Source of the DNA: Patescibacteria group bacterium
GTDB taxonomy: Bacteria > Patescibacteriota > Kazan-3B-28
Length of the DNA stretch: 64,000 nt
Direction: 5' to 3'
Assembly: GCA_028717565.1 (NCBI GenBank)
Contig: JAQUNP010000001.1
Location: forward strand, 26,736-90,735
Each line of letters starts with the position of its first letter. The first letter of the stretch is position 1. Position numbers and translations under genes: made by a program. A model generated the notes under the pieces. That model was not told where the DNA came from, made no database searches, and saw only the letters and a program-made list of their open reading frames with translations. Shown one piece after another: positions 1 to 64,000 of the stretch.

Positions 1-305
1 AATGTCAGGGAATGCGGCTGGCTAAGTGTGCTGGTTAGCTGAATCCGCTTAGAAAAATTTTGGATAAATTCTTGCCGATTAAGATTGCTAGAACGCAGCG
101 CTGGATAAATCTTGGCCGGTTTACCCCAAAGTGTCTCTAAAAGAGTTTGGATGCGTAGCTGTTCGTGCTCACTTTTTGTGATATAGATGACTGGTTTGTC
201 TTGAGCACTAGCGAGATACGCCAAAATTAACGATCGCCCGAAGTCGTTTAGTCCAGTAAGTGTTGTTTTTTCTTTCCCAGCTTTACTTTTCAGGGATTTC
301 GCCAT
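1..305 (-). CDS. mfd: transcription-repair coupling factor Mfd, N-terminal fragment (continues beyond window start)
   Basis: Not in the ORF track (cut by window edge). A reverse-strand ATG at 303-305 opens a frame with no stop down to position 1 (MAKSLKSKAGKEKTTLTGLNDFGRSLILAYLASAQDKPVIYITKSEHEQLRIQTLLETLWGKPAKIYP...). The pattern resembles the Mfd N-terminus, and the position downstream of pth fits the common pth-mfd synteny. Confidence 0.45.
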   Translation of the reverse strand, partial: MAKSLKSKAGKEKTTLTGLNDFGRSLILAYLASAQDKPVIYITKSEHEQLRIQTLLETLWGKPAKIYPALRSSNLNRQEFIQNFSKRIQLTSTLSQPHSLT

Positions 306-361
306 TTGGCTCTGGGCAAATTCCTGAGCTACCCGCTGGTAGAACTCGGTGTGCGACACTA

Positions 362-390
362 TTGACTTAGATTAATATATGTGTTATAAT
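362..390 (+). promoter_or_regulatory. consensus sigma70-type promoter TTGACT-17nt-TATAAT
   Basis: TTGACT at 362-367, a 17-nt spacer, and TATAAT at 385-390, read directly. It points away from mfd into the pth-mfd gap. Confidence 0.5.
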
Positions 391-396
391 AGGGGT

Positions 397-630
397 GTAG
401 TGGTGGTACCTCATATATAAGCAGAAGAATCTTGCTCATAAAGATTACTCTCTCTAGGAGCTACGATTCAAAAATTTATGCCCAAGATTCTCCTTGCTTA
501 TTCCACTTCCTTTCGTACCACTCCCAAGAATTCATTCTTAAGCGGAGTTCTGGTAAAAGGCCTTACGGCTGACAAAAGGATACTAGCAATGGGGAAACGA
601 CAAGGGGAAGGATTTATTCCTTCCTTTTGT
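397..630 (+). ncRNA. candidate small RNA (rod-like fold, unknown class) in the pth-mfd gap
   Basis: Lies downstream of the consensus promoter. It ends at hairpin GGAAGGA-TTTAT-TCCTTCC (606-624) followed by TTTTGT. Long-range complementarity exists between 397-409 and 515-525 and between 421-434 and 483-497. The only ORF here (478-723) is antisense to pth and has no RBS. Confidence 0.3.
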
Positions 631-1145
631 CATGCAATTTTTGCTTTTAGAAGTTGCACCGCTTCGGCAATGGCGGTTTTAATTACCTTGGTTTCTAGAG
701 GTTTAAATTTTGACAGAACGTAATCACTCGTATCGGTTCGATCATCTCGACCGATACCGAGCCTGAGTCGAGCGATAGCTTGTGTGCCGAGAGCGTCCAA
801 GATCGACTGCATCCCGTTGTGCCCAGCGCTACTGCCCGCCTCTCTTTCCCGAAACTCTCCCAACGGCAGGTCAACATCGTCATAAACCACTACTACATCC
901 TCGTAGGCAATGCCAAAATAGTCCACCAGCCGTTTGACAGCTCTTCCGGAATTATTCATGAAAGTTTGTGGCTTGGCAAGAATTATTTTAGGGGTTTGGG
1001 CAATTTCACTCTCAGTTTTTTTGTGTTGCGTGAAATTCAAACCCAGCTCATGAGCTAACGTGTCAAGAACCTCAAAGCCAACATTGTGGCGAGTGTTTGC
1101 ATACTCTTTCCCGGGGTTGCCTAACCCCACGACTAGTACTTTCAT
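630..1145 (-). CDS. pth: peptidyl-tRNA hydrolase
   Basis: N-terminus MKVLVVGLGNPGKEYANTRHNVGF is the canonical Pth signature. Length is 171 aa. Confidence 0.95.
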   Translation of the reverse strand: MKVLVVGLGNPGKEYANTRHNVGFEVLDTLAHELGLNFTQHKKTESEIAQTPKIILAKPQTFMNNSGRAVKRLVDYFGIAYEDVVVVYDDVDLPLGEFREREAGSSAGHNGMQSILDALGTQAIARLRLGIGRDDRTDTSDYVLSKFKPLETKVIKTAIAEAVQLLKAKIA

Positions 1146-1396
1146 TGGTCTATTGATTCGTCCGTATCGTCTGTCTCTTCATTATCCTGGTTTTCGGCCT
1201 GTTCGTAAAGCCGAGCGAGTGCCTGCCTGGCCGCTTCTGAAATCTCCACGGTATCCACCGGGGGCTTATCGGCAGTCGGCGGAGGAGTTTGATCGACGCG
1301 TTCCACCTTTCGTCGACGGGTCACCGGCTCGTGAACAGGAGGCGTCTGTTCGATTTTTTGGCTTCTGTCTGGGTTGATTTCATCCATCATATGCAC
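1142..1396 (-). CDS. hypothetical small acidic/proline-rich protein
   Basis: 84-aa ORF whose stop overlaps the pth start by 4 nt (translational coupling). No recognisable domain. Confidence 0.5.
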   Translation of the reverse strand: MHMMDEINPDRSQKIEQTPPVHEPVTRRRKVERVDQTPPPTADKPPVDTVEISEAARQALARLYEQAENQDNEETDDTDESIDQ

Positions 1397-1455
1397 GTGT
1401 ATTACAAAACTTGGGCACGGCTTTCCTACAAGAAGACAAGCTGCTTGAGAAATCT

Positions 1456-1704
1456 TTACTTATAAATTTCGGTACCTTCTCTAATCGGATCCTCCACTTG
1501 CAAACCGATGACGTCGCCCTTTTTGGCTTTATCAACGGCTGCCTTTTCTATCTGCATGGAGTCCACGACTTGGCCGCCTACTTCTTCCCCACCCCGCTTG
1601 AAGGTAATCTGATCACCCAGCGCGAGGTCGGATTCCAAACCCACAATCGCCACCCCGATTTTGTCGTAATAGTGGGTGACTTTGCCTATCTTTTTATCCG
1701 CCAT
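1456..1704 (-). CDS. small translation-factor domain II-like beta-barrel protein
   Basis: 82 aa (KIGKVTHYYDKIGVAIVGL...GDVIGLQVE), reminiscent of the EF-Tu/IF2 domain II barrel. Preceded by AGGAGGGAA and an extended -10 box TGGTATAAT. Confidence 0.6.
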   Translation of the reverse strand: MADKKIGKVTHYYDKIGVAIVGLESDLALGDQITFKRGGEEVGGQVVDSMQIEKAAVDKAKKGDVIGLQVEDPIREGTEIYK

Positions 1705-2040
1705 CGTTCCCTCCTGTGTTTAGGACTATGACTTCTTGATTATACCACCTGTTTCAACTACACTTCAGATGCAATCCGAAAGTTCCTCTTGAATTGGTGT
1801 CCCCTGGTCTGGGTACTGCCATAGCCCGCTCCAAACAGGGGGCGAGGAAACGAGATGGGCCGTGCCCCACCGACAACTAGGCGACGTCGTCTGGTTGCGG
1901 ACGTGTGCACCTCAAGTACCGTCCTGGAACTTGGGCATCCTGGTTTGTTGGAGTCACACGTGGTAGGATTGCTGCTTTCACCCCCGCTGGTTCATTTTTG
2001 AGGCCTACGAGGCCTTAAGAATTCCAACGGGGGTCCTTTC

Positions 2041-3000
2041 TTATAGCAGGTGCGCTTTTAGCAAACGCTCAACATCTTGAGCTGATACGGTCTGCATGAG
2101 CTTAAGACGCAGTTCTTTAGCACCCTTAAATCCGCTGATATATGCTTTAAAATGTTTCTTCATCAAATCAAAGGGCTTGAATCTTCCCGTAGTTTTTTCG
2201 TAAAGCTTGGCATGAATAACTAGAGTGCAAAAAAGTTCTCGTTGGGAAATGGGTTTGGGCTGAAAAAACCAGGGGTTGCCAAAAGTGGCTCGTCCGACCA
2301 TAACACCGTCCAGTGCATACTGTTTGGCTTTGGCCTCGGCTTCGACTACAGTTTGGACGTCGCCATTACCCAAAATGAGTGGCAACTGACGCGTGGAATA
2401 TTTCTTACGCAACTTTTTTACCACCCGGCCCAGCATGGCCCAGTCGGCCGGAACCTTACTCATCTCTCTTTTAGTCCGCGCATGTACGATAATGGCTACG
2501 GGCTTGGCCTTAATCAGCGTATTTATCCACGGCTCTAGATCGGCTTGTGTATAGCCAGTACGTATTTTCACGCTGACTGGTAACTCCCCTGCTCCCCGTT
2601 TGGTCTGAGCAACAATCTCTTGGGCCAGAGCGGGCTGGTTGAAAAGTGCTGCGCCACTACCAGCTTGGCAAATAGATTTTTCCGGACAACCCATGTTGAT
2701 GTCGATACCATCGAACCCAAGCTTACGAATAAGTTGGGCGGCTGTGAAAAAGGTATCCGGATTAGACCCAAAGAGCTGTGCCACGATGGGTCGCTGGATT
2801 TGAGAAAAGCGCAAGTTTTTGACTAGAGCTTTGCGACCTTGTGAATTAGCCAAACCATCGCAAGAAACAAACTCTGTCCACATGACATCTGGTTTACCAA
2901 GCTTGGCAAAAAGTTCTCGATACGCGAAATCGGTGACATCCGCCATGGGAGCTAGTGCCAGTATTGGTTTTTTTAGTTTGCCCCAAAAACCTCTTTGCAT
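2041..3000 (-). CDS. dus: tRNA-dihydrouridine synthase
   Basis: LAPMADVTDFAYRELF..., DINMGCP and a conserved Cys region typical of the Dus family. 319 aa. Confidence 0.9.
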   Translation of the reverse strand: MQRGFWGKLKKPILALAPMADVTDFAYRELFAKLGKPDVMWTEFVSCDGLANSQGRKALVKNLRFSQIQRPIVAQLFGSNPDTFFTAAQLIRKLGFDGIDINMGCPEKSICQAGSGAALFNQPALAQEIVAQTKRGAGELPVSVKIRTGYTQADLEPWINTLIKAKPVAIIVHARTKREMSKVPADWAMLGRVVKKLRKKYSTRQLPLILGNGDVQTVVEAEAKAKQYALDGVMVGRATFGNPWFFQPKPISQRELFCTLVIHAKLYEKTTGRFKPFDLMKKHFKAYISGFKGAKELRLKLMQTVSAQDVERLLKAHLL

Positions 3001-3002
3001 AC

Positions 3003-4340
3003 CTATTTGTTGCTACTGTGACGCAGAATAATTTTTATGGGAGTTCCCTCTAAGGGCCAAATCTCGCGAATCTTATTTTCCAGATACCTAACATACGAAA
3101 AGTGGATGGCTTCCGGCCGACTCACTTTGAGTTCGATGGTGGGAGGGTTGGTATCAATCTGGTGTGAAAAATAGATTTTGGGCGATATGCGACGACCAAC
3201 TGGTGGACGTTCGGCTACCGCTTTGGCCACCAAGCGATTGAGATCTTTGGTGGGAATTTTGAAATTTCGTGTAGTCCAAATACTTATAATTTGGTCTAAA
3301 ACTTTATTGGCTCGCTGACCAGTCAGACCCGAGATATAAACTCGTGGCATCCAAGAAGCAAAACTATATTTTGTATCTAAATATGCGTCAAACTCAGCCG
3401 TGATCTTGTGAGTTTTCTCAATTAGATCCCACTTGTTCACAACCAGTAGCGCACCTTTTAAACTTTCTGTAATCATCTGCAAAATATGCATATCCTGTGC
3501 AATCACACCCTCGTGGGCTTCGGTAACCAGTAGACAGATGTCCGCTTCTTGAATAGATTTTAAAACCCGAAGTGAACTAAATTTTTCTATGCCCCGTTCA
3601 ATTTTACCGCGACGACGGAGACCAGCTGTATCGACAAATTCGATAGTGTGTCCGGCGTATTCGATGGATTCATTAATGGCGTCTCGAGTTGTGCCAGCTT
3701 CGGCGCTAACCACACTCCGCTGTTTGCCAATCAACCTGTTAAAAAGCGTGGATTTGCCTACATTGGGGCGACCCAAAATAGCAACTCGGATAGTTACTGC
3801 TGTACTCGTAGGCGCTAGGGCAGATGGTTGGCGAGCTGGTAGGCGATCGAGAGCCGTCACCACTTCGTCTAGCACATCCCCAATCCCCTTGCCAGTCAGT
3901 CCAGAGGTGAGATGAATATTTTTAAATCCCAGTTTGTGAAATTCGGTTAGATCCTGATTGCTTTTTTGTTTGTCGGTTTTATTGATGAGTAAAATTACTG
4001 GCTTGTTGAGTTTGCGGATTAATTCGGCAGCTTTGATATCCTCACCATTTAAGCCCTCGCGCGCATTGACCATAAATAAAATGACATCCGCGGCTTTCAC
4101 CGCCAATTTGGTTTGTACTAAAACGTCCGAAGCAATTTGGCTTTTGTCGCCCAGCTCTATCCCCGCTGTGTCCGCTACCATGAACGTGTGACGTTGCCAC
4201 GTTACGGTACCGAACAAAACATCTCGGGTGGTACCAGGAGTTTCTGACAAAATTGCCCGCCTCTCTCCGACCAAGCGATTGAAGAGAGTAGATTTGCCCA
4301 CATTGGGGCGACCAACGATGGCGACTAAGTGATGTGTCAT
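3003..4340 (-). CDS. der: ribosome-biogenesis GTPase Der (EngA)
   Basis: Two tandem GTPase domains (GRPNVGKSTLFNRL occurs twice) plus a KH-like C-terminus. 445 aa. Confidence 0.95.
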   Translation of the reverse strand: MTHHLVAIVGRPNVGKSTLFNRLVGERRAILSETPGTTRDVLFGTVTWQRHTFMVADTAGIELGDKSQIASDVLVQTKLAVKAADVILFMVNAREGLNGEDIKAAELIRKLNKPVILLINKTDKQKSNQDLTEFHKLGFKNIHLTSGLTGKGIGDVLDEVVTALDRLPARQPSALAPTSTAVTIRVAILGRPNVGKSTLFNRLIGKQRSVVSAEAGTTRDAINESIEYAGHTIEFVDTAGLRRRGKIERGIEKFSSLRVLKSIQEADICLLVTEAHEGVIAQDMHILQMITESLKGALLVVNKWDLIEKTHKITAEFDAYLDTKYSFASWMPRVYISGLTGQRANKVLDQIISIWTTRNFKIPTKDLNRLVAKAVAERPPVGRRISPKIYFSHQIDTNPPTIELKVSRPEAIHFSYVRYLENKIREIWPLEGTPIKIILRHSSNK

Positions 4341-4346
4341 AAATGT

Positions 4347-4355
4347 ATTGTATCA
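4347..4355 (-). promoter_or_regulatory. extended -10 box TGATACAAT, 6 nt upstream of the der ATG (leaderless architecture)
   Basis: Reverse complement of 4341-4355 reads TGATACAAT-ACATTT, followed by the ATG at 4340. Confidence 0.5.
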
Positions 4356-4364
4356 GCGCAGCAT

Positions 4365-4976
4365 AAGAAAAGGGGCCGCCCCGAGGGGCGGCCCTGTTGG
4401 TACCTGACGGTACCGAGGGGCGAGGCTAGAGAACCTGGACCTTTCGGTCGAGATAACCTAGTCCTCGCAAAGCAAACGAGAGAAGGGGGCAAGATGGGGA
4501 CACCATCATCCGTTGCCTTTTGACAGTTCCACCCTGGGAACGGTCTATTCTCTCAGCCAATACGGTGGCTACCTGGAACTTTGAGGGCGAGGTCTGGAGA
4601 GATCTCTCTTTTTAGGGAGAGGGTTCTCTGACCAAACACTGGCCAACCAAGTTGCAGACAGCGATCTCCTGCGGATCCTGGCCAGACGCAGTAGACCCGA
4701 GGGCCGCTTGGCGACCCAGGTGAGCAAAAATTGCTCCCAAGGCCGTTAATCCTCTTGCTAGTGCTCCGACCGGCAAGGCGGGGATTCTTTGGCAATCTTG
4801 ACGATCACCGCCCCTCCGAGTACCGGCGCGGAAAGTCATACGTAAGACCTTGATTCAGATCTTTAGCGTCCCGTACAACTGGAACCTTACTAGCTTTCGG
4901 CTCCGTAGAGAGCCCATTTTGAGCAAGCCCAAAACAAGCTCACTACGAAACCGAAACAAACCATTTTTTGAAGGTA
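4365..4976 (-). ncRNA. candidate ~610-nt GC-rich non-coding transcript (class unknown; a degraded gene is not excluded)
   Basis: Bracketed by the minus-strand promoter TTGACA-18-TATTAA (5012-4983) and the terminator at 4395-4372. It contains many local hairpins. Only low-complexity overlapping ORFs without an RBS are present. Confidence 0.35.
4372..4395 (-). terminator. GC-rich intrinsic terminator hairpin
   Basis: GGGCCGCC(CC)/(GG)GGCGGCCC stem. On the minus strand it is followed by CUUUUCUUAU. It sits just upstream of the der promoter. Confidence 0.6.
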
Positions 4977-4982
4977 AGTCCA

Positions 4983-5012
4983 TTAATAGCAAACCGGCGG
5001 GACGTGTGTCAA
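4983..5012 (-). promoter_or_regulatory. sigma70-type promoter TTGACA-18nt-TATTAA (minus strand)
   Basis: Reverse complement of 5007-5012 is TTGACA, and of 4983-4988 is TATTAA. Confidence 0.45.
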
Positions 5013-5114
5013 CAGGTTTTTTTAAAAAAGTCCCTAAAAGTATAAAAAAGCCGCTTTGGGAGCGGAAAGATTTTTTGAGTTGTCAATAATGGGTCCGTGC
5101 TATAAAATGTAACC

Positions 5115-5300
5115 ATGTTTACAATCAGTAACATCGTGGTTTAGGAGCGCGAGGCAAGCTCTGCCAAAGTCCGAAGGGACAAGCTCAAAGCCCGGTTCTC
5201 AGAGCCGGCCACGTAAAATAAGTGCTTTGAGCGAACACTGAACCTTCCCCATCTTTGATGAGGATGCCAGGAGGGCGGCCCACACCGCCCTTTCCTTTGT
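5115..5300 (+). ncRNA. candidate small RNA (alternatively the 3' UTR of the carboxypeptidase gene on the other strand)
   Basis: Plus-strand TTGTCA (5080-5085), 17 nt, TAAAAT (5103-5108). Internal 9-bp helix GCTCAAAGC/GCTTTGAGC. Terminal hairpin GGGCGG-CCCACA-CCGCCC (5273-5290) followed by TTTCCTTTGT. Confidence 0.3.
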
Positions 5301-6233
5301 CTATAACGTTTCGACCCAGGTGAAACTCTTCAGTGCCCAGTCCAAGGCCTTGCTAGCTTCACTGAAGCGGTCTGGACTATCCAACAAAACGACTATCACC
5401 TTCTGGCCGGCACTGCCAACGGCAGCTGCTACGAGCGACTCCCCGGCCTCCTCGGTGGTACCGGTTTTCACCCCCACCACATTATCGTATTGCTTGAGCA
5501 GCTGGTTCGTGGTAGTAAGGTTGTGTTTAAACTTGCCCGTCACATCCCAAACCGTTGCCCCAGGAGTGGCTACGATCTCTGCGAATACCGGGTTGCTCAT
5601 CGCCACTTGAGTAAGTTTGGCAATGTCTAGGGCTGTGGAGTAATGATTCTCGTGATCAAACCCATCGGCATTAGCGAAATGAGTGTCGGTCAAACCCAGA
5701 GCGGTGGCTTTGGCATTCATGAGTTGAACAAATTGATTGGGGTCCCCAGTGGTGACGTAAGAGAACGTACGCGCGGCATCGTTAGCGGATTGGATCAAGA
5801 GACCTTTTAGCAAATTTAGTACAGCAATTTTTTCATCGGCATATAAATACATCTTTGACCCGTTTTTTCCTTCCAAGGCCTTGGCTGGCACCGTGACAAC
5901 CGTATCTAGGCGGTCACCATAAACTTCCAGCGCGACCACCGCTGTCATGATTTTGGTAATCGATGCCATGGGTAGTTTAGCGGTGGCATTTTTGCTAAGC
6001 AGGATCTTGCCGCTATCGTAGTCGGAAATAATAGCCGACTGAGCCGAAATTTTGATGTCTTCGGCTGACGGATTTTTTATGGGACCAATGAGTTGGTTTA
6101 GGTTTTTAGCTAGATTTTCTACCGAATAATGCGGATCTAAGATATTGAAGGTATGAAAAATCTTGGCGTTTACGTCCGTAAACGACCCCGTTAAAAACTG
6201 CAAGATAGCTAGCAAAACAGCAAGAGCGTTCAT
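5301..6233 (-). CDS. D-alanyl-D-alanine carboxypeptidase (S11 serine peptidase, PBP5-like)
   Basis: N-terminal signal/anchor and an SxxK motif (ASITKIMTA). Overall pattern resembles low-MW PBPs. Confidence 0.85.
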   Translation of the reverse strand: MNALAVLLAILQFLTGSFTDVNAKIFHTFNILDPHYSVENLAKNLNQLIGPIKNPSAEDIKISAQSAIISDYDSGKILLSKNATAKLPMASITKIMTAVVALEVYGDRLDTVVTVPAKALEGKNGSKMYLYADEKIAVLNLLKGLLIQSANDAARTFSYVTTGDPNQFVQLMNAKATALGLTDTHFANADGFDHENHYSTALDIAKLTQVAMSNPVFAEIVATPGATVWDVTGKFKHNLTTTNQLLKQYDNVVGVKTGTTEEAGESLVAAAVGSAGQKVIVVLLDSPDRFSEASKALDWALKSFTWVETL

Positions 6234-6237
6234 AAGA

Positions 6238-7626
6238 TTACGGCTTAGGTTTGTCTAGCTTCAGGCCTAGTTCTTTGAGCGTAGCGCTATCTACTTCGCG
6301 AGGCGACTCCATCATGGGGTCACGACCTTTATCCGTTTTGGGGAAGGCAATCACTTCGCGGATATTGGGCTCGTTTTGTAAAATCATTACCAGCCGATCG
6401 ATGCCTGGTGCCATCCCCCCGTGTGGTGGAGCCCCATAGGTAAAGGCCTCGAGCATATGACCAAATTTTGATTTGGCTTCCGCCTGGCTAATGCCGATTA
6501 AATCAAAAATCTTTTGTTGAATCTTGGGATCGTGAATCCTAATTGATCCGCTGCTGATTTCATAACCATTGAGAACCATATCATACGCGGTGCTAACCGC
6601 TGCTTCAGGATTGGTATCTAACAGCTCTAATTGATCCGGCTTGGGCGCAGTGAACATATGATGGGAAGGAGCCAACCGACCCTCTTCCTTCTCAAACAGC
6701 GGGAAGTCAGTCACAAAACAAAACGCCAATTCATCCGCGTCATTTTTATCCTTGCGTAAATCCGGCTTGTCGGTGCCAAATTGTTTCATGGCCTCAGCAT
6801 AAGTTAAACGGGGCCAAGGTGTTTGGCTAATTTTTTTATTGGGATACAAAGTTTGGACTAGCGTTGTGAAAAGCTCTTCGGTCAAAGATAAGATTTCGTC
6901 TTCGGTAACAAAAGACATCTCAAAGTCGAGCTGGGTAAATTCCGGCTGCCTGTCACCACGCGAATCCTCGTCGCGCATACACCTGGCAATCTGGTAATAT
7001 CTTTCCATGCCGGCCACCATCAGCAGCTGTTTATACTGCTGTGGACTTTGCGGCAGAGCATAAAATTGTCCCGGATATTTCCGGCTTGGTACCAGATAAT
7101 CTCTGGCGCCCTCTGGCGTGGGGGAACTAATTACTGGAGTTTCAATTTCAACGAATCTGTGTTCGTCCAAAAAATTGCGAATAAACCGAACTACTTGATG
7201 ACGCATAAGCAGGTTATGATGCAAACGCTCGTGACGAATATCGAGGTATCGATATTTCAGGCGGAGTTCTTCGTCTTCAACGTTTTCGCGATCTATTTCG
7301 AATGGTGGGGTTTGAGACTCATTTAGTACCTCCAAACTTTTTGCTTGGATTTCAATCTTGCCAGTCGGAATTTTGTCGTTAACTTGCTTAGCTCCTCTCT
7401 CAACCACTTGGCCAACAATTTTGACTACGTATTCTGGTCTTAATCCTTCGGCTTGGGCCTGCAGCTTAGCGTCATCAGCAAAAACCACTTGTGCCATGCC
7501 AAAGCCGTCACGCAAATCAATGAAAACAATCTGCCCCATATTTCGTTTACTTTGTACCCAGCCAAAAAGTGTAACCTCCTGGCCGATTTTTTCAGGCGTG
7601 TCGCTAATTAGTGTTCTTTTATCCAT
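6238..7626 (-). CDS. aspS: aspartate--tRNA ligase, bacterial type, lacking the GAD insertion domain
   Basis: FIDLRD, PEGARDYLVPSR, ALPQSPQQYKQLLM and RQPEFTQLDFEMSF motifs. Only 462 aa: DKPDLR is followed almost directly by FVTDFPLFE. Confidence 0.9.
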   Translation of the reverse strand: MDKRTLISDTPEKIGQEVTLFGWVQSKRNMGQIVFIDLRDGFGMAQVVFADDAKLQAQAEGLRPEYVVKIVGQVVERGAKQVNDKIPTGKIEIQAKSLEVLNESQTPPFEIDRENVEDEELRLKYRYLDIRHERLHHNLLMRHQVVRFIRNFLDEHRFVEIETPVISSPTPEGARDYLVPSRKYPGQFYALPQSPQQYKQLLMVAGMERYYQIARCMRDEDSRGDRQPEFTQLDFEMSFVTEDEILSLTEELFTTLVQTLYPNKKISQTPWPRLTYAEAMKQFGTDKPDLRKDKNDADELAFCFVTDFPLFEKEEGRLAPSHHMFTAPKPDQLELLDTNPEAAVSTAYDMVLNGYEISSGSIRIHDPKIQQKIFDLIGISQAEAKSKFGHMLEAFTYGAPPHGGMAPGIDRLVMILQNEPNIREVIAFPKTDKGRDPMMESPREVDSATLKELGLKLDKPKP

Positions 7627-7632
7627 GCACTT

Positions 7633-7641
7633 ATCTTAGCA
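7633..7641 (-). promoter_or_regulatory. extended -10 box TGCTAAGAT, 6 nt upstream of the aspS ATG
   Basis: Reverse complement of 7627-7641 reads TGCTAAGAT-AAGTGC, followed by the ATG at 7626. Confidence 0.45.
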
Positions 7642-7669
7642 CAAGAAATCCGAGGATACGTGAAGCCGC

Positions 7670-8116
7670 CTACGATGACTCGTAGGCGGCTGGCGTGGTA
7701 GACGACAAGGAGGCGGGGTTTCCAATCAGGTTTTCGACCAGTGCAAGGAGCGCACTGGGTCCTTCTGATTTGTGGAAGGAGGCAGCAGCTCCCAACTGCT
7801 CCGCCACGTGACTTAAGTCCGTGACCCCGTCGGCTCCGGTCATGCTGATGACCTGGATTTCCGGGTGATTATGGCGCAGTGCCATGATCAGCTCCAGACC
7901 ATCCATGTCCGGCATGTAGATGTCGGTGATGGCCAGCGCGACTTCGACGTTACGGAAGTTGCGCCCCAGGTCCTGGACCTGACCCAACGCATCCTGGCCG
8001 TTCTTGGCCCCGATGGCGCAATAGCCGCGCCGGTTCAGGGCCTCCACGGTCGATCGCAGGGCCTGGTCATCATCGTCCACCACTAAGATACAACGTACGG
8101 TTCCGATAGAGCTCAC
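7670..8116 (-). CDS. single-domain response regulator (CheY-like receiver)
   Basis: ILVVDDDD...DIYMPDMDGLELI receiver motifs. GTG start preceded by GGGAGGTGA. Own TTGACA-17-TACAAA promoter (8181-8153). Visibly GC-richer than neighbours. Confidence 0.85.
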   Translation of the reverse strand: MSSIGTVRCILVVDDDDQALRSTVEALNRRGYCAIGAKNGQDALGQVQDLGRNFRNVEVALAITDIYMPDMDGLELIMALRHNHPEIQVISMTGADGVTDLSHVAEQLGAAASFHKSEGPSALLALVENLIGNPASLSSTTPAAYESS

Positions 8117-8207
8117 AAAATCACCTCCCGTGAGCGTAATTACGTTGATGCCTTTGTATCAAAAAACCGCCCCCATGTCAAGAAAATATAGTGTGGATGC
8201 TATAAAT

Positions 8208-8525
8208 TTACGTGTTGGACTGACCGGTGAACATCACTGTAAGCGAATCAAACACATTTTTGAGTACTGGTAGAATGCCTGGGAAAAGCACGATAACCAA
8301 CACGATCCACAGCCAGTTCTTTTTGACTAAGCTCCACAAAAAAGCCGCCACTGCCAGTACCAAAATGATTGAAACCACCCACTGATATGCTTCCGGAAAG
8401 ATGCCGATAAAGCCATTGTAAGCATCAAAGATGCGTTGCATAAAACCAGCCGTAGCGGTTTCGGCCGCCTGCTGGGCTTGTCCGGCAACTTGATTAACAA
8501 CAGCTTCCCCTATCGTGTTTTCCAT
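8208..8525 (-). CDS. hypothetical membrane protein
   Basis: 105 aa with two clear hydrophobic helices. Confidence 0.55.
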   Translation of the reverse strand: MENTIGEAVVNQVAGQAQQAAETATAGFMQRIFDAYNGFIGIFPEAYQWVVSIILVLAVAAFLWSLVKKNWLWIVLVIVLFPGILPVLKNVFDSLTVMFTGQSNT

Positions 8526-8595
8526 AAATAAATTTTAACACAAAAAGAATCCGCCGGTGGTGACGACGGATTCTAGTATGAAGGCAGGGAAACGC

Positions 8596-9045
8596 TCATT
8601 TGAGCTTCTCACGAATTAGCTTCTCCGCATCTGCATGAGTTTTCCCCAGCAGCGAGAAACCAAAAACGAGCAGGTGGATGATGGGTGCCGATGTTGCGTT
8701 AAACCTCATTTCCTCGACAAATGTTTCGACCTCTTCGATCGATGGCATAGAGAAGTCGGAAACACCTTGGCGACGAATGAATGCGGTTTTGACCTTGACG
8801 ATGAAATCGTCCAATCGAGGATGAACGATGTTACGGATGCACGGCATCCGTAAGGTCAGAGCCATCTTCAGCTCAAAACGTCGCTGCAGCGCGGCAGCCT
8901 GATCCTGAATCGCACTGATTGTCTCCTCGCCTTCGAGAGCGCCCTTGCCTACACGCAGCTTATTCTTGCAAATCAGAATAGCATTACAAATGCTATTCAG
9001 ATCGTCCAAGAAGCTGAGTAGGATTTCGACGTCAACCGAGGGCAT
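8596..9045 (-). CDS. hypothetical protein (GC-rich ORFan)
   Basis: The ORF track start at 9069 was trimmed to the ATG at 9045, which is preceded by AAAGGAGG plus 7 nt. The gene is followed by terminator hairpin 8547-8573 with a U-tail on the minus strand. Confidence 0.5.
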   Translation of the reverse strand: MPSVDVEILLSFLDDLNSICNAILICKNKLRVGKGALEGEETISAIQDQAAALQRRFELKMALTLRMPCIRNIVHPRLDDFIVKVKTAFIRRQGVSDFSMPSIEEVETFVEEMRFNATSAPIIHLLVFGFSLLGKTHADAEKLIREKLK

Positions 9046-9140
9046 ACTTTTGCCTCCTTTGGGGTACACCCCACGATATGCCCTAAAGATAGCATGCCAT
9101 CTTAATTAGTCAATAAATAAAGTGCCTCTGGAAGCGGATT

Positions 9141-10145
9141 TTATTTAATTGCGGATTTAAAATCTTCCACTAGTTTAACTGGCGTTGGGTCGATGTTTAA
9201 CTGCATCGCTAAATAATAGGATGCCCAGTCCAGCAGCATGAGAGTCGCAAAAATTTTATAGAGTTTATTCCCTGCCGGCATATCCCAAATAGTTGCTTTT
9301 AGTCCGATGGGGCGTTCACGCAGCAGGTGAGCTGTGGCTAACATAGCTCTAGCTATTGCCGGATGCGTATCGGGGTCTTTTAGGATAACTATGCGGTAAT
9401 TGTCCCGGGTTTGGCTGAAACCAACCATTTCGTTATGGTTGAGCTCTGGAAATACATTCCAAAAAGCTGGGATTTTGGCGTTTTCATTGAATTTTATTTT
9501 GCCGATTCTAGCGACCGGCCAAAAATCATCACTGGTATAAAATAGCGGAATAGTACCGACCAAACTCTCGCCTAGCTGCTTACCCAAAACTTCGGTTTTA
9601 GCTTGTGAGAGAGCTTGAGCCATTTGCCGGACTTGCTTTTCGGCGGAAAAGTTGAGCCACTGGGCTTTAATCAACAGTGCGGTGAGTATGGCAAAGATGT
9701 ATCCCGTGGACATCCGAGGTTGAAAATCCTTGGACTCTTTTTTTAGGATTATATACTCTACTCCGTCTTTCACGGCACGCCGGATAAGTTCCCCACCGCT
9801 GGCGATGGCTATCACCTGCGCACCGGCCTGGACGGCCTGAGTGTAAGCCGAAAGGGTTTCGGCCGTGTTGCCAGAAAAAGAATTAACTATTACCAACACT
9901 TCACTATCTAAACTTTCGCGAATAACATAGTCGCGAGACAAGGTGATGGGGTATTTGAGCTCTTCAGCAAAAGCACAGTTGATTAGGTCACCAGCCAGCG
10001 CAGAACCGCCCATACCAGCCAAAATAGCTTTTGTGATTGGTCGTTTAATATTAACTGGCACCGATAGATCAAAGCCCTTGCCGAATTGCGCAGGATAATC
10101 GGCAATCATTTGCCACATATTAGAGGGATCGGATGAATTACGCAT
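9141..10145 (-). CDS. bifunctional phosphoglucose/phosphomannose isomerase (SIS domain)
   Basis: SIS-type GMGGSALAGDL motif, ~330 aa, PGI/PMI-family layout. Confidence 0.8.
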   Translation of the reverse strand: MRNSSDPSNMWQMIADYPAQFGKGFDLSVPVNIKRPITKAILAGMGGSALAGDLINCAFAEELKYPITLSRDYVIRESLDSEVLVIVNSFSGNTAETLSAYTQAVQAGAQVIAIASGGELIRRAVKDGVEYIILKKESKDFQPRMSTGYIFAILTALLIKAQWLNFSAEKQVRQMAQALSQAKTEVLGKQLGESLVGTIPLFYTSDDFWPVARIGKIKFNENAKIPAFWNVFPELNHNEMVGFSQTRDNYRIVILKDPDTHPAIARAMLATAHLLRERPIGLKATIWDMPAGNKLYKIFATLMLLDWASYYLAMQLNIDPTPVKLVEDFKSAIK

Positions 10146-10993
10146 TACTTTTTGACTAGACGTCTTAAATGTTTAATGTCAGTAATATCTCGCTTCACGT
10201 CCCCCGTACGTGGTGTTTCTAGTATAAACGGAATATTTTTTAAACGTGGGTGATTCACTAGATTTTTAAAACCGGCTTCGCCGATAAAACCTTCGCCGAT
10301 TTTAGCATGGCGATCTTTTTTCGAACCAAGCTCAAACCTAGCGTCATTGGCGTGAATAAACTCCAAGTGTTTCAAGCCGATCAGCCGATCAAACTTTTTT
10401 AAAAGGTCATTGATATCAACTTTGGTTCTAACATCAACACCAGACACAAACAAATGACACGTGTCCAAACAAAAGCCAAACCGCTGCTTGTGTTTCAGGC
10501 CTTTCCAAATTGCCCCCAGCTCCTCGATGGTATCGCCAATTCGGTTACCAGCTCCAGCATCGTTTTCAATAATCAATTTCACAGGCCACTTGTCACGCGT
10601 TAACTCCTCTAGTCGATTGAGCGTCTGGATAGTGTGGGTGATGCCTTCGGCGTTGCTGTTTTGATTGCTACCACAATGAAAGTTGTAGCCGTCTGCCCCA
10701 ATCCCATAGGCGATTTTGGCCTCGTCTTTGAGCTTTTTTAAACTCATGTTGCGCAAAGAGGCCTTGTGACTAGCCGGGTTGGGCAGATAGGCCGCGTGCA
10801 CTAACACTTTTTTTACTTTGGATTTTTTCCAGGCCTCCTTGAACCTCTGGGCCACTTTAACGTCAGGCAGGGGTGTAGTCCATATTTGCGGACTCCCGAC
10901 AAAAATCTGAATAACATCGCACTGCAAGGCCTCGGCCTCAACAAAGGCCCTAGAAAGTCCGCCGCTGGCTGACACATGATAGCCAAATAGCAT
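10145..10993 (-). CDS. nfo: deoxyribonuclease IV (AP endonuclease family 2)
   Basis: HAAYLPN, IENDAG, LDTCHLF and HANDA motifs typical of endonuclease IV. Confidence 0.9.
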   Translation of the reverse strand: MLFGYHVSASGGLSRAFVEAEALQCDVIQIFVGSPQIWTTPLPDVKVAQRFKEAWKKSKVKKVLVHAAYLPNPASHKASLRNMSLKKLKDEAKIAYGIGADGYNFHCGSNQNSNAEGITHTIQTLNRLEELTRDKWPVKLIIENDAGAGNRIGDTIEELGAIWKGLKHKQRFGFCLDTCHLFVSGVDVRTKVDINDLLKKFDRLIGLKHLEFIHANDARFELGSKKDRHAKIGEGFIGEAGFKNLVNHPRLKNIPFILETPRTGDVKRDITDIKHLRRLVKK

Positions 10994-10999
10994 GAGACC

Positions 11000-11008
11000 A
11001 TTATAACA
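11000..11008 (-). promoter_or_regulatory. extended -10 box TGTTATAAT, 6 nt upstream of the nfo ATG
   Basis: Reverse complement of 10994-11008 reads TGTTATAAT-GGTCTC, followed by the ATG at 10993. Confidence 0.55.
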
Positions 11009-11108
11009 ATCAAAAAAGCGGGTTGGGCGTTGTGCAAAAAAACCTTTAGTTTATGATAGTGTGGATTTATAAGGAGGCCTCTGATCCGAAGAGTTCTATG
11101 CCTCAAAG

Positions 11109-11183
11109 GGCCCGTTCGTCTATCGGTTAGGACGCAAGCTTCTCAAGCTTGAAAGAGGAGTTCGACTCTCCTACGGGCTACCA
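11109..11183 (+). tRNA. tRNA-Glu (anticodon CUC), CCA encoded
   Basis: Hand-folded cloverleaf: acceptor GGCCCGU/ACGGGCU, anticodon stem CAAGC/GCUUG with loop UUCUCAA, T arm AGGAG-UUCGACU-CUCCU, and discriminator A followed by the CCA end. Confidence 0.9.
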
Positions 11184-12669
11184 GATGCGATTTACTACCA
11201 TTGGAGTCTCTAATTATTGCGTATAGAGGGCTTAATTCAGGTGTTCGATAACTTTGATTGTCGCGAATTAGCCCATTGGGAAAAACTATTTTCTGTAGTG
11301 TGGCTTTTTGTGCAATAGAACTACGTTCCCATATTTTTGTTAAGTGTTCCAACATATAGGCTGAATAGTTTATCAATGCTTGTGCGTCATAGTCTTCAAT
11401 AACAAGCTCTTTTAACTTAACTGTGGTTGCTACGATCTGATTATCAAGAGACGACAGGAGTTGCTTGCATGTATCGTTGTCTGTGGCACCCTGTGCATTT
11501 TTAAGTGCAACCGCTTCTTTATCACGATGGATCTGTTTTATTCTTTTGTTAAGTTGGATTGATTCTTGCATTATGCTATGCGTACGAATCTTCCATGTTT
11601 TTGTAATTACAGTCTTGAATGATTCCACATATTCTTTTTGTGGACTAATAGCATCTAGAAGTTGTATAAACTCTTTTTCAGCTTTTGTCTTAGGCAAACT
11701 CTTAAAAGCACAACCAGTACGGGTGCAATGATAATATGCATATTTCTTAGATTTGCCTTTTGACCAACTTCCCGTCAGTTTTCTACCGCAATAACCACAC
11801 TGCAGAACCCCCCTCAGAGGAAAATCTGGATTCACCCTAGATCTTGATATTTTCTCTCCACGCTTTCCCGCCAGAACTCTTTGTACACTAACAAATAATT
11901 CAGGGCTTATTAAAGGTGAATGCTCCCCTCTTACGCCATCTGGTGCCATATTTTTAACGCGAACTATCCCCATATAAAATGGGTTTCTAAGCATTCGATT
12001 TACACGATGAGTTGATAATTTCGAACTAGTTGACAACAAAGGATTCACTTTATTTAGTACTTCGGTTTGAGTATAGGCACCCGTAGCAAAGAGTTCGAAG
12101 ATCTGAGTTACTGTAGCCCCACGTTCAGGATCAATAAAAACTTTGCTTTTATTATCACCAGTGGATACCAACTTATATCCATATGGCACATTGAAGAGCC
12201 AGCGACCTTTTTGGGTTAATGCTTCCATAGACATCTTTGTGCGCCAACTTCTTAAAGCATTATCAAATTGAGCAGTACCAGCTAAAATATTTTCAATAAA
12301 CTCCCCTGCTGGGTCATCACTAATTGGTTCTGTAGCTGATCTAAGTACTGTTCCCACCTTATTAATTGCGCCCTTAATGTAATAGTGATTTTCTGTATTG
12401 CGTGCTAATCTATCAACTTTATGTACTATCAATGCGTCAGGTTTATGTTTGGTACAGTAATCTAGCATCATAAGTAGTTGCGTCCGATCCATAAGCTTGG
12501 CACTCTCTCCTGCTTCTTTAAAAAGCTTCAAAACTTTATAGCCGTTGTTTTCAGCGTACTTTCTACAATCTCTAGCCTGAACCATTAGACTATATCCGTC
12601 AGTTGCCTGATCTACTGTAGAAACCCTTGTATAAATTATCGCTGTTTTCATTTTTTCTTTTCTTCCCAC
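11143..12669 (-). CDS. large serine recombinase (resolvase N-domain, recombinase domain, zinc ribbon)
   Basis: AIIYTRVSTVDQ catalytic-serine motif, VHKVDRLARN, and a Cys cluster CGYCG...YYHC. 508 aa. The 3' end overlaps the tRNA-Glu gene. Confidence 0.9.
   Translation of the reverse strand: MGRKEKMKTAIIYTRVSTVDQATDGYSLMVQARDCRKYAENNGYKVLKLFKEAGESAKLMDRTQLLMMLDYCTKHKPDALIVHKVDRLARNTENHYYIKGAINKVGTVLRSATEPISDDPAGEFIENILAGTAQFDNALRSWRTKMSMEALTQKGRWLFNVPYGYKLVSTGDNKSKVFIDPERGATVTQIFELFATGAYTQTEVLNKVNPLLSTSSKLSTHRVNRMLRNPFYMGIVRVKNMAPDGVRGEHSPLISPELFVSVQRVLAGKRGEKISRSRVNPDFPLRGVLQCGYCGRKLTGSWSKGKSKKYAYYHCTRTGCAFKSLPKTKAEKEFIQLLDAISPQKEYVESFKTVITKTWKIRTHSIMQESIQLNKRIKQIHRDKEAVALKNAQGATDNDTCKQLLSSLDNQIVATTVKLKELVIEDYDAQALINYSAYMLEHLTKIWERSSIAQKATLQKIVFPNGLIRDNQSYRTPELSPLYAIIRDSNGSKSHLVARRRVELLFQA
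11165..11183. repeat. att direct repeat, copy 1 (ACTCTCCTACGGGCTACCA, inside the tRNA-Glu 3' end)
   Basis: Exact 19-nt match with 15629-15647. Confidence 0.9.
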
Positions 12670-12911
12670 TTATAAAGACATTTTTCACAATGATACTTAT
12701 TTTTTGATGTTGTTAGAGAAGTTAGCCATATAATTGGCCACGCCAAAAGAAACCATATCCCTATAATTGGTAACCAAAAAATGAATATCAGACCGATCCA
12801 GAAACTCATACTTGCTATCGATTTAAGGTTTCTATTCTCGGATACCGCCTTGTATTCTCCACAATGCGGACATTTGATATAGAACTTATTACTTTTTAAG
12901 ATATTGCTCAT
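12648..12911 (-). CDS. zinc-ribbon membrane protein (CxxC...2 TM...CxxC)
   Basis: CPHCG and CEKC pairs flank two hydrophobic helices. Overlaps the recombinase start by 22 nt. Confidence 0.55.
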   Translation of the reverse strand: MSNILKSNKFYIKCPHCGEYKAVSENRNLKSIASMSFWIGLIFIFWLPIIGIWFLLAWPIIWLTSLTTSKNKYHCEKCLYKWEEKKK

Positions 12912-13000
12912 AGTAGATTGTTTAAACTTCTATAAAGCCCCCGCGAGGCTATAGCTTGCAGGCAACAACCTCCACGAGGGCGTCATAAGCCTGCAAGCTT

Positions 13001-13465
13001 TTATTTGTTTAACAATGTTAGTTTATCACCTTCTATACCCATTTCGCCAAGTTTAATGAATTGATTAACCATATCCACTATCTGATTCAATAGCTCCTTG
13101 TCATTCATGCTTTCCGACGCCTCCAGCACATCGTTCTGGGCATTTTGGAGTGTTTCTGGAGGTATATCCTTATAATCTGGGTGGCGCTTATTCAGATAGA
13201 ACCTAATTGCCGATGAATCGCCATCAAAAATTGCCATCATTAGCATGTCTTCTACAAAGTCATTCCGGTGGTTCTTAGCTTCTTCTACGCCTCTTTTAAA
13301 CTCTGGATCATCATTCAGCCAGCGATAATAGGTAGATCTGTCGATTTTTAATTCACTACAAATTGCAGTAATGCGTAGCCTTTGAGGTATAAGTTCAATG
13401 ATTCTAGATTTCAGATTATCTTGCCTAGAACTATGCTCTTTTTTGTCGTTTTTGTTGGATTTCAT
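13001..13465 (-). CDS. helix-turn-helix protein resembling phage small terminase / gpP-like HTH
   Basis: ICSELKIDRSTYYRWLNDDPEFKRGVEEAK...FYLNKRHPDYKD matches the pattern I recall for TerS-like HTH proteins. The TTG start at 13480 was trimmed to the ATG at 13465. Confidence 0.55.
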   Translation of the reverse strand: MKSNKNDKKEHSSRQDNLKSRIIELIPQRLRITAICSELKIDRSTYYRWLNDDPEFKRGVEEAKNHRNDFVEDMLMMAIFDGDSSAIRFYLNKRHPDYKDIPPETLQNAQNDVLEASESMNDKELLNQIVDMVNQFIKLGEMGIEGDKLTLLNK

Positions 13466-13797
13466 ATAAGTATTGATCAATGATTATATTCGCCAGTTTT
13501 TTCATATTTAAAATCGCCTCTTGATTGATGCTGTTATCCATCAAGGGTTTTTTCTTGGTTGCCCTATTATTATTTCTATTTGAATCCATGTAGATGATAA
13601 AAAACCACGGCTTCGTGGCTTCCTAAGATCACATGAATTAAATTGTAAGATTATTGAATGCAAAAGGTAGCCCCGATGCCGTTCCGTTTAGCATTTGCCT
13701 TGGTTTCGCCCCTTGGCTCCAATAATCTTTAGTTTAAAAGTTACTTCAAGCTAGCCGATACTAACTGCATAGGCATTGTAACACATCCTCACCTAAT

Positions 13798-14352
13798 TTA
13801 TTTTTTTACTTCTGGTTCAGCAATACGTGAAAGATAAAATGCAAACCGTTGTGATAATGATTCACGAAATATCTCATTCATTGTTGCAATATAACAAGAT
13901 TTTCTTTGACTGTATAAAAAACCTCTTGGAACAGTAAAGAAATGTTTAAAATCTATCACTAATTCTGGTATAGACAAACTCAGATCTTCATTCAGTAGAT
14001 GATATCTTTTTAAGTCACCCTTTTTTAATTTCTTTAAGTCTACCGGAGACATAGTTCTGCCTTCAAGATGTTTGCCATTACATAAATCCGTCGACAAATA
14101 TGCAGGACATATCAGTATTGTTTGCAAGTGTTTGTCATGTTGATCTGGTTTGTCTCGACGTAATTTGTAGTCTAAGTCTAAATCACACTCCTGTGTTAGT
14201 ACTACGGCGTACTGCAAATCCACTGAAGCATACTTTTTAGGATTTTTTGCATTGTATATTAAAAAACTAAGACCGTTTAAAATATCCCCCTGACAGACTC
14301 TAGCTTTTCTTATTTTTCTGTATCGAGTCTTAACATTACTTGTTACTACCAT
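13798..14352 (-). CDS. hypothetical protein (184 aa; QGDIL ... VVLTQECDL motifs), element cargo
   Basis: Long AT-rich ORF, last gene of a tight three-gene operon. A terminator hairpin (13605-13618, U-tail on minus) lies downstream. No family recognised. Confidence 0.6.
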   Translation of the reverse strand: MVVTSNVKTRYRKIRKARVCQGDILNGLSFLIYNAKNPKKYASVDLQYAVVLTQECDLDLDYKLRRDKPDQHDKHLQTILICPAYLSTDLCNGKHLEGRTMSPVDLKKLKKGDLKRYHLLNEDLSLSIPELVIDFKHFFTVPRGFLYSQRKSCYIATMNEIFRESLSQRFAFYLSRIAEPEVKK

Positions 14353-14551
14353 CGTATTCTATAAACTTACTTTTTTGAGGCTCATATCTATCAGAAAATA
14401 CATCCGCCGACTCAGCCCTCTTGGGTTGGCTTGAGGATACTTTTTCAAGTGAATGCCATAAATAAGTGTCTACAGAATGTTGAACTGTAGCCTGTGAAGC
14501 CTCTCCTGTATGATTCCCCTTAGATTGTGTTTTTGCTTTAGATTGATTCAT
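14336..14551 (-). CDS. hypothetical low-complexity protein (71 aa), element cargo
   Basis: Lies 5 nt after the upstream gene and overlaps the downstream gene by 17 nt. Polar and probably disordered. Confidence 0.4.
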   Translation of the reverse strand: MNQSKAKTQSKGNHTGEASQATVQHSVDTYLWHSLEKVSSSQPKRAESADVFSDRYEPQKSKFIEYDGSNK

Positions 14552-14556
14552 TGGAC

Positions 14557-15312
14557 TTACTTTATAAGAGAGCGGTAGCCACTAGTAATACTGCTTTCAA
14601 AAACGGACTTGGTTGCATCACTATACTTATTCACAATATCAAGTAGTTCTTGTTCAGAAATATCAGTGGGGAAAATAGAGTGGCAATCGTAATCCAAAAG
14701 AAAAGCTTTATCACTAATTATATTTGGATATTTCTGTTGATTGAGAATACCAAAATTGAATAAGATATTGAAATCATCTTCTCTGATAGCAAGTTGACCC
14801 ATTGCTCTGGCTAACGCGTATTTATTGTCTTTAGCAAATGACAGGTAGCCAAGGATTTCCTTATTAATGTATTTATTCCAATCAAGATAATCCTTATCTT
14901 TAAACTCAATTTTATTGATATATCTTAAGCCAATACGTCGTAAGTAAGTTATATCAAATCTGTTAATAAACGGTACAACCACTTCTTTGACATGCTCTAA
15001 TAATTCTTTAGAACTCTTATATTTTGTATATTCAATAAACAGATAGCTATTACCCACCTCAAGCAACGCGTCTTCAGATTTTGTTTTAAACACCCAAGAT
15101 GTAAATGAATCTGATGCATGTTCAATCTTTTTTGTATTCAAATCAAGCTGAATCATACCTGATTCTCCTTGTTTTGACTGAGGTGCTCCAAAAAAACGAC
15201 TAATTTCAGATGTATATTCCTTTACTGATCCTAGATTAATTTTTTCAAAATCTATTCTAAAAATGACTCGATCTAAAAAGTTTTTCTTATATGTAGGCAT
15301 AATATTCCTCAT
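14557..15312 (-). CDS. TIGR04255-like family protein (uncharacterised), element cargo
   Basis: N-terminal YKKNFLDRVIFRIDF and central RIGLRYINKI match the TIGR04255 pattern as I recall it. The real start may be the ATG at 15300 (AGGAAT upstream). Confidence 0.6.
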   Translation of the reverse strand: MRNIMPTYKKNFLDRVIFRIDFEKINLGSVKEYTSEISRFFGAPQSKQGESGMIQLDLNTKKIEHASDSFTSWVFKTKSEDALLEVGNSYLFIEYTKYKSSKELLEHVKEVVVPFINRFDITYLRRIGLRYINKIEFKDKDYLDWNKYINKEILGYLSFAKDNKYALARAMGQLAIREDDFNILFNFGILNQQKYPNIISDKAFLLDYDCHSIFPTDISEQELLDIVNKYSDATKSVFESSITSGYRSLIK

Positions 15313-15628
15313 TTATCTTAAAAAGCACCTAAAGTACAAACTACCATCATCATAGCATCTAGTGAATAGTGTTTAAATAATACTGGGGATATTAGGGTCA
15401 GACGTTACGAGGGGCTTTAATGTGTTGGAGATCTTTTCCAGATTAGATATCAGAGTGTTCCAATTTTCAGATAGAAGGGCTACCAGCGAAAAATCGGGCT
15501 TGTCCCGATTTTTTGATGGTTATTTTTAGAGTTGAACTCCTGCCGAAGGCTGGGGGGAGCCTGTCCCGTAGATGACGCTACTGAAATAACAGGGGGCACC
15601 CCGTTTTTCAGTAAGGAACTGTACGGGA

Positions 15629-15647
15629 ACTCTCCTACGGGCTACCA
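15629..15647. repeat. att direct repeat, copy 2 (ACTCTCCTACGGGCTACCA)
   Basis: Exact 19-nt match with 11165-11183. There is no tRNA body upstream of it. Confidence 0.9.
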
Positions 15648-15658
15648 AATCTAACGGC

Positions 15659-16201
15659 TCATTTTTTGAGCCGTTGAACTTTGGAGGCCATTTCATAGAT
15701 AGCTACACCAAAGGCGACTGAAACGTTCAGGGATTTTCTTGGGCCTAACATGGGGATTTCAATAATGGCATCGGCTTGATCACGCAGAACTTTGGAAACC
15801 CCCCTCACCTCGTTGCCAATAATTAGCGCTATGGGCAAACGAAAACGAAAATTCTGATATGGGATTGAGCGCGGATCTTGTTCAAGGGCTACTACTTGAT
15901 ATCCCTGACTTTTGAGTTCGGTGATTGCCTCCCCTACTCTCTTTTTAAATTTCCAAGGCACCCGATTTTCAGAACCCAGCGCCACTTTGGCGATTTCCTT
16001 TCTGGGAGGCACGCCCGTATAGCCCGTAAGGTAGAGCAGATCCACTCCTGCCCCCTCGCTAGTACGAAAAATCGCTCCTACATTATGTAGGGAACGGATG
16101 TTGTGGGCGACGACAACTAACTTAGGAGTATTGCTTTTCATGTAAGTTTGTAATAATTTACTCGTGTCTTTTGTATGTATATCGTACCTCTTTCCAATCA
16201 A
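15659..16201 (-). CDS. SpoU/TrmH-family RNA 2'-O-methyltransferase
   Basis: NVGAIFRTSEGAGV and IGNEVRGVS...IPMLG...SLNVSVA motifs. The TTG start is uncertain (alternative ATG at 16141). Confidence 0.85.
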   Translation of the reverse strand: MIGKRYDIHTKDTSKLLQTYMKSNTPKLVVVAHNIRSLHNVGAIFRTSEGAGVDLLYLTGYTGVPPRKEIAKVALGSENRVPWKFKKRVGEAITELKSQGYQVVALEQDPRSIPYQNFRFRLPIALIIGNEVRGVSKVLRDQADAIIEIPMLGPRKSLNVSVAFGVAIYEMASKVQRLKK

Positions 16202-16219
16202 AAGGTGAGGTGAGGAAAA

Positions 16220-16435
16220 ATGTATAAGGAAACGTTTGCCTGGTCTGGGAATTTATGGGTTTTGGTCGGCTTCCTGTTGGGCGGCCTGTTGCTGGGTTGG
16301 CTATGGCACCCACTGATGCCCGCACACTGGTCTCTGCCGAACTCAATGTTAGCAGGGGTCATTCTCACCATGGTTTTACTGGTCGGCTGCTGGGTTCTCT
16401 ACGGCTGCCTGCGCTCAAAGGAAACTCCTGGCTAA
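16220..16435 (+). CDS. small GC-rich membrane protein (2 TM)
   Basis: GGTGAGGTGAGG RBS-like tract upstream, two hydrophobic helices, and terminator hairpin GGCCACCCC/GGGGTGGCC downstream. Confidence 0.45.
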   Translation: MYKETFAWSGNLWVLVGFLLGGLLLGWLWHPLMPAHWSLPNSMLAGVILTMVLLVGCWVLYGCLRSKETPG

Positions 16436-16697
16436 TCCATACTTCCCGGCACACCTTGGTTCAAGGCCACCCCATCTTAATAGGGGTGGCCTGTCTTGAC
16501 AATTTTGCCCAAAAGTATTACGCTCTGGGGGCTGATTTTTCGGCGCATTATAGGTGAACGCCTTGCTCTCTTCCTATCTCGACCGAGTTGTCTGGAATAG
16601 GGGCTTGTGGGTCTTTAAGACCTGGAGGCCCTCCTGCCACGTAGTGGCTCCGGGCCGGAGGGGGTATGGGCGTTTTTGTGTATATGTAATAGATAAT

Positions 16698-19600
16698 ATG
16701 GGACCAAGAAACAAAGTTATCAGTTTTATCTTCAACAACATCCAGATTGTGGCACTGTTGTTCGTCTTTTTAGTGGTAGCAGGAGCTGCGGCCTTTTTCA
16801 ATCTACGCAGAGAGGGCTTTCCAGATATTCCAGTTAATGTAGCCATTGTATCCGTAACCTACCCTGGAGCTAGCGCTTTGCAGGTAGAAGATCAGGTGTT
16901 AAAACCTTTAGAGAACGGTCTCGACGGGGTTGATAGCATTGAGGAATACGAGACAGTGGCTAATAACTCTTTTGCTGTAGGTATTGTAACCTTAGATGCA
17001 AAAGCCGATTTAGATAAGGCCATCGACGACATCAATATCGCCATGGATTCGGTGAAATTACCGGAAGACGCTGGAGATATCAACGTAAGCAAGATTTCCA
17101 CTGGTAGTAGCGATTTCTTTATTGGTCTAACTGGTATTGAAAATGATTGGGAATTGTACCACCAAGGTAAAAAATTGGTAGAGCAAATCGAAACAACGGA
17201 TGGTATAAAATCAGCCGTTATCACCAACCCCATTACGCCACGTGTAGTTATAGAGTTTGACCAAAACAAACTCCAACAAACTGGCATAACGCGTGACCAA
17301 GTAGAAAGTATTTTAAAAGCCGCTCAATTAGATGTGCCGGCCGGCTCGTTCTATGACGAAGATGAATCTAGAGTCAATGTGGGCTTGAGTAAACAGATTT
17401 CCTCGCCTTATGAAGTAGCTGGGATCAAAATCACTCCCGACCTGACCATCGACGACTTAGCCACGGTGTGGGTGGATTTGGATAACAATGATTACTTCAA
17501 TCGCATTGGGTATCGCCCAGATGGCAACAATGATGAAGACATCTTGGTGGAGCGATCTTTGTTAATCTCGGTAACAGTTCAAGATGATGCCGACCTAATT
17601 AAAACTGCTGCCAATCTGGACGAAACCTATGATGAGTTCTTGAAGGATCTACCCAAAGAAGTTGAAATTATCAACTTATTTAGCCAGGCCGATTTCACCC
17701 AGCAACAGCTCGACCAAATCTATGCCGGAGTGTTCGGCCGATATATCGACTCGTTAGGCCCAGCCGGTGTGATTGGCTATCTGTTTGGTGGCGTAATCTT
17801 GGTGACATTGCTGCTCTTAATATTCATCAACTTCCGGGTGGCACTAATGGCAGCGCTCTCGATTCCACTCGCTTTGGGTGCCACGTCTATCTGGCTGGTC
17901 TTAAGCGGTGTGGCCTTAAACACTTTGGTACTTTTCTCGATGATACTGGTGATTGGTTTGGTCGTAGACCCAACCATTGTGTTCTTGGAGTCGGTCCAAC
18001 GACACATTGAGCAGGGTTACAGCGGACGCGAAGCCGCAGCCAAAACTTTCAACACGGTTGGTTGGGGTGTGGCCTTGGCGGTAATTACCAACTTTTTGGT
18101 CTTTATCCCGTTTGGGATTATTTCCGGTTTCTTTGGAGAGATCATCAAGTTTATTCCGCTAACAGTTGTGCCGGCAATTATCTCGTCATTTATTATCCCG
18201 ATGCTTTTCTTCTTGCCGATTGGTGCTAAGTTTTTCAAACGCAGTCGGCATTTGTCTAACACGAAGGTTTCGGAGCTAACTGGTACTTGGAATATCTCCA
18301 AATGGATCGGCAGACGTGTATACACTCTGCTGTCTCCCACCATGGGCATGAAGGTACTGCGAGTTTTTATTGTGGTCGTGGCTTCTATACTACCCTTGGT
18401 CGTCACGGCTGGCATTATGAGTTCAGGAGCGGTAAAGGTGGTTCAGTTCGCCAGCGATGAAGAACCTATGTATATTGATATCCTCGGTGAGATTGATAGC
18501 AGTTGGTCATTTGAGAAATCTGTTACCGAGGTAGCTATCCCGGTGCAAGATATTTTGCGTCAACAGCCAGAAATCTCTAACTTTGGCTACTTCTACGATG
18601 AATCTATGTTGTTACTGCAACAGGGCGGCAACTCCTTTACCATCTTCGCTAATCTTATCCCGGCGGAGGAACGCGACGAGGATATGCGCACGGGCCAAGA
18701 GCTGATTGATGATCTAAACAATTATTTCGCCAAGCTCAAGGGCGCCAAGATAGAAGCAATGGCCGAGGGGGCCGGACCACCAGAGGATAGATACCCAGTA
18801 CGGGTACAGATTTTTGATAGCGATCAAACAAAGCTGGAAGAAATCGGTGCAGATGTAGCCGAATGGTTGAACGATCAGGACGATGTTAAAGAAGTGGTCA
18901 ACAGCTTAGATAGCGAAGCTAAGAGTGGCAATATTTCTTTTGTTTTGGCACAGGATAACCTGGCCAATCAGAATCCGTTCATGGCTATGGCGGCCATTCA
19001 AAATCGCCTAAGCGAACGTGATATTACCGAAGTCACAATTGGCAGCGAAACATTTAGCATCCAATCGCGCCTGTTGCCAGAACTAACCAACCTAGACCAA
19101 GTTCAAGATATCCCAGTGATCGTGACACCTCGTGGTGAAGTTAAAATCCGTGATTTAGTAGAAAACACTATCGTGGCACAAGATCTGGCTGTCCAGCGTG
19201 TAAATGGCAGACGCTACGTAGATATCAAAGCACAAATCGAAGATGATGCCGACCCACTGGCTTTGCAGACCGAATTACTCGATTGGCTGAAGAACGAGAA
19301 ACTGGATGAGTATGATCTAACCGAAGACGACTTAGCATCACGTGGAGATTTAGAATCTATCGACCAGTCCTTCACCGATTTGTTTGTTACCCTGATAGTC
19401 GCTATCTTTATGATCTACGTTTTGCTGGTGGCCTTCTTCCGCTCCCTGTTGGCGCCGATTATCATATTGTTTGCCATTCCGCTAGGCCTTATCGGTGTGA
19501 TGCCAGCTATACTGCTGACCACTGCGCAGCTCGGATTTTTGGAGCTTTTGGGCGTGGTAGTAATGGCCGGCATTGTGGTGAATGTGACAATTCTTTTGAT

Positions 19601-19895
19601 TGACTTTGCCAACCAGATGCGCAAAGAGGGCTACACCTTGAGAGAGGCCATGGCTACGGCCACAGCCGTAAGATTTAGACCCATCTTTTTGACGCAGGCC
19701 ACCGCCTTTGGCAGCTTAATACCTTTGGCGGTCTATGCGCCTTTCTGGCGTGGCATGGCGAGCGTGATTGTGGCTGGTATTATCTTTTCAGCTCTGTTAT
19801 CACTGGTAACAACTCCTATCCTCTATCTGTGGACTGAAAGCGTGTTGGCTTGGTTTTCACGTTGGGGCAAGCGACTAATGGGTAATGGATTCTAG
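16698..19895 (+). CDS. RND-family efflux transporter permease (AcrB/HAE-like)
   Basis: ~1065 aa with 12-TM RND topology and two large loops. The ORF-track GTG start at 16554 was replaced by the ATG at 16698 (MGPRNKVISFIF...). Confidence 0.88.
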   Translation: MGPRNKVISFIFNNIQIVALLFVFLVVAGAAAFFNLRREGFPDIPVNVAIVSVTYPGASALQVEDQVLKPLENGLDGVDSIEEYETVANNSFAVGIVTLDAKADLDKAIDDINIAMDSVKLPEDAGDINVSKISTGSSDFFIGLTGIENDWELYHQGKKLVEQIETTDGIKSAVITNPITPRVVIEFDQNKLQQTGITRDQVESILKAAQLDVPAGSFYDEDESRVNVGLSKQISSPYEVAGIKITPDLTIDDLATVWVDLDNNDYFNRIGYRPDGNNDEDILVERSLLISVTVQDDADLIKTAANLDETYDEFLKDLPKEVEIINLFSQADFTQQQLDQIYAGVFGRYIDSLGPAGVIGYLFGGVILVTLLLLIFINFRVALMAALSIPLALGATSIWLVLSGVALNTLVLFSMILVIGLVVDPTIVFLESVQRHIEQGYSGREAAAKTFNTVGWGVALAVITNFLVFIPFGIISGFFGEIIKFIPLTVVPAIISSFIIPMLFFLPIGAKFFKRSRHLSNTKVSELTGTWNISKWIGRRVYTLLSPTMGMKVLRVFIVVVASILPLVVTAGIMSSGAVKVVQFASDEEPMYIDILGEIDSSWSFEKSVTEVAIPVQDILRQQPEISNFGYFYDESMLLLQQGGNSFTIFANLIPAEERDEDMRTGQELIDDLNNYFAKLKGAKIEAMAEGAGPPEDRYPVRVQIFDSDQTKLEEIGADVAEWLNDQDDVKEVVNSLDSEAKSGNISFVLAQDNLANQNPFMAMAAIQNRLSERDITEVTIGSETFSIQSRLLPELTNLDQVQDIPVIVTPRGEVKIRDLVENTIVAQDLAVQRVNGRRYVDIKAQIEDDADPLALQTELLDWLKNEKLDEYDLTEDDLASRGDLESIDQSFTDLFVTLIVAIFMIYVLLVAFFRSLLAPIIILFAIPLGLIGVMPAILLTTAQLGFLELLGVVVMAGIVVNVTILLIDFANQMRKEGYTLREAMATATAVRFRPIFLTQATAFGSLIPLAVYAPFWRGMASVIVAGIIFSALLSLVTTPILYLWTESVLAWFSRWGKRLMGNGF

Positions 19896-19926
19896 ACCAA
19901 ACTCATCGCTCGGTTAATATTGATAC

Positions 19927-19957
19927 AAAAACCCTCCTGTAATCAGGAGGGTTTTTA
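19927..19957. terminator. bidirectional intrinsic terminator
   Basis: AAAAACCCTCCTG-TAAT-CAGGAGGGTTTTT lies between convergent genes. Confidence 0.75.
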
Positions 19958-19976
19958 GTTCTCGAGTTAGGTGGGT

Positions 19977-20174
19977 TTACTTCTTCTTCAAAATTGGCAA
20001 ACCTGTCCTGGCACTTTCAATAACCTTACGATCGGCTGGAAGCGCATCCAGGGCACCTGGTTTAATCTCCTTAGCAAAGTAATAAATCATCTGTTTGCGT
20101 CCACCCTTTAAGGTGACTTCTTTGCCGTGCAAGTAGTATGTATTCCCCTTGCTATTAGTGTGACTAAATGCCAT
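19977..20174 (-). CDS. hypothetical small basic protein
   Basis: 65-aa ORF (KGGRKQMIYYFAKE...). No function recognised. Confidence 0.5.
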   Translation of the reverse strand: MAFSHTNSKGNTYYLHGKEVTLKGGRKQMIYYFAKEIKPGALDALPADRKVIESARTGLPILKKK

Positions 20175-20244
20175 AACACTCCTAAAGTTAAGCCAATATA
20201 TTGATACTTCTATTTTATAGGAGAACCTAATCTGTTGTCCAGAT

Positions 20245-20575
20245 ATAAAAAGAGAAGGCCTCGGGGGGGAACCCCGAGGCCGGGACGAGTAAACAGGAAC
20301 GAAGGTTGGTTAGACCCTCAAGAGATAATCCATATAGGCGCCTCCAGCTGAAAGAGCGATGGTGATGTCGTCTTTACGCTGACCAGCTCGAGATAGGGTG
20401 GATTTTCGTCTGTGTTGACGAACCTATCTTCAGGGGCGGTCGACCCTAGCCGCTGGACCACCCCCTAGGGGCTGGCTGCCCAAAGCAGCTGGATACATTT
20501 CTGGTCATGGTCATCACCTTACCTTTGCCCCAAGGGCTTGATGTTTACGTGCACTTCCCGTCTTGTCAGGAATGC
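20245..20575 (-). ncRNA. candidate ~330-nt GC-rich RNA or long peroxiredoxin 3' UTR
   Basis: Extended -10 box TGTTATAAT (reverse complement of 20582-20590) lies right after the peroxiredoxin stop. Strong terminator GGCCTCGGGG/CCCCGAGGCC (20257-20281) has a U-tail on minus. Only ~22-aa ORFs are present. Confidence 0.3.
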
Positions 20576-20604
20576 ACCTGTATTATAACAATTTTTAGGG
20601 CTCT

Positions 20605-21117
20605 CTAGTTCAGGGTTTTTTCGCCCGGAGCCCACTCGGCTGGACAGAGCTTTCCGGTCTGGAGAGCCGCCAGTGACCGCAGTATTTCGTCCACATTGCG
20701 GCCAACATCATCGGAGGACACATTCAACCAGCGGATTTTACCTTCCGGATCAATAATAAAAGTAGCGCGCATAGCAAAGCCACCCTCTTCGTCTAGCACA
20801 CCAAACTGGTGAGAGATGCGCTTCTGAAAATCTGACAACAAAGGAAAATTCAACTCGCCCATCTCCTTTGACCAACTCCGGTGTGAATAGACACTATCTA
20901 CTGAAATACCGAAAACTTCAGCGCCTAGACGCTTGAAATCATCATATTGTTTACTTAGAGCTTTGACTTCTGTCGGACAAACAAAGGTGAAGTCGAGCGG
21001 ATAGAAGAAAAGTACCACCCATTTGTTTTTGTAGTTGGCAAGCTTGAAGGTTTTGATTTCGTCTTTGATGTAACCTTCTAGCACAAACTCCGGGGCCTTG
21101 TCATTGATCGATAACAT
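20605..21117 (-). CDS. typical 2-Cys peroxiredoxin (AhpC/Tsa family)
   Basis: FYPLDFTFVCPTE peroxidatic Cys and C-terminal resolving Cys (KLCPAEW). Start moved to the ATG at 21117, preceded by AAGGAGGGAG. Confidence 0.9.
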   Translation of the reverse strand: MLSINDKAPEFVLEGYIKDEIKTFKLANYKNKWVVLFFYPLDFTFVCPTEVKALSKQYDDFKRLGAEVFGISVDSVYSHRSWSKEMGELNFPLLSDFQKRISHQFGVLDEEGGFAMRATFIIDPEGKIRWLNVSSDDVGRNVDEILRSLAALQTGKLCPAEWAPGEKTLN

Positions 21118-21218
21118 ATCTCCCTCCTTGAGATGGTTACTAGTAGATTGATTGGTATAAGGCATTATAACAGAGTTCCACCCCCGGCCCGAAGGCCGGG
21201 GGCTGTTTGAGGTTTGTG

Positions 21219-21422
21219 TTACCTGCCGATTCGTCCATTGCCGCCGTGCCGGTGACAGCGGATGGCCTTAGCCGGCCCATAGATCCGGTGAGGCGTTATC
21301 GTTTTCCGCCTCCGATCGCGGCGCGGCTGGTCCTCCGCCGTCGCATTGCCGTTAGGCAAGTTGAGGGCAAAAGTGCCATTAGTGGGCATCAGGATGGACG
21401 TCGCGGTTTCATCAGGTCTCAT
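21219..21422 (-). CDS. hypothetical small GC-rich protein (67 aa)
   Basis: GGAGGT plus 4 nt precedes the ATG. Followed by hairpin CCCCCGGCC-CGAA-GGCCGGGGG (21181-21202). Confidence 0.4.
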   Translation of the reverse strand: MRPDETATSILMPTNGTFALNLPNGNATAEDQPRRDRRRKTITPHRIYGPAKAIRCHRHGGNGRIGR

Positions 21423-21619
21423 ACTAACCTCCGATTAGTGTACACTGCTGAACCCCTACGAGTAGTTCAGTGATTTTAGTTTAGAGTGGCACCGCAAAAA
21501 AGTCAATGTGGCATTGACGTTTTCCGATTTTACACCTAGAATAAAACCCTCCCTATGGGAGATCCTTGTACCCATCATTATCGTGTATCGTTACTCCCTA
21601 CTGCCAACAAGGAGACGAG

Positions 21620-21943
21620 ATGAACATTTATGACAGAATCCGTGAGGAAGGTCGGAGCCCTGCTAAGAGTGTACCGGTTTCCCGGAGTCCGAAAACGGCT
21701 CGGCCTGTGGAATTTTACAGGGGACAGCAGTTTCAGCACATTCGGGATTGGCAGGACTATGTCCGCACCAACCCCGAACTGCAAGGGTTCGGATCTATCA
21801 CCGCTGTGACCAGTAGTGATAATCCTCGGGTCCGGCAGTTCGGTGAGGCCTTGCGGGACTTCCTGCACAAGCGGGAAGGCCTTTCGGGGCGAACGGACCT
21901 GCGGAAGTACCGTGAAGCAGTCCGCTCCGTACTGGACGCCTGA
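21620..21943 (+). CDS. hypothetical GC-rich protein (107 aa)
   Basis: AAGGAGA plus 4 nt precedes the ATG at 21620 (the track start at 21566 was trimmed). Strong terminator downstream. Confidence 0.5.
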   Translation: MNIYDRIREEGRSPAKSVPVSRSPKTARPVEFYRGQQFQHIRDWQDYVRTNPELQGFGSITAVTSSDNPRVRQFGEALRDFLHKREGLSGRTDLRKYREAVRSVLDA

Positions 21944-21971
21944 ACCCTCTACCCGGTACGACGCAATGATA

Positions 21972-22004
21972 CCCCGCGCACAATGTGCGCGGGGGTTGTT
22001 TTGT
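21972..22004 (+). terminator. intrinsic terminator
   Basis: CCCCGCGCAC-AAT-GTGCGCGGGG followed by GTTGTTTTGT. Confidence 0.7.
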
Positions 22005-22129
22005 AGTTTGGCTGGCCACCTCGAGCTCGAACTTTTGAAAAGACAAACCCAGATAGCTATATTTTAGCCAGTTTTATAATACCTTATAGACCCGTCTCGA
22101 GCATCATTCTATTTTCACTATCCACCATA

Positions 22130-22963
22130 ATGTATACTCAATACATGGATTTACCACCAATGATTTCTTATGCACAAAATGCTGAAGATGTAATCTTACG
22201 TAGAGCATTTCCTCGAAAGAAGGGGTTTTATGTTGATATCGGAGCCGGAGATCCTATTAAAGATTCGGTAACGAAGCATTTTTACAATCTAGGGTGGCGG
22301 GGTATCAATATCGAACCTCAACCAAATCTATTTAAAAGTCTAATCGAAGACAGGCCAAAAGATACTAATCTCGACTGCGCTGTAACTAAAAAGCCAGGAA
22401 AAATAAATCTAGTACTTGTTCCAGATCAGTGGGGGTTAGCCACTATCGATAAAAATACTGAACGAACTCTGAAATCGAAAAAGTATAAAACTGAAATTTT
22501 AGCAGTTGATGGCTTTACTTTAACTGAAATACTGCAAACCTATGCCAAGCGAAGGACTATTGATTTTCTGAAGATAGATGTCGAGGGGGCGGAAAAGGAT
22601 GTTCTGCAATCTCTAGATTTTAATCAATGGCGACCCACGGTAATTGTTATTGAGGCAACCTACCCAGAAACCCAAAAACCCAGTCATCACCAATGGGAAT
22701 CAATCTTAACAACAGCGAACTATAAGTGTGCATTGTTTGATGGATTGAATAGATATTATTGTCTGGCAAACAACAAAAAGTTATTAAAACTATTATCAAC
22801 CCCCGCCAATTCATTTGATCGATATGTACCTTATAGGTGGCTTACTTTAATCCCTAATAAGATTCAAGACAAAATCATAGCAGAACGGAAAGCTCGTGGC
22901 GATAATGTCGAAATCTTAGAGCAATACAAAAAACAAAGAGAGTCCATGTCTCGAGCAGAATAA
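22130..22963 (+). CDS. FkbM-family methyltransferase
   Basis: YAQNAEDVIL...GFYVDIGAGDP...IDFLKIDVEGAE pattern typical of FkbM-type SAM methyltransferases. AT-rich relative to its flanks. Confidence 0.8.
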   Translation: MYTQYMDLPPMISYAQNAEDVILRRAFPRKKGFYVDIGAGDPIKDSVTKHFYNLGWRGINIEPQPNLFKSLIEDRPKDTNLDCAVTKKPGKINLVLVPDQWGLATIDKNTERTLKSKKYKTEILAVDGFTLTEILQTYAKRRTIDFLKIDVEGAEKDVLQSLDFNQWRPTVIVIEATYPETQKPSHHQWESILTTANYKCALFDGLNRYYCLANNKKLLKLLSTPANSFDRYVPYRWLTLIPNKIQDKIIAERKARGDNVEILEQYKKQRESMSRAE

Positions 22964-22973
22964 CCTATCACGA

Positions 22974-22990
22974 TTTGGCTGGGACGGAAG
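22974..22990. repeat. 17-nt duplicate of the tRNA-Gln 3' end (TTTGGCTGGGACGGAAG)
   Basis: Exact match to 23140-23156. The sequence diverges completely after it. Confidence 0.8.
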
Positions 22991-23116
22991 CTAAGGTTTC
23001 CCACATCTACGATGCGGGTCCCTCCACTCGTCCCGGTTCCACCGGGACATCGTATACGAACACACTGGCTATAAGCCAGAGGTTCAAATCCATTATACTC
23101 CTACAAAAAGAAAAAG

Positions 23117-23132
23117 CAGGGACACATCCCTG
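23117..23132. terminator. bidirectional terminator hairpin CAGGGA-CACA-TCCCTG flanked by A/T runs
   Basis: AAAAAGAAAAAG upstream and TTTTTCTTTT downstream, read directly. Confidence 0.65.
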
Positions 23133-23141
23133 TTTTTCTTT

Positions 23142-23215
23142 TGGCTGGGACGGAAGGATTCGAACCTTCGATCATAGGACCAGAACCTATTGCCTTGCCA
23201 CTTGGCTACGTCCCA
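23142..23215 (-). tRNA. tRNA-Gln (anticodon CUG), CCA encoded
   Basis: Hand-folded: acceptor UGGGACG/CGUCCCA, anticodon stem AUAGG/CCUAU with loop UUCUGGU, and T arm GAAGG-UUCGAAU-CCUUC. Confidence 0.9.
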
Positions 23216-23369
23216 TCGTGCGCGGAATCAATCAGCTCGCTTAAAATATACGAAAAATAGGGGAGTCGGCAAGAGGAAATAGGAAATATCCATACTCCAC
23301 ATGAGGCCACATCGGAATGTCTCATTTTTTAAATTCGGTGGGGGAGTGGGGGACTTCCCTGCCGGATTT

Positions 23370-23681
23370 TTAAAAAATGTAAATCATAATAGCACTCAAA
23401 AGACCCAACCAAACTAGGGTCAGGATAATCAGACCGATCGCTCTACCCCACTGATTATTAAAAACCAAGTAAATTGGATACCCTAGCACTGCACCGGCCG
23501 AAAGCACGGCCACAATCATAAAGATAATGGGCACAATAAGAAAGCCGTAAGCGCCATTATTGGCGCTGATATCTGCTAGCTTTTCCATATTGGTCATCAG
23601 TAACCCCCACAACCAGACAATGGCTCCTGCAACAGCGGCTTGGACCAATGAGATACCAATAAATTGTCCTATGCGCTTCAT
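23370..23681 (-). CDS. hypothetical membrane protein (3-4 TM)
   Basis: 103-aa, strongly hydrophobic ORF. Confidence 0.55.
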   Translation of the reverse strand: MKRIGQFIGISLVQAAVAGAIVWLWGLLMTNMEKLADISANNGAYGFLIVPIIFMIVAVLSAGAVLGYPIYLVFNNQWGRAIGLIILTLVWLGLLSAIMIYIF

Positions 23682-23690
23682 TCGTCCTCC

Positions 23691-24821
23691 TTATTTAAAA
23701 AGTTGAGTGTATATTTTTTCGGTAGCTCTTATCATTTTGTCAGCGGCAAACTGATTAACGGTCTTGTCATGGTTCTGGGTTAGCTTTTTCATCAATTTTT
23801 TATCGTTTAATAAGCGCATCATGGCTCCAGCCAGTCCTTTGGCGTCTTTAGGTTCTACCAAGATGCCATTGTGGTTGTGAGTAATGATTTCTGGAATTCC
23901 TCCTGCCTTAGTGGCGACAATCGGTATACCGGCCTTCATCGCTTCCAACAAGGTGATACCAAAGGCCTCTGACAGAGATGGTAAAACAAAGAGAGTAAAA
24001 CTTTTTAGAGCTGGTAAAACGTTTTTTAAAACCCCAGTGAAAACTATTCTTTCTTCTATTCCCAATCGCTTGGCTTGTTTTTCCAAGCGACGGCGAAGAT
24101 GTCCCCTGCCCACCAGCACTAGCTTGATAGTTGGCGATTTCTTAAGCATTTTAGCGATGGCCTCGATTAAGGTTTTGGTATCTTTTTGTTCATTAAAAGA
24201 GCCGATTGTGCCAATCACGATATCTTTTTTAGTCAGGCCATGCTCTTGTTTGAAAGCGTCAATCTCGTTCTCCCCCACTTTCTTTTTCAGGGGCACGATA
24301 CCGTTATAGACCACCGAGGTTTTGGTCTCTTTGGACAGCCCATTTTTTACCAAAAATTCTTTGACCGCCTTGCTAACAGCAATGGTATGGTCAGTGAACT
24401 GGCTAAGCACTTTCATCGCCCGCAAATGGCCAACATGCAACAGCGGGTTATGCAAACGAAACTCCTTGGTGTAGGTATGTTCAGTATGAACAATCTTTAT
24501 GGGCAAATCCCTAGCAGCTAGTCGACCAACTAAACCAGCTCTCTGTCCGTGAGTATGCACCACATCCGGATCATACTTTTTTAGCAGCTTTTTGATGGCG
24601 TTCACAGCCGGAATGTACGAGCGACCGGACATCGGTACTTGAAATACGGGAACTTTTCTTTTTTTCAGTTCATCCAGTAAGGGCCCTGGTGGAGCAATGA
24701 CGGTGGGGATGAATTTCACCCGATCGATACCCGACATTAAGGTCAATAAATGCCGCGGCGCACCGGTTAAGGAGCTATCGGCGATTATTTCAAACACAGA
24801 AATTCGTGATTTGCTAGACAT
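23691..24821 (-). CDS. glycosyltransferase family 4 (GT-B)
   Basis: C-terminal PSLSEAFGITLLEAMKAGIPIVAT motif typical of GT4. Confidence 0.85.
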   Translation of the reverse strand: MSSKSRISVFEIIADSSLTGAPRHLLTLMSGIDRVKFIPTVIAPPGPLLDELKKRKVPVFQVPMSGRSYIPAVNAIKKLLKKYDPDVVHTHGQRAGLVGRLAARDLPIKIVHTEHTYTKEFRLHNPLLHVGHLRAMKVLSQFTDHTIAVSKAVKEFLVKNGLSKETKTSVVYNGIVPLKKKVGENEIDAFKQEHGLTKKDIVIGTIGSFNEQKDTKTLIEAIAKMLKKSPTIKLVLVGRGHLRRRLEKQAKRLGIEERIVFTGVLKNVLPALKSFTLFVLPSLSEAFGITLLEAMKAGIPIVATKAGGIPEIITHNHNGILVEPKDAKGLAGAMMRLLNDKKLMKKLTQNHDKTVNQFAADKMIRATEKIYTQLFK

Positions 24822-26106
24822 TTAATTTTTTGATAGCAGTTTTTATGCGCTTGATGGATTCTGCTTTGCCCAAGGCCTCCAGCAGCTCGGTCGGGCTGGG
24901 GCTCCCCTCTTCTCCACTCAAAGCCACTCGAATGGGCCAAAAGAGGTCACCAGGGTTTAGAGCTGAAGCGTCTAGCGTGTGATCCAAAATCTGTTGCAGG
25001 CTACCGATGTCCCACGCTTTATCATCAAGCCCCTCTAGTACTTCAAGAGCAACCTCTAGCCCTTTGGTAGTTTGTTCGGGACTAGATTTTTTGAAAACCA
25101 AGAGCTTGGCGTCATAATCTGGTTCGGCGAAAAAGTAATGGGTTAGCTCCGGAATTTCAGATAAAAACCTGGCCCTGTCTTGCACCAGCTTGAGAGCAAA
25201 GCCAACTAACTTTTTATCGGCCTTTGTATCCAAGTAGGGCTCGGCGATTTTGACATATTCTTTGAATGGCAATTCCATCAAATACTGGTGGTTGATATGG
25301 TTTAAAAGTTTAATATCAAAAACCGCTCCGGCTTTTTGCACCCTAGACAAAGTAAACATTTTGACGAGTTCGTCAAAAGTGAAAAAGTCCTGAGTATCAG
25401 GGGGCGACCAGCCCAGTTGAGCCAAAAAGTTAATCATCGCTTCCGGCAAATAACCAGCTTTGATGTACTGCTCGAAATTGGTTTCACCAGTACGCTTACT
25501 CATCTTGGTTTTATCGGGATTCAGAATCAAAGGAATGTGGGCAAACTGTGGCACAGGAGCACCAAGGGCTTCGTAGAGCAAAATGTGTTTAGGGGTATTG
25601 GAGAGATGGTCCTCGCCTCGAATAACATGCGTGATACCCATATCGATATCATCGACTACATTGGCAAAGTGGAAAGTGGGTGTGCCGTCTTTCTTGAAAA
25701 GCACCATGTCGTCAAAATCTTTGGATTCAAACTCTACTTGGCCACGAATTAAATCTTTGACCACGATTTTTTTGTTTTCAACTGGGGTTTTAAAATAGAT
25801 ACCGCCGTCTTGTTCGTAGGTGAGATCTTGGGCTTTCAGCTTGGTCAAATAGTTTTGATAGATCTCTGCACGCTTACTTTGGTAGTGCTCTTCATCCCAT
25901 TTTATACCCATCCACTTGAGACCCTGGCGAATGGATTCTTCAAAAACCGCCTCGCTGCGATCCTTGTCCGTATCTTCAAATCGCAAAACAAATTTGCCCT
26001 TGTGCTGCAGGGCATAGACGTAGTTGAAAAGCGCGGTGCGAACACCGCCAATGTGTAGAGGCCCGGTTGGGCTCGGCGCAAATCTTACGCGAACTTTTTC
26101 CTCCAT
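24814..26106 (-). CDS. gltX: glutamate--tRNA ligase
   Basis: RFAPSPTGPLHIGG (HIGH) and KMSKR motifs. 430 aa. Confidence 0.95.
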   Translation of the reverse strand: MEEKVRVRFAPSPTGPLHIGGVRTALFNYVYALQHKGKFVLRFEDTDKDRSEAVFEESIRQGLKWMGIKWDEEHYQSKRAEIYQNYLTKLKAQDLTYEQDGGIYFKTPVENKKIVVKDLIRGQVEFESKDFDDMVLFKKDGTPTFHFANVVDDIDMGITHVIRGEDHLSNTPKHILLYEALGAPVPQFAHIPLILNPDKTKMSKRTGETNFEQYIKAGYLPEAMINFLAQLGWSPPDTQDFFTFDELVKMFTLSRVQKAGAVFDIKLLNHINHQYLMELPFKEYVKIAEPYLDTKADKKLVGFALKLVQDRARFLSEIPELTHYFFAEPDYDAKLLVFKKSSPEQTTKGLEVALEVLEGLDDKAWDIGSLQQILDHTLDASALNPGDLFWPIRVALSGEEGSPSPTELLEALGKAESIKRIKTAIKKLNV

Positions 26107-26112
26107 GTGTAT

Positions 26113-26121
26113 ATTTTATCA
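26113..26121 (-). promoter_or_regulatory. extended -10 box TGATAAAAT, 6 nt upstream of the gltX ATG
   Basis: Reverse complement of 26107-26121 reads TGATAAAAT-ATACAC, followed by the ATG at 26106. Confidence 0.5.
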
Positions 26122-26122
26122 T

Positions 26123-26157
26123 GAAAAAAATGGGCCAGCGGCATCGACCGCCAGCCC
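26123..26157 (-). terminator. intrinsic terminator of the 84-aa GC-rich gene
   Basis: 10-bp stem GGGCUGGCGG/CCGCUGGCCC (minus-strand reading) followed by AUUUUUUU. Confidence 0.7.
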
Positions 26158-26190
26158 TGGTAAACGTGGTTAGAATCATTTCGGTTGGCT

Positions 26191-26445
26191 TTAGTTAGCG
26201 GAGTCAGGTAACCCGGAGCACCCAATGACCACTAGGACAAACCCGACCATGAGGTACACCGCCCCCATCACTGGGGTGATCTCCACGGCCTGTCCCAACC
26301 CAGAGAAGGGAATGGCAATATTGCCATCCGCTGTCAGGGTCGGAAAACATAGACGCAGCCAAACTACGCTAGACATCACCACCAGCCCAAGAATGATTAC
26401 TACCCACGTTAAGGTATCGTACCCCTCGGTGCTATGTATCGGCAC
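26191..26445 (-). CDS. small GC-rich membrane protein (84 aa)
   Basis: GGAGGTG plus 4 nt precedes a GTG start. Two to three hydrophobic helices and its own terminator. Confidence 0.45.
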   Translation of the reverse strand: MPIHSTEGYDTLTWVVIILGLVVMSSVVWLRLCFPTLTADGNIAIPFSGLGQAVEITPVMGAVYLMVGFVLVVIGCSGLPDSAN

Positions 26446-26469
26446 AGCGCACCTCCTCTGGCGCAGGGT

Positions 26470-27336
26470 TTATTTTTCGAGCTTATAGTGGCGCACCTTG
26501 AGCATAAAGTCAATCGTAGCCGTTTTGACTCGGTCTTTTCTCCACGGTTGAGTCAAAAAACGCCATAGCCATTCTAGTTCGATATCACGTACCCATTTGG
26601 GTGCCCGAATAGCTGGTGAGCGGTCTACTTTGGCATTCATGGCTGTACCTTGCACGATAAAGTCCAACGCCCCCCCGATACCGATAGCGATAACATTTTT
26701 GAGCTGGGGTAAGGTATCTTTCATCCATTTCATTTGTTTGTCAGCCGGATAAGCTAAAAAAATGATTTGGGGATTGGTCTGCTGAATACGTTGGATGACA
26801 TCCACCTCATCTTCGTAGGGTGGGCCCACCATCACCTCCACTACATTGAGACGCGGGTAAAGTGTTTGCATGACTCGTGCGGCTTTCAAGGCCACCCCCG
26901 GACCAGCACCAAGCAAAAAGATGCGATAATTTCTTTCGCTGGCAAGTTTGGCGATTTCCCAGACCATATCAGAACCTCGCAGGTGCTCGGGGATGACATT
27001 GAGCTGGCGTGGTGCAAAAACCACCGCCGCCCCGGTAATTAACCATTGCAAAAACTCCTGGATCTGACGCAGGATGGGGACGCGGGTCATGGGCAAAACA
27101 AGATATTTGGCAGCCCAGATCAAACCCACTCCATCAACCAAAGAGAGAGAGGCATTGTTCAGTACACTTTTAAACCACTCGTGCTTTTGCGCATACATTA
27201 CCATCTCCGGGTTAGGAGTGACGATGTAGTGGTTTTTGCGACTTCGCACCATATCCGTAATGGCTTGCAAGGCCTCCGGCAGACGCACCGCATGCACTTT
27301 TACGTCTAGGATTTCAACGATTTTGAGTGGTAGCAT
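26470..27336 (-). CDS. WecG/TagA/CpsF-family glycosyltransferase
   Basis: IVTPNPEMV...LSLVDGVGL...LGAGPGV...GGALDF pattern of the WecG/TagA family. Confidence 0.85.
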   Translation of the reverse strand: MLPLKIVEILDVKVHAVRLPEALQAITDMVRSRKNHYIVTPNPEMVMYAQKHEWFKSVLNNASLSLVDGVGLIWAAKYLVLPMTRVPILRQIQEFLQWLITGAAVVFAPRQLNVIPEHLRGSDMVWEIAKLASERNYRIFLLGAGPGVALKAARVMQTLYPRLNVVEVMVGPPYEDEVDVIQRIQQTNPQIIFLAYPADKQMKWMKDTLPQLKNVIAIGIGGALDFIVQGTAMNAKVDRSPAIRAPKWVRDIELEWLWRFLTQPWRKDRVKTATIDFMLKVRHYKLEK

Positions 27337-28435
27337 GAAGCTTTTCTTTTACGAGTTTCTCTATATTATCTTTAAACGCTGCCTTGGAGAAAGTCAAAGC
27401 ATGCTCGTGGATAACTTGAGAATCAAAATTGTCCACATTTTTGTCGAAATCCTTGAGGGCTTCAGTAATAGAAGCAATGCTTTGTTCATCAAAGAAGGCA
27501 CCGGTTCTGCCCTCTATCACACTCTCCAACAATCCCCCTTTTCGAAAAGCCAGGACAGGTTTACCAGCTGCCATGGCTTCCACCGGCACAATACCAAAAT
27601 CTTCTTCGCCCGGGAAGATGAGCCCTTTACAATTTTGAAGATATTTAATCCGAGTAACATCATCGACAAAACCGAGAAACTTTGTGTGCGGCCCAGCCAT
27701 TTTTTGCAATTGCGCCTCCATCTCACCAGCGCCAATTACTACCAAAGGTAGGTCTAGCTCTCGGCAAGCAGACACAGCCAAGTCGATTCGTTTATATCTG
27801 CTTAAGCGCGAGAGGACTAAATAGTAATCCCCCCGTATGTCACTATGTTGGATTAAATGCGTGTCGACGGGCGGATAGATAACGTGGGCGTCGCGGCGGT
27901 AGTATTTTTGAATACGTCGGCGTACGTTTTGGGCATTGGCTACAAATATATCTACTCGCGAGACGCCTAGACGATCCCAAACGCGCAGCTTACTGATAAT
28001 GTCTCCGGCTATTAACTCTACTAAACCAAAGACCGACCCCAAGGGGGTACGATAGGCTTGGCCTTTGAGCTGAGTATGGGCCTCGTCCCAAGCATAGCGC
28101 ATTGGTGAATGGACATAAGAAATGTGCAGTGTCTCTGGCTTGGTAATGATATTTTTGACAAAAGAATTAGAGCTAGAGATCACTACATCAAAGCTGGTGA
28201 AGTCAAAACTTTCCACCGCCTGAGGAGCGAGCCCGATGAAAAATCGAGAGGGAATCCGGCGCCACTTTTGCAGATACGACGTGTGAATCCTTTTGGGATC
28301 GAAAAAGGGTTTTAGCTTAGGATCAAAAACCAACGTATAAATGGGTGCGTCGGGGAAAAGTTCGGCTAGTGCCAAAAGAACGCGTTCTGCGCCACCCATA
28401 TTGTGTAGGAAATCATGCACTAAAGCTACTTTCAT
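27314..28435 (-). CDS. glycosyltransferase family 4
   Basis: MKVALVHDFLHNMGGAERV N-terminus and EDFGIVPVEAMAAGKPV motif. The TTG start at 28519 was replaced by the ATG at 28435. Confidence 0.85.
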   Translation of the reverse strand: MKVALVHDFLHNMGGAERVLLALAELFPDAPIYTLVFDPKLKPFFDPKRIHTSYLQKWRRIPSRFFIGLAPQAVESFDFTSFDVVISSSNSFVKNIITKPETLHISYVHSPMRYAWDEAHTQLKGQAYRTPLGSVFGLVELIAGDIISKLRVWDRLGVSRVDIFVANAQNVRRRIQKYYRRDAHVIYPPVDTHLIQHSDIRGDYYLVLSRLSRYKRIDLAVSACRELDLPLVVIGAGEMEAQLQKMAGPHTKFLGFVDDVTRIKYLQNCKGLIFPGEEDFGIVPVEAMAAGKPVLAFRKGGLLESVIEGRTGAFFDEQSIASITEALKDFDKNVDNFDSQVIHEHALTFSKAAFKDNIEKLVKEKLHATTQNR

Positions 28436-28522
28436 ATCGTTTGGTGGATGAATCTTTTGGTATATACGGTCTGGAGCGTATGGACTGTCCCATGGGTAGC
28501 TGGAGCGGTGGGCGGACAAGGG

Positions 28523-29617
28523 TTAGAGCGTATCTATGATGCTCTTTAGTTTAGCAGCTGAAGCCTCCCAAGAAAAATCTTTGAGCCGTTCATAGCCGGC
28601 CTGTACTAGTTTGGTTTTGAGCTCCTCGTCACCCACGAGATGGCTAACCGCCCGAACAATCGCATTAGTATCGTGGGGGTTGACCAAGAGTGCAGCGTGG
28701 TTGGCCACTTCGGCTGGTGCACCAAAATTAGTAGTGATGACAGGCGTCCCGGCTGCGAAACTTTCTAGAATGGGTAGGCCAAATCCTTCGTAGAGAGAAG
28801 GGAAGAGAAAGATCTCCGCCGCACGATAGAGCATGGGTAAATCTAGCTCTGCCACAAAACCGATAAAATGCACCCTATGTTCTAGCCCTGCGGCTTTTGC
28901 TTCTGCCTCTAACCGAACAGACAGCTGATTTTTGGGGCCAGCAAAAACCAGATGCAGCTGAGGGTGATTTTGAGCGATGACACAGAAACTTTCTAGAATT
29001 TTTGTTGAATTTTTACGTGGCTCTACTCGCCCTACCGTCAGTAAAAATTGTTCGGGTAGGTGATACTTCTCATGAATATCTTGGAGGTTGGGGCGTAGGT
29101 GATAGTGAGAGACAGCATTATAGACGACTTCGATACGCCTCTCCCCTATCCCAAAGATTTTTTTTAAATCTTGTTTAGTTTGTTGGCTAACAGCCAAGAT
29201 TTTTGTAGCACCGACCTTGGCCTTTAAAACAGTGGAGAAGGAGAGGGCCCAATCCCTCACCTTGTAGGCCAACGGAAATTTCATAAAAGCCACATCGTGA
29301 ATGGTGGCGATAGTTTTAATGCCGGTTAATCCCGGAGGCAACATGTAGGCCGGTGACCAAAAAATGTCGAGGTGATCTTCTCGAATAGCTACAGGCAAGG
29401 CCCGCTGTGTCCAGAAACGGTTGGCTACCACCACATGATTAGTAACGTTGGGTAAATCGCGCCACCGACTCGGAAGAGGTTTAGGAGTATAGATGATGTA
29501 GTGATTATCCCGATCCAGTTTTAAGAGATGATGGATAAGTTCTCGACTGGCAACCTCCACCCCTGTGGGGTGGGTTTTGATAAATACGTTGCCGTCGATG
29601 CCAATCTTATAATCCAT
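28523..29617 (-). CDS. glycosyltransferase family 4
   Basis: PSLYEGFGLPILESFAAGTPVITT motif. 364 aa. Confidence 0.85.
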   Translation of the reverse strand: MDYKIGIDGNVFIKTHPTGVEVASRELIHHLLKLDRDNHYIIYTPKPLPSRWRDLPNVTNHVVVANRFWTQRALPVAIREDHLDIFWSPAYMLPPGLTGIKTIATIHDVAFMKFPLAYKVRDWALSFSTVLKAKVGATKILAVSQQTKQDLKKIFGIGERRIEVVYNAVSHYHLRPNLQDIHEKYHLPEQFLLTVGRVEPRKNSTKILESFCVIAQNHPQLHLVFAGPKNQLSVRLEAEAKAAGLEHRVHFIGFVAELDLPMLYRAAEIFLFPSLYEGFGLPILESFAAGTPVITTNFGAPAEVANHAALLVNPHDTNAIVRAVSHLVGDEELKTKLVQAGYERLKDFSWEASAAKLKSIIDTL

Positions 29618-29723
29618 TTACTTTTTATCCCCTTTTCTATTATATTGTAGAAGCTACGGCACGAGAGAGTATTGGGGTATTTTGCTGTCTCATAGCCGAT
29701 TTGTCTATTATTGTCCTAAATCC

Positions 29724-31160
29724 ATGTTAAAGCAAAAAAACTGGCCCACTACCCTGGCCTACATCCTGGCGATTATCGTCTTTTTGGCTGTGTCGGTCTA
29801 TACGGTGATGTACGCTACCGGCTACCGAGTTGACTTTGGCACCTGGTCAATAGAAAAAACCGGAGTGCTGGCGGTCACCACCAAACCCAGCGGAGCCACA
29901 GTCAAAATCGACGATAAACCCTACAGTCGCAAAACACCGTTCACGCTGAGAAACATGCTGCCAGGCACTTATACCCTCACCCTCGAGCTAGAGGGTTATC
30001 GGCCGTATACAAAACCGATTGAGGTAGTCTCCAACCGCGTGACTGAAGAGCACAACATTGACTTGGTGCTCAACGATGTCGTGAGCGACCTAGTAGCTGA
30101 CAATGTGGCAGCGCTCATTACTTTGACGAACGGCGGAGTATATTTTGGAACTGATAAAAAATTCTACGAAGTAGGTAAAACCGATCCGTTGAAATTCGAT
30201 AACCTACCCGTAGCGATTCAAACGATTCTAAGTAGCACAACTAGTATCTTTTTAGCCAACAAACACGACCAGAGCAATAACTGGGTCTTGGGTGTAGTAG
30301 CCAACGGTCGTCGCTGGCTGGTGATAGTTGAGCCATCTGGCTATCGCGGCCAAGCCTTTCAAGCACCCCTAACATCGGTAAAACCGGAAGATATTTATTG
30401 GATAGATGCCGATCGGTTGGCATTTGTAGTGGGACGAGCGGTGTATGGACTGGATTTAACCTCAAATAAACTGATTACGTATCATCAAAATGCCACCGGC
30501 GTTACCTATACACAAAATGCCCTGTATTTTGTACAGCGCAGTGCGCAGGGCGTGTATGAACTCTGGCGTGATGCGAATATCTTTGATGCCAAACCAGCTG
30601 AACTGGCTATCACTAATTTGCCCGTAGGTCAGGACTACGAGGTTTTGATCACTCCAGAAAAAGATACTTTGGTCATGCCCATTAATCGCGGGGTGAAAGG
30701 CATTTGGATTATGCGAGACAAGGAAGAGACCTTTACCAAACTCGACAGCAATATTGGACAGGTCATTTACGATTATCTTAACGAGATTGTGTTTTACCGC
30801 ATGGGGACAGAGCTGAAACAATACGTTTTAAAGGATCCAGCTCGCACTCTCAAGATCAGTGGTACCGTACATACATTTGACACTGCCCCTTTGCTTTTGG
30901 GTAAACGTAATGAGAGTTTGTTCTGGCAAATTGGTTCGGAGATTTTTATGTCTGATCTGACTGTGGACAATCTATACCTCATCGCCAATATTACCAACAA
31001 GACACTTTTCTTGGACGAGAGCTCCCAAATCGTATGGACACTCGGAGGCAACGTTTTGGAAAAAATTATTATTCGCAAAAACAGCACCAACCTGTTTGGC
31101 CGACTGCCGGGCATATGGTGGGGTGAGAACTACCAAGCGCCTAGTAAAGCGGCAGGATAA
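29724..31160 (+). CDS. PEGA domain-containing membrane-anchored protein
   Basis: N-terminal TM helix, then VTTKPSGATVKIDDKPY...LPGTYTLTLELEGYRPY (PEGA motif). The TTG start at 29682 was replaced by the ATG at 29724. Confidence 0.75.
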   Translation: MLKQKNWPTTLAYILAIIVFLAVSVYTVMYATGYRVDFGTWSIEKTGVLAVTTKPSGATVKIDDKPYSRKTPFTLRNMLPGTYTLTLELEGYRPYTKPIEVVSNRVTEEHNIDLVLNDVVSDLVADNVAALITLTNGGVYFGTDKKFYEVGKTDPLKFDNLPVAIQTILSSTTSIFLANKHDQSNNWVLGVVANGRRWLVIVEPSGYRGQAFQAPLTSVKPEDIYWIDADRLAFVVGRAVYGLDLTSNKLITYHQNATGVTYTQNALYFVQRSAQGVYELWRDANIFDAKPAELAITNLPVGQDYEVLITPEKDTLVMPINRGVKGIWIMRDKEETFTKLDSNIGQVIYDYLNEIVFYRMGTELKQYVLKDPARTLKISGTVHTFDTAPLLLGKRNESLFWQIGSEIFMSDLTVDNLYLIANITNKTLFLDESSQIVWTLGGNVLEKIIIRKNSTNLFGRLPGIWWGENYQAPSKAAG

Positions 31161-31929
31161 TCGGCAGCTCAGGGATTGATACAAACTCGTCAAAGTCCGT
31201 AGTGTCCACTGGCGGACGACCCACCAACTCAGCTTGCACAATCAAGCGTTTTAAGTTTGTGCCGATGGGGGTACAAGTCATTAAGGTCATCACCGGCTTG
31301 TCGGTTTGGTTAAGGACTTCGGTTTCACTAGGACGAATCACAAATTTATCCGTAACTTCGTAAACAAACTTATCACCATCGTGGTAGGCATAGATTAGAT
31401 CACCGGCCTGAAGTTTGTCGAGGTTAGCAAAAACCTGATTGTACTCTCCCCCACTCCACCAATAATAAGAGCTGTGTCCGGTCATAAACGAGTTACCCAC
31501 TCGACCCGGCAAAGCGGTGCCATAGTAGTGACCTATGCCGTGTTTAATATCCTCCAAGATCTGACTATTGTCATATGACTGCATGTAAACGATGGGGGCA
31601 TCTACGTTGATTTTGGGAATGACCAAGGTATCCTGATCTGGAACAAAGGTCGACTGCTCAATGAAGTTGTTGAGCTCATCAATACCAAATGAATCCGCAC
31701 CGGTGCGAACTGGTAAATCATATTTATCAGAAAAGTCGTCATGAGGTGCCGAGAAATAATAGCCAAGGGATGTCAAAAGTGTTGGGCCCATAACTACAAC
31801 CGACAAAAGAATGAAAAAACCCAAAAACAAACCCATGAATTTGGCTACCTCTACCCAGACGCGGGAACGAGGGCGTGGTGGGGGTGGCGAAAAATTGGAT
31901 TGAAAATAAGGATTGAAATTATTCATCAC
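31141..31929 (-). CDS. sortase-family transpeptidase
   Basis: N-terminal TM helix, LVIPKINVDAPIV, a His region (MTGHSS) and a catalytic LMTCTP (TLxTC-type) motif. Confidence 0.8.
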   Translation of the reverse strand: MMNNFNPYFQSNFSPPPPRPRSRVWVEVAKFMGLFLGFFILLSVVVMGPTLLTSLGYYFSAPHDDFSDKYDLPVRTGADSFGIDELNNFIEQSTFVPDQDTLVIPKINVDAPIVYMQSYDNSQILEDIKHGIGHYYGTALPGRVGNSFMTGHSSYYWWSGGEYNQVFANLDKLQAGDLIYAYHDGDKFVYEVTDKFVIRPSETEVLNQTDKPVMTLMTCTPIGTNLKRLIVQAELVGRPPVDTTDFDEFVSIPELPIILPLY

Positions 31930-34390
31930 TCAAATCTTTTGAGGTAATGGTTACCTCATCTAGATTATCGTTGGCCAAGATCTGGTTGGCAAGATTGGTT
32001 TCAATCCGCTCACGGATGACTCGCTCTAACGGACGAGCGCCAAAAGCCGGGTCATACCCCAACTCTGCCAATTTGGCTACCGCATCGTCGGTGACATGCA
32101 GAGTAATGTTCTTTTCGCGTTTAATGTGTTCGACTAAGCCCTTGATTTTGATCTTCGCCACTTCAGCTAACTCGGCTGGAGTAAGCGGTTTAAAGACCAG
32201 CACCCCATCGAAGCGGTTAATAAACTCTGGTGGGAAACTTTCAGCAATGAGCATCTCAATAAGTTTATCGCGCATCACATCGTAGGCCATTTGACTCCGG
32301 ACCGCATCTTGGATGAAACGTGCCTGAGCGTTGCTAGTGGCAATGATAATAGTATTGGTAAAATCGATTGTGTTGCCAAGGTTGTCAGTCATTCTTCCCT
32401 CATCCAAAACTTGCAAAAAGACATTGAGGATATCCGGATGAGCTTTTTCCACTTCGTCTAAAAGCACAACGGCAAAAGGAGTTTTCCTAACCGCTTCAGT
32501 CAACACACCGCCGCCCAGAGCCACGTCTCCAGAAACAGCCGGCGCACCGAAAATGCGATAAGCTGATTCTCTAGTTTGGTATTCGCTCATGTCTAGGCGA
32601 ATCATATCGGCCTCGTTACCAAAATAGTTCTCGGCCAAGCGTTTAGCCAACTCTGTCTTACCCACACCTGTGGGGCCCAAGAACAAAAATGTACCGATTG
32701 GTCGGTTGCCTTTGGCAACGCCTAGGCGGGCACGTTTTAAGGCATCTACCACACCAGTCACCGCCTCATCTTGACCAATGAATTTCTCTTGGATGGCCGC
32801 AGCCAGATTTTTGAGTTTGTCTTTTTCTGATGCAGTCAGGGCACCGACTGGTACGTTGGTTCGTGAGCTCATAACGGCTTCGACATGAGACGCCTGCACT
32901 CGCTTAGCCCCCTGTCTGGCAGCTTCCACCCCGGCCTCATCCAACAGATCAACCGCTTTATCCGGCAAGCGACTGTCGTGAATAAACTTCACCGAATTAG
33001 TAATGGCGGCTTTGATAGCAGACAGCGTGACTAAAACCCCATGACGTCCCTCAATCGATCGGGACTTGTCTTCTAGTACTAGTAGGGCTCTGGCCTCGTC
33101 TAATTCATCAATGTGTACGGCTGTAAAGAAACGTTTAAGTTCTTCCTTGTCTTCAACATACTTTTTGTAGTCCTTGGGACTGGCTGTCGCAATCATTTGC
33201 AGCCCACTTTCCTCTAAAGCACTTAGCAAAATGCCAGACAAATCAAAACCTTCGGAGGTTTTAGCCTTAGTTAGCTGGCCAATGTTGCCGATAAATAAGA
33301 TGACATTGCCAGCGCCTGCCGCTTCACGAGTGGCTTGCGAGAACAACTTTTCAAAGCTGACCTGTGCTCCAAGCATGGCTCCAACGTTCAGAGCGACCAA
33401 TTTGTAATCTTTTAAGGAAGGAATTTGATTATCCAAAATCTTTAGAGCAATATCGCCCACCACCGACGTCTTGCCTACACCCGGTTCACCAATGAGGATA
33501 GCACTGTTTTGCTCACCACGAGACAAGATACGAACCGCTTCATCGGCCTCTTGCTGGCGAACTCGCGCGGAGGCCAGAGTTCCGATACGAGCCAGCTCGG
33601 TTAAGTTTTGACTAAATCGGTCTAGCACCGGTGTGGGACGTGCACTCCAGGCCTTGTTGATGTTGCGCTTGGGGCTAAGTAATTCATACATCAAGCCAGA
33701 ACGAACTGCGGCTGGCCGATAATACCAGTTTCTCTTGGACCACTCGACTACTGACAGGGCTTCGGCAACCGAGATTTTGTCTTTGGCTAAAAGCTGACTT
33801 AGGCCTGGTGAATGTTTAATAATACCGCGTAGCAAATCTTCCCATGAAATTCGCGAATGCTCAGCGACACCCAGAGCCAGGGCTGATGTCAGCACGTCAT
33901 AAAAGATGTCGCCATCATTAGCCACCGCATTCACCACGTCGACTTCTTCAAGCTCCAGTCGGGCTAGTGTTAATCTGTAACCGAGATTAGAATGTAGCGC
34001 TGCTAACAAGTGGTGGCTGCCCAGATACGTAGCATGATTTTGTGTCGCCAGATTTAGTGCCCGCCAAAAAATGTGGCGTCCATGAAATGAAAAATACTTC
34101 AAGACATCAGTGTCGATGCGGGTATCTGACGTGGGCTTTTTACCTTTAATCCGATAGTTCCAGTATAGCCAGATAACAACCGTCAACATTGTCCAGCCAA
34201 CTAAAGGAGTGTGCCAGCTGGTTTGCCAGTCGCCAGTTGTCAAATAATTCAGTCCGGCAGTACCCAAAGTTATTAGCACTAGCCCCAGCGTAATGAGTTT
34301 AAGACCAAGGTAAGACCCAGTCAGCCAAATCAACCAACCAGTAGCAGGCCATCTAAAACTGAACCCAGTATTTTGGAGAGGTTTTACCAT
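31919..34390 (-). CDS. Clp/Hsp100-type double AAA+ ATPase with N-terminal transmembrane segment
   Basis: Walker A motifs GEPGVGKTS and GPTGVGKTE, and a Clp_N-like repeat. Two hydrophobic helices lie in the first ~90 aa. The start was set at the ATG at 34390, which overlaps the upstream stop (the track start at 34447 is also possible). Confidence 0.85.
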   Translation of the reverse strand: MVKPLQNTGFSFRWPATGWLIWLTGSYLGLKLITLGLVLITLGTAGLNYLTTGDWQTSWHTPLVGWTMLTVVIWLYWNYRIKGKKPTSDTRIDTDVLKYFSFHGRHIFWRALNLATQNHATYLGSHHLLAALHSNLGYRLTLARLELEEVDVVNAVANDGDIFYDVLTSALALGVAEHSRISWEDLLRGIIKHSPGLSQLLAKDKISVAEALSVVEWSKRNWYYRPAAVRSGLMYELLSPKRNINKAWSARPTPVLDRFSQNLTELARIGTLASARVRQQEADEAVRILSRGEQNSAILIGEPGVGKTSVVGDIALKILDNQIPSLKDYKLVALNVGAMLGAQVSFEKLFSQATREAAGAGNVILFIGNIGQLTKAKTSEGFDLSGILLSALEESGLQMIATASPKDYKKYVEDKEELKRFFTAVHIDELDEARALLVLEDKSRSIEGRHGVLVTLSAIKAAITNSVKFIHDSRLPDKAVDLLDEAGVEAARQGAKRVQASHVEAVMSSRTNVPVGALTASEKDKLKNLAAAIQEKFIGQDEAVTGVVDALKRARLGVAKGNRPIGTFLFLGPTGVGKTELAKRLAENYFGNEADMIRLDMSEYQTRESAYRIFGAPAVSGDVALGGGVLTEAVRKTPFAVVLLDEVEKAHPDILNVFLQVLDEGRMTDNLGNTIDFTNTIIIATSNAQARFIQDAVRSQMAYDVMRDKLIEMLIAESFPPEFINRFDGVLVFKPLTPAELAEVAKIKIKGLVEHIKREKNITLHVTDDAVAKLAELGYDPAFGARPLERVIRERIETNLANQILANDNLDEVTITSKDLSDE

Positions 34391-34725
34391 ATTTGCAAAA
34401 TAAGTAGGATAGCTAATACCGGCCACACTAACCACACTACTGTGCAAAACAGGCCAACAATCAAGATACCGAAATAGATACCCAGCGATATCAACACCCG
34501 AAAGAATCTAAACAAAAAACCGATGATACGTCCTTGCCAACCGTAATCTCCAAAGAGTGGCTCAATGGCTATCCATAAGCGAAAAGTTTCCCCCAAAACC
34601 AAGACCTCGTCCATGGCTAGGATAGAATCATATACCCACCCAAATAGACGTCTGGGTACAAAAATAACCCACCAGTATAAAAACTGTGTGAGCTCCTGAA
34701 GCGGTGTAAGGAATATATTGATCAT
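34384..34725 (-). CDS. hypothetical membrane protein
   Basis: 113-aa hydrophobic ORF, translationally coupled to the Clp ATPase gene. Confidence 0.5.
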   Translation of the reverse strand: MINIFLTPLQELTQFLYWWVIFVPRRLFGWVYDSILAMDEVLVLGETFRLWIAIEPLFGDYGWQGRIIGFLFRFFRVLISLGIYFGILIVGLFCTVVWLVWPVLAILLILQIW

Positions 34726-34798
34726 TTTTATTTTTGGTTTTCTAGATTAGATAATTCCCCATTACATTCTGTTATTATATCATAAAAATAGTTTTAAG

Positions 34799-35197
34799 TC
34801 AAGTTGTCGGCCCAACGAGCTGGGCTTGATAACCAGTTAACTGCTTAAGCTGTTCTAGCGTCAGGACTCCCTCGTGCCGAGAGCCATCACTAAATTCCCA
34901 GGTGGGATACCGTAAAATATGGGCCGTTAAACAGGGCTGTGTTTGGGCGGTTTTATCTGGAGATGAACACTCCACATAGGGCAGCTCATTGGCGGCTTTG
35001 CCAAAAAGCTCTTTCTGATAATTACAAGCCGAACACCAAAAAGATCCGTAGAGCTTGGCTCCGCTGTCAGTTAACCACTGTGCCAACACCATGACCTCAG
35101 AGTCGGTTTCGGTCGCTGCGGTGTGGTTGCGCAAACCAAACCACAGCAAAACCACAGCTGCAATCACCCCAATAGTAGTCCAAACAAGATATTTCAT
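34799..35197 (-). CDS. membrane-anchored thioredoxin-fold protein (VKOR-associated Trx-like)
   Basis: TM helix plus KLYGSFWCSACNYQKELFG (CxxC). The track ORF was trimmed because its first 34 codons are the reverse complement of tRNA-Leu. Confidence 0.7.
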   Translation of the reverse strand: MKYLVWTTIGVIAAVVLLWFGLRNHTAATETDSEVMVLAQWLTDSGAKLYGSFWCSACNYQKELFGKAANELPYVECSSPDKTAQTQPCLTAHILRYPTWEFSDGSRHEGVLTLEQLKQLTGYQAQLVGPTT

Positions 35198-35220
35198 GAA
35201 CTTCGGTCTCGTATAAATTT

Positions 35221-35305
35221 TGGTGGCTCGGGTGGGACTCGAACCCACATGTCTTGCGACACGCGATTTTGAGTCGCGCGCGTATACCAATTCCGCCACC
35301 GAGCC
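35221..35305 (-). tRNA. tRNA-Leu (anticodon CAA), long variable arm, CCA encoded
   Basis: Hand-folded: acceptor GGCUCGG/CCGAGCC, anticodon stem CGCGA/UCGCG with loop CUCAAAA, and T arm GUGGG-UUCGAGU-CCCAC. Confidence 0.9.
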
Positions 35306-35372
35306 CTAAAATTTTATAAGATAACCGCGGTGTTTCGCTGACCAGTTTTACGGCACAGCGTTGGCTAAATAA

Positions 35373-36590
35373 TTATATTTTAATGGGAAATTTTTTAGTC
35401 AGCTTGGCGATTTCCCTCTTCGCGTAAGATAATATCGCATTGCTGCCAGGTTTGTCTAATACCTTGGCGATAACAAAAGCGATTTGCTCCATTTCTTTCT
35501 CCCCCATCCCCCGAGCTGTAACTGATGCCACGCCAAAACGGATACCAGAGGGATCAAACGGACTTCTTAAGTCACCCGGAATCATGTTTTTGTTAGATGT
35601 AATGCCTACTTTGTTTAAGGCAGTTTCAGCTATTTGCCCAGTAATCTTTTTGCTGGTTAGGTCGACCAACAACAGATGAGTGTCTGTACCGCCGGTAACT
35701 AGCGTAAAGCCTAGTTTGCTAAGAGCTTGGGCAAAAGCCCTGGCGTTGAGGATAATTTGTTTGGCATACCTCTTAAATTCAGGCGTGGACGCTCGCTGGA
35801 GGGCAATTGCCTTAGCAGCAATAATGTTTTCATGAGGGCCGCCTTGAAATCCTGGGAAAACTGATTTGTCGATAGCAGATGCTAAATTTTGTTTACACAT
35901 AATAATTGCGCCACGAGGACCTTGGAGGGTCTTGTGAGTAGTGGTCATCACCACGTCGGCATGCGGAAAAGGTTGGGGATGTACGCCGCCAGCGATCAAT
36001 CCGGCGATGTGCGAAATATCGGCTAAAAGATACGCCCCCACTTTGTGAGCAATTTGAGCGAATCGCTTAAAATCAATGGCTCTGGGATAAGCCGTAGCTC
36101 CGCAAACTATTAGTTTTGGTTTGAAGATCTTGGCCATGGTTTCAATCTCGCTGTAGTTGAGCATTCCGGTTTCGGGATCCACGCCATAGTGGGTAAATTT
36201 GTAAAGCGCACCAGAAAAAGATACCTTGTGTCCATGGCTCAAATGCCCTCCGTGCGGTAAGCTCATGGCCATGACTGTATCCCCTGGCTCTAGCAAAGCA
36301 GCATAAACCGCCAGGTTAGCCGGAGTACCAGAATAGGGCTGCACATTGGCATGATCGGCCTTAAAGAGCTTACAGGCGGCTTTGATGGCCTCTTCCTCAA
36401 TCAGATCCACCACCTCGTTGCCCCCGTAGTACCGTTTATGCGGATACCCCTCTGCATACTTGTTCATCAAAACCGAACCTACAGCTTCGCGGACCTCTTT
36501 AGGGGCGATGTTCTCGGAGGCGATCAAAGACAGGTTGGCCTGTTGTCTTTTTTCTTCATCCTTGATGAGTTGGGTGATGCTTTTTGCCAT
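35373..36590 (-). CDS. glyA: serine hydroxymethyltransferase
   Basis: LIASEN, the TTTHKTLQGPRG PLP-lysine motif, 405 aa. Confidence 0.95.
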   Translation of the reverse strand: MAKSITQLIKDEEKRQQANLSLIASENIAPKEVREAVGSVLMNKYAEGYPHKRYYGGNEVVDLIEEEAIKAACKLFKADHANVQPYSGTPANLAVYAALLEPGDTVMAMSLPHGGHLSHGHKVSFSGALYKFTHYGVDPETGMLNYSEIETMAKIFKPKLIVCGATAYPRAIDFKRFAQIAHKVGAYLLADISHIAGLIAGGVHPQPFPHADVVMTTTHKTLQGPRGAIIMCKQNLASAIDKSVFPGFQGGPHENIIAAKAIALQRASTPEFKRYAKQIILNARAFAQALSKLGFTLVTGGTDTHLLLVDLTSKKITGQIAETALNKVGITSNKNMIPGDLRSPFDPSGIRFGVASVTARGMGEKEMEQIAFVIAKVLDKPGSNAILSYAKREIAKLTKKFPIKI

Positions 36591-36672
36591 ATAAGGTAAT
36601 TCTACCTGATTTCCCTTTGATTAAGAACCACAATAAATATATACTAGGACTGATAATTTACTTGGGCTTGAT

Positions 36673-37953
36673 ATGAGAAAATACGCCTTCGTTTTGGGGT
36701 CTCATCCTTTGATTAGTTTTTTGGAGATCCTAAACATTTTAAACGTTGAAAAAATCCCCCACGAAAAGCCATTTCGCATCGGTGAGGAGATTTTGCTTAT
36801 CAAGATGAAAATCCCCGAAGCCAAACTGAAAAAGTTACAAAATATTTTGGGTGGGACTATCAAGATTATTGAGATTATGGACGAGTTCTCGGGCACTATT
36901 TTCAACCTCGATAAACTCTTGGATGAACAGCATTTAACCAAAGATTATTTTGCACAAACAGATACCAAGATAAATTTTGGCTTTTCGGTCTACAGCCAAA
37001 AAAGTTTGGTTTACGCCGAGATTAACTGGCTCAGGAATTTTGCCTTTCAACTGAAACGTCGGTTGAAGACAAAATACAGCGTACGCTATGTAGACGAAAA
37101 GAACTTTGAGCTAAGCTCGGTGATGGTGGCTAATAACAAACTGGTAGAGACCGGCGCCGAGATTATTATCATAAAACAAGACAAAGATTTTATTGTAGGT
37201 CGGACACGTACAGTACAAGATTTCAGAAGCTACGTGCAGCGGGATATGGAAAAACCATCACCTAATCCCAAGTCCGGAATGCTACCGCCCAAACTAGCCC
37301 AAATGATAATCAACCTCTCGAGAAATGCTGGACAGACACAAGTGTTTGATCCTTTCTGTGGCAGCGGGGTGTTACTGCAGGAGGGGTTGCTATTGGGACT
37401 GGAGATTCTGGGTTCCGACATCGACGAAGAAGCTGTAGAAGCTACACAGGAGAATCTGAAGTGGCTGTTAAAAACTTTTAATACTGCTGCACCGAAGATC
37501 GGCCGAGACAAGATTAAAGCAACTTCAATCCAGGGACGCACTCGGGCGGCCGACGCAACTCGCAGTCGTTGGCAAAAAGCCAACCAAACTAACGTCTTCA
37601 TTGCCACCGAGCCCTATCTGGGGCCGCCCCAAAGAAGCATCCCCTTGATCCATCATGCTAGAAAAACCGCCCAAGATTTGGAGAAACTATACCTAGGATT
37701 TTTTGAGAACCTGGCTAAGAATTACAGCAAGATTAAGAATGTGGGCATTGTATTCCCCGTGCTTAAAACTAATGAGGGTTTGCTGTATCTAAATATTTTA
37801 GATGAAGTAGAAAAAATGGGTTATAAACGCCGAGAATTCTTACCCAAAGAGGAGGCAAAAAAAGAGGCCCTCTCATCCCCCCGTGGCGGACTTTTATATT
37901 CCCGACCAGACCAGTATGTCTTGAGGGAGATATTTGTTTTTGACAAGAGATAG
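36673..37953 (+). CDS. putative RNA (guanine-N2/adenine-N6-type) methyltransferase, Trm11/UPF0020-like
   Basis: LPPKLAQMIINL...VFDPFCGSGVLLQEG motif I, preceded by a THUMP-like N-terminal region. Confidence 0.65.
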   Translation: MRKYAFVLGSHPLISFLEILNILNVEKIPHEKPFRIGEEILLIKMKIPEAKLKKLQNILGGTIKIIEIMDEFSGTIFNLDKLLDEQHLTKDYFAQTDTKINFGFSVYSQKSLVYAEINWLRNFAFQLKRRLKTKYSVRYVDEKNFELSSVMVANNKLVETGAEIIIIKQDKDFIVGRTRTVQDFRSYVQRDMEKPSPNPKSGMLPPKLAQMIINLSRNAGQTQVFDPFCGSGVLLQEGLLLGLEILGSDIDEEAVEATQENLKWLLKTFNTAAPKIGRDKIKATSIQGRTRAADATRSRWQKANQTNVFIATEPYLGPPQRSIPLIHHARKTAQDLEKLYLGFFENLAKNYSKIKNVGIVFPVLKTNEGLLYLNILDEVEKMGYKRREFLPKEEAKKEALSSPRGGLLYSRPDQYVLREIFVFDKR

Positions 37954-38004
37954 CAGATACTCTAGAATCCTAAGCGAGTAAGTACACACTTAGGGAGGTG
38001 ACCT

Positions 38005-38427
38005 ATGCCCATGCTTTCGCTAAAACGGTCGCTAGGTGCCCAGACAACCAGAAAAGGGATAGCTAGGATCCTATCCGAAGTCGGAATAGATGCAGCTCGA
38101 GAAGCTCTGCTAAGCACGAAATTCCGAGATATAACTGGTTTACAGGTCTTCCCGGTAGTACGCGGGGATCAGCCCCGCCGACCGCTTCGTCTGGTTTATC
38201 ACCCGGTGTATATTGAAAAGTCGGTGTTGGATTCCAGTTTTTGCTTGGCGTTGACAACTCGAGCAAATGTCCTGGTGGCCGAATCTTCTGCCACACAACT
38301 TACCAAAAAGCCGGGCCCAGAAGTCCTAGGGTGGCAGGCCCTAGAGATACTCGAAATGATTCTGAGCATAGCCCAGTATCATTCTTGGCAACTTCCTGAT
38401 ATCTGGTATGGACGCCATGAACCCTAA
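38005..38427 (+). CDS. hypothetical GC-rich protein (140 aa)
   Basis: GGGAGGTGA lies 3 nt before the ATG. A hairpin plus T-run follows the stop, ahead of the rpmA promoter. No domain recognised. Confidence 0.4.
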   Translation: MPMLSLKRSLGAQTTRKGIARILSEVGIDAAREALLSTKFRDITGLQVFPVVRGDQPRRPLRLVYHPVYIEKSVLDSSFCLALTTRANVLVAESSATQLTKKPGPEVLGWQALEILEMILSIAQYHSWQLPDIWYGRHEP

Positions 38428-38540
38428 CCCTACCTCTCATTGGAGAGAACCCGTCCTGGGAAACCATGGCGGGTTTGCTTGACGAAATAAATAAAAACCA
38501 GTAGATTATCCCTTGTATAAGATAACTATTATTTACCGAT

Positions 38541-38813
38541 ATGTCCCACGTTAAAGCTGGTGGTACAGCTAAAAACTTGAGAGATTCCAAGCCCAAGATG
38601 CTGGGTGTGAAGGTCTATGGAGACCAGCACGTCAAGCAGGGCGGCATTATTGTGCGTCAACGTGGCCAGAAATACAGAGCCGGCGAAAATGCCGAGATGG
38701 GTAAAGATCATACTATCTTTGCGCTTAAGGCCGGAAAGGTAGAGTTTAAGATCAAACGAGTCAACAAACACGGTACGAAAGTTGCCCAAGCAACCTTTGT
38801 AAACGTGGTCTAA
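38541..38813 (+). CDS. rpmA: 50S ribosomal protein L27
   Basis: [23 protein letters not shown]...IIVRQRG...G.N...GKDHT.FA signature. Confidence 0.95.
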
Positions 38814-38883
38814 AAAATTTCATTAAGCAACAAAAATCAACGGCTCTCCGCCAGCTGGCGGATCTTGAGCCGTTGATTTGTAG

Positions 38884-40593
<1,710 letters not shown>

Positions 40594-41751
40594 CTATTTA
40601 TAAACTCTTTCTAAGTGCTCTGGCAGACGGGTAACGATTTCATAGTTGATTGTACCAGCCCAGTCAGCTACATCTGTAGCGGTAATTTCTTTATTATGGC
40701 TCTTGCCAATCAGGACTATTTCATCACCCACTTTGGCTCGAGGACGCCGTGAAATATCTAACATGGTCATATTCATGCACACTCGGCCAACTATGGGTAC
40801 AACCGCACCTTTCAGCAGGGCGAAACCCAAATTGCTTAAGGACCTGGGCAACCCTTCGTAATATCCTACTGGGATAACACCTATGGTCATTGCCTGTTGC
40901 GCCTGGAAACTGCATCCATATCCTACAAACTCACCAGCTTTGATACGCTTGATTTGAATCAAGCGCGTATGGAAAGTTAGGGCGGGTTTCAGCTTAAAGC
41001 CGCGGGTTTTTTTGGTTCGTTTAGTCCAAAGTGCTACCCCCCGACTGGGCCAAAGCCCATACATTTCTATTCCTATCCTAACACAATTAAATCGGCTCTC
41101 CGGCATCATGGTTGCTGCCGCTGAGGCAGCTAGCGAAATAATCGGAATGTTTATGCCGGTGTCCTCTATCTTTTTTACTACTTTTTCAAAGGTTAGAATC
41201 TGGTCATTGGTATAACTTTTATTGAGTTCTGCCACACAAGCTAAATCCGAGTATAGCCCGTGCAGCTCAAATATACGTGTATGTTCGGCAATACGTTTTA
41301 TAACCGAGATGATAACCTTGCTATTATCATTAGCCAAAAAACCCAAACGATTAGCACCAGTATCCACTTTTACCCAAACGATTGCCTTTTTCTTTAAAAC
41401 CTTGGCTAAATGCTGCAGCATTCTATAAGATTCTTCGCTGAAGATAGTCATGGCGACTTTTTCTTTAATAAGTCGCTTGGCCTCTTCTTTACTCACAGCG
41501 CCAAAAACCACAATTGGTTGCAGAACGCCTTGTTTGCGTAAGGTTAGCGCCTCAGCCGCGCTAGCGACGCCCAACATGCTAGCGCCACTTTTAAAAGCTT
41601 GTCTAGCCACCTCAAAAATACCATGGCCATAGGCGTTCCCTTTGACCACGGCTATGATTTTGGTGTCTGGCTTCAAGAGTCGCTGAATCTGCTTGATATT
41701 GTGATCAATCGCTTTCAGATCAATGGTTATCACGTTCAAAGATTCATTCAC
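40594..41751 (-). CDS. alr: alanine racemase
   Basis: AVVKGNAYGHG PLP-lysine motif and C-terminal YEIVTRL. The GTG start is uncertain. Confidence 0.9.
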   Translation of the reverse strand: MNESLNVITIDLKAIDHNIKQIQRLLKPDTKIIAVVKGNAYGHGIFEVARQAFKSGASMLGVASAAEALTLRKQGVLQPIVVFGAVSKEEAKRLIKEKVAMTIFSEESYRMLQHLAKVLKKKAIVWVKVDTGANRLGFLANDNSKVIISVIKRIAEHTRIFELHGLYSDLACVAELNKSYTNDQILTFEKVVKKIEDTGINIPIISLAASAAATMMPESRFNCVRIGIEMYGLWPSRGVALWTKRTKKTRGFKLKPALTFHTRLIQIKRIKAGEFVGYGCSFQAQQAMTIGVIPVGYYEGLPRSLSNLGFALLKGAVVPIVGRVCMNMTMLDISRRPRAKVGDEIVLIGKSHNKEITATDVADWAGTINYEIVTRLPEHLERVYK

Positions 41752-41770
41752 CCCGTAGAAGATTTTAGAA
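41751..41770 (+). repeat. 20-mer repeat, copy 1 (CCCCGTAGAAGATTTTAGAA)
   Basis: 18/20 identical to 63911-63930. Forms an imperfect inverted repeat with 41871-41890. Confidence 0.8.
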
Positions 41771-41870
41771 AATAATGCTTTCGTTTTTTATTCAATACAC
41801 TAGAGTGGCTGTTACCCCATGAGTTTAGAATCCGTTAAACTAGAACTCGTTATCGCATTATTAAAAACGG

Positions 41871-41890
41871 TTCTAAAATTCTCTACAGGG
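41871..41890 (-). repeat. 20-mer repeat, copy 2 (reverse complement CCCTGTAGAGAATTTTAGAA)
   Basis: 19/20 identical to 63911-63930 in reverse orientation. Confidence 0.8.
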
Positions 41891-42008
41891 TCATTACAAC
41901 ACACAAAAGTGTACTGGCTCCACCCCCTTTGAAGCACGCTCTTATCTTATCAAAAAACCACAATCCTCCAAATCTGCTAGATGTGTGAAAGAAGAAAAAT
42001 AAAAAATC

Positions 42009-42038
42009 GGCCGCACCCTATATCGCAAGGGCACGGCC
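42009..42038 (-). terminator. intrinsic terminator of the 151-aa GC-rich gene
   Basis: On minus: GGCCGUGCCCU-UGCGAUAU-AGGGUGCGGCC followed by GAUUUUUUAUUUUU. Confidence 0.7.
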
Positions 42039-42066
42039 AGCAGGAATGCTTGGGGGGGCTTAGCTA

Positions 42067-42522
42067 TCAGTCGGCTGGTTCAAAAGAGTCGTCTCCCGAC
42101 AAAATCGTCAGGAAAAACCAGTTGCCCACGTGAGGGGCTGCGACCAACAGCACGGCGGCCGCAATCGCATGGAGCCAGAGTGTGGCCGCGATCGGCAACA
42201 GACTGGAAGTAACATGGCGATACATTCCTGCCACGAATAGGTCGGGGATCAGCCAGATAGCAAGTGTGCTGATCAGTCCATACACGATGGCCATAGCCAC
42301 CGAAAGTATTATCCCGAACCAGTCGATCGGTCCCCACCACCCAGCAGGATGAACGGCGGTAAAGACAAGTGCGGCTACGATGGCAGCCGTGGCAATGGTG
42401 ATGCCGGTCCCCCAGACACCAAACTGGAAATTCTGATGGACCAAGATGGTGACGGGGATAGATAGCAGACCCACGACCCACCACATCCAGTAGAGCTTAA
42501 AGTAATGCCCAAAGGTGCTCAT
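42067..42522 (-). CDS. hypothetical GC-rich polytopic membrane protein (151 aa)
   Basis: AAGGGAGGG plus 6 nt precedes the ATG. Four to five hydrophobic helices and its own terminator. Confidence 0.5.
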   Translation of the reverse strand: MSTFGHYFKLYWMWWVVGLLSIPVTILVHQNFQFGVWGTGITIATAAIVAALVFTAVHPAGWWGPIDWFGIILSVAMAIVYGLISTLAIWLIPDLFVAGMYRHVTSSLLPIAATLWLHAIAAAVLLVAAPHVGNWFFLTILSGDDSFEPAD

Positions 42523-42647
42523 CTTGAGCCCTCCCTTTCGAAGATGATTACGATACTGGACCTAGTATAGCAAATATTGGCTCTAGGTCAACAAAAATCA
42601 ACGGCTCAGCAGACGCCAGGTCAGCTTTGACTGAGCGCACAGACGGC

Positions 42648-43682
42648 TTAGAGCCCCCGACGATACTTGCGCAGACGCTCGACGATGTAGTTGAACCAGT
42701 ATTTAGCTGTGAGGGGCAGGTCTTGGGTGGGGATGTAGGCCTCGGCAGTGCCACCGAATCCTTGTTTGAAAAGCGACAGCCCAGCCCAAGGGTGCTTGAC
42801 TCGATGCTGGGGTGCGATGCCCCAAAAGTTATAAAACCTGCAGCCCCTTCTCTTGGCCTCTTGGATGACATGCCACTGTAGTAGATAAGACGCTCCAACA
42901 TCGTTTGGCAAACGCAAAGAACCGCTTTGATGATAAAAGGCAGAGTTACCATAAAAAATTATCATGGCGGCTGAAACTGGCTGGCCATCAATATCAGCGA
43001 AGAACATGAGCGCCTGGCCGTCTTTGGCAAAGGTCTGGAATTCATTTCGAAGGTATTCTAAAGAAAAGGGAGCAAACTGCTGCCGCTGATAAGTCGCTTT
43101 GTAAATTGGCCAAAACTCATCAACCGCACTGATGTCTGGGGTGGTTCTAATTTGAACTTGGCTTTTTTCCGCCTTACGAATCATGTACCGAGTAGTTTTA
43201 CGCATGGCCTGTAACAAGTCACTTGCTGATGGCGTAATATCTAAAATCCACGACAGTTCGGGATGAATGTGAATAGGCGCCGGCCGAAAACCCAACTCCC
43301 TGAACCACTGCCGAATAGTCGCGGAGTCAACTAAGATAGGAGCCACTCTAACGAAGTCGCAGTGATGTTTGCGAGCAAACGCTTCTGCCGATTTTGTCAG
43401 CTGGCTTAAAACTCCTTGTGACACATCGGATGCCGCTAATATGGGGCCATGGGGGCAGAGCAAAAAATCACCTCGCTTGGCTCGCACTACAATCCAAAGC
43501 GCGACCCCAATTAGTTTTTGACCTTGGTCATATATCCCCACCCGCCAAATTGTGTGATCCGACTTATAATGCTCGCCCCAATTCCACGATTGCAGAAAAG
43601 TAGCCGGTGCAACATTTTGCACAAATTTTTCCCAGATCTTTTGGTCGAGAATTTCTTTGACGGTGTAACTATTCATTTGCAT
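42648..43682 (-). CDS. FemAB-family peptidoglycan interpeptide-bridge aminoacyltransferase
   Basis: FLQSWNWGEH start region and overall FemX/FemAB-like pattern. 344 aa. Confidence 0.8.
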   Translation of the reverse strand: MQMNSYTVKEILDQKIWEKFVQNVAPATFLQSWNWGEHYKSDHTIWRVGIYDQGQKLIGVALWIVVRAKRGDFLLCPHGPILAASDVSQGVLSQLTKSAEAFARKHHCDFVRVAPILVDSATIRQWFRELGFRPAPIHIHPELSWILDITPSASDLLQAMRKTTRYMIRKAEKSQVQIRTTPDISAVDEFWPIYKATYQRQQFAPFSLEYLRNEFQTFAKDGQALMFFADIDGQPVSAAMIIFYGNSAFYHQSGSLRLPNDVGASYLLQWHVIQEAKRRGCRFYNFWGIAPQHRVKHPWAGLSLFKQGFGGTAEAYIPTQDLPLTAKYWFNYIVERLRKYRRGL

Positions 43683-44877
43683 GGTGATTAACCAGAGTCA
43701 CTAGTTTTTTGGCCTGTTCCACACTGATATTTTGGTGCGTAGGCAGGTTAAAGATATGCTCTGCCATGGCCTCGGCTTGCGGACATTGGCCGTTTCGATA
43801 GTCGGTCTTGGCCAAATATTTACGTGGGGCAATCGGAGCATCGTACCAGATATCGGATAAATAAAAACCATTTTTGCGAAGAGCATTCACCAAACGATCA
43901 CGTCCATTTACCCAAATTGGGAATCTCAAGCAGGCCGCTTGCTCAATCTGATTCGTTGGCTGAGGTATAAGAAAATGCGGATCAAGACGTTGGGCATAGA
44001 TTTTGGCTAATTTACGTCTGTGTTGCATAGTTTGTGCCAACATCTGAAATTGTCTGAGGATAAGCTGGCAGTGCCAACTGGGTAACTCATAATCAATATA
44101 ACTACGCTGTCCCACTGGACGCGGCAACCAATTTAAAGCTTTTAGTAATTTGTGTATGACCTTACCCAGCCCTACTGGATAGGTCTTTCTGATGATAGTA
44201 GTAAAAAATGGATACAACCGGTCGCGCCAATAAAGACCAGGCGGCAAAGGCAGTCGAGACCGTGGAGATAATACCGAGTTGTCATAAACTTCGTTGCGAA
44301 CGATGACAGCGCCTCCCGAAACTCCATCTACCACCTTGTCTTGGCTGAAAGAAAGAATGGTAAAGTCCCCCACCATGCCAGCTTCATGCCCAGCATCATA
44401 AACTGCGCCGATGCTATGCGCCAAATCTTCAATCAGTGCCACTTTGGCCTGTTGGCAAATACGAGAGATAGCGACCATATCCACCGGAAACCCAAGTGTA
44501 TTTTGAATAATTACCGCTCCAACTTCATGATTTTTTGACAAACAGGACGCTAGGTCTTGAGAAGAAAAATTAAGATTGCCCGGAGCGATGTCTAGGTACA
44601 CGGGTGTCAAACCAGCGGTGCGTATCGCCTGATATACAGTAAAGCAAGTAAAAGCGGTAACCACCACTTGCCGTTTCTGGCCGTGCTGCTTGATGGCTGT
44701 GAGCGCTAACGCCAGAGCGTCTCTGCCCTTGTAGGTCAAAGTTACCTTACCCGAGTAGCGAGTTTCGAGAAAAGCGACGAGCTGAGCCCGAGCATGGGGA
44801 GACGGCTGATTAAAACTAGCCATCGCAACATTTGCACCAAAGTTAGACCCTAATGAATTAAAGATTGTTCTCGTCAT
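43669..44877 (-). CDS. DegT/DnrJ/EryC1/StrS-family PLP aminotransferase
   Basis: ILSFSQDKVV (PLP lysine) and a typical family layout. 402 aa. Confidence 0.85.
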   Translation of the reverse strand: MTRTIFNSLGSNFGANVAMASFNQPSPHARAQLVAFLETRYSGKVTLTYKGRDALALALTAIKQHGQKRQVVVTAFTCFTVYQAIRTAGLTPVYLDIAPGNLNFSSQDLASCLSKNHEVGAVIIQNTLGFPVDMVAISRICQQAKVALIEDLAHSIGAVYDAGHEAGMVGDFTILSFSQDKVVDGVSGGAVIVRNEVYDNSVLSPRSRLPLPPGLYWRDRLYPFFTTIIRKTYPVGLGKVIHKLLKALNWLPRPVGQRSYIDYELPSWHCQLILRQFQMLAQTMQHRRKLAKIYAQRLDPHFLIPQPTNQIEQAACLRFPIWVNGRDRLVNALRKNGFYLSDIWYDAPIAPRKYLAKTDYRNGQCPQAEAMAEHIFNLPTHQNISVEQAKKLVTLVNHHANE

Positions 44878-45575
44878 TTTAAGAATTTGGTTATAAATCT
44901 GGAAACTTCGTGGCTATGCGTAATATGTGGCGAGTGCTTAGCGCCAGTAATTATCTCTAAATGGGCGCCGGGGATTTGGGTCTTCATCGTCAGTGCATCA
45001 GCCAGTGGAGTAGTCGTATCACCTTGCCCCCAAATAATTAAAGTGGGGACTGCGATGTCAGGGAGTACTCGAGTGAGATCGTGTGCGATCAAATTAATCA
45101 TTGTTTGGCGCATGTGAGGAGGAGCCTGATGATAGTCGCTCACTCTTGCTATCCGGTAGAGCCAAGAGCGAGCTCGCGGCGAAGCCGTGAAGAACTTACC
45201 CACTTTGGCTAACCCACGAAACACAAATCGTTTAATCCGTAACCCAAGTTCCCGATGATAAATCCCAGCGCTGTCGATAAGGATAAGTTTATGAACTAGT
45301 TCAGGATAACGCACAGTAAAAGCCAGAGCTATACGTCCACCATTAGAGTGCCCCACCAAAACCACCGGTCGGCCCGTCTGACTAATCTGACCATGCAACC
45401 AGTCAATATAGTCCTCTAGCGACCAGGGCTTGTTGAGCGAACCAGTCAGCCCAGGGATATCAAGCAGGCGAGGTTTGAGACCGGCTTGTCTTAGCATACC
45501 AATCAGCGGTTCCCACCGTTGGTGCGTATATGTCCAGCCATGCAAAACGATTAATGGGTGTTTCATAGTTCCCAC
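44874..45575 (-). CDS. alpha/beta-fold hydrolase
   Basis: Nucleophile elbow GHSNGG, C-terminal GAKHSPH (His). 233 aa. Confidence 0.8.
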   Translation of the reverse strand: MGTMKHPLIVLHGWTYTHQRWEPLIGMLRQAGLKPRLLDIPGLTGSLNKPWSLEDYIDWLHGQISQTGRPVVLVGHSNGGRIALAFTVRYPELVHKLILIDSAGIYHRELGLRIKRFVFRGLAKVGKFFTASPRARSWLYRIARVSDYHQAPPHMRQTMINLIAHDLTRVLPDIAVPTLIIWGQGDTTTPLADALTMKTQIPGAHLEIITGAKHSPHITHSHEVSRFITKFLK

Positions 45576-46840
45576 CTCCGCCTAGTTGTTTGCCATAACG
45601 CCTCTCGTCGACAAAGCTTAGCAACATCTTTTGGATGCGCTAACAAATGCTCAATGATTCCTTCTAAGAAACGAGCCCCTTTAAAGATGAGGGTCTCCTC
45701 TCCTTGCAGATGCGCCTGGATATAGTCCAGGGCGTTGCGAGGATGCAAAAAAGATATTACATTGTCAGACCCAATTTGTTTGACTAACGGCGTGTACACC
45801 GTTCTCCTCAAACGTGGGCCAACTAAAATAATTTTCTGGGGGCTGTTCGCCAAAATGGGATCGATCAGACCTAAGTGATCTGCCGTTTCGCTCTGGCCTT
45901 GTTCTATTAAATCGCCAAGAATAATCCACTTTCGCCTTGTCTTCAATTTTGATGTCATTTCGAGAATGGCGCGTGTGGAGGCCAAGTTGGCATTGTAGCT
46001 ACTATCAATAATGGTAGTTTTTTTAACTCCCTGTAAAATTGAGCTCCGACTCGGTGGCAGTTCAAATTTAGCCATACCTGGCGCTGCCAAACGAAGAATC
46101 TGTGCTGCATAAATTGTCGCCATGAGGCTATAACCAAATACCTTGGGCAACAGGTATGAAAAATTGTAACGTTTTCTAAGATACGAAAAGCTCGTACCAG
46201 TTGGGCTGATTGTGTAGTCAGAAATATCTTTTAGAGATAGTAAATGTGGCTGGGCTTGGGTGCGACTCAGCTGATTCATGATCTCGGGATTATCCCGATT
46301 GACAATGACATGGTTGGTGGTGGCTGCCAAAAAATGTCCAAATTCCCAGGCAATGGCGGATTCAACTTTCTGAAAACGCCGAGAGCGACCCACTAATCTA
46401 TCAAAATTCTGCGTATGAGTGCGATCACTACTAAGCCAAATAGTCATCCACGGCTGTAAAAATCCTGCCAAGAACTGTCCTTCGTAAGGGCGATCGCAAT
46501 CGGCCTCCACCACATATATTTTTTGCGGATAGGGCGATTTGAAGGCTCGGCCAGGAGTTTGGAAAAAAAGTTTTATCCATTCAGTTTTTTTGAAGGTAGT
46601 CCGCTTTAAGCCCAAGATATCGAATGGGATGCCAAAAGCACTATTAGCCCTATCCGAAAAATGTGCCTGATTACCCAAGACACTTTTGAGCAAATGTAGT
46701 GTGGAGGTTTTACCGTTAGAACCAGTAACTACAATAATCTGCGGGTGCCAACGTTGCAGCTGAATATTGGCAAAAAACCGGAAATAGCTGGCCACCCCGA
46801 AATACAAACGAGATTTAAGCTTACGGATGATTGAAATCAT
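45563..46840 (-). CDS. Mur-ligase family protein (MurF-like, short N-terminus)
   Basis: P-loop VVTGSNGKTST near residue 40 and IIDSSYNAN motif as in MurF. Confidence 0.8.
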   Translation of the reverse strand: MISIIRKLKSRLYFGVASYFRFFANIQLQRWHPQIIVVTGSNGKTSTLHLLKSVLGNQAHFSDRANSAFGIPFDILGLKRTTFKKTEWIKLFFQTPGRAFKSPYPQKIYVVEADCDRPYEGQFLAGFLQPWMTIWLSSDRTHTQNFDRLVGRSRRFQKVESAIAWEFGHFLAATTNHVIVNRDNPEIMNQLSRTQAQPHLLSLKDISDYTISPTGTSFSYLRKRYNFSYLLPKVFGYSLMATIYAAQILRLAAPGMAKFELPPSRSSILQGVKKTTIIDSSYNANLASTRAILEMTSKLKTRRKWIILGDLIEQGQSETADHLGLIDPILANSPQKIILVGPRLRRTVYTPLVKQIGSDNVISFLHPRNALDYIQAHLQGEETLIFKGARFLEGIIEHLLAHPKDVAKLCRREALWQTTRRRWEL

Positions 46841-46919
46841 TAGCAGCTTGCAAAATTTAGTATCGTAACTCTATTGCTACAGCTTAGAGCGCCGCCCCGG
46901 TTAGCTTTTGCCTCCAGAA

Positions 46920-47276
46920 TTATTTGGACCACGACTGGCTGACTTTTTGCCCATTGGGCATGACCATTTCGACATAGCCGGTCTCGCCATCTTCATTGAA
47001 GTAATAATCCATATCGGTGCCCATCCCATTGAACGTCACGTGGCACAAACCATCATATTTACCTCCGGACACTAGCTCCACAATCTTCCAAGATCCTTCT
47101 TGCCCATCATTGCCTTGATAGTTCCAGTCAGCACCAGTTTGACACCAGCTAGTCGTATTGCCGACATTGGTGGTAACAGTTCCCTCATCGGTAGTAATAG
47201 TTTTAGTGGCACCGCCGCAGGCAGTGAGCACAAAAGCCGCCATTACTACAGTCACTAACAACCATCCTTTTTTCAT
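46920..47276 (-). CDS. lipoprotein, function unknown
   Basis: Signal peptide with lipobox VLTAC. 118 aa. Confidence 0.65.
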   Translation of the reverse strand: MKKGWLLVTVVMAAFVLTACGGATKTITTDEGTVTTNVGNTTSWCQTGADWNYQGNDGQEGSWKIVELVSGGKYDGLCHVTFNGMGTDMDYYFNEDGETGYVEMVMPNGQKVSQSWSK

Positions 47277-47294
47277 AACTTTCTCCTATAGAAA

Positions 47295-49325
47295 TTAAAT
47301 ATCTAGATTTTTTACTGCCTTAGCATTGTCATGAATGAATTTTTTGCGTGGTGCTACATCGTCACCCATGAGTGTAGCAAAAACTTCATCGGCTTGGATT
47401 GCGTCTTCAATCGCCACTTGGTGCAGAATCCGATTTTTCGGATCCATGGTGGTTTCCCACAACTGGTTGGCGTTCATCTCTCCCAAACCTTTGTACCGCT
47501 GGATGTTAATGCCTTTAAGCTTATTATCGGCTTGGACTTCCTCTTCGGGAGTTTCACTTAATTCTTCCTCAGAGATTTCAACCGCTTCCTTTTTGGCCTC
47601 GGCTTTGGTTTTTTTCTCTTCTTTCATGGCCAGCATTTCCTCAATCGCTCGGTCTTTTTCCTCGTCGCTATAAACCCACCGCACATCTTTGCCTTTTTTA
47701 AGTTGGTAAAGCGGGGGTTGAGCAATGTAGAGATACCCTTTGTGAATGATCTCTGGCATGTAGCGGTAGAAGAAGGTTAAAAGCAGGGTGCGAATGTGAG
47801 CGCCGTCAACATCAGCATCGGTCATGATAATGACACGATGGTATCTGATTTTTTCAATATCAAATTGCTCCCCGATACCAGTGCCCAAAGCGATAATGAG
47901 CGATTTGACTTCGTTGTTGGATAACATTTTATCCAACCGAGCCTTTTCGACATTTAAAATTTTTCCCCGTAAAGGCAAAATAGCCTGGAACTCCCGATCG
48001 CGTCCGCTTTTTGCAGAACCGCCAGCGCTGTCTCCCTCTACAATGTAAACTTCGCAATGTTCGGCTTTTTTGCTGGAGCAATCTGCCAGTTTGCCCGGCA
48101 GAGTCATACCTTCCAAAGCACCTTTGCGGATAACTGTATCACGCGCTGCCCGAGCCGCCAATCTGGCTTTTGCTGCCAACAGGGTCTTTTGAATGATGCG
48201 TCTGGCCTCGCTAGGATGTTCTTCAAGATAATTGGCAAAGTAGTCACCAAATACCGACTCCACCGCTGTCCGAACTTCGGTATTGCCAAGTTTGGCCTTG
48301 GTCTGTCCTTCAAACTGCGGATTGGCTAATTTCACAGAGATAATAGCCGTTAAGCCCTCTCGCACATCGTCGCCAGTTAAGGCCTCGTTGCCATTTTTGA
48401 TGATGCCGACTTTTTTGGCATAGTTGTTTAAAGTTCTCGTCAACGCCGCCCTAAAACCAATCACATGTGTGCCACCTTCAGCGTTTAAGATGTTATTGGC
48501 AAAAGCACGTAAAACCTCGTTGAACTCTTCGGTGTACTGCAGAGCAATTTCAACCTGCACGCCCTGTTTTTCCTTATCGACATAGAAAGGCGGAGCAAAG
48601 AGCGGAGTTTTATTAGCATTGATTTCCTCCACATAAGCCCTCACACCACCTTCGTAGTGAAACTCCAAAGATTCCCCAGTTTTTTCATTCGTAGCTTTTA
48701 GGTGTACGCCCTTTGTGAGATAGGCCTGCTGCTTGAGTCGTTCGATAATAGTTTTCCAGTTGTACTCAATGTCCACGTCAAAAATCTCTGGATCGGCATG
48801 GAAAGATACCCGTGTGCCACTGCCCTTTTCTTGAGTCGATACAGATTTTACGGCACCCTTGGCCTTACCTTTGCTGTACTCTTGCGAATAGAGCTTACCG
48901 TCGCGCAAGACCTCTACTTTCATCCAGTCGGATAGAGCGTTAACCACCGAAACACCCACCCCATGCAAACCGCCCGAAACTTTATATCCGCCACCGCCAA
49001 ACTTACCACCAGCATGCAGGGTGGTGAGCACTGTTTCTAGGGTGGATTTTTTTGTTTGAGGGTGTTTCTCTACCGGGATACCACGACCGTCGTCAATAAC
49101 TGTGACTTTATCGTCTTTATGCAAAACTACCTCAACAATTGTAGCGTAGCCAGCCATGGCTTCATCAATACCGTTGTCAACGACTTCCCAAATCAGATGG
49201 TGAATACCATCAACGCCGGTTGACCCAATATACATACCCGGGCGCTTACGAACAGGGTCGAGCCCCTCAAGCACCTGAATGTCTTTGGCACCGTAATTAC
49301 TTTTTGAGGTTTCTTTTTTGGCCAT
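47295..49325 (-). CDS. gyrB: DNA gyrase subunit B
   Basis: YGAKDIQVLEGLDPVRKRPGMYIG, EGDSAGG, PLRGKILNV and QRYKGLGEM motifs. Confidence 0.97.
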   Translation of the reverse strand: MAKKETSKSNYGAKDIQVLEGLDPVRKRPGMYIGSTGVDGIHHLIWEVVDNGIDEAMAGYATIVEVVLHKDDKVTVIDDGRGIPVEKHPQTKKSTLETVLTTLHAGGKFGGGGYKVSGGLHGVGVSVVNALSDWMKVEVLRDGKLYSQEYSKGKAKGAVKSVSTQEKGSGTRVSFHADPEIFDVDIEYNWKTIIERLKQQAYLTKGVHLKATNEKTGESLEFHYEGGVRAYVEEINANKTPLFAPPFYVDKEKQGVQVEIALQYTEEFNEVLRAFANNILNAEGGTHVIGFRAALTRTLNNYAKKVGIIKNGNEALTGDDVREGLTAIISVKLANPQFEGQTKAKLGNTEVRTAVESVFGDYFANYLEEHPSEARRIIQKTLLAAKARLAARAARDTVIRKGALEGMTLPGKLADCSSKKAEHCEVYIVEGDSAGGSAKSGRDREFQAILPLRGKILNVEKARLDKMLSNNEVKSLIIALGTGIGEQFDIEKIRYHRVIIMTDADVDGAHIRTLLLTFFYRYMPEIIHKGYLYIAQPPLYQLKKGKDVRWVYSDEEKDRAIEEMLAMKEEKKTKAEAKKEAVEISEEELSETPEEEVQADNKLKGINIQRYKGLGEMNANQLWETTMDPKNRILHQVAIEDAIQADEVFATLMGDDVAPRKKFIHDNAKAVKNLDI

Positions 49326-49517
49326 ACAAAAATCAATCGATATCTGTTAGCGCGGGCTCAAACCAACCCACTCGCTACTTGAATTATACCTGAAACACGA
49401 GATCAGAACAATTGTTTTTGTATAAGAAAAACCTTGACTAGAAGCTGCTTTTTGTGTATTCTTCCCGTGATGGTTGGGGGGGGAACCCTTGATCATTAAA
49501 TCACCAAGCAGAGGAGT

Positions 49518-50144
49518 ATGAACATGCTTCGGTTTTATGGTGGCCTCCTGATTGTTGCGACTGTGCTGACGATGGTTATGATCGCCAGTCCGGCTGTGGC
49601 CGACACAATCCTGTTTGAGGATCGTGCGTACATCGACACCGACACTGGTGGTGTCGATCATGGGTTCTTGCTGGTCATCCCCGATCACGAGGGAGCTTGG
49701 CAGTTTGCCTGCTCTCCGAACGTAAATGGGTTTGACTTCGGCCTTCGTTTGCCCCGGATAGATTGGGGCGAATTCAAGGTACAGCCCAGATCAGTTTTGC
49801 TATTCCGCGACGGGCAAGACCTTCCGAACTTGAAGCTGCAAACCATGACCGCTGGTGCGCCAGGGTACTGGCTCAACAGCGTGGTCTTGTCAGAGAGCCA
49901 TCGGGCTCGGTATTACGAAGAGCTCGGATGGGATATCGTCTCCGGCAAACACACAACCTTTTCTGTTATTGGGTGTTTGGCTGGTGAGTTCTCTCAATAC
50001 ACCAAGCCCACTTTACAGGTTGGGCCGGCTCTGACCTGGCACCTTCGGGACAAGGCAGACCTCCAGGTCTACTACGGCTTCGGGGTAGCCAGTGCATCTG
50101 ACGTATCGTGGCTTCAGGTGGATTTCTACATCCCTACATCGTAG
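49518..50144 (+). CDS. hypothetical secreted GC-rich protein (208 aa)
   Basis: Own TTGACT-17-TATTCT promoter (49434-49462), GAGGAG RBS, signal peptide (...SPAVA/DT) and terminator at 50172-50210. The start may be the ATG at 49524. Confidence 0.5.
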   Translation: MNMLRFYGGLLIVATVLTMVMIASPAVADTILFEDRAYIDTDTGGVDHGFLLVIPDHEGAWQFACSPNVNGFDFGLRLPRIDWGEFKVQPRSVLLFRDGQDLPNLKLQTMTAGAPGYWLNSVVLSESHRARYYEELGWDIVSGKHTTFSVIGCLAGEFSQYTKPTLQVGPALTWHLRDKADLQVYYGFGVASASDVSWLQVDFYIPTS

Positions 50145-50235
50145 GGGTCTGCACCATGAAGCAATACAAAACCCCCGGCGACCGTGTGTGGCTGGGGGCC
50201 TTTGTTGTGTGACAGTGTGAATAAGTGAAAACCAG

Positions 50236-52512
50236 CTACCCTTCGTCTAGATTAGCTTTATGATGCTCTTGGAGCTTGTTTTTGATGATGCCATAAACAA
50301 CATCACGGTCATCCTTGGTTAGAGTTTTGGCGCTGGAGCGGAGCTCAATATGGAAGGTGAGTTTACGGTGGCCATCAGCGGTAGAGTAGAGGTCTTTGAG
50401 TTCGGCTCTATCCACCAAAATATCAGCGCTTAAAATGTCAGCTAACATCTCCCCCGCTTTAATATTGTGCGACACGATAAATGTCATATCGAATTTGATT
50501 GCAGGGAACCTGGAGGGCTCTTTGTATTCATACTCCCCTGCTGTATGCGGCAGAATCATTGGCAAAGATAATGCAAAATAGGCGTTATCTGCCTGGTGTA
50601 GAGCCACTTCCCCGATGAGCTCTTTGCCTAGTGATACTCTTAGGCCTTTAAGCCCTGCCACTTCACTATATTTTACATTGATCCCTAAACTGGTGAGTAG
50701 GGCCTCCCCTGCTCCGCGTACGTGGCGATAGGCATCTGGCCCCTGCACTCGTATAACCAGTTGCTGGGGTTGGTTGGGCAAGACGTTGGCTGTAGACTCA
50801 AAAATGGTATTAAGCTCAAACGCCTTTAACGCTTTGACCCGCTCACCCCTTTCCATAAAGGTGGCCTCAGCCAGTCCTATCACTAAATCGGTTTTCAAAT
50901 GAGTCCAGTTCTGGTTGAGCGGATTTTCAAGAGCAATGGAGTTTTTATTTCCCTGATCAAAGGGATGGAGATAGACCTCAATGAAACCCAGATTTTGCAG
51001 TCGGGTTTTGATATTGTATATGAGCTCCGCCATAGGTGAGACGACCACCGGAGCAATAGTAATTTGTGGCATAACATTGGCCACCTTGTCAGTACCATAG
51101 ATACGGATAATTTCCTCGGCAATGTCTGGCATGCCAACAATGTCTTCGCGATAATGTGGGATGAGAACAGTTAAGTCGCTGCCTGAAAGTGTAGCCGACA
51201 GGTCTAGGCGATTTAGGATATCAAGCATGATGTCGGGCTCTATTTCAATACCTAACAGTTGGTTGATCGCTGGCATAGACACTACTAGTGTCCGAGTGGA
51301 GGACGGAACCTCTTGGCAAATGTCTAGTTCCCCGGCCAGTACGATCGCATCGGGACAATCTTGCACTACCAAACTAACCAACCGCTGCATAGCTATTTCT
51401 GGCAGAAGTGGGCTCAAGCCCTTTTCAAAACGAACGCTGGAATCGGTGTGCAACCCCAAAGCCCGAGCAGTTTTGCGAATAGAAACTCGATCAAAATTAG
51501 CCACTTCCAAAGCCAGTTCCGTAGTTTGGTTGCTGACACCGGTTTCTTCCCCACCCATAATTCCGGCAATAGCTACCGGATGTGTGCTGTCAGCTATGAC
51601 CAACATATTTTCATTTAGAGCGCGGACAACACCATCTAGCCCCAAGATCGTTTCCTTGGCTTTCGCCTTCCTGACAACAATTTGTTGCTCGGTAAGCTTG
51701 GCCAGATCAAATGCATGCACGGGCTGCCCTAGCTCTAACATGACGAAATTTGAAATATCCACAATGTTGTTGATGGGTCTTAGGCCAGAAGCCAGCAGCA
51801 CTTTTTGCATCCATGTCGGCGAAGGTTTGACCTGAATGTTTTTAATTACCCGACCAATGTACCTACGACAAAGTTGGGGCTCTTCTACTTTGATTGCCAA
51901 ATGGTTTTTTACCGGCTCTTCACCTTCACTAAAATCTAGCTCCAGTTCGGGATTGAAATCTCTGCCTAACACCGCTGCGATTTCCCGAGCAATCGTGAGG
52001 TACGAAAGATAATCAGGCCGGTTGGAAAGCACTTTGAGCTCGATGGTGCTGTCTTCGTTCTCACCCAAGAACTCGCCCAGAGGCATACCGACTGCCGCCG
52101 TGTCGTCCAAAATGTAGATGCCATCAGCTTCTTCGGCCAAGCCAAGTTCGCGTTTGCTACATAGCATACCAAAGGACTCCTCACCGCGGATGGTTGTAGG
52201 CTTTATCTCTAGCCCCCCTGCCACCACAGCCCCCGGTAAAGCCACAGGAACTTTCTGGCCCACAGCGATGTTTTTGGCACCGCACACAATATTCAAAACT
52301 TCGCTGCCAACATCGGTTTTGGTCAGTTGCAGTTTATCGGCATTGGGATGAGGACTGATTTCTTTTATCTCACCCACCACCATACACCCAAAGCGACCAG
52401 AAGTGGTCAGCTCCTCAACTTCGGTGATATGCAGATTGATCAAATCGGCCAGCTGTTTTGACGTTTCTTTGAAGCCGATCCAATCTTTAAGGTAGTTATA
52501 TGAGAGTTTCAT
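50236..52512 (-). CDS. pheT: phenylalanine--tRNA ligase beta subunit
   Basis: MKLSYNYLKDWI N-terminus with tRNA-binding, B3/4, B5 and FDX-ACB-like regions. Adjacent to pheS. Confidence 0.95.
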   Translation of the reverse strand: MKLSYNYLKDWIGFKETSKQLADLINLHITEVEELTTSGRFGCMVVGEIKEISPHPNADKLQLTKTDVGSEVLNIVCGAKNIAVGQKVPVALPGAVVAGGLEIKPTTIRGEESFGMLCSKRELGLAEEADGIYILDDTAAVGMPLGEFLGENEDSTIELKVLSNRPDYLSYLTIAREIAAVLGRDFNPELELDFSEGEEPVKNHLAIKVEEPQLCRRYIGRVIKNIQVKPSPTWMQKVLLASGLRPINNIVDISNFVMLELGQPVHAFDLAKLTEQQIVVRKAKAKETILGLDGVVRALNENMLVIADSTHPVAIAGIMGGEETGVSNQTTELALEVANFDRVSIRKTARALGLHTDSSVRFEKGLSPLLPEIAMQRLVSLVVQDCPDAIVLAGELDICQEVPSSTRTLVVSMPAINQLLGIEIEPDIMLDILNRLDLSATLSGSDLTVLIPHYREDIVGMPDIAEEIIRIYGTDKVANVMPQITIAPVVVSPMAELIYNIKTRLQNLGFIEVYLHPFDQGNKNSIALENPLNQNWTHLKTDLVIGLAEATFMERGERVKALKAFELNTIFESTANVLPNQPQQLVIRVQGPDAYRHVRGAGEALLTSLGINVKYSEVAGLKGLRVSLGKELIGEVALHQADNAYFALSLPMILPHTAGEYEYKEPSRFPAIKFDMTFIVSHNIKAGEMLADILSADILVDRAELKDLYSTADGHRKLTFHIELRSSAKTLTKDDRDVVYGIIKNKLQEHHKANLDEG

Positions 52513-53496
52513 TTAGAACTGTTTTAGAAAGTCGAAATTAGTGCCGTAGAAATTACGGATGTCGGTGATTTTGTATTTCGCCATGATGATGCGCTCGATC
52601 CCCATGCCAAAAGCAAAGCCAGTATAAACGCTGGAGTCGATACCACCGTTTTCTAACACCTTGGGGTTGACCATACCACAGCCCATTAGCTCTAGCCACC
52701 TGCCTTCAAACCAGACATCCACTTCGAAACTGGGCTCGGTAAAAGGAAAATAACTCGGTCGTAAACGAGTTTTGACATCGTCTCCTAAGATATGTTTGAC
52801 CATAGCGTCGATAACAGCTTTTAAGTGGCCAAGCGTTATCCCCTTGTCTACCATTAAACCCTCTAGCTGATAGAAAACGGAGCTATGGGTTGCATCTTCA
52901 GCTTCGTAGCGGAAAGTCCGACCGGGCGCAATGATACGAATTGGTGGTTTGGACTCACGCATATACCTTAACTGAACTGGGCTGGTATGGGTGCGAAGCA
53001 GTGTACTGTGTGCGCTGTCTTTGCCTCGAGATACCCAGAAAGTATCCCACATGTCCCGTGCTGGATGATCGGGGGGAATATTGAGTAGGTCGAAATTATA
53101 TTCTTCAGTTTCTACTTCTGGCCCCTCGGCCACCGAAAATCCAAGACCAGCAAAGAAATCTATCAAATCTCCAATGGTTTGAGTAATGGGATGTAAATGG
53201 CCCATAAGGGGCTCAATGCCAGGTATGGTAAAGTCCAAATCATCCACTATGTGATCTTGGCCGGCAGCGAATTGCTCGAGCATGGCAGAAATCTTTTGCT
53301 TGATCTCATTGCCCAGACGCCCTAGCGGACCGCGTTCGTCATCGGGCAGATCTTTAATCTGGCGCAAAGCCAAAGACAGCGCCGACTTGCGTCCGAGGTA
53401 TTTGATTTTGAGTTGCTCGAGATCCTTGAAAGTGGCTGATTTAAGATCAGCTTCGGCCGCTGCTAATATTTCTTTTAAAATGTCTCTTAAAGCCAC
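52513..53496 (-). CDS. pheS: phenylalanine--tRNA ligase alpha subunit
   Basis: HPARDMWDTF, RTHTSPVQ and class II motifs (FRYE..., GMGIERI). Confidence 0.95.
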   Translation of the reverse strand: MALRDILKEILAAAEADLKSATFKDLEQLKIKYLGRKSALSLALRQIKDLPDDERGPLGRLGNEIKQKISAMLEQFAAGQDHIVDDLDFTIPGIEPLMGHLHPITQTIGDLIDFFAGLGFSVAEGPEVETEEYNFDLLNIPPDHPARDMWDTFWVSRGKDSAHSTLLRTHTSPVQLRYMRESKPPIRIIAPGRTFRYEAEDATHSSVFYQLEGLMVDKGITLGHLKAVIDAMVKHILGDDVKTRLRPSYFPFTEPSFEVDVWFEGRWLELMGCGMVNPKVLENGGIDSSVYTGFAFGMGIERIIMAKYKITDIRNFYGTNFDFLKQF

Positions 53497-53523
53497 TTTC
53501 CATGGAAATAAAGAATAATATTA

Positions 53524-53892
53524 CTATTCTACTTTAACTCGACTATAAAATTCTAGAAAGACGCCAGCTGCTAGCAGCAGACCAACGTTCCACCAAGCCA
53601 AAATATTGGTGAGCTGAAAAACGAGCAAAGCAACTAAAATAGTCCCCAAAATCACTCCCTGTCGTCCGGATAGAATCAGAGCTGGCATGGGCTCAACGCG
53701 GAAGTGTCGCCGAATGGCATAGATACCTAATACTAGCCCACCAATAAGAGTTGGGGCTAATGTAACAAAAAACAAAATGATGCCAGTTAGTCCAGAGGTG
53801 TTGGGATCAAAATATACAAGTACAAGCAAAAACGCCAAAAAAGCCATGATGGCCGTAATACTCATCCCCCAAATGTAACTTTTAACCAGCAT
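53524..53892 (-). CDS. hypothetical membrane protein (4 TM)
   Basis: 122-aa hydrophobic ORF. Confidence 0.55.
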   Translation of the reverse strand: MLVKSYIWGMSITAIMAFLAFLLVLVYFDPNTSGLTGIILFFVTLAPTLIGGLVLGIYAIRRHFRVEPMPALILSGRQGVILGTILVALLVFQLTNILAWWNVGLLLAAGVFLEFYSRVKVE

Positions 53893-53922
53893 GTACTTAG
53901 TATAGCGTATTGACTTTGAGTT

Positions 53923-54675
53923 TTACTGGCGTTGTCGCCTGAATCTTTCGCACAGATTAGCGGCCTGGCTGTAAACTGATGGCTCCTCTACAGCAACGCC
54001 GTTGGGATCTACCACGCATTGTGTCGGATAATCACTTAGCTTGGCTCCTGGAGTTGGCAAAGCCCTGGGAGGATTGGAGGCGTATCCAATAATGTTGTGT
54101 GGCGTTATCACATGGTCGAAAAAAGATGTCATGCCTTCTGTTTCCTCACTGTTACTTCGTACAATCTCACTAAACAGCTTCATGTCCAAAAATGGCGTGA
54201 GCCGTTTAAGTTTATTAACGAAATCCAGGCTTACTGTTTTACCAAGACAGATTTTTTCTAGGTTGCCCAAACAAATGCCATAAGCCGTTTCCTCAATGCG
54301 GCTAATTCTAATGTTCCGACCATTTTGGGTTTTGGCTTCTATAAAATGAGGTTCGCTCCTCCGTGGGAATATATCTACCCAACATCCAGTTTGTTTGTGT
54401 ACCAAGGCATATCGATATCCTCGACGGAACAAATACACCCTAACCACAAAGAACTTATCGACAATGCTTGGGTCAACCAAGGCATATTTACTGCCCTTCG
54501 GAGGATAGACGACCAAGTCCAAATCTTTTGCTGGGTGATTGGCTAAATTTGGTAGTAACACCTGATACGCACAGGAGCCGGTTAACACATAGCCCACGGG
54601 CAAAAACGGATCAATGTCAGCTAGGACATCTAACAGAACAGGGTCGATGTATATTCCGCTGATGCTTTTACGCAT
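53923..54675 (-). CDS. hypothetical protein, possible nucleotidyltransferase fold
   Basis: TGSCAY...AKDLDLVVY resembles the G[SG]...DxD minimal NTase signature. Otherwise unrecognised. Confidence 0.45.
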   Translation of the reverse strand: MRKSISGIYIDPVLLDVLADIDPFLPVGYVLTGSCAYQVLLPNLANHPAKDLDLVVYPPKGSKYALVDPSIVDKFFVVRVYLFRRGYRYALVHKQTGCWVDIFPRRSEPHFIEAKTQNGRNIRISRIEETAYGICLGNLEKICLGKTVSLDFVNKLKRLTPFLDMKLFSEIVRSNSEETEGMTSFFDHVITPHNIIGYASNPPRALPTPGAKLSDYPTQCVVDPNGVAVEEPSVYSQAANLCERFRRQRQ

Positions 54676-54694
54676 ATTTGCTGTGTGGCAAAAA

Positions 54695-55168
54695 CTATTT
54701 GGCCACTAATCCCTTGACGTTAAATTTGTCTAGCTCGGCACCATCTTGATTAAAATAAAATTCACCTTCGATCTTTTCGCCTCGTAAAACATTTGGTAGC
54801 CAGTGAGGATCGTCAACCCACATGGCATCATACGGAATCTCATCTAGCTTATACCACTTAGGCGCCATCTCGTCGCTTTCTTGTGGATTGCCCGTCCAGC
54901 GATGGACAAAGTAGATGTACATGCGCTGGTTCCAATCTGGTTTTTCATTGAAGAAAAATTTTATATTCCCAACGTTTTCCAGATCTTCGACTAAAGTAGT
55001 GACTCCTATTTCTTCTCGGAGTTCGCGGACTGCAGCCTCCTCAATGGTTTCGCCATCTTGGACTTTGCCACCAACTCCGTTCCATTTGCCGACGCCAAAA
55101 CCCCGCTTCTTCATGGCAAGGCAGATCTTATTCCCCCTGACCAAAAAGCAGAGCGTAACGTCTCTCAT
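54695..55168 (-). CDS. Nudix hydrolase, MTH1/NUDT1-like (oxidised purine NTP pyrophosphatase)
   Basis: Nudix box GKWNGVGGKVQDGETIEEAAVRELREEIGV. The C-terminal MWVDDPHWLPNVLRGEKIEGEFYF resembles MTH1. Start set at the ATG at 55168. Confidence 0.8.
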   Translation of the reverse strand: MRDVTLCFLVRGNKICLAMKKRGFGVGKWNGVGGKVQDGETIEEAAVRELREEIGVTTLVEDLENVGNIKFFFNEKPDWNQRMYIYFVHRWTGNPQESDEMAPKWYKLDEIPYDAMWVDDPHWLPNVLRGEKIEGEFYFNQDGAELDKFNVKGLVAK

Positions 55169-55555
55169 ACCTGCATTGTAACAGAAATGAAAAGAGGGCT
55201 GAATCTGAACGCCCATATAATCAAATATTTAGCGCTGTCAGCCCTCGACTAAGGTGCTTCTCCACACCATCTCGCCGAGGTTAGCGCCGCCAAAAAGACA
55301 AAGGTCTTTCTCTGTTTGGTGGCGCCAAACTCGTATATGTTTTTACAACAAGGTACAAGAAACAAATACTTTTGTTTTATTTTTGTAACTACACGAGACA
55401 GTAGCGGAATGCGAAGCACCACTGGGGGGAGTGATACTTCGCATCCCGCCACTCTCACTTTCAAGTTTTTAAACTGCAATAGGACTAATACATCATAGCA
55501 AATTTCCGCCTCTTTGTCAAGGGTTATACAATCCTGGTTGGCAAAGACCCACCCA

Positions 55556-57925
55556 TTATACATCAATGCCAGAAATCTCTTCGGGGATTACATTGAAAGT
55601 AGTAAGCGACTTCAAAACGTCGCGTCCGTAATCTTTGAGCAACAAACGGCCATCTACCAACACCATCGGGATATTTAAAAGCCGACCTTGGTGCAAAGCC
55701 ATTTTTAGTTTCATCGTGGCTCGAGGCAAGGTATAGCTACTAAAGCCGTCACGCCCGTCACCTAAAATCCGAAATTGAGCTTTAGACAGAGGATCAAATG
55801 GCATTTTACTAAAAACAATCCGGTCAAATTCTGTTGCGTACCATTTACCACGCTCTAGCCACATGTAGTGACCAAGCAGAATAAAACTGGGTTTATCCCG
55901 CATGATATCCGGCAACCGCGAGAGATTCCCTACGGTATCAAAGCTTTCTAAGGTCGTGTGGTTTTTGCAAGCACCATTGAAGAGATCGATAAGCAAATGT
56001 TGGCTTTCAAACGCAGTGGAGGCAATAACCAAAGTTTTGTCTTGGCCTAAGGAAAATTTCTCAACCAAACTCGGCAACCATTTTTCCGGTACCAGATTAG
56101 GGTCACGATCCTGTGCCAAAATGAGATCGGTTTTGTCGCGCTCTATAACCGCCGCATGGAAATCACCAAAAATTGGTTTGAAATAATCGAAGTTGCCAGC
56201 AAAGGTAAGTGCAGGTGAGATGACAGTAAAAGATAGAGCTTGCTGAACCATGTCTTGGAGAGTTTTAAAGCTGGGTTGAGTGGGCACAATATCTAAAAAG
56301 AACCGCGTGGCATCAGCAAACAAAAAGTAGCGATACTGACCACTAAGCCGCTGCAAATGCTCCAAATAATTTTTGAGTGCGCGCGTACTTTGAATTTGCT
56401 TAGCTATGGCTGGGGAAGCGGTAAAGTTTTCTAGCTTAGTAATGTATTCACCCAGAGCGGTTGTGATGGGTTCGAGAAATGGCACAAGCTCGTCATTGAC
56501 TAGCTCGGGCTGGAGCTCAATATTTTTGTCATAAACCGACTCTGGCGGATTGCTCTTGAAAATATCAATAAAAAATTGTGACAAATCGGTAAGTTTGCCG
56601 CTAACGACATTGAGCAACTTAAACAAATCATCACTTAGTCGCACATCATGAGAAACAACGTAGCGGTGTACAAAGTCACGTCGACTGCTCACTAAGGCGC
56701 TGCAATAGTTGAGTGAAAGGGTCTTGGTTTGGGAGATAAAGGCCGCATCCTCTAACAGAGTCGGGGTAGACGCCACTATCGCCCACTTGTCTAGGTTCGA
56801 GATGGTAAAAAGATTTTCTGCCGTAGTCACCAATACCCCTTGGGGTGTAGGTGCGGCCACTTTGTCAGTTTCGACTGGGGCGATCTTTTGTTCCCATTGA
56901 AATTTCTCATCACGGGTCAAAAATAGTTTCTGCAAATCTTGGTTCCATTCGTTTTTCCAAATGGTGATTTTGGTAACTAGTTTGGCTTCGGTACTGGTCA
57001 GATCGGCTTTGTCCTGACACAATTTAATTTCAGCATCGGGCTCATAAATCTCGGTCGGGCTATAGTAGGGCTGAATAGCAAATCCTACTTTGGTTGATGC
57101 TGCGTGCCAGTTGGTTTTATAAAACATCCACACCGGTACCACTACCACTGCGGGTTGCATTGTGCTGGCATAGGCCAAGGTTTGTGCTACTGCATCCAAA
57201 TCAAAATCCGCCTCAATAAAATTGATGCCACCTTGACAAGCAGATTGGACGGCCGGTAGATGCGTCAGACCGGTCTGAACGGCATCTGATAACTTGGTGG
57301 CAAACAGCTCATCGGACTGGGCTTCGCCAGTAAATTCAAACTTCAAGGTTGATTCAAAAACCCACCCCCAGCTCCAACTTTCACTTGGGACTAGTTGCGC
57401 AATTTGGGTCTTGGTATCAGTTCCAGTAGCTTGAGCTCGAGTAACCAGCAATTTCATTAAGTCCAAGGTGGCTAGTACATCGTTCATGGCTCGATGGCTG
57501 GGTTTGTGCAGAAAGTCGTAGGTGTGTGCCAAATATTCCAAACTGTAGTAGTCCTGTGCTGGGAGAACAGTATAGGCCAACTCTAATGTATCGAGAGCTG
57601 GGTTTTTTAAACCACAACCCTTAGCATTTAAAAACTCTATATCAAAACCGATATTGTGTCCGACTATCGGCGCATCACCGATGAATTCAACAATCTGGTC
57701 TTTGACTGCATCAAAAGTTGGCTGACCAACCAGATTGTCGGGAGTGATGCCAGTGATAGCTCGGATGACCGGTGTGAGCTCCTTATCGGTATGAATGAGC
57801 AAATCGAGCTCCGCCAAAATCTGGCCACTTGCATTAATCCGTACCCCAGCAAATTCAATAATATCGTCGCGTTTTGACACAACGCCAGTAGTTTCGATAT
57901 CTAAAATAATAAACTCTTTATTCAT
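55556..57925 (-). CDS. DEDDh 3'-5' exonuclease fused to a DinG-like (apparently ATPase-dead) helicase scaffold
   Basis: ExoI ILDIETTG, ExoII GHNIGFDIEF and ExoIII HRAMNDV. The C-terminal region has DinG-like motifs (HQGRLL). However, EADFDLDAV sits where EAGTGTGK is expected and FADAT where DEAH is expected. Confidence 0.75.
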   Translation of the reverse strand: MNKEFIILDIETTGVVSKRDDIIEFAGVRINASGQILAELDLLIHTDKELTPVIRAITGITPDNLVGQPTFDAVKDQIVEFIGDAPIVGHNIGFDIEFLNAKGCGLKNPALDTLELAYTVLPAQDYYSLEYLAHTYDFLHKPSHRAMNDVLATLDLMKLLVTRAQATGTDTKTQIAQLVPSESWSWGWVFESTLKFEFTGEAQSDELFATKLSDAVQTGLTHLPAVQSACQGGINFIEADFDLDAVAQTLAYASTMQPAVVVVPVWMFYKTNWHAASTKVGFAIQPYYSPTEIYEPDAEIKLCQDKADLTSTEAKLVTKITIWKNEWNQDLQKLFLTRDEKFQWEQKIAPVETDKVAAPTPQGVLVTTAENLFTISNLDKWAIVASTPTLLEDAAFISQTKTLSLNYCSALVSSRRDFVHRYVVSHDVRLSDDLFKLLNVVSGKLTDLSQFFIDIFKSNPPESVYDKNIELQPELVNDELVPFLEPITTALGEYITKLENFTASPAIAKQIQSTRALKNYLEHLQRLSGQYRYFLFADATRFFLDIVPTQPSFKTLQDMVQQALSFTVISPALTFAGNFDYFKPIFGDFHAAVIERDKTDLILAQDRDPNLVPEKWLPSLVEKFSLGQDKTLVIASTAFESQHLLIDLFNGACKNHTTLESFDTVGNLSRLPDIMRDKPSFILLGHYMWLERGKWYATEFDRIVFSKMPFDPLSKAQFRILGDGRDGFSSYTLPRATMKLKMALHQGRLLNIPMVLVDGRLLLKDYGRDVLKSLTTFNVIPEEISGIDV

Positions 57926-59138
57926 TGCGACTTAAGATAACTTCCAGTCGGTCTGGGGTAAAGCTGATGACACTTAAATTGGGATTGGTCGTGAACATAT
58001 CTCCCGTTAGTTCAATAACATTTTGGCCAGTTAAGGCACCGGCCAGATCAATGGTGAGAGCAACATCGCTACGAGAAAGATTAGCCAATGCTTCGGCCTC
58101 GCCCGATAATACCACGCGAATACTAGCCGGTTCAACACTGGTGAGGCTAAAGTTCTCCCCAACATTCGCGAATTGTGGCACCACATTAATCTGATTTGTG
58201 GAACCAGCTCGTTCAACAATCACATGAGCAGAGACCACGTTGCCTCCTACTACATTAATCGTGAGCGGCAACTCCACCCCTACCTGTTCATAGAAGCTGT
58301 CGCGTCTACCGCTGAGTTGAATGGGCGTTGTGGATAAGAACTCTAGCTCTTTAAGAGCTGCATCGTCACCTTGGACAGTGAGTACTGATGGCTCAAAAAC
58401 TACCTCTCGAATCCAGTAGCCGCCGGGCAGCTCACCGGCAAAAATCGGAGATAGGCCAAGCGTTCGAGTGGCTACCCCTCGTGCGATATCGATTTGTACT
58501 GCCATATTGGTTGGGGCCACGTTCACATTATAAAGTGGCCGATTTTGACTATCGACTGCTGTAATATCGGCAACCGTACTAAAGCTTTTGGATTGACCGC
58601 CGAGTTGAATAGGAACTACGGCTTCAGAAATTGATCCCAACAAATCCGCAGCCCCCGACAAGGTAACCGATGCCACAGCTGGCGAAGTCCGAGTGACGTG
58701 ATACCCATTAGCCACACTCCCAGTCAAAGCCACACTTACCGGCACCTCTTTGGTGGTTCGATAATCCAAAGTCAGTTGCCAATGCACCGGACTGAAGGTA
58801 ATGACGTTCACACCTTTTGGTGAACGATCGAGTTCAACATCGGCCTCATATTCCCCTACGCTGCTAATCCCGGTCAGGTTCATAACAAAACCCAACGTCT
58901 GTTGATTAACTTGAGCTAATGCTCGTGAGCTACCGGAAAGCGTCACCTCAATGCCCGTCACCGGCTCCACTACTGCCATCTCTGACATTAGGCCAACTAT
59001 TTTAACTGGCGCAGTCACCACCATCTGCCGATTCTGGAAACCGTACACATTAAGCCACAACAAAACAGCCGCCACCAACACCAACCCACGCATGACCTCA
59101 ATGGACGACAGGTTTTTCATAAAACAATCTGACTTCAA
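57918..59138 (-). CDS. YbbR-domain protein (CdaR-like)
   Basis: N-terminal TM helix followed by repeated YbbR-like beta-rich modules. Overlaps the cdaA-like gene by 4 nt. Confidence 0.75.
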   Translation of the reverse strand: MKSDCFMKNLSSIEVMRGLVLVAAVLLWLNVYGFQNRQMVVTAPVKIVGLMSEMAVVEPVTGIEVTLSGSSRALAQVNQQTLGFVMNLTGISSVGEYEADVELDRSPKGVNVITFSPVHWQLTLDYRTTKEVPVSVALTGSVANGYHVTRTSPAVASVTLSGAADLLGSISEAVVPIQLGGQSKSFSTVADITAVDSQNRPLYNVNVAPTNMAVQIDIARGVATRTLGLSPIFAGELPGGYWIREVVFEPSVLTVQGDDAALKELEFLSTTPIQLSGRRDSFYEQVGVELPLTINVVGGNVVSAHVIVERAGSTNQINVVPQFANVGENFSLTSVEPASIRVVLSGEAEALANLSRSDVALTIDLAGALTGQNVIELTGDMFTTNPNLSVISFTPDRLEVILSRNE

Positions 59139-60007
59139 GAATATACCAATACAGTTTGCAGAACCTGCGAAAGGTCCTTGGGCGAGAGCCGCTTGTAGAC
59201 ATGGTCATCGTGAAGAACCGCAATCTCGCCGGTGGTTTTATTGGCAATGATAATCACCGCACCGAATTCTTTAGCAATTCTTTTGATATGCGGATTGTCT
59301 TCATTGAAAAGTAACTTCTTTTTAGCCCCCAGTTTGGAGCCAGCCGCAATAATGCGAGAACCGTCGACTACTGCCGCACCCTTGGCTAATTCTGAGCCAT
59401 TACCGAAGAAATCTATGAGTGCCTCAATAGTCAAATTAGCTTGCATCCGCGCATCTGACTCTAATAGACGCGAAAGGGGTTTATCGACTTGGAGCGCCAC
59501 TAGAGCGGGTTTTTTGGCTTTTGCCAAAACTGAAAAGGCCTCCACCAAGATTTTGATGGTAGTTTGGATTTCGGCTGTGCTTGGCGCTGACTTGGTAACA
59601 TGTCGGGTCGGTAGCGTATAGTCAGTTTCCAAAACCTTTTTGATTTCCGGAGCATATAAGGCACCCAGAGCGATCATAACAATAACAAACAAGCCAGCCG
59701 AAAGGTAGAAAAAGACCCATAGTCCCAAAATGCGTGCGACCAACACAAGCAAGAGCAAAATAAAAATCTTGGGCAGGATTTTGATGAGATCCGTTCGTCG
59801 CAGTTTCTTATAGATCCACCACAAAAGTCCAAACACCAAGGCGATGTCTATCAGCGCTAAGATGGAGATGTTTGAAACCACCCCCTGATAAAACAGCTGA
59901 GCAGTATTAATAATCGTGTTGGCACTGACTTGAATGTGATTAACAAAAGTTTCCCACATAGTTTGGTTAGCTGTTTGAAATTTTAGGGCGTCTCTATCAT
60001 ACGACAA
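59135..60007 (-). CDS. CdaA-like membrane protein with DisA_N (diadenylate cyclase) domain, divergent catalytic motifs
   Basis: Three N-terminal TM helices plus a DAC-like domain (IIIANKTTGEIAV resembles IVVSEETG.IS). AKGAAV sits where HDGA is expected and PHIKRIA where GTRHRAA is expected. Confidence 0.65.
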   Translation of the reverse strand: MSYDRDALKFQTANQTMWETFVNHIQVSANTIINTAQLFYQGVVSNISILALIDIALVFGLLWWIYKKLRRTDLIKILPKIFILLLLVLVARILGLWVFFYLSAGLFVIVMIALGALYAPEIKKVLETDYTLPTRHVTKSAPSTAEIQTTIKILVEAFSVLAKAKKPALVALQVDKPLSRLLESDARMQANLTIEALIDFFGNGSELAKGAAVVDGSRIIAAGSKLGAKKKLLFNEDNPHIKRIAKEFGAVIIIANKTTGEIAVLHDDHVYKRLSPKDLSQVLQTVLVYS

Positions 60008-60034
60008 AACCAGTGCGACCCAAAATCATGTATA

Positions 60035-63000
60035 ATGGCAGCAGATATGGGGAGAATTCAAGCTATTTTGCAAGCACTCAAGGAGCTAGCCAAGTCGGTG
60101 AGTGATTTTAGCTGGGCTAGTGTAAATAAGGTCCTGCTTTTGGAGATCATTGGAGGAATGGCAATTGTGGGCACAGGTGGAGTGCTTTTGTATAACGCTT
60201 TTAATGCCAATGTGCAAACCACCTCAACGGGTTATGAATATACTCACCCACCTTTTGAGGTAGATGTGTTGGATCCAGATACTGCTATAGCCAACTACGG
60301 TGATTGGACAGAGATTGACATGACAGCTGTGGCCGAAGATTTGGGCTTTCCCAAGGGCCACATTTTTTCTGTAACTTCAAATGGGCATATACTGCCCACC
60401 TCAACCGACGACGTATATCTCTATGGCCGGTTTCACGATGTTTTGTACAAAACAGTCGGCATTACCACCGTTTTGAAGTTTGATAAATCCACTAAAGAGT
60501 TTTCTGTGGCGGTTCCGGCATCTGAATTAATGTCAGACCCGAGCGGAAACCGTACACCAACTTTGATATCGGACAAATATTTAGCTTTGGTGGGGTCGGT
60601 TGAGAGCCCCCGTCCGGGCAAATGGGCTTGGACAGATGATGCGGCACTGCGTGGCACTGTGGATGTGTACGACCTCACCACCGGCCAATTAGCCAAGTCG
60701 GCTCAATATAATTATGACAATCAGGGAGCGCCTTTAGCTGCTGGGCCTTGTGTAATCAATACTGGCTCGGGCACACTGTTCATCGGAACTTGGCGATATA
60801 GTGATGAGCCTGCCGCGGATGGAAAATACACTCAAGATCCCTGGGTCTTTTCCTATGACCTTGCCGCCAACCGTCTAGCCCCTGAACCGGATATGCAATT
60901 GCCAATTAGTGCGTGGTATGGCGGCCCCGTGCAGTTTGCTAACCAGGCCACCGTTGGGACCAAAACCTACTTTTTGGCCAGCAAGAAAATGTATCGGCTA
61001 GATCACGCTACCAAAAAAACCGAGTTTTTAGGTCACATGGAGCTGCCGGCAGTGTATGGTTCTTGGTCGATGCAATCGGCTCTTTTGGCCAATCGCTATC
61101 TCGTCATGATAGGCGAGGAGCCATCTAATGGCATTGCTGCACAAGCAGCCATGGGCCTGTTTGATATTCAGACCAATCAATTCTATTACCGTCAGTTGGA
61201 GACCGCACCGTTTAAAGAGTTTGTCGACTCTAAAGCGTGGCTAGCAGCATTAGATAGCGGCACCAAGCCCAACTTGGATAATGAAGAATGGTTTAGCTCG
61301 CCGCAAAAAGGATTTTTGTACACCATCTTGGACGACGGCACTGTTTTGATGGCTTCAGAAATGAAATGGAACATGCCATGGGCTGTGAGCTTGGTTAATA
61401 TAAAGGATTTTGTGCCACTGAAAAATCCGGTTTTAGATAGCACCGACCTTCTTGATAGTATGCTGACCTATGATGATTGGCTAGATCGTAGCAACACCCC
61501 GACTCGGTTGGGCACCGGCCGGTATTTTAGAGCTTTGGGTACCGACGCCTTGATGATGAGCGGTAAGCTGTGGTATCTGTATAGCTCTCATGCCCCCACC
61601 ACCATTCAACAAAGCATTGCAGCTACCTTGGAGAAGGATTGGCAGTTACCCAGCAGCGATTTTGATGATCGAGGTATTTGGACAAAAGCCAAAGGCGAAA
61701 TAACCATTTACCCCAAATATGCCGATGCCGCTCTTTATGATGCAGACGATGACATTAATTGGGAGGAGGGTGTAGCGGATTATGCGTACGCCTTGCCCGA
61801 CAATCGAATTTTGTTTGTAAAGCCGGTTCAAAAGCGAGTCGGCAACCGCTATCCGTTCGACTATGAATTTGCTAATGGTACGTTGGGGCAAATCTATGAT
61901 CCAACTACTGGAGAAAGTGAGATCGTCTCTTCGACAAAGCTTACGAGCTTGGTTTATGACCATCGCTCCCTGCAACACGATTTAATCTACGATTTCGCCA
62001 ACGGCATTGTCGATAAAGAAGGCCGCGTCCATTTCTTCGGTGACAATGATACGGTTTTGATTGTTGATGCTAGAGCCAATGATATCGTTATAAAAGATCT
62101 CACCAACTCTGGACCGATTAAATCATTCTTTCTTCCCAACAAACCCTCTTTTGATAATGGCACCCAATGGGTGGTGGTCGGTGACAAAGTTCTTTTTTAT
62201 AACCTTTACTCCCTAATTGAAACCGAAGAAAACGCCCAGTGGCTACCGCCTATTCCTACTAGCTTTTCTGGAGATGGAGCTCGACGCGTTATATGGCCGC
62301 CTTACTTGGTGCTTTATGATACTAATTCCTCCACCTATTTCGATTTGACTCACAAACTAGTTCAGGCCGAATTTGGTGATCAGGATTTGATCGGTAATAC
62401 AGAACTTTCCAAGCTAAAAAAAGAGCGCTTACCGATAGTTGAGGAATATAGTCGTGGTGGCATAAAATTCTCAGATGAATTTTTCGAACATAGCAGCACT
62501 CGAGCCCTGTATAACCTCTTTATCAATTGGTTCGGTCAATATGTTTCTGTTTTACGTGGAGACGCTTTAGCGATTGATGACGAAAGTGTAGTGATCGTGG
62601 CTGGTAGCAAGATTATGGTATTCAATATAAAAGACATCACCACCAGCGTGTGGGGACGGTTAAACTTACCCAATCCGCGCTATCTGTTCTTGGATGACGA
62701 CGGCAATTTAATAGCCATCACTCAAGATGGTGCTGAAAGATTTGATATCGGCTCTAATACTTCCGAGGTCCTTACCACCGACCCCGAAACCACCTATCCT
62801 TTTGGTAGCCATGTTTTCTATTTATATGGCAACCGATTGATGAGCTTTTCTGGCATTGACAATCGTCCGACCATTTATGATTTAAACACCCAAAAAACCT
62901 ACTGGACCGCCCAGCCATTTGTTTTGCCTCGACACGACAATGTGACCCAGTTAGCGGATCAGTCAGTGGTGATTTACGACTCGGCAGTATTTGACCCCAG

Positions 63001-63094
63001 CCCGGAGATTCCCACTCTCGAGGATTTGTTGGCTATCCCGTGGGCAGACGTTCCGAACATCGCTCGCAACGAACTGCAACGCTTTATCCCTTAG
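60035..63094 (+). CDS. large (1019 aa) membrane-anchored hypothetical protein, probably extracytoplasmic
   Basis: One N-terminal TM helix, then a long W/Y/G/D-rich region suggestive of beta-propeller-like repeats. No motif recognised. Confidence 0.7.
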   Translation: MAADMGRIQAILQALKELAKSVSDFSWASVNKVLLLEIIGGMAIVGTGGVLLYNAFNANVQTTSTGYEYTHPPFEVDVLDPDTAIANYGDWTEIDMTAVAEDLGFPKGHIFSVTSNGHILPTSTDDVYLYGRFHDVLYKTVGITTVLKFDKSTKEFSVAVPASELMSDPSGNRTPTLISDKYLALVGSVESPRPGKWAWTDDAALRGTVDVYDLTTGQLAKSAQYNYDNQGAPLAAGPCVINTGSGTLFIGTWRYSDEPAADGKYTQDPWVFSYDLAANRLAPEPDMQLPISAWYGGPVQFANQATVGTKTYFLASKKMYRLDHATKKTEFLGHMELPAVYGSWSMQSALLANRYLVMIGEEPSNGIAAQAAMGLFDIQTNQFYYRQLETAPFKEFVDSKAWLAALDSGTKPNLDNEEWFSSPQKGFLYTILDDGTVLMASEMKWNMPWAVSLVNIKDFVPLKNPVLDSTDLLDSMLTYDDWLDRSNTPTRLGTGRYFRALGTDALMMSGKLWYLYSSHAPTTIQQSIAATLEKDWQLPSSDFDDRGIWTKAKGEITIYPKYADAALYDADDDINWEEGVADYAYALPDNRILFVKPVQKRVGNRYPFDYEFANGTLGQIYDPTTGESEIVSSTKLTSLVYDHRSLQHDLIYDFANGIVDKEGRVHFFGDNDTVLIVDARANDIVIKDLTNSGPIKSFFLPNKPSFDNGTQWVVVGDKVLFYNLYSLIETEENAQWLPPIPTSFSGDGARRVIWPPYLVLYDTNSSTYFDLTHKLVQAEFGDQDLIGNTELSKLKKERLPIVEEYSRGGIKFSDEFFEHSSTRALYNLFINWFGQYVSVLRGDALAIDDESVVIVAGSKIMVFNIKDITTSVWGRLNLPNPRYLFLDDDGNLIAITQDGAERFDIGSNTSEVLTTDPETTYPFGSHVFYLYGNRLMSFSGIDNRPTIYDLNTQKTYWTAQPFVLPRHDNVTQLADQSVVIYDSAVFDPSPEIPTLEDLLAIPWADVPNIARNELQRFIP

Positions 63095-63855
63095 GCATGT
63101 GGCACGGCAAATTGAGACATTAGCCACCACAAGATTGCCAACCCCACCACTAATCCAAATATCTGCCCAAAGGCCTGGCGGGGTTTGTCTTGATGTTTAA
63201 AACTGGCCACAATATCCACTAAGGCAATATAGAGAAAACCGCCGGCACCAATGGCCACCAAGTACGGTACAAGCCCCTCGACAGATTGGAGCGCAAAGTA
63301 GGCCACCACACCACCCACTACAGCAAACAAAGCCGACAGTAGGTTAAACCAAATGGCACGCGCCCGACTAAAACCGCTATCGATAAGCACGGCGAAGTCC
63401 CCGATCTCTTGTGGGATTTCATGGATTACTACAGCCAAAGCCACGGACAGGCCGGTGGGGATGTTGAGCATAAAAGCCGAAGCAATTAAAACGCCATCCA
63501 AAAAATTATGTAGCCCATCTCCCAGTAAAATAGCATAACCGGTCGGTGTGGGATGGCAGCCATCACATTGATGATGATGGGCGTGATGCCAATGTAAAAT
63601 GCTTTCTAGTAACATAAAAAGCATAATGCCAACTAAAATATAAAATGGTCCTACTACATCGCCTAGCTCATGTAAACTTTCGGGTATTAGGTCAAAAAAA
63701 CCGGCTCCCAAAAGCGCACCGGCTGCAAACGCCACCAGAACAGGTAGCAACCGTCCAAAGATTTCCTGCTTGAGTGCCAATATAAAAATTCCCACCAAGG
63801 ACACCGCACTGACTAGCAACAGGGATACTATGATATAGATAAACTCTTGAGCCAT
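63091..63855 (-). CDS. ZIP-family divalent metal transporter (ZupT-like)
   Basis: HEIPQEIGDF motif, a His-rich loop (HWHHAHHHQCDGCH), 8 TM helices. Confidence 0.9.
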   Translation of the reverse strand: MAQEFIYIIVSLLLVSAVSLVGIFILALKQEIFGRLLPVLVAFAAGALLGAGFFDLIPESLHELGDVVGPFYILVGIMLFMLLESILHWHHAHHHQCDGCHPTPTGYAILLGDGLHNFLDGVLIASAFMLNIPTGLSVALAVVIHEIPQEIGDFAVLIDSGFSRARAIWFNLLSALFAVVGGVVAYFALQSVEGLVPYLVAIGAGGFLYIALVDIVASFKHQDKPRQAFGQIFGLVVGLAILWWLMSQFAVPHA

Positions 63856-63861
63856 ATGTCT

Positions 63862-63867
63862 ATTATA
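63862..63867 (-). promoter_or_regulatory. -10 box TATAAT, 6 nt upstream of the ZIP transporter ATG
   Basis: Reverse complement of 63856-63867 reads TATAAT-AGACAT, followed by the ATG at 63855. Confidence 0.45.
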
Positions 63868-63910
63868 CGGGAGAGCGTCAACTGCAGAATTTGATAGAAT
63901 GTAAATTATG

Positions 63911-63930
63911 CCCCGTAGAGAATTTTAGAA
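63911..63930 (+). repeat. 20-mer repeat, copy 3 (CCCCGTAGAGAATTTTAGAA)
   Basis: Near-identical to the copies at 41751 and 41871. Confidence 0.8.
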
Positions 63931-63936
63931 TTGATT

Positions 63937-64000
63937 ATGTTCTACGTATATATTCTCCAAAGTCAGAAAAATAACCAACTGTACATCGGCAGAACAGATG
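63937..64000 (+). CDS. GIY-YIG domain protein, N-terminal fragment (runs off window end)
   Basis: MFYVYILQSQKNNQLYIGRTD matches the GIY-YIG (UPF0213-type) N-terminus. Confidence 0.6.
   Translation, partial: MFYVYILQSQKNNQLYIGRTD

Follow-up and report, generated by a model that had tools for sequence, protein, structure and literature searches.

A putative non-coding RNA gene, for which we use the provisional name der-upstream RNA, lies between a carboxypeptidase gene and der in a Kazan-like member of the Patescibacteria. On balance, we consider that the unit is probably an independent, clade-restricted gene whose structured RNA product would act in trans. Its function as a stand-alone gene is suggested by a predicted promoter and terminator, by covariation within a 5′ hairpin (P1), by preferential folding of the sense strand and by the lack of a conserved reading frame. 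Transcription, ends and abundance of the RNA are likewise predicted from signals in the DNA.

Genomic setting and homologues

The window, by which we mean the whole 64-kb stretch of DNA analyzed here, carries the unit within a cluster of minus-strand genes. Pfam-based identities place a class II tRNA synthetase of the D/K/N type at 7626-6238 and an S11 D-Ala-D-Ala carboxypeptidase at 6233-5301; these are followed by an intergenic gap of 960 nt (5300-4341), by der (4340-3003) and by dus (3000-2041). The carboxypeptidase shows 100% identity to a MAG protein that NCBI lists under "Patescibacteria group bacterium", and its relatives carry the label Kazan. A preliminary description of this DNA had called the gap unusually long. 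In fact, it is the longest in the window, where the runner-up measures 709 nt and the median is 44 nt, according to a crude gene call that gives a coding density of ~91% and that split the gap itself at a spurious 80-aa ORF. The unit, whose RNA would measure 618 nt, occupies just 4365-5012 of the gap, and its GC content is 0.55 vs. 0.46 for der and for the window. In the remainder of the gap (5013-5300) lie a two-way terminator (5051-5065) and, on the plus strand, what may be a second small unit. The window's gap also carries a lineage-specific extra segment. The segments 4429-4500 and 5191-5255 share three short inverted matches; these would not be collinear in a duplex and were put down to chance.

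Homologues were reached through the neighboring proteins in public assemblies, which are of unequal quality. Five other lineages carry the unit directly upstream of der and on the same strand, with lengths of 294 to 777 nt: L001 (777 nt; der 77% identical to that of the window), L007 (504 nt; 70%), L008, which is equivalent to L009 (563 nt; 70%), L027 (653 nt; 66%) and L029 (294 nt; 65%). Each homologous unit shows the same promoter layout and has a canonical intrinsic terminator of its own, and in all six members the GC content of the unit lies 4.5-13 points above that of der and the locus. In L008/L009 the same gap additionally holds an ORF of 231 aa.

The unit is absent from this site in at least four close relatives (L004/5, L010/11, L026, and L028), in which carboxypeptidase and der are spaced by 35-164 nt. 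Within one clade of a neighbor-joining Der tree, lineages with and without the unit are intermingled, and the outgroup does not have it; this pattern points to a single gain and, later, two or more losses or relocations. L028 keeps, upstream of der, a hairpin and a ATGCTATTAAT block like the -10 of the RNA promoter plus a T-run, and this arrangement resembles a clean deletion of the unit. The RNA would thus be either dispensable or relocated in non-carriers, and since several close relatives have no unit at the site, it is presumably accessory. In another relative, L025, no obvious terminator occurs in the 258 nt upstream of der.

Predicted transcription signals and probable independence from der

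The minus-strand promoter proposed in the preliminary description, TTGACA-18-TATTAA at 5012-4983, is present. The -35 hexamer TTGACA occupies 5012-5007 and is separated by an 18-nt spacer from TATTAA at 4988-4983, while a TG at 4991-4990 makes the latter part of an extended -10 (TGc-TATTAA, 4991-4983). The predicted promoter, of the sigma-70 type, fails a strict consensus scan, the T at position 6 being missing; its layout is conserved as TTGAC-N16-TG[C/T]TA in five of the six members and reads TTGAC-N15-TGTTA in L029. Upstream of the -35 lies a T/A-rich block (TACTTTTAGGGACTTTTTTA, 5023-5042, minus strand) that is identical at 19 of 20 positions between the window and L001, the sequence around it having diverged between the two; the block may be an UP-like element or the site of a regulator. 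Further upstream, a terminator scan found the two-way intrinsic terminator (CCGCUCCCAAAGCGG, 5051-5065), with U runs on both strands. This element is predicted to close transcription from the carboxypeptidase side and to insulate the RNA gene upstream. The equivalent hairpin of L001 lies at 5983-6001, again upstream of the RNA promoter.

At the other end, about 610 nt from the promoter on the minus strand, the strong terminator claimed earlier was placed by the scan at 4394-4373 (4363-4394 with its tail). It has the form GGGCCGCCCC-UCGG-GGGCGGCCC followed by the U-rich tail CUUUUCUUAU, with a stem of 9 bp, all of them G-C, and a loop given as UCGG or CUCG. The scan also found a comparable terminator at the end of the L001 unit, and those of L007, L008, L027, and L029 were identified by reading the sequences. 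Just before the terminator, the minimum-free-energy fold forms a penultimate hairpin, GGUACC-GUCA-GGUACC (4399-4414, minus strand); a short hairpin of differing sequence precedes the terminator in every member, as judged by eye for the others.

A der promoter had been said to follow immediately, and indeed the terminator tail in the window abuts an extended -10, TGaTACAAT (4355-4347, minus strand), that stops 6 nt short of the der ATG (4340). L028 and L029 have an extended -10 of this kind (TGnTAnnnT) at the same distance from the der ATG as the window. L007/L008 have a -10-like box with no TG motif, GATACT, again 6 nt from the ATG, and four TTGATAC heptads there yield TTGATA-17-GATACT. Thus, der has a -10 of its own with or without the RNA upstream, which is not the arrangement of a riboswitch or other cis-leader, where the downstream gene is without its own promoter. 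The der gene also has no Shine-Dalgarno sequence, in relatives that carry the RNA as well as in relatives that do not, and the short distance from its -10 to the ATG implies a leaderless mRNA. A -10-like box ~6 nt ahead of the start codon is similarly seen at many other genes of the window, and Shine-Dalgarno sequences occur at very few, so that the genome as a whole seems to be largely leaderless. Since its AUG would then be internal and without a Shine-Dalgarno sequence, der would probably remain untranslated on any transcript that read through from the RNA promoter. Because terminators lie on both sides of the unit and der has its own promoter, the unit is best viewed as an insulated, independent gene rather than as a der leader.

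Conserved 5′ module and variable body

Conservation among the members is confined to the 5′ ~90 nt, comprising a leader and P1; with nhmmer and MAFFT, only the ends of the units are alignable. Transcription is inferred to start at about 4979-4975, and the first feature of the RNA would be the leader CUUACCUUCAAAAAAUGGUUUG (4957-4978, minus strand), which RNAalifold leaves unpaired. The leader consensus, (C)UYACCUUnAAAA...UGAUUU (in short, yACCUUnAAAA), is found in five of the six members; L029 is without ACCUU. Given that L029 is without this motif and is 294 nt long, neither the leader nor a long body appears to be strictly required.

P1 follows at 4895-4956 (minus strand) and consists of a 14-bp lower stem, a 1x1 pyrimidine mismatch, a 14-bp upper stem and a CUUG loop. 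The mismatch, which stays at a fixed height, reads U.U in the window as in L001, and C.A in L007, L008, and L027. Several G.U/U.G wobbles are conserved as well, and because of them the antisense strand folds worse. The apical loop is CUUG(C) in five of six members and GCAA in L029. Across the six-sequence alignment, P1 comprises 19 aligned pairs. Standard pairing holds in 93.9% of their cells, and both sides have changed in 11 of the 19; none of 500 column shuffles reached the observed values of pairing and covariation, and sliding the partners by 1-3 columns lowered pairing to 33-58%. RNAalifold independently predicted the same 19 pairs. Covariation is demonstrable for P1 alone, since just six lineages are known. 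A covariance model built from leader and P1 (R1) scores the six members at 58-86 bits, with the window at 85.9 bits, and a search with R1 over 174 kb (the 64-kb window plus 14 loci) yielded no copy beyond these six. The unit thus has what is looked for in a stand-alone non-coding RNA gene, namely a promoter and a terminator conserved in homologues and, for P1 only, compensatory substitutions.

Between P1 and the terminator lies a hypervariable, GC-rich body with multiple helices (4416-4894, minus strand), the length of which ranges from 148 to 630 nt across members. The GC-richness and local helices pointed out in the preliminary description are borne out: the minimum-free-energy fold of the sense strand (-276 kcal/mol) contains every helix named there, including GACC-GAAA-GGUC, the GGUACC hairpin and the pairing of GCGAGGACUAG with CUAGCCUCGC, which forms an irregular hairpin at 4468-4420. 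For the whole RNA of the window, the sense z-score was -10.9 with 20 shuffles and -7.1 with 40, vs. -5.5 and -4.9 for the antisense strand; whole-RNA sense values in the six members range from -4.7 to -7.1 and are always better than antisense. The body taken by itself (RNA nt 90-583 in the window, equal to 4893-4400 and thus including the penultimate hairpin) gave -5.8 sense vs. -3.7 antisense, and with dinucleotide shuffles the bodies of the members gave -2.0 to -5.8 sense and +0.5 to -3.7 antisense, sense being better in all six. GC content and local hairpins, rather than a defined architecture, could account for part of this strong folding of the body. Among the six sequences no conserved sequence was found from P1 to the terminator, where a purely structural core could escape detection; a k-mer anchor search of this region returned no anchor common to at least four members, and a MAFFT G-INS-i alignment of the body was poor, so that the six members yielded no consensus structure for it. 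A two-sequence RNAalifold run on L007/L008 was over-fitted and was set aside. The unit contains no tandem repeats, no terminal repeats and only short, chance-level direct repeats. A CRISPR or TIGR-type guide array was rejected, as there are no regularly spaced direct repeats.

Pattern scans were also applied to larger collections. A strict 5′ motif had no match in genome contigs. A pattern of promoter, leader and CGGT gave five chance matches in genome contigs from unrelated phyla and, in metagenome contigs, the already-known L009 and chance matches only; one of the metagenome matches, L012, was rejected as it does not match R1. A relaxed pattern produced a single chance match in viral contigs, and blastn of the unit against phages and plasmids found none. 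These scans recovered neither the genome of the window nor the contig of L001; consequently, the collections sample the clade thinly, and the scans say little on the spread of the family, which is probably underestimated. All carriers among the sequences compared here belong to one family-level clade of Kazan-like Patescibacteria.

Coding potential and known RNA families

The ORFs of the unit are all ≤80 aa and overlap one another, as the preliminary description had stated, and none has a Pfam match. A decayed protein gene had been named there as one of the findings that would speak against a non-coding unit. A six-frame Pfam scan of the unit at E ≤ 1 returned no match, and tblastn comparisons between members matched nothing but the ends that are conserved at the nucleotide level, whatever the frame or strand, so no coding remnant is evident; with no Pfam similarity in any frame, a pseudogene was rejected. 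The search for homologues and covariation proposed at the same time turned out in favor of a bracketed non-coding RNA unit separate from der, with its five further lineages and the doubly changed pairs of P1.

The earlier failure to match the unit to a known class was also upheld. At gathering score, Rfam 15 (4227 models, including OLE, GOLLD, ROOL, HEARO, raiA, RNase P, 6S, SRP, tmRNA, group I and II introns and riboswitches) recognized only three tRNAs in the window, all of them elsewhere. At E ≤ 10, the region 4250-5400 gave only terminator look-alikes of 11-20 bits, vs. cut-offs of 41-111, and the five related loci gave no match at E ≤ 5. ARAGORN detected no tmRNA in the window, and tmRNA was rejected, since that program found no tRNA-like domain with a tag frame. 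6S RNA was rejected likewise: P1 is a local 5′ hairpin, a conserved end-to-end stem is lacking and the members measure 294-777 nt vs. ~180-200 nt. In the literature, we found no description of a der- or engA-associated RNA or of a large non-coding RNA in CPR bacteria. A complementarity search for trans targets within the window gave chance-level stretches only. A 13-nt match to the leader at 46586-46598 is not a target, as it lies in the same sense inside a minus-strand gene.

Discussion

The features described above lead us to propose that the functional core of the RNA consists of the leader and P1, including the pyrimidine mismatch at its fixed height, the conserved G.U wobbles and the CUUG loop. 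This 5′ module would most likely be recognized by a partner molecule, either an RNA or, most plausibly, a protein. The GC-rich body could then be a fast-evolving scaffold or stabilizer that is kept folded through compensatory change rather than through conservation of sequence.

Several known systems invite comparison. OLE, GOLLD, ROOL, and raiA, classes described by the Breaker laboratory and held in Rfam, are likewise stand-alone, GC-enriched, multi-helix RNAs of several hundred nt and of unknown function, and, like the der-upstream RNA, they were detected as unusually long GC-rich intergenic regions in AT-leaning genomes. In contrast, those RNAs keep an elaborate core across phyla, whereas the der-upstream RNA is conserved over ~90 nt at its 5′ end and matches none of their covariance models. 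Its size had earlier been placed in the range of large ornate RNAs, but with this short conserved part, a hypervariable body and lengths of 294 to 777 nt it lacks the ornate character of OLE, GOLLD, or ROOL. Furthermore, it occurs in one narrow CPR clade with losses and, unlike GOLLD and ROOL, shows no link to prophages or tRNAs.

RNAIII of Staphylococcus and the 5′-seed sRNAs of enterobacteria are also independent genes with intrinsic terminators. The best-conserved part is similarly an unpaired stretch at the 5′ end with structure after it, and the rest evolves quickly. Unlike these RNAs, the der-upstream RNA shows no target complementarity above chance in the window and has no conserved embedded ORF. 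In addition, a mechanism that blocks ribosome-binding sites would have few substrates here, since Shine-Dalgarno sequences are scarce in this genome and its mRNAs seem to be largely leaderless. The resemblance of the leader to the 5′ half of the anti-Shine-Dalgarno sequence had raised the idea of a mimic or sponge, an idea weakened by the small number of genes that have such a sequence.

A third comparison concerns the leaders of rRNA operons. The leader motif ACCUUUAAAA(G/A) resembles boxA (CUCUUUAACAA) at ~8 of 11 positions by eye, taking as reference the E. coli consensus, which may not be that of this clade. As in rRNA-operon and lambda nut-type leaders, a hairpin follows the boxA-like motif 8-10 nt later, the near-perfect P1 duplex of 25-30 bp is the kind of substrate that RNase III cleaves, and a long untranslated RNA could gain from protection against Rho. 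The likeness to boxA and the length of P1 would suggest antitermination and processing as in rRNA. Against this stand L029, which is without the boxA-like motif, and the lack of any rRNA or tRNA downstream of the unit. Finally, 6S RNA and RNAs of the Ms1 type are also stand-alone, structured, variable in sequence between lineages and, as is putatively the case here, abundant. The der-upstream RNA differs from them in having no 5′-3′ closing stem and no central bubble, in being 1.5-4 times larger and in giving no match to the Rfam 6S models.

Whether the unit instead belongs to der is a question raised by its position, immediately upstream and in the same orientation in each of the six lineages. 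As a cis-acting leader, attenuator or insulator, its terminator would set the amount of transcription entering der or would shield the der promoter. The terminator tail that adjoins the der -10 in the window would fit such a role, as would the ATGCTATTAAT block kept upstream of der in L028, which has no RNA, and the 258 nt upstream of der in L025, with no obvious terminator. We nevertheless think this unlikely. The -10 box 6 nt from the ATG and the missing Shine-Dalgarno sequence characterize der with or without the RNA, read-through should translate der poorly where genes are mostly leaderless, and relatives manage with a gap of 35-164 nt. The terminators, moreover, are canonical and strong, with no conserved anti-terminator pairing, and the synteny of carboxypeptidase and der is ancestral, so the position of the unit needs no functional link. 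It is also rather improbable, in our estimation, that the unit is a functionless, decaying remnant, be it of a former protein gene, of a mobile-element insertion or of neutrally transcribed junk. A body that is hypervariable and varies 2.6-fold in length, patchy presence with several apparent losses and a site that tolerates insertions (the 231-aa ORF in L008/L009 and the extra segment in the window) are what decay might leave behind. Against this, the six-frame Pfam scan was empty, members share no frame-specific similarity, and phage, plasmid or viral matches and terminal repeats are lacking. What is more, a neutral remnant would not retain, across der identities of 64-83%, a near-consensus promoter together with a terminator, an elevated GC content, folding specific to the sense strand and a covarying hairpin of 25-30 bp with its conserved G.U pairs.

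Two further readings carry very little weight with us. A housekeeping RNA (RNase P RNA, 6S RNA, SRP RNA or tmRNA) that has diverged beyond recognition by Rfam is very unlikely. Divergent sequences are common in CPR bacteria, a promoter of this strength suggests that the RNA is abundant, and the window holds no other copy of these RNAs; still, even permissive E-values gave no Rfam match in the window or the five loci, ARAGORN found no tmRNA and no universal RNase P or SRP motifs were seen by eye. In RNase P RNA, 6S RNA and tmRNA the ends pair with each other, unlike those of the der-upstream RNA, where P1 is a local 5′ hairpin. Nor would an essential RNA be absent from the syntenic site of close relatives, or lack a conserved core while differing in length as widely as 294 to 777 nt. 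We give still less credence to an mRNA for a small protein, such as a hydrophobic peptide akin to type I toxins, with a long structured 3′ region. The mRNAs of type I toxins are long, highly folded and often lineage-specific, and in the window a hydrophobic ORF of 24 codons (MVCFGFVVSLFWACSKWALYGAES, AUG at 4964) overlaps P1, while L007 has an open frame of 108 codons from the leader. The frame does not hold among the members, though: in L001 it lacks a start codon, in L008 and L027 it is cut short after 9 and 2 codons, respectively, 2-nt indels shift it between members, and the five homologues contain no counterpart of the ORF. Matches by tblastn show no frame preference, there is no Shine-Dalgarno sequence, the AUG does not coincide with the inferred +1, and a conserved promoter for an antisense partner is lacking.

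Returning to an independent gene for a trans-acting structured RNA, one might speculate further, as a long shot, that it is the first of a set of CPR-specific RNAs that work in ribonucleoproteins. Here, the invariant 5′ "handle" would recruit a dedicated partner and the long body, either unconstrained in its divergence or under diversifying selection, would supply lineage-specific information or surface, maybe as a decoy, as a guide or as a scaffold for interaction with the host, these bacteria being episymbionts; boxA-type antitermination and RNase III processing at P1 may also be involved.

Practical value of the finding is limited by the six lineages, by the repeated absence of the unit from relatives and by the lack of a functional handle. 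Of perhaps wider interest than the RNA itself is the apparent prevalence of leaderless mRNAs, with -10 boxes ~6 nt before their start codons. As far as the Rfam library and the literature show, very few lineage-specific non-coding RNAs have been described from CPR bacteria, and the der-upstream RNA, which falls in no described family, appears to represent a new one among the orphan stand-alone structured RNAs. Since the genomes of Patescibacteria (CPR) are tiny, keeping a folded, GC-enriched non-coding RNA of 300-800 nt behind a promoter close to consensus is costly and suggests a function. A small conserved 5′ module joined to a folded body that is hypervariable makes an unusual evolutionary pattern, and it could point to an unfamiliar partnership between RNA and protein in this clade.

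Variation at the der locus among relatives

The site between the carboxypeptidase gene and der, at which the putative RNA gene lies (4365-5012, minus strand), tolerates insertions. In the L008/L009 lineage, and only there, an extra ORF of 231 aa on the opposite strand (2715-3410) separates the carboxypeptidase gene from the RNA gene, and its product had no match in Pfam. In L028, a relative without the RNA, positions 2900-3000 hold a hairpin, ACACGCTCTAGAGCGTGT, followed by ATGCTATTAAT and a T-run, all ahead of der's own promoter. ATGCTATTAAT is similar to the -10 block of the RNA promoter, and the segment looks like a scar left by deletion of the RNA gene.

Directly before the ATG of der, two of the relatives that carry the RNA unit have four tandem TTGATAC heptads (L007, 865-895; L008, 4240-4275), which produce TTGATA-17-GATACT followed by 6 nt ahead of the start. 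A degenerate form of this array is found in L025, a contig that is truncated 258 nt upstream of der. Those 258 nt (1-258) are rich in GC and hairpins, contain the GAUGCC motif that L007 and L008 have in common in their 3′ regions, and show no obvious terminator upstream of der; L025 may represent a family member whose RNA runs through into der. A DNA pattern match was also obtained in an unrelated metagenome contig (L012, 10700-10900, minus strand), where GC-rich hairpins accompany CUCACCUU and a promoter-like site. It has neither the conserved hairpin P1 nor der nearby and is not matched by R1, the covariance model of the 5′ leader and P1, and it is probably unrelated.

Other intergenic elements of the window

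On the plus strand, the carboxypeptidase side of the same 960-nt gap (5080-5300) has a site with good resemblance to a promoter, TTGTCA-17-TAAAAT, at 5080-5108 and a terminator at 5270-5293. The ~185 nt that they bracket have a fold z of -2.9. The segment has no match in Rfam and no counterpart in L001; possible readings are a small RNA transcribed convergently with the carboxypeptidase gene and the 3′ UTR of that gene.

A second GC-rich orphan unit was observed at 20225-20585 (minus strand), within the 709-nt gap 19896-20604. It comprises a -10-like box (TGTTATAAT) and a folded stretch of ~330 nt (z = -3.9), together with a strong terminator (GGCCUCGGGG...CCCCGAGGCC with a U run), and was without an Rfam match. 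An SD-like AAGGUGAU precedes an ORF of 20-22 codons. Another of its sequences, AAGGUAAG, is exactly complementary to CUUACCUU in the leader of the der-upstream RNA; the match is 8 nt long, and ~2 of this kind are expected by chance. Downstream of dus, a 309-nt gap (1732-2040, minus strand; GC 0.54) with a long-range stem, CCCCCGUUGG...CCAGCGGGGG, lies ahead of the promoter (TGGTATAAT) and the Shine-Dalgarno sequence of the next gene and may be a further structured element.

Across the whole window (e.g., at the starts 4340 and 7626), most genes are devoid of a Shine-Dalgarno sequence, and in many genes a -10-like hexamer, often with TG, ends ~6 nt before the start codon. Taken together, these two features of start-codon context suggest that leaderless mRNAs would be the norm in this Kazan-like genome.

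Follow-up and report, generated by a model that had tools for sequence, protein, structure and literature searches.

Mostly GC-rich single-gene cassettes with their own expression signals between core genes of a Kazan-like Patescibacterium

What are the small, mostly GC-rich open reading frames that lie between the core genes of a Patescibacteria contig, and where did they come from? The window analysed here is a stretch of 64,000 nucleotides (overall GC 46.1%) from a 359-kb contig of a MAG annotated at NCBI as 'Patescibacteria group bacterium' (locus tags PHR51_*), whose nearest named relatives by GyrB are 'candidate division Kazan'. According to the original prediction, nine ORFs in it are compositionally atypical, self-contained single-gene units between core genes that were repeatedly acquired from a higher-GC, SD-using donor, the host of an epibiont being the obvious candidate. 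Our results agree with the description of the units but not with their derivation from a host, and an epibiotic lifestyle of this Kazan-like organism is itself an assumption. We give about an even chance to the reading that the cassettes belong to the flexible genome of a Kazan-like Patescibacterium and are genuine transcription units of one gene each; 21219-21422 is a doubtful member of the set, and 16220-16435 perhaps another. The units, among which 4a and 4b form a divergent pair, are as follows.

7670..8181, minus strand: cassette 1, CDS 7670-8116 with GTG start, 148 aa; SD GGGAGGTG, promoter-like TTGACA-17-TACAAA at 8181-8153
8546..9113, minus strand: cassette 2, CDS 8596-9045, 149 aa; promoter-like TTGACT-16-TATCTT at 9113-9086, SD AAAGGAGG, terminator 8574-8546
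16220..16492, plus strand: cassette 3, CDS 16220-16435, 71 aa, two predicted TM segments; SD GGTGAGGTGAGG, hairpin 16464-16492 (-27.6 kcal/mol, z -3.4)
21180..21506, minus strand: cassette 4a, CDS 21219-21422, 67 aa, Arg-rich, low complexity; promoter-like TTGACT-17-TAAACT at 21506-21478, SD CGGAGG, GC hairpin 21203-21180
21514..21994, plus strand: cassette 4b, CDS 21620-21943, 107 aa, soluble; promoter-like TTGACG-17-TAGAAT at 21514-21542, SD AAGGAG, terminator 21972-21994
26132..26513, minus strand: cassette 5, CDS 26191-26445 with GTG start, 84 aa, two TM segments; TTGACT at 26513 (TTGAC at -68) within the 3' end of a wecG-family gene, SD AGAGGAGG, terminator 26157-26132
37940..38475, plus strand: cassette 6, CDS 38005-38427, 140 aa, soluble; promoter TTGACA-17-TAGAAT at 37940-37968, SD GGGAGGTG, hairpin 38448-38475 (z -3.9)
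42008..42591, minus strand: cassette 7, CDS 42067-42522, 151 aa, polytopic membrane protein with about 4-5 TM-like segments; promoter TTGACC-16-TATACT at 42591-42564, SD AAGGGAGGG, terminator 42039-42008
49434..50198, plus strand: cassette 8, CDS 49518-50144 (alternative start 49524), 208 aa; promoter TTGACT-17-TATTCT at 49434-49462, SD AGAGGAG, hairpin 50172-50198 shared with the convergent pheT

Both GC and GC3 were significantly above those of 36 core genes in seven of the nine ORFs (GC3 0.62-0.74 against 0.48±0.03, or more exactly 0.480±0.027, no core gene exceeding 0.547), although such window-level statistics are inflated by selection, because the nine had been picked partly on GC and RBS. 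With each ORF scored against in-frame core-gene chunks of equal length, the excess was strongest in 7670-8116 (GC 0.600, GC3 0.738, z +6.2), followed by 42067-42522 (0.555, 0.664, z +4.5), 49518-50144 (0.544, 0.636, z +4.5), 21219-21422 (0.608, 0.691, z +3.4), 16220-16435 (GC3 0.667, z +3.1), 26191-26445 (GC3 0.647, z +3.0) and 21620-21943 (GC3 0.620, z +2.8). The expectation that all nine would be GC-richer than their neighbours was marginal for 8596-9045 (GC3 0.580, p=0.03; total GC not significant) and failed for 38005-38427, which had no excess (GC3 0.475) and differed instead in atypical synonymous codon choice (z -3.0). Most ORFs were thus distinguishable from the core, the highest 200-bp GC peaks of the window mostly fell on them, and the long shadow ORFs anticipated in other frames were seen. 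The favoured codons were AAG, CAG, CTG, GGG, CGG, TTC, ATC and GTC. The GC3 excess of the ribosomal protein gene L27 and of ahpC was only +0.04-0.05, so that a simple codon bias linked to expression does not account for the offset.

The expression signals set the nine ORFs apart from 46 other genes of the window. GGAGG, AGGAG or GAGGTGAGG stood 4-8 nt upstream of the start in 9/9 ORFs versus 4/46 others (Fisher p=1e-7), as predicted, though the RBS had been part of the selection; an exact TTGAC -35 box was present between -65 and -106 relative to the start in eight of nine cassettes versus 4/46 others (p=3e-6), the exception being cassette 3, upstream of which no TTGAC box was found. These canonical sigma70, SD and terminator signals are unlike those of the core genes, which in this lineage mostly lack an SD; 13 of the 46 other genes have a -10 box between -17 and -11 relative to the ATG, which in seven of them begins exactly at -12, and many core genes appear leaderless. 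The best promoter of the region, matching 11/12 positions, belongs to cassette 6 and overlaps the stop of a methyltransferase gene. The -35 boxes of cassettes 4a and 4b together form a palindrome, GTCAATGTGGCATTGAC (21502-21518). Of the two promoters that had been named beforehand, the one at 49434-49462 was recovered by our scan, but the one at 8181-8153 was not flagged (TTGACA with a poor -10, TACAAA). Hairpins lay downstream of eight ORFs, none being found for the receiver-domain gene 7670-8116, whose cassette adjoins the leaderless asnS/aspS-type promoter. Among the six terminators proposed earlier, four ranked at the top as terminator-like (8546-8574, 21972-21994, 26132-26157, 42008-42039), the hairpin at 21180-21203 was strong (-24.4 kcal/mol, z -4.2) but lacked a U tail, and 50172-50198 was weaker (z -1.8); those 3' of 16220-16435 and 38005-38427 had been missed.

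The syntenic-slot comparison covered five cassettes (8596, 26191, 38005, 42067, 49518), and all five were missing from the nearest available relatives, so that they are not conserved lineage-wide. L013, with a GyrB 89% identical to that of the window, and L015 lacked 49518 and 38005 as well as the entire 42067-47276 segment, and L019 and L020 lacked 26191 and 8596. The closest sister (81% identity across four core proteins) had none of the three right-hand cassettes and no remnant of them. In L020, the gap left between pgi and the homologue of 8208-8525 was about 10 bp at the place of cassette 2, and 64 bp at the place of cassette 5 between the WecG-family gene and gltX; the latter slot was also free of cassette 5 in L019 and was filled by another SD-led ORF in L018. 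Similarly, the MTase-L27 slot lacked cassette 6 in L013 and L101 and held non-homologous small SD-led genes in L097, L102 and L103. Cassette 7 borders a 5.2-kb segment of cell-wall genes (42648-47276) that is absent from this slot in relatives; GyrB lies next to alr in seven relatives. Because small genes of normal GC (8208-8525, 19977-20174, 23370-23681, 34384-34725, 53524-53892) were readily recovered in the same loci, the failure to find cassette homologues is not due to size. A search for an insertion mechanism yielded no integrase, shared repeats or convincing target duplications.

Database searches divided the set, and the label of ORFan fits only in part. It holds for 42067-42522, which had no homologue among 5.8 billion proteins, and not for 7670-8116, a stand-alone CheY-like receiver domain (Pfam Response_reg, E 8e-18), or 49518-50144, which belongs to a small family. 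The other six ORFs had no Pfam, NCBIfam or PHROG match and none in 100 fetched loci, including 8596-9045, whose AF2 single-sequence model was unusable (pLDDT 43), and cassette 4b, which had no homologue in viral contigs either.

Cassette 8 is the one unit whose history could be followed. Its product, a secreted protein with a signal peptide, is predicted to form a 12-stranded beta-barrel, as suggested by an AF2 model (pLDDT 83, pTM 0.74) with Foldseek matches to NanC, KdgM and the intimin barrel at a TM of about 0.6. The family comprises about six proteins, and all homologues with genomic context come from Patescibacteria-like genomes. Those in L096 and L097 (37-45% identity) occupy the same PheT-GyrB slot in the same orientation and keep the promoter element AAAAA..TTGACTrGrAGCTG; another, in L104, is 28% identical, and L104 has the gene order of the window (small gene, pth, mfd). 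The GC3 of the family members relative to that of their host core was 0.636/0.480, 0.589/0.448, 0.754/0.586 and 0.722/~0.60, an offset of +0.147±0.020 (r=0.97) across four genomes with backgrounds from 0.45 to 0.60. This nearly constant offset of about +0.15 indicates that the gene has equilibrated with each host and yet keeps its excess, unlike the expectation for fresh foreign DNA. A comparable behaviour was seen in other SD-led genes of the clade. The conserved ahpC, 19977-20174, 23370-23681 and 1456-1704 are SD-led both in the window and in relatives, so SD use is native to the lineage; 1456-1704, 60% identical to its homologue in L104 and in the same synteny, has a GC3 excess of +0.10 in both genomes. 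Among the relatives' slot genes, the mean GC3 difference was +0.086 for SD-led genes (n=10) versus -0.032 for SD-less ones (n=11; Mann-Whitney p=0.005).

On the reading that we favour, the GC3 excess is not an unameliorated scar pointing to a high-GC host donor, and we consider it unlikely that each cassette came recently and singly, along with the promoter, RBS and terminator of the donor, from a non-CPR bacterium that has a higher GC, uses SD and could plausibly be the host of an epibiotic CPR cell. Several observations would fit such an origin: GC1/GC2/GC3 values resemble those of genes from 55-60% GC genomes both in the pooled cassettes (0.58/0.43/0.63) and in the receiver gene (0.63/0.43/0.74), codons ending in G or C, GGG and CGG among them, are enriched in a way that fits general GC pressure over translational selection, the signals are canonical where those of core genes are not, relatives lack the cassettes, and the closest, weak matches of the receiver lie in metabolically rich non-CPR contigs of 56-64% GC (L098, 63.7%; L099, 55.8%). 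However, none of the cassettes could be matched to a close donor. The best receiver homologues share about 36-41% identity, a level generic for domains of this type, 42067 lacks relatives altogether, the relatives of 49518 are Patescibacteria-like with a GC3 that tracks each host, and some of the SD-led, GC3-rich genes are conserved and vertically inherited, with ahpC and others using SD natively. For the seven of nine cassettes without detectable relatives, an unsampled non-CPR donor may still have contributed. A very improbable explanation is that the ORFs are spurious frames in GC-rich non-coding DNA or products of a chimeric metagenome assembly. It could draw on the long ORFs that GC-rich DNA gives in several frames, on the six ORFs without a homologue as support, and on the two whose coding status is less certain, both apparently outside the NCBI annotation: an exact match to the product of 16220-16435 is missing from the protein collection, and the Arg-rich, low-complexity peptide of 21219-21422, the doubtful half of its divergent pair, is on record from the Logan assembly only. 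Against it stand the Pfam domain in 7670, the conserved 49518 family with its confident predicted fold, GC3>GC1>GC2 in the proposed frames, SD, promoter and terminator rightly placed in eight of nine, clean TM patterns, and exact products of seven ORFs that match NCBI-annotated proteins or share their 90% cluster. As for chimerism, the cassettes are gene-sized inserts within the 359-kb contig, and a 31.7-kb contig of the independent Logan assembly of SRR22315506 is 100% identical to window 1-18116, reproducing the junctions of three of the nine ORFs.

A more serious contender, which we nevertheless regard as doubtful, is that the cassettes are old, vertically inherited and fast-evolving, their absence reflecting repeated loss or divergence, and their GC-rich codons and strong signals reflecting selection on an expression class. 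The same slot and the conserved promoter, shared by 49518 orthologues in a different sub-clade, suggest common descent with three losses, and the constant GC3 offset in four genomes, the like behaviour of the conserved 1456-1704, the clade-wide GC3 richness of SD-led slot genes and the absence of mobility genes and repeats all accord with this. However, vertical descent of 49518 requires at least three independent clean losses, each leaving the pheT stop against the same AATCTCTTGT promoter sequence, and the similarity order of the family (window-L097 185 bits, above L096-L097 150 bits) is discordant with the species tree; the species tree, this discordance and the junction common to the cassette-less genomes suggest a later gain. 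No recombination tract was found in the 49518 flanks. Absence without remnant in the closest sister and the filling of slots by unrelated genes in different relatives also speak against vertical descent.

We thus favour the flexible-genome reading, in which the history of the single traced family, 49518, is extended by inference to the other eight cassettes. Each unit would occupy a gap between core transcription units and carry its own kit, in which a -35/-10 promoter of canonical type is followed by about 25-70 nt of leader with a strong Shine-Dalgarno (GGAGG) and, in most cases, a terminator hairpin ends the unit, so that it could be expressed at any landing site with its neighbours undisturbed. 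Gain and loss would be rapid, the same core-gene slots in relatives being empty or holding small, unrelated SD-led genes, and gain would most likely proceed via exchange inside the Patescibacteria/Kazan gene pool, in combination with differential loss. Researchers have found that HGT detected into Patescibacteria comes mostly from other Patescibacteria (PMC12455944). The GC and GC3 excess would then be a persistent class property in the clade, roughly constant over the host background, and we speculate that it could be kept by selection on codons or mRNA features, or by GC-biased gene conversion at exchange-prone slots. The products would mainly serve the envelope and signalling, with three small membrane proteins, the predicted beta-barrel and the CheY-like receiver beside four proteins of unknown function.

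The original prediction described nine small open reading frames (ORFs), named here by their start positions, as GC-rich single-gene cassettes set between core genes, and this pattern is real and statistically strong. Each cassette was tested against in-frame, equal-length chunks of the 36 core (housekeeping) genes, whose third-codon-position GC (GC3) is 0.480±0.027, and windowed GC, GC3 and codon use separated most of the ORFs from the core. Seven of the nine were GC3 outliers (z +2.8 to +6.2); the claim that all nine are GC-richer was marginal for 8596-9045 and failed for 38005-38427, which has normal GC3. Synonymous codon choice was atypical (p<0.05) in every ORF except 8596-9045 (p=0.13), with shifts toward AAG, CAG, CTG, GGG, CGG, TTC, ATC and GTC. 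Most of the highest 200-bp GC peaks of the window, which has a GC content of 46.1%, fall on the nine ORFs, shadow ORFs are present at them, and the set shows the deviant composition and codon use by which genomic islands are recognized. Translational selection is unlikely to be the sole source of the high GC3, because GGG and CGG also rise, and L27 and ahpC reach just +0.04-0.05. The products, as far as Pfam and segment prediction describe them, are as follows.

Products of the nine cassettes
7670-8116, stand-alone, full-length receiver domain (Pfam)
8596-9045, soluble protein without assigned function
16220-16435, small membrane protein, 2 TM-like segments
21219-21422, doubtful Arg-rich 67-mer, divergent to 21620
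21620-21943, soluble protein without assigned function
26191-26445, small membrane protein, 2 TM-like segments
38005-38427, soluble protein without assigned function
42067-42522, small membrane protein, about 4-5 TM-like segments
49518-50144, signal-peptide protein, predicted cleavage AVA-D

The genes around them have ordinary core functions according to Pfam (Asx-, Glu- and Phe-tRNA synthetases; GyrB, CTP synthase, alanine racemase, PGI and AhpC; L27, a WecG-family glycosyltransferase, an RND pump and a FemAB-family protein). The receiver gene scores 65.1 bits with Response_reg (PF00072; cut-off 30.2), its residues 10-127 covering profile positions 1-110 of 111, and is thus a full receiver domain above the curated threshold. 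Like single-domain CheY-like response regulators it has no output domain, and it carries the acidic pocket VVDDDD and the phospho-acceptor motif D-x-x-M-P-x-M-D-G; it differs from them in a C-terminal Ser/Thr/Pro-rich tail and in relatives that are at best 36-41% identical, and no cognate histidine kinase was seen in the window. A phage or defence origin of the cassettes found no specific match: PHROGs returned generic receiver-domain matches only, PADLOC returned nothing, and scans of viral contigs for 8596, 38005 and 21620 gave no match. Structured RNA as an alternative to the small ORFs was likewise rejected, as Rfam gave just three tRNAs. PGAP apparently missed two of the nine ORFs, and a single-sequence AF2 model of 8596-9045 (pLDDT 43) was unusable. 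That the cassettes are an artefact is highly improbable, somewhat less so for the doubtful 21219 taken alone; the independent Logan assembly of SRR22315506 is 100% identical over window positions 1-18116, which speaks against a chimera peculiar to one assembler in the case of the three cassettes covered. Further GC peaks, up to 0.61, occur at 1082-2070 and 4123-5641, outside the range originally described; about 4341-5300 there is no convincing gene, only the short ORFs 4329-4523 and 4553-4795 (GC 0.55-0.57), for which the fetched loci hold no relatives and Rfam is empty. The 21219/21620 pair and a tRNA-Gln adjoin an FkbM-family methyltransferase gene (22130-22963, + strand) with a GC content of 37.5% and a GC3 of 0.31.

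The cassettes also differ from the core in how their expression appears to be signalled. A GGAGG-type Shine-Dalgarno (SD) sequence, as predicted, lies 4-8 nt upstream of the start in all nine, and it is missing from 42 of the 46 other genes (present in four). In 13 of those 46 genes a TAnnnT box lies between -17 and -11 relative to the ATG, and in seven of these it starts exactly at -12. A -10 box just 5' of the ATG is the geometry of leaderless transcripts, and relatives have the same SD-less, near-ATG -10 pattern, which suggests, as far as motif positions can tell, that leaderless transcripts are widespread in the core genes of this lineage. Examples are seen upstream of 6238-7626, 8208-8525, 10145-10993, 24814-26106 and 63091-63855; most core genes have no SD, and many have a TAnnnT ending 6-7 nt before the ATG. 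By sequence scan, an exact TTGAC box stands 65-106 nt upstream of the start in eight of the nine cassettes, with a plausible -10 at 16-17 nt spacing. Fisher tests of cassettes against other genes gave p~1e-7 and 3e-6, values that are inflated since the ORFs had been chosen partly on these features; the co-occurrence of the signals with poor conservation is nevertheless real despite this selection. The cassettes thus differ from the core in three independent ways, namely composition, translation-initiation signal and promoter type. Of the six terminators originally named, four rank among the best terminator-like sites in our scans and the other two are hairpins without a good U tail; unlisted hairpins sit downstream of 16220 and 38005, and none was found downstream of the receiver gene. 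The description of cassettes with their own promoter-like site, SD and terminator and with variable presence is sound. Searches of the CPR (Patescibacteria) literature yielded no earlier description of SD versus leaderless gene classes or of GC-rich orphans.

Several conserved genes are SD-led both here and in relatives, indicating that SD use is native to the lineage.

Conserved SD-led genes
1456-1704 (-), 82-aa protein
19977-20174
ahpC, start at 21117
23370-23681
46920-47276

Among slot genes (those between two syntenic core genes) across relatives, SD-led ones deviate in GC3 by a mean of +0.086 and SD-less ones by -0.032 (p=0.005). The gene at 1456-1704, which the original prediction did not list, is 60% identical to a syntenic homologue in L104 (before pth and mfd), and here as in L104 it exceeds the core GC3 by about 0.10; the association between SD and raised GC3 is thus also found in a vertically inherited gene. 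At 21502-21518 the -35 boxes of the divergent units 21219 and 21620 stand back to back and form a perfect 17-nt palindrome, GTCAATGTGGCATTGAC, which could be an operator for a regulator common to both.

Loci centred on GyrB and on GltX were taken from eight to ten Kazan-like genomes, and the window proteins were mapped onto them. The window GyrB is 89% identical to that of one JGI metagenome contig and 68-74% identical to those of named 'candidate division Kazan' genomes, and the closest sister, L013, shares 81% identity over four core proteins, from which a neighbour-joining (NJ) tree gave the topology ((L015,L101),(L013,window)),((L102,L103),(L096,L097)). The GltX-based metagenome scan did not recover the closest sister (JGI 3300037424), so that the left-hand cassettes were compared only with relatives at 64-77%. 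With the RND transporter (16554-19895) as query against genome contigs, only 22-40% identical proteobacterial AcrB genes were returned, and no sister genome.

The order PheS-PheT-GyrB-Alr-PyrG-L27-MTase-SHMT is kept in all GyrB-centred loci. The L013 gaps are short (PheT-GyrB 90 bp, L27-MTase 116 bp, GyrB-Alr 300 bp), and so 49518, 38005 and the whole 42067-47276 segment are absent there; in L020 and L019 the gap from the WecG-family gene to GltX contains no 26191, and in L020 no 8596 lies between PGI and the 8208 homologue. All five comparable cassettes are therefore absent from their slot in close relatives, in line with the variable presence that had been predicted; 49518 nonetheless occupies the same slot in two more distant relatives. 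A tBLASTn search of about 100 loci found none of the nine ORFs save 49518 and generic receiver matches (~32% identity, unrelated loci), and five conserved small genes of normal GC were easily detected in the same loci. The same slots in other relatives are filled by unrelated small SD-led genes, and the region from ahpC to the 23370 homologue, with different genes in L019 and L020, is another variable slot. Between gyrB and alr the window also carries a 4.6-kb cell-wall-related cluster of normal GC (42648-47276), comprising a FemAB-family gene, a DegT/EryC1 aminotransferase, an alpha/beta hydrolase, a Mur-ligase-like protein and a 118-aa SD-led gene. It is missing from the gyrB-alr slot in seven of seven relatives, and the 118-aa gene is the only one of its genes with a homologue, which follows gyrB directly in L101.

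The only cassette whose history can be traced is 49518. An exhaustive HMMER search found six relatives, of which the two closest, at 45% and 40% identity and from MAGs labelled Patescibacteria or 'bacterium', occur in L096 and L097. Their position there is the same as in the window, in the PheT-GyrB gap and on the strand opposite to these genes; a further member, 28% identical, lies in L104, where the order small gene, pth, mfd of the window recurs.

Homologues of 49518
L096, 5470-6102
L097, 8728-9348
L104, 8001-8789

The promoter region AAAAA..TTGACTrGrAGCTG is kept in the homologues of the PheT-GyrB slot. In four genomes, family GC3 versus host core GC3 was 0.636/0.480, 0.589/0.448, 0.754/0.586 and 0.722/~0.60, an offset of +0.147±0.020 with r=0.97, and at 28-45% protein identity synonymous sites are saturated among these homologues. 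The gene thus tracks the background of each host yet stays above it, indicating a maintained property rather than unameliorated foreign DNA.

AlphaFold, run on the six-member family alignment, predicted an N-terminal helix and 12 long strands for 49518 (pLDDT 83, pTM 0.74), and the best PDB matches found by Foldseek were all outer-membrane barrels, the 12-stranded NanC (2wjq) and KdgM (4fqe, 4pr7) and intimin/invasin (4e1s, 4e1t) fitting best (probability 1.0, TM 0.57-0.67, E~1e-4). As in the KdgM/NanC barrels, a predicted signal peptide precedes 12 long antiparallel strands in the model; unlike them, 49518 is only 8-10% identical to its structural matches, the model comes from a 6-sequence alignment, and no Pfam or NCBIfam porin family matched at E<=0.1, so that by sequence it is not a member of the KdgM/NanC family. 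A 12-stranded transmembrane beta-barrel fold is thus predicted with good confidence. Such an outer-membrane-type barrel is odd here, as the CPR cells examined so far have been described as monoderm (PMC8871954).

We consider it about an even chance that the cassettes represent a clade-wide class of autonomously expressed, fast-turnover accessory genes whose GC excess is maintained and not inherited from a donor. Vertical descent with losses is a possible but rather doubtful alternative. With 49518 found in the window and in both L096 and L097, the NJ tree implies three losses or two gains, and the same slot, the same orientation and the conserved promoter favour common descent. A later gain in the window lineage is favoured by the junction common to the five genomes without 49518, where the pheT stop abuts AATCTCTTGT, the -35 region of the gyrB promoter, and by the order of similarity (window-L097 185 bits, L096-L097 150 bits), which is discordant with the core tree, although this concerns three taxa and rate variation could explain it. 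Import of 49518 with its flanks by homologous recombination was rejected, since PheT and GyrB are closest to L013 right up to the junction and there is no imported tract. Whether gained or lost, the 49518 family belongs to the gene pool of Patescibacteria.

Transfer from a host, which the original prediction proposed in the form of a high-GC, SD-using donor, is unlikely. The receiver gene (GC 60%) is the best candidate for an outside origin, its nearest matches lying in contigs of 56-64% GC with rich metabolism, but at 36-41% identity these protein alignments say little. No donor lineage was identified for the cassettes; the large-database searches, which covered the receiver, 49518 and 42067, returned no high-identity non-CPR relative; 42067 has no relative among 5.8 billion proteins; and the 49518 relatives with known context are all Patescibacteria-like. 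The inference of a host donor is thus unsupported, and it is contradicted by the one traceable case, 49518. According to a groundwater study (PMC12455944), the source of most transfers that can be detected into Patescibacteria is other Patescibacteria.

The cassettes also show no trace of a dedicated mobility system. None of them is accompanied by an integrase, tRNA, IS element or flanking repeat, and comparisons revealed no convincing common sequences, shared cassette ends, attC-like sites or target duplications, the flanking repeats being short and at chance level. Flank similarities at the PheT-GyrB and MTase-L27 slots, considered as insertion traces, are accounted for by promoter motifs. 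In being compact, modular-looking single-ORF units the cassettes resemble integron gene cassettes. The latter are normally promoterless, end in attC and are arrayed beside an intI integrase; the units here, unlike these, are dispersed, each with its own promoter-like site and terminator and with no common 3' repeat, and no integron or other tyrosine integrase was found among the genes scanned. They also resemble flexible-genome islets and integration hot spots, where strain- or lineage-specific genes gained by horizontal transfer lie between conserved core genes: single genes or small groups fill a slot in one genome that in relatives is empty or taken by other genes, and composition and codon use are atypical; unlike islets, they are GC-richer rather than AT-richer, and the excess is kept in orthologues and tracks host GC. 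Like species-specific orphans (ORFans/SSOGs) they are short, mostly without homologues or domains, and enriched in membrane or secreted products. In a large survey the GC and GC3 of orphans closely matched the native genome and were lower in phage-like ones (bioRxiv 10.1101/2023.07.17.549306), which makes the upward deviation of the cassettes unusual; unlike surveyed orphans, they stand 6-14 GC points above their genome and have initiation signals that differ from the core.

A bolder reading, which we regard as a long shot, is that these are 'plug-in' genes of the Kazan clade, with GC3 actively held about 0.1-0.15 above the host, and that they include a barrel insertable in the outer membrane of a diderm host. 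Such genes would bring a canonical promoter, an SD leader and a terminator into genomes otherwise running leaderless, SD-less expression, selection, or biased gene conversion in slots prone to exchange, might hold up their GC3, and a secreted, outer-membrane-type 12-stranded barrel from a presumably monoderm cell could serve as a nutrient conduit in a diderm host. Atypical GC is routinely taken as a sign that a gene has recently come from elsewhere, and donors are guessed from it. With a GC excess that is conserved in orthologues and tracks the host, composition alone would mislead pipelines for horizontal gene transfer and host inference in these reduced genomes. A leaderless core beside accessory genes that are SD-led and equipped with promoters and terminators suggests two expression regimes in one small genome, which bears on gene calling in CPR MAGs and on the regulation of the few variable genes in CPR bacteria. 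These variable genes mostly encode envelope proteins, including the porin-like barrel, which makes them candidate components of the contact between cells by which CPR lifestyles are defined.

The clearest island of horizontal transfer in the window is a separate, classical integrated element, which deviates in the opposite direction from the cassettes (GC 31-39% against 46%) and carries the only recombinase of the window. It adjoins a tRNA-Glu gene, whose 19-nt 3' end, ACTCTCCTACGGGCTACCA, is repeated as an att repeat.

Integrated element, 11109-15647
11109-11183, tRNA-Glu(CTC)
11143-12669, large serine recombinase
11165-11183 and 15629-15647, att repeat
11184-15647, low-GC element
13001-13480, HTH/small-terminase-like protein, with unassigned ORFs in the same element

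A 20-nt motif, TTCTAAAATCTTCTACRGGG, has three copies (0 expected), at 41751-41770, 41871-41890 and 63911-63930. Two of them, 100 nt apart and just upstream of alr, make up an inverted repeat of 21 nt. Relatives (e.g. L013 ~3105-3420) carry the motif as inverted repeats around small low-GC GIY-YIG genes, which gives the window copy the appearance of a MITE-like remnant, now empty, of a GIY-YIG mini-element.
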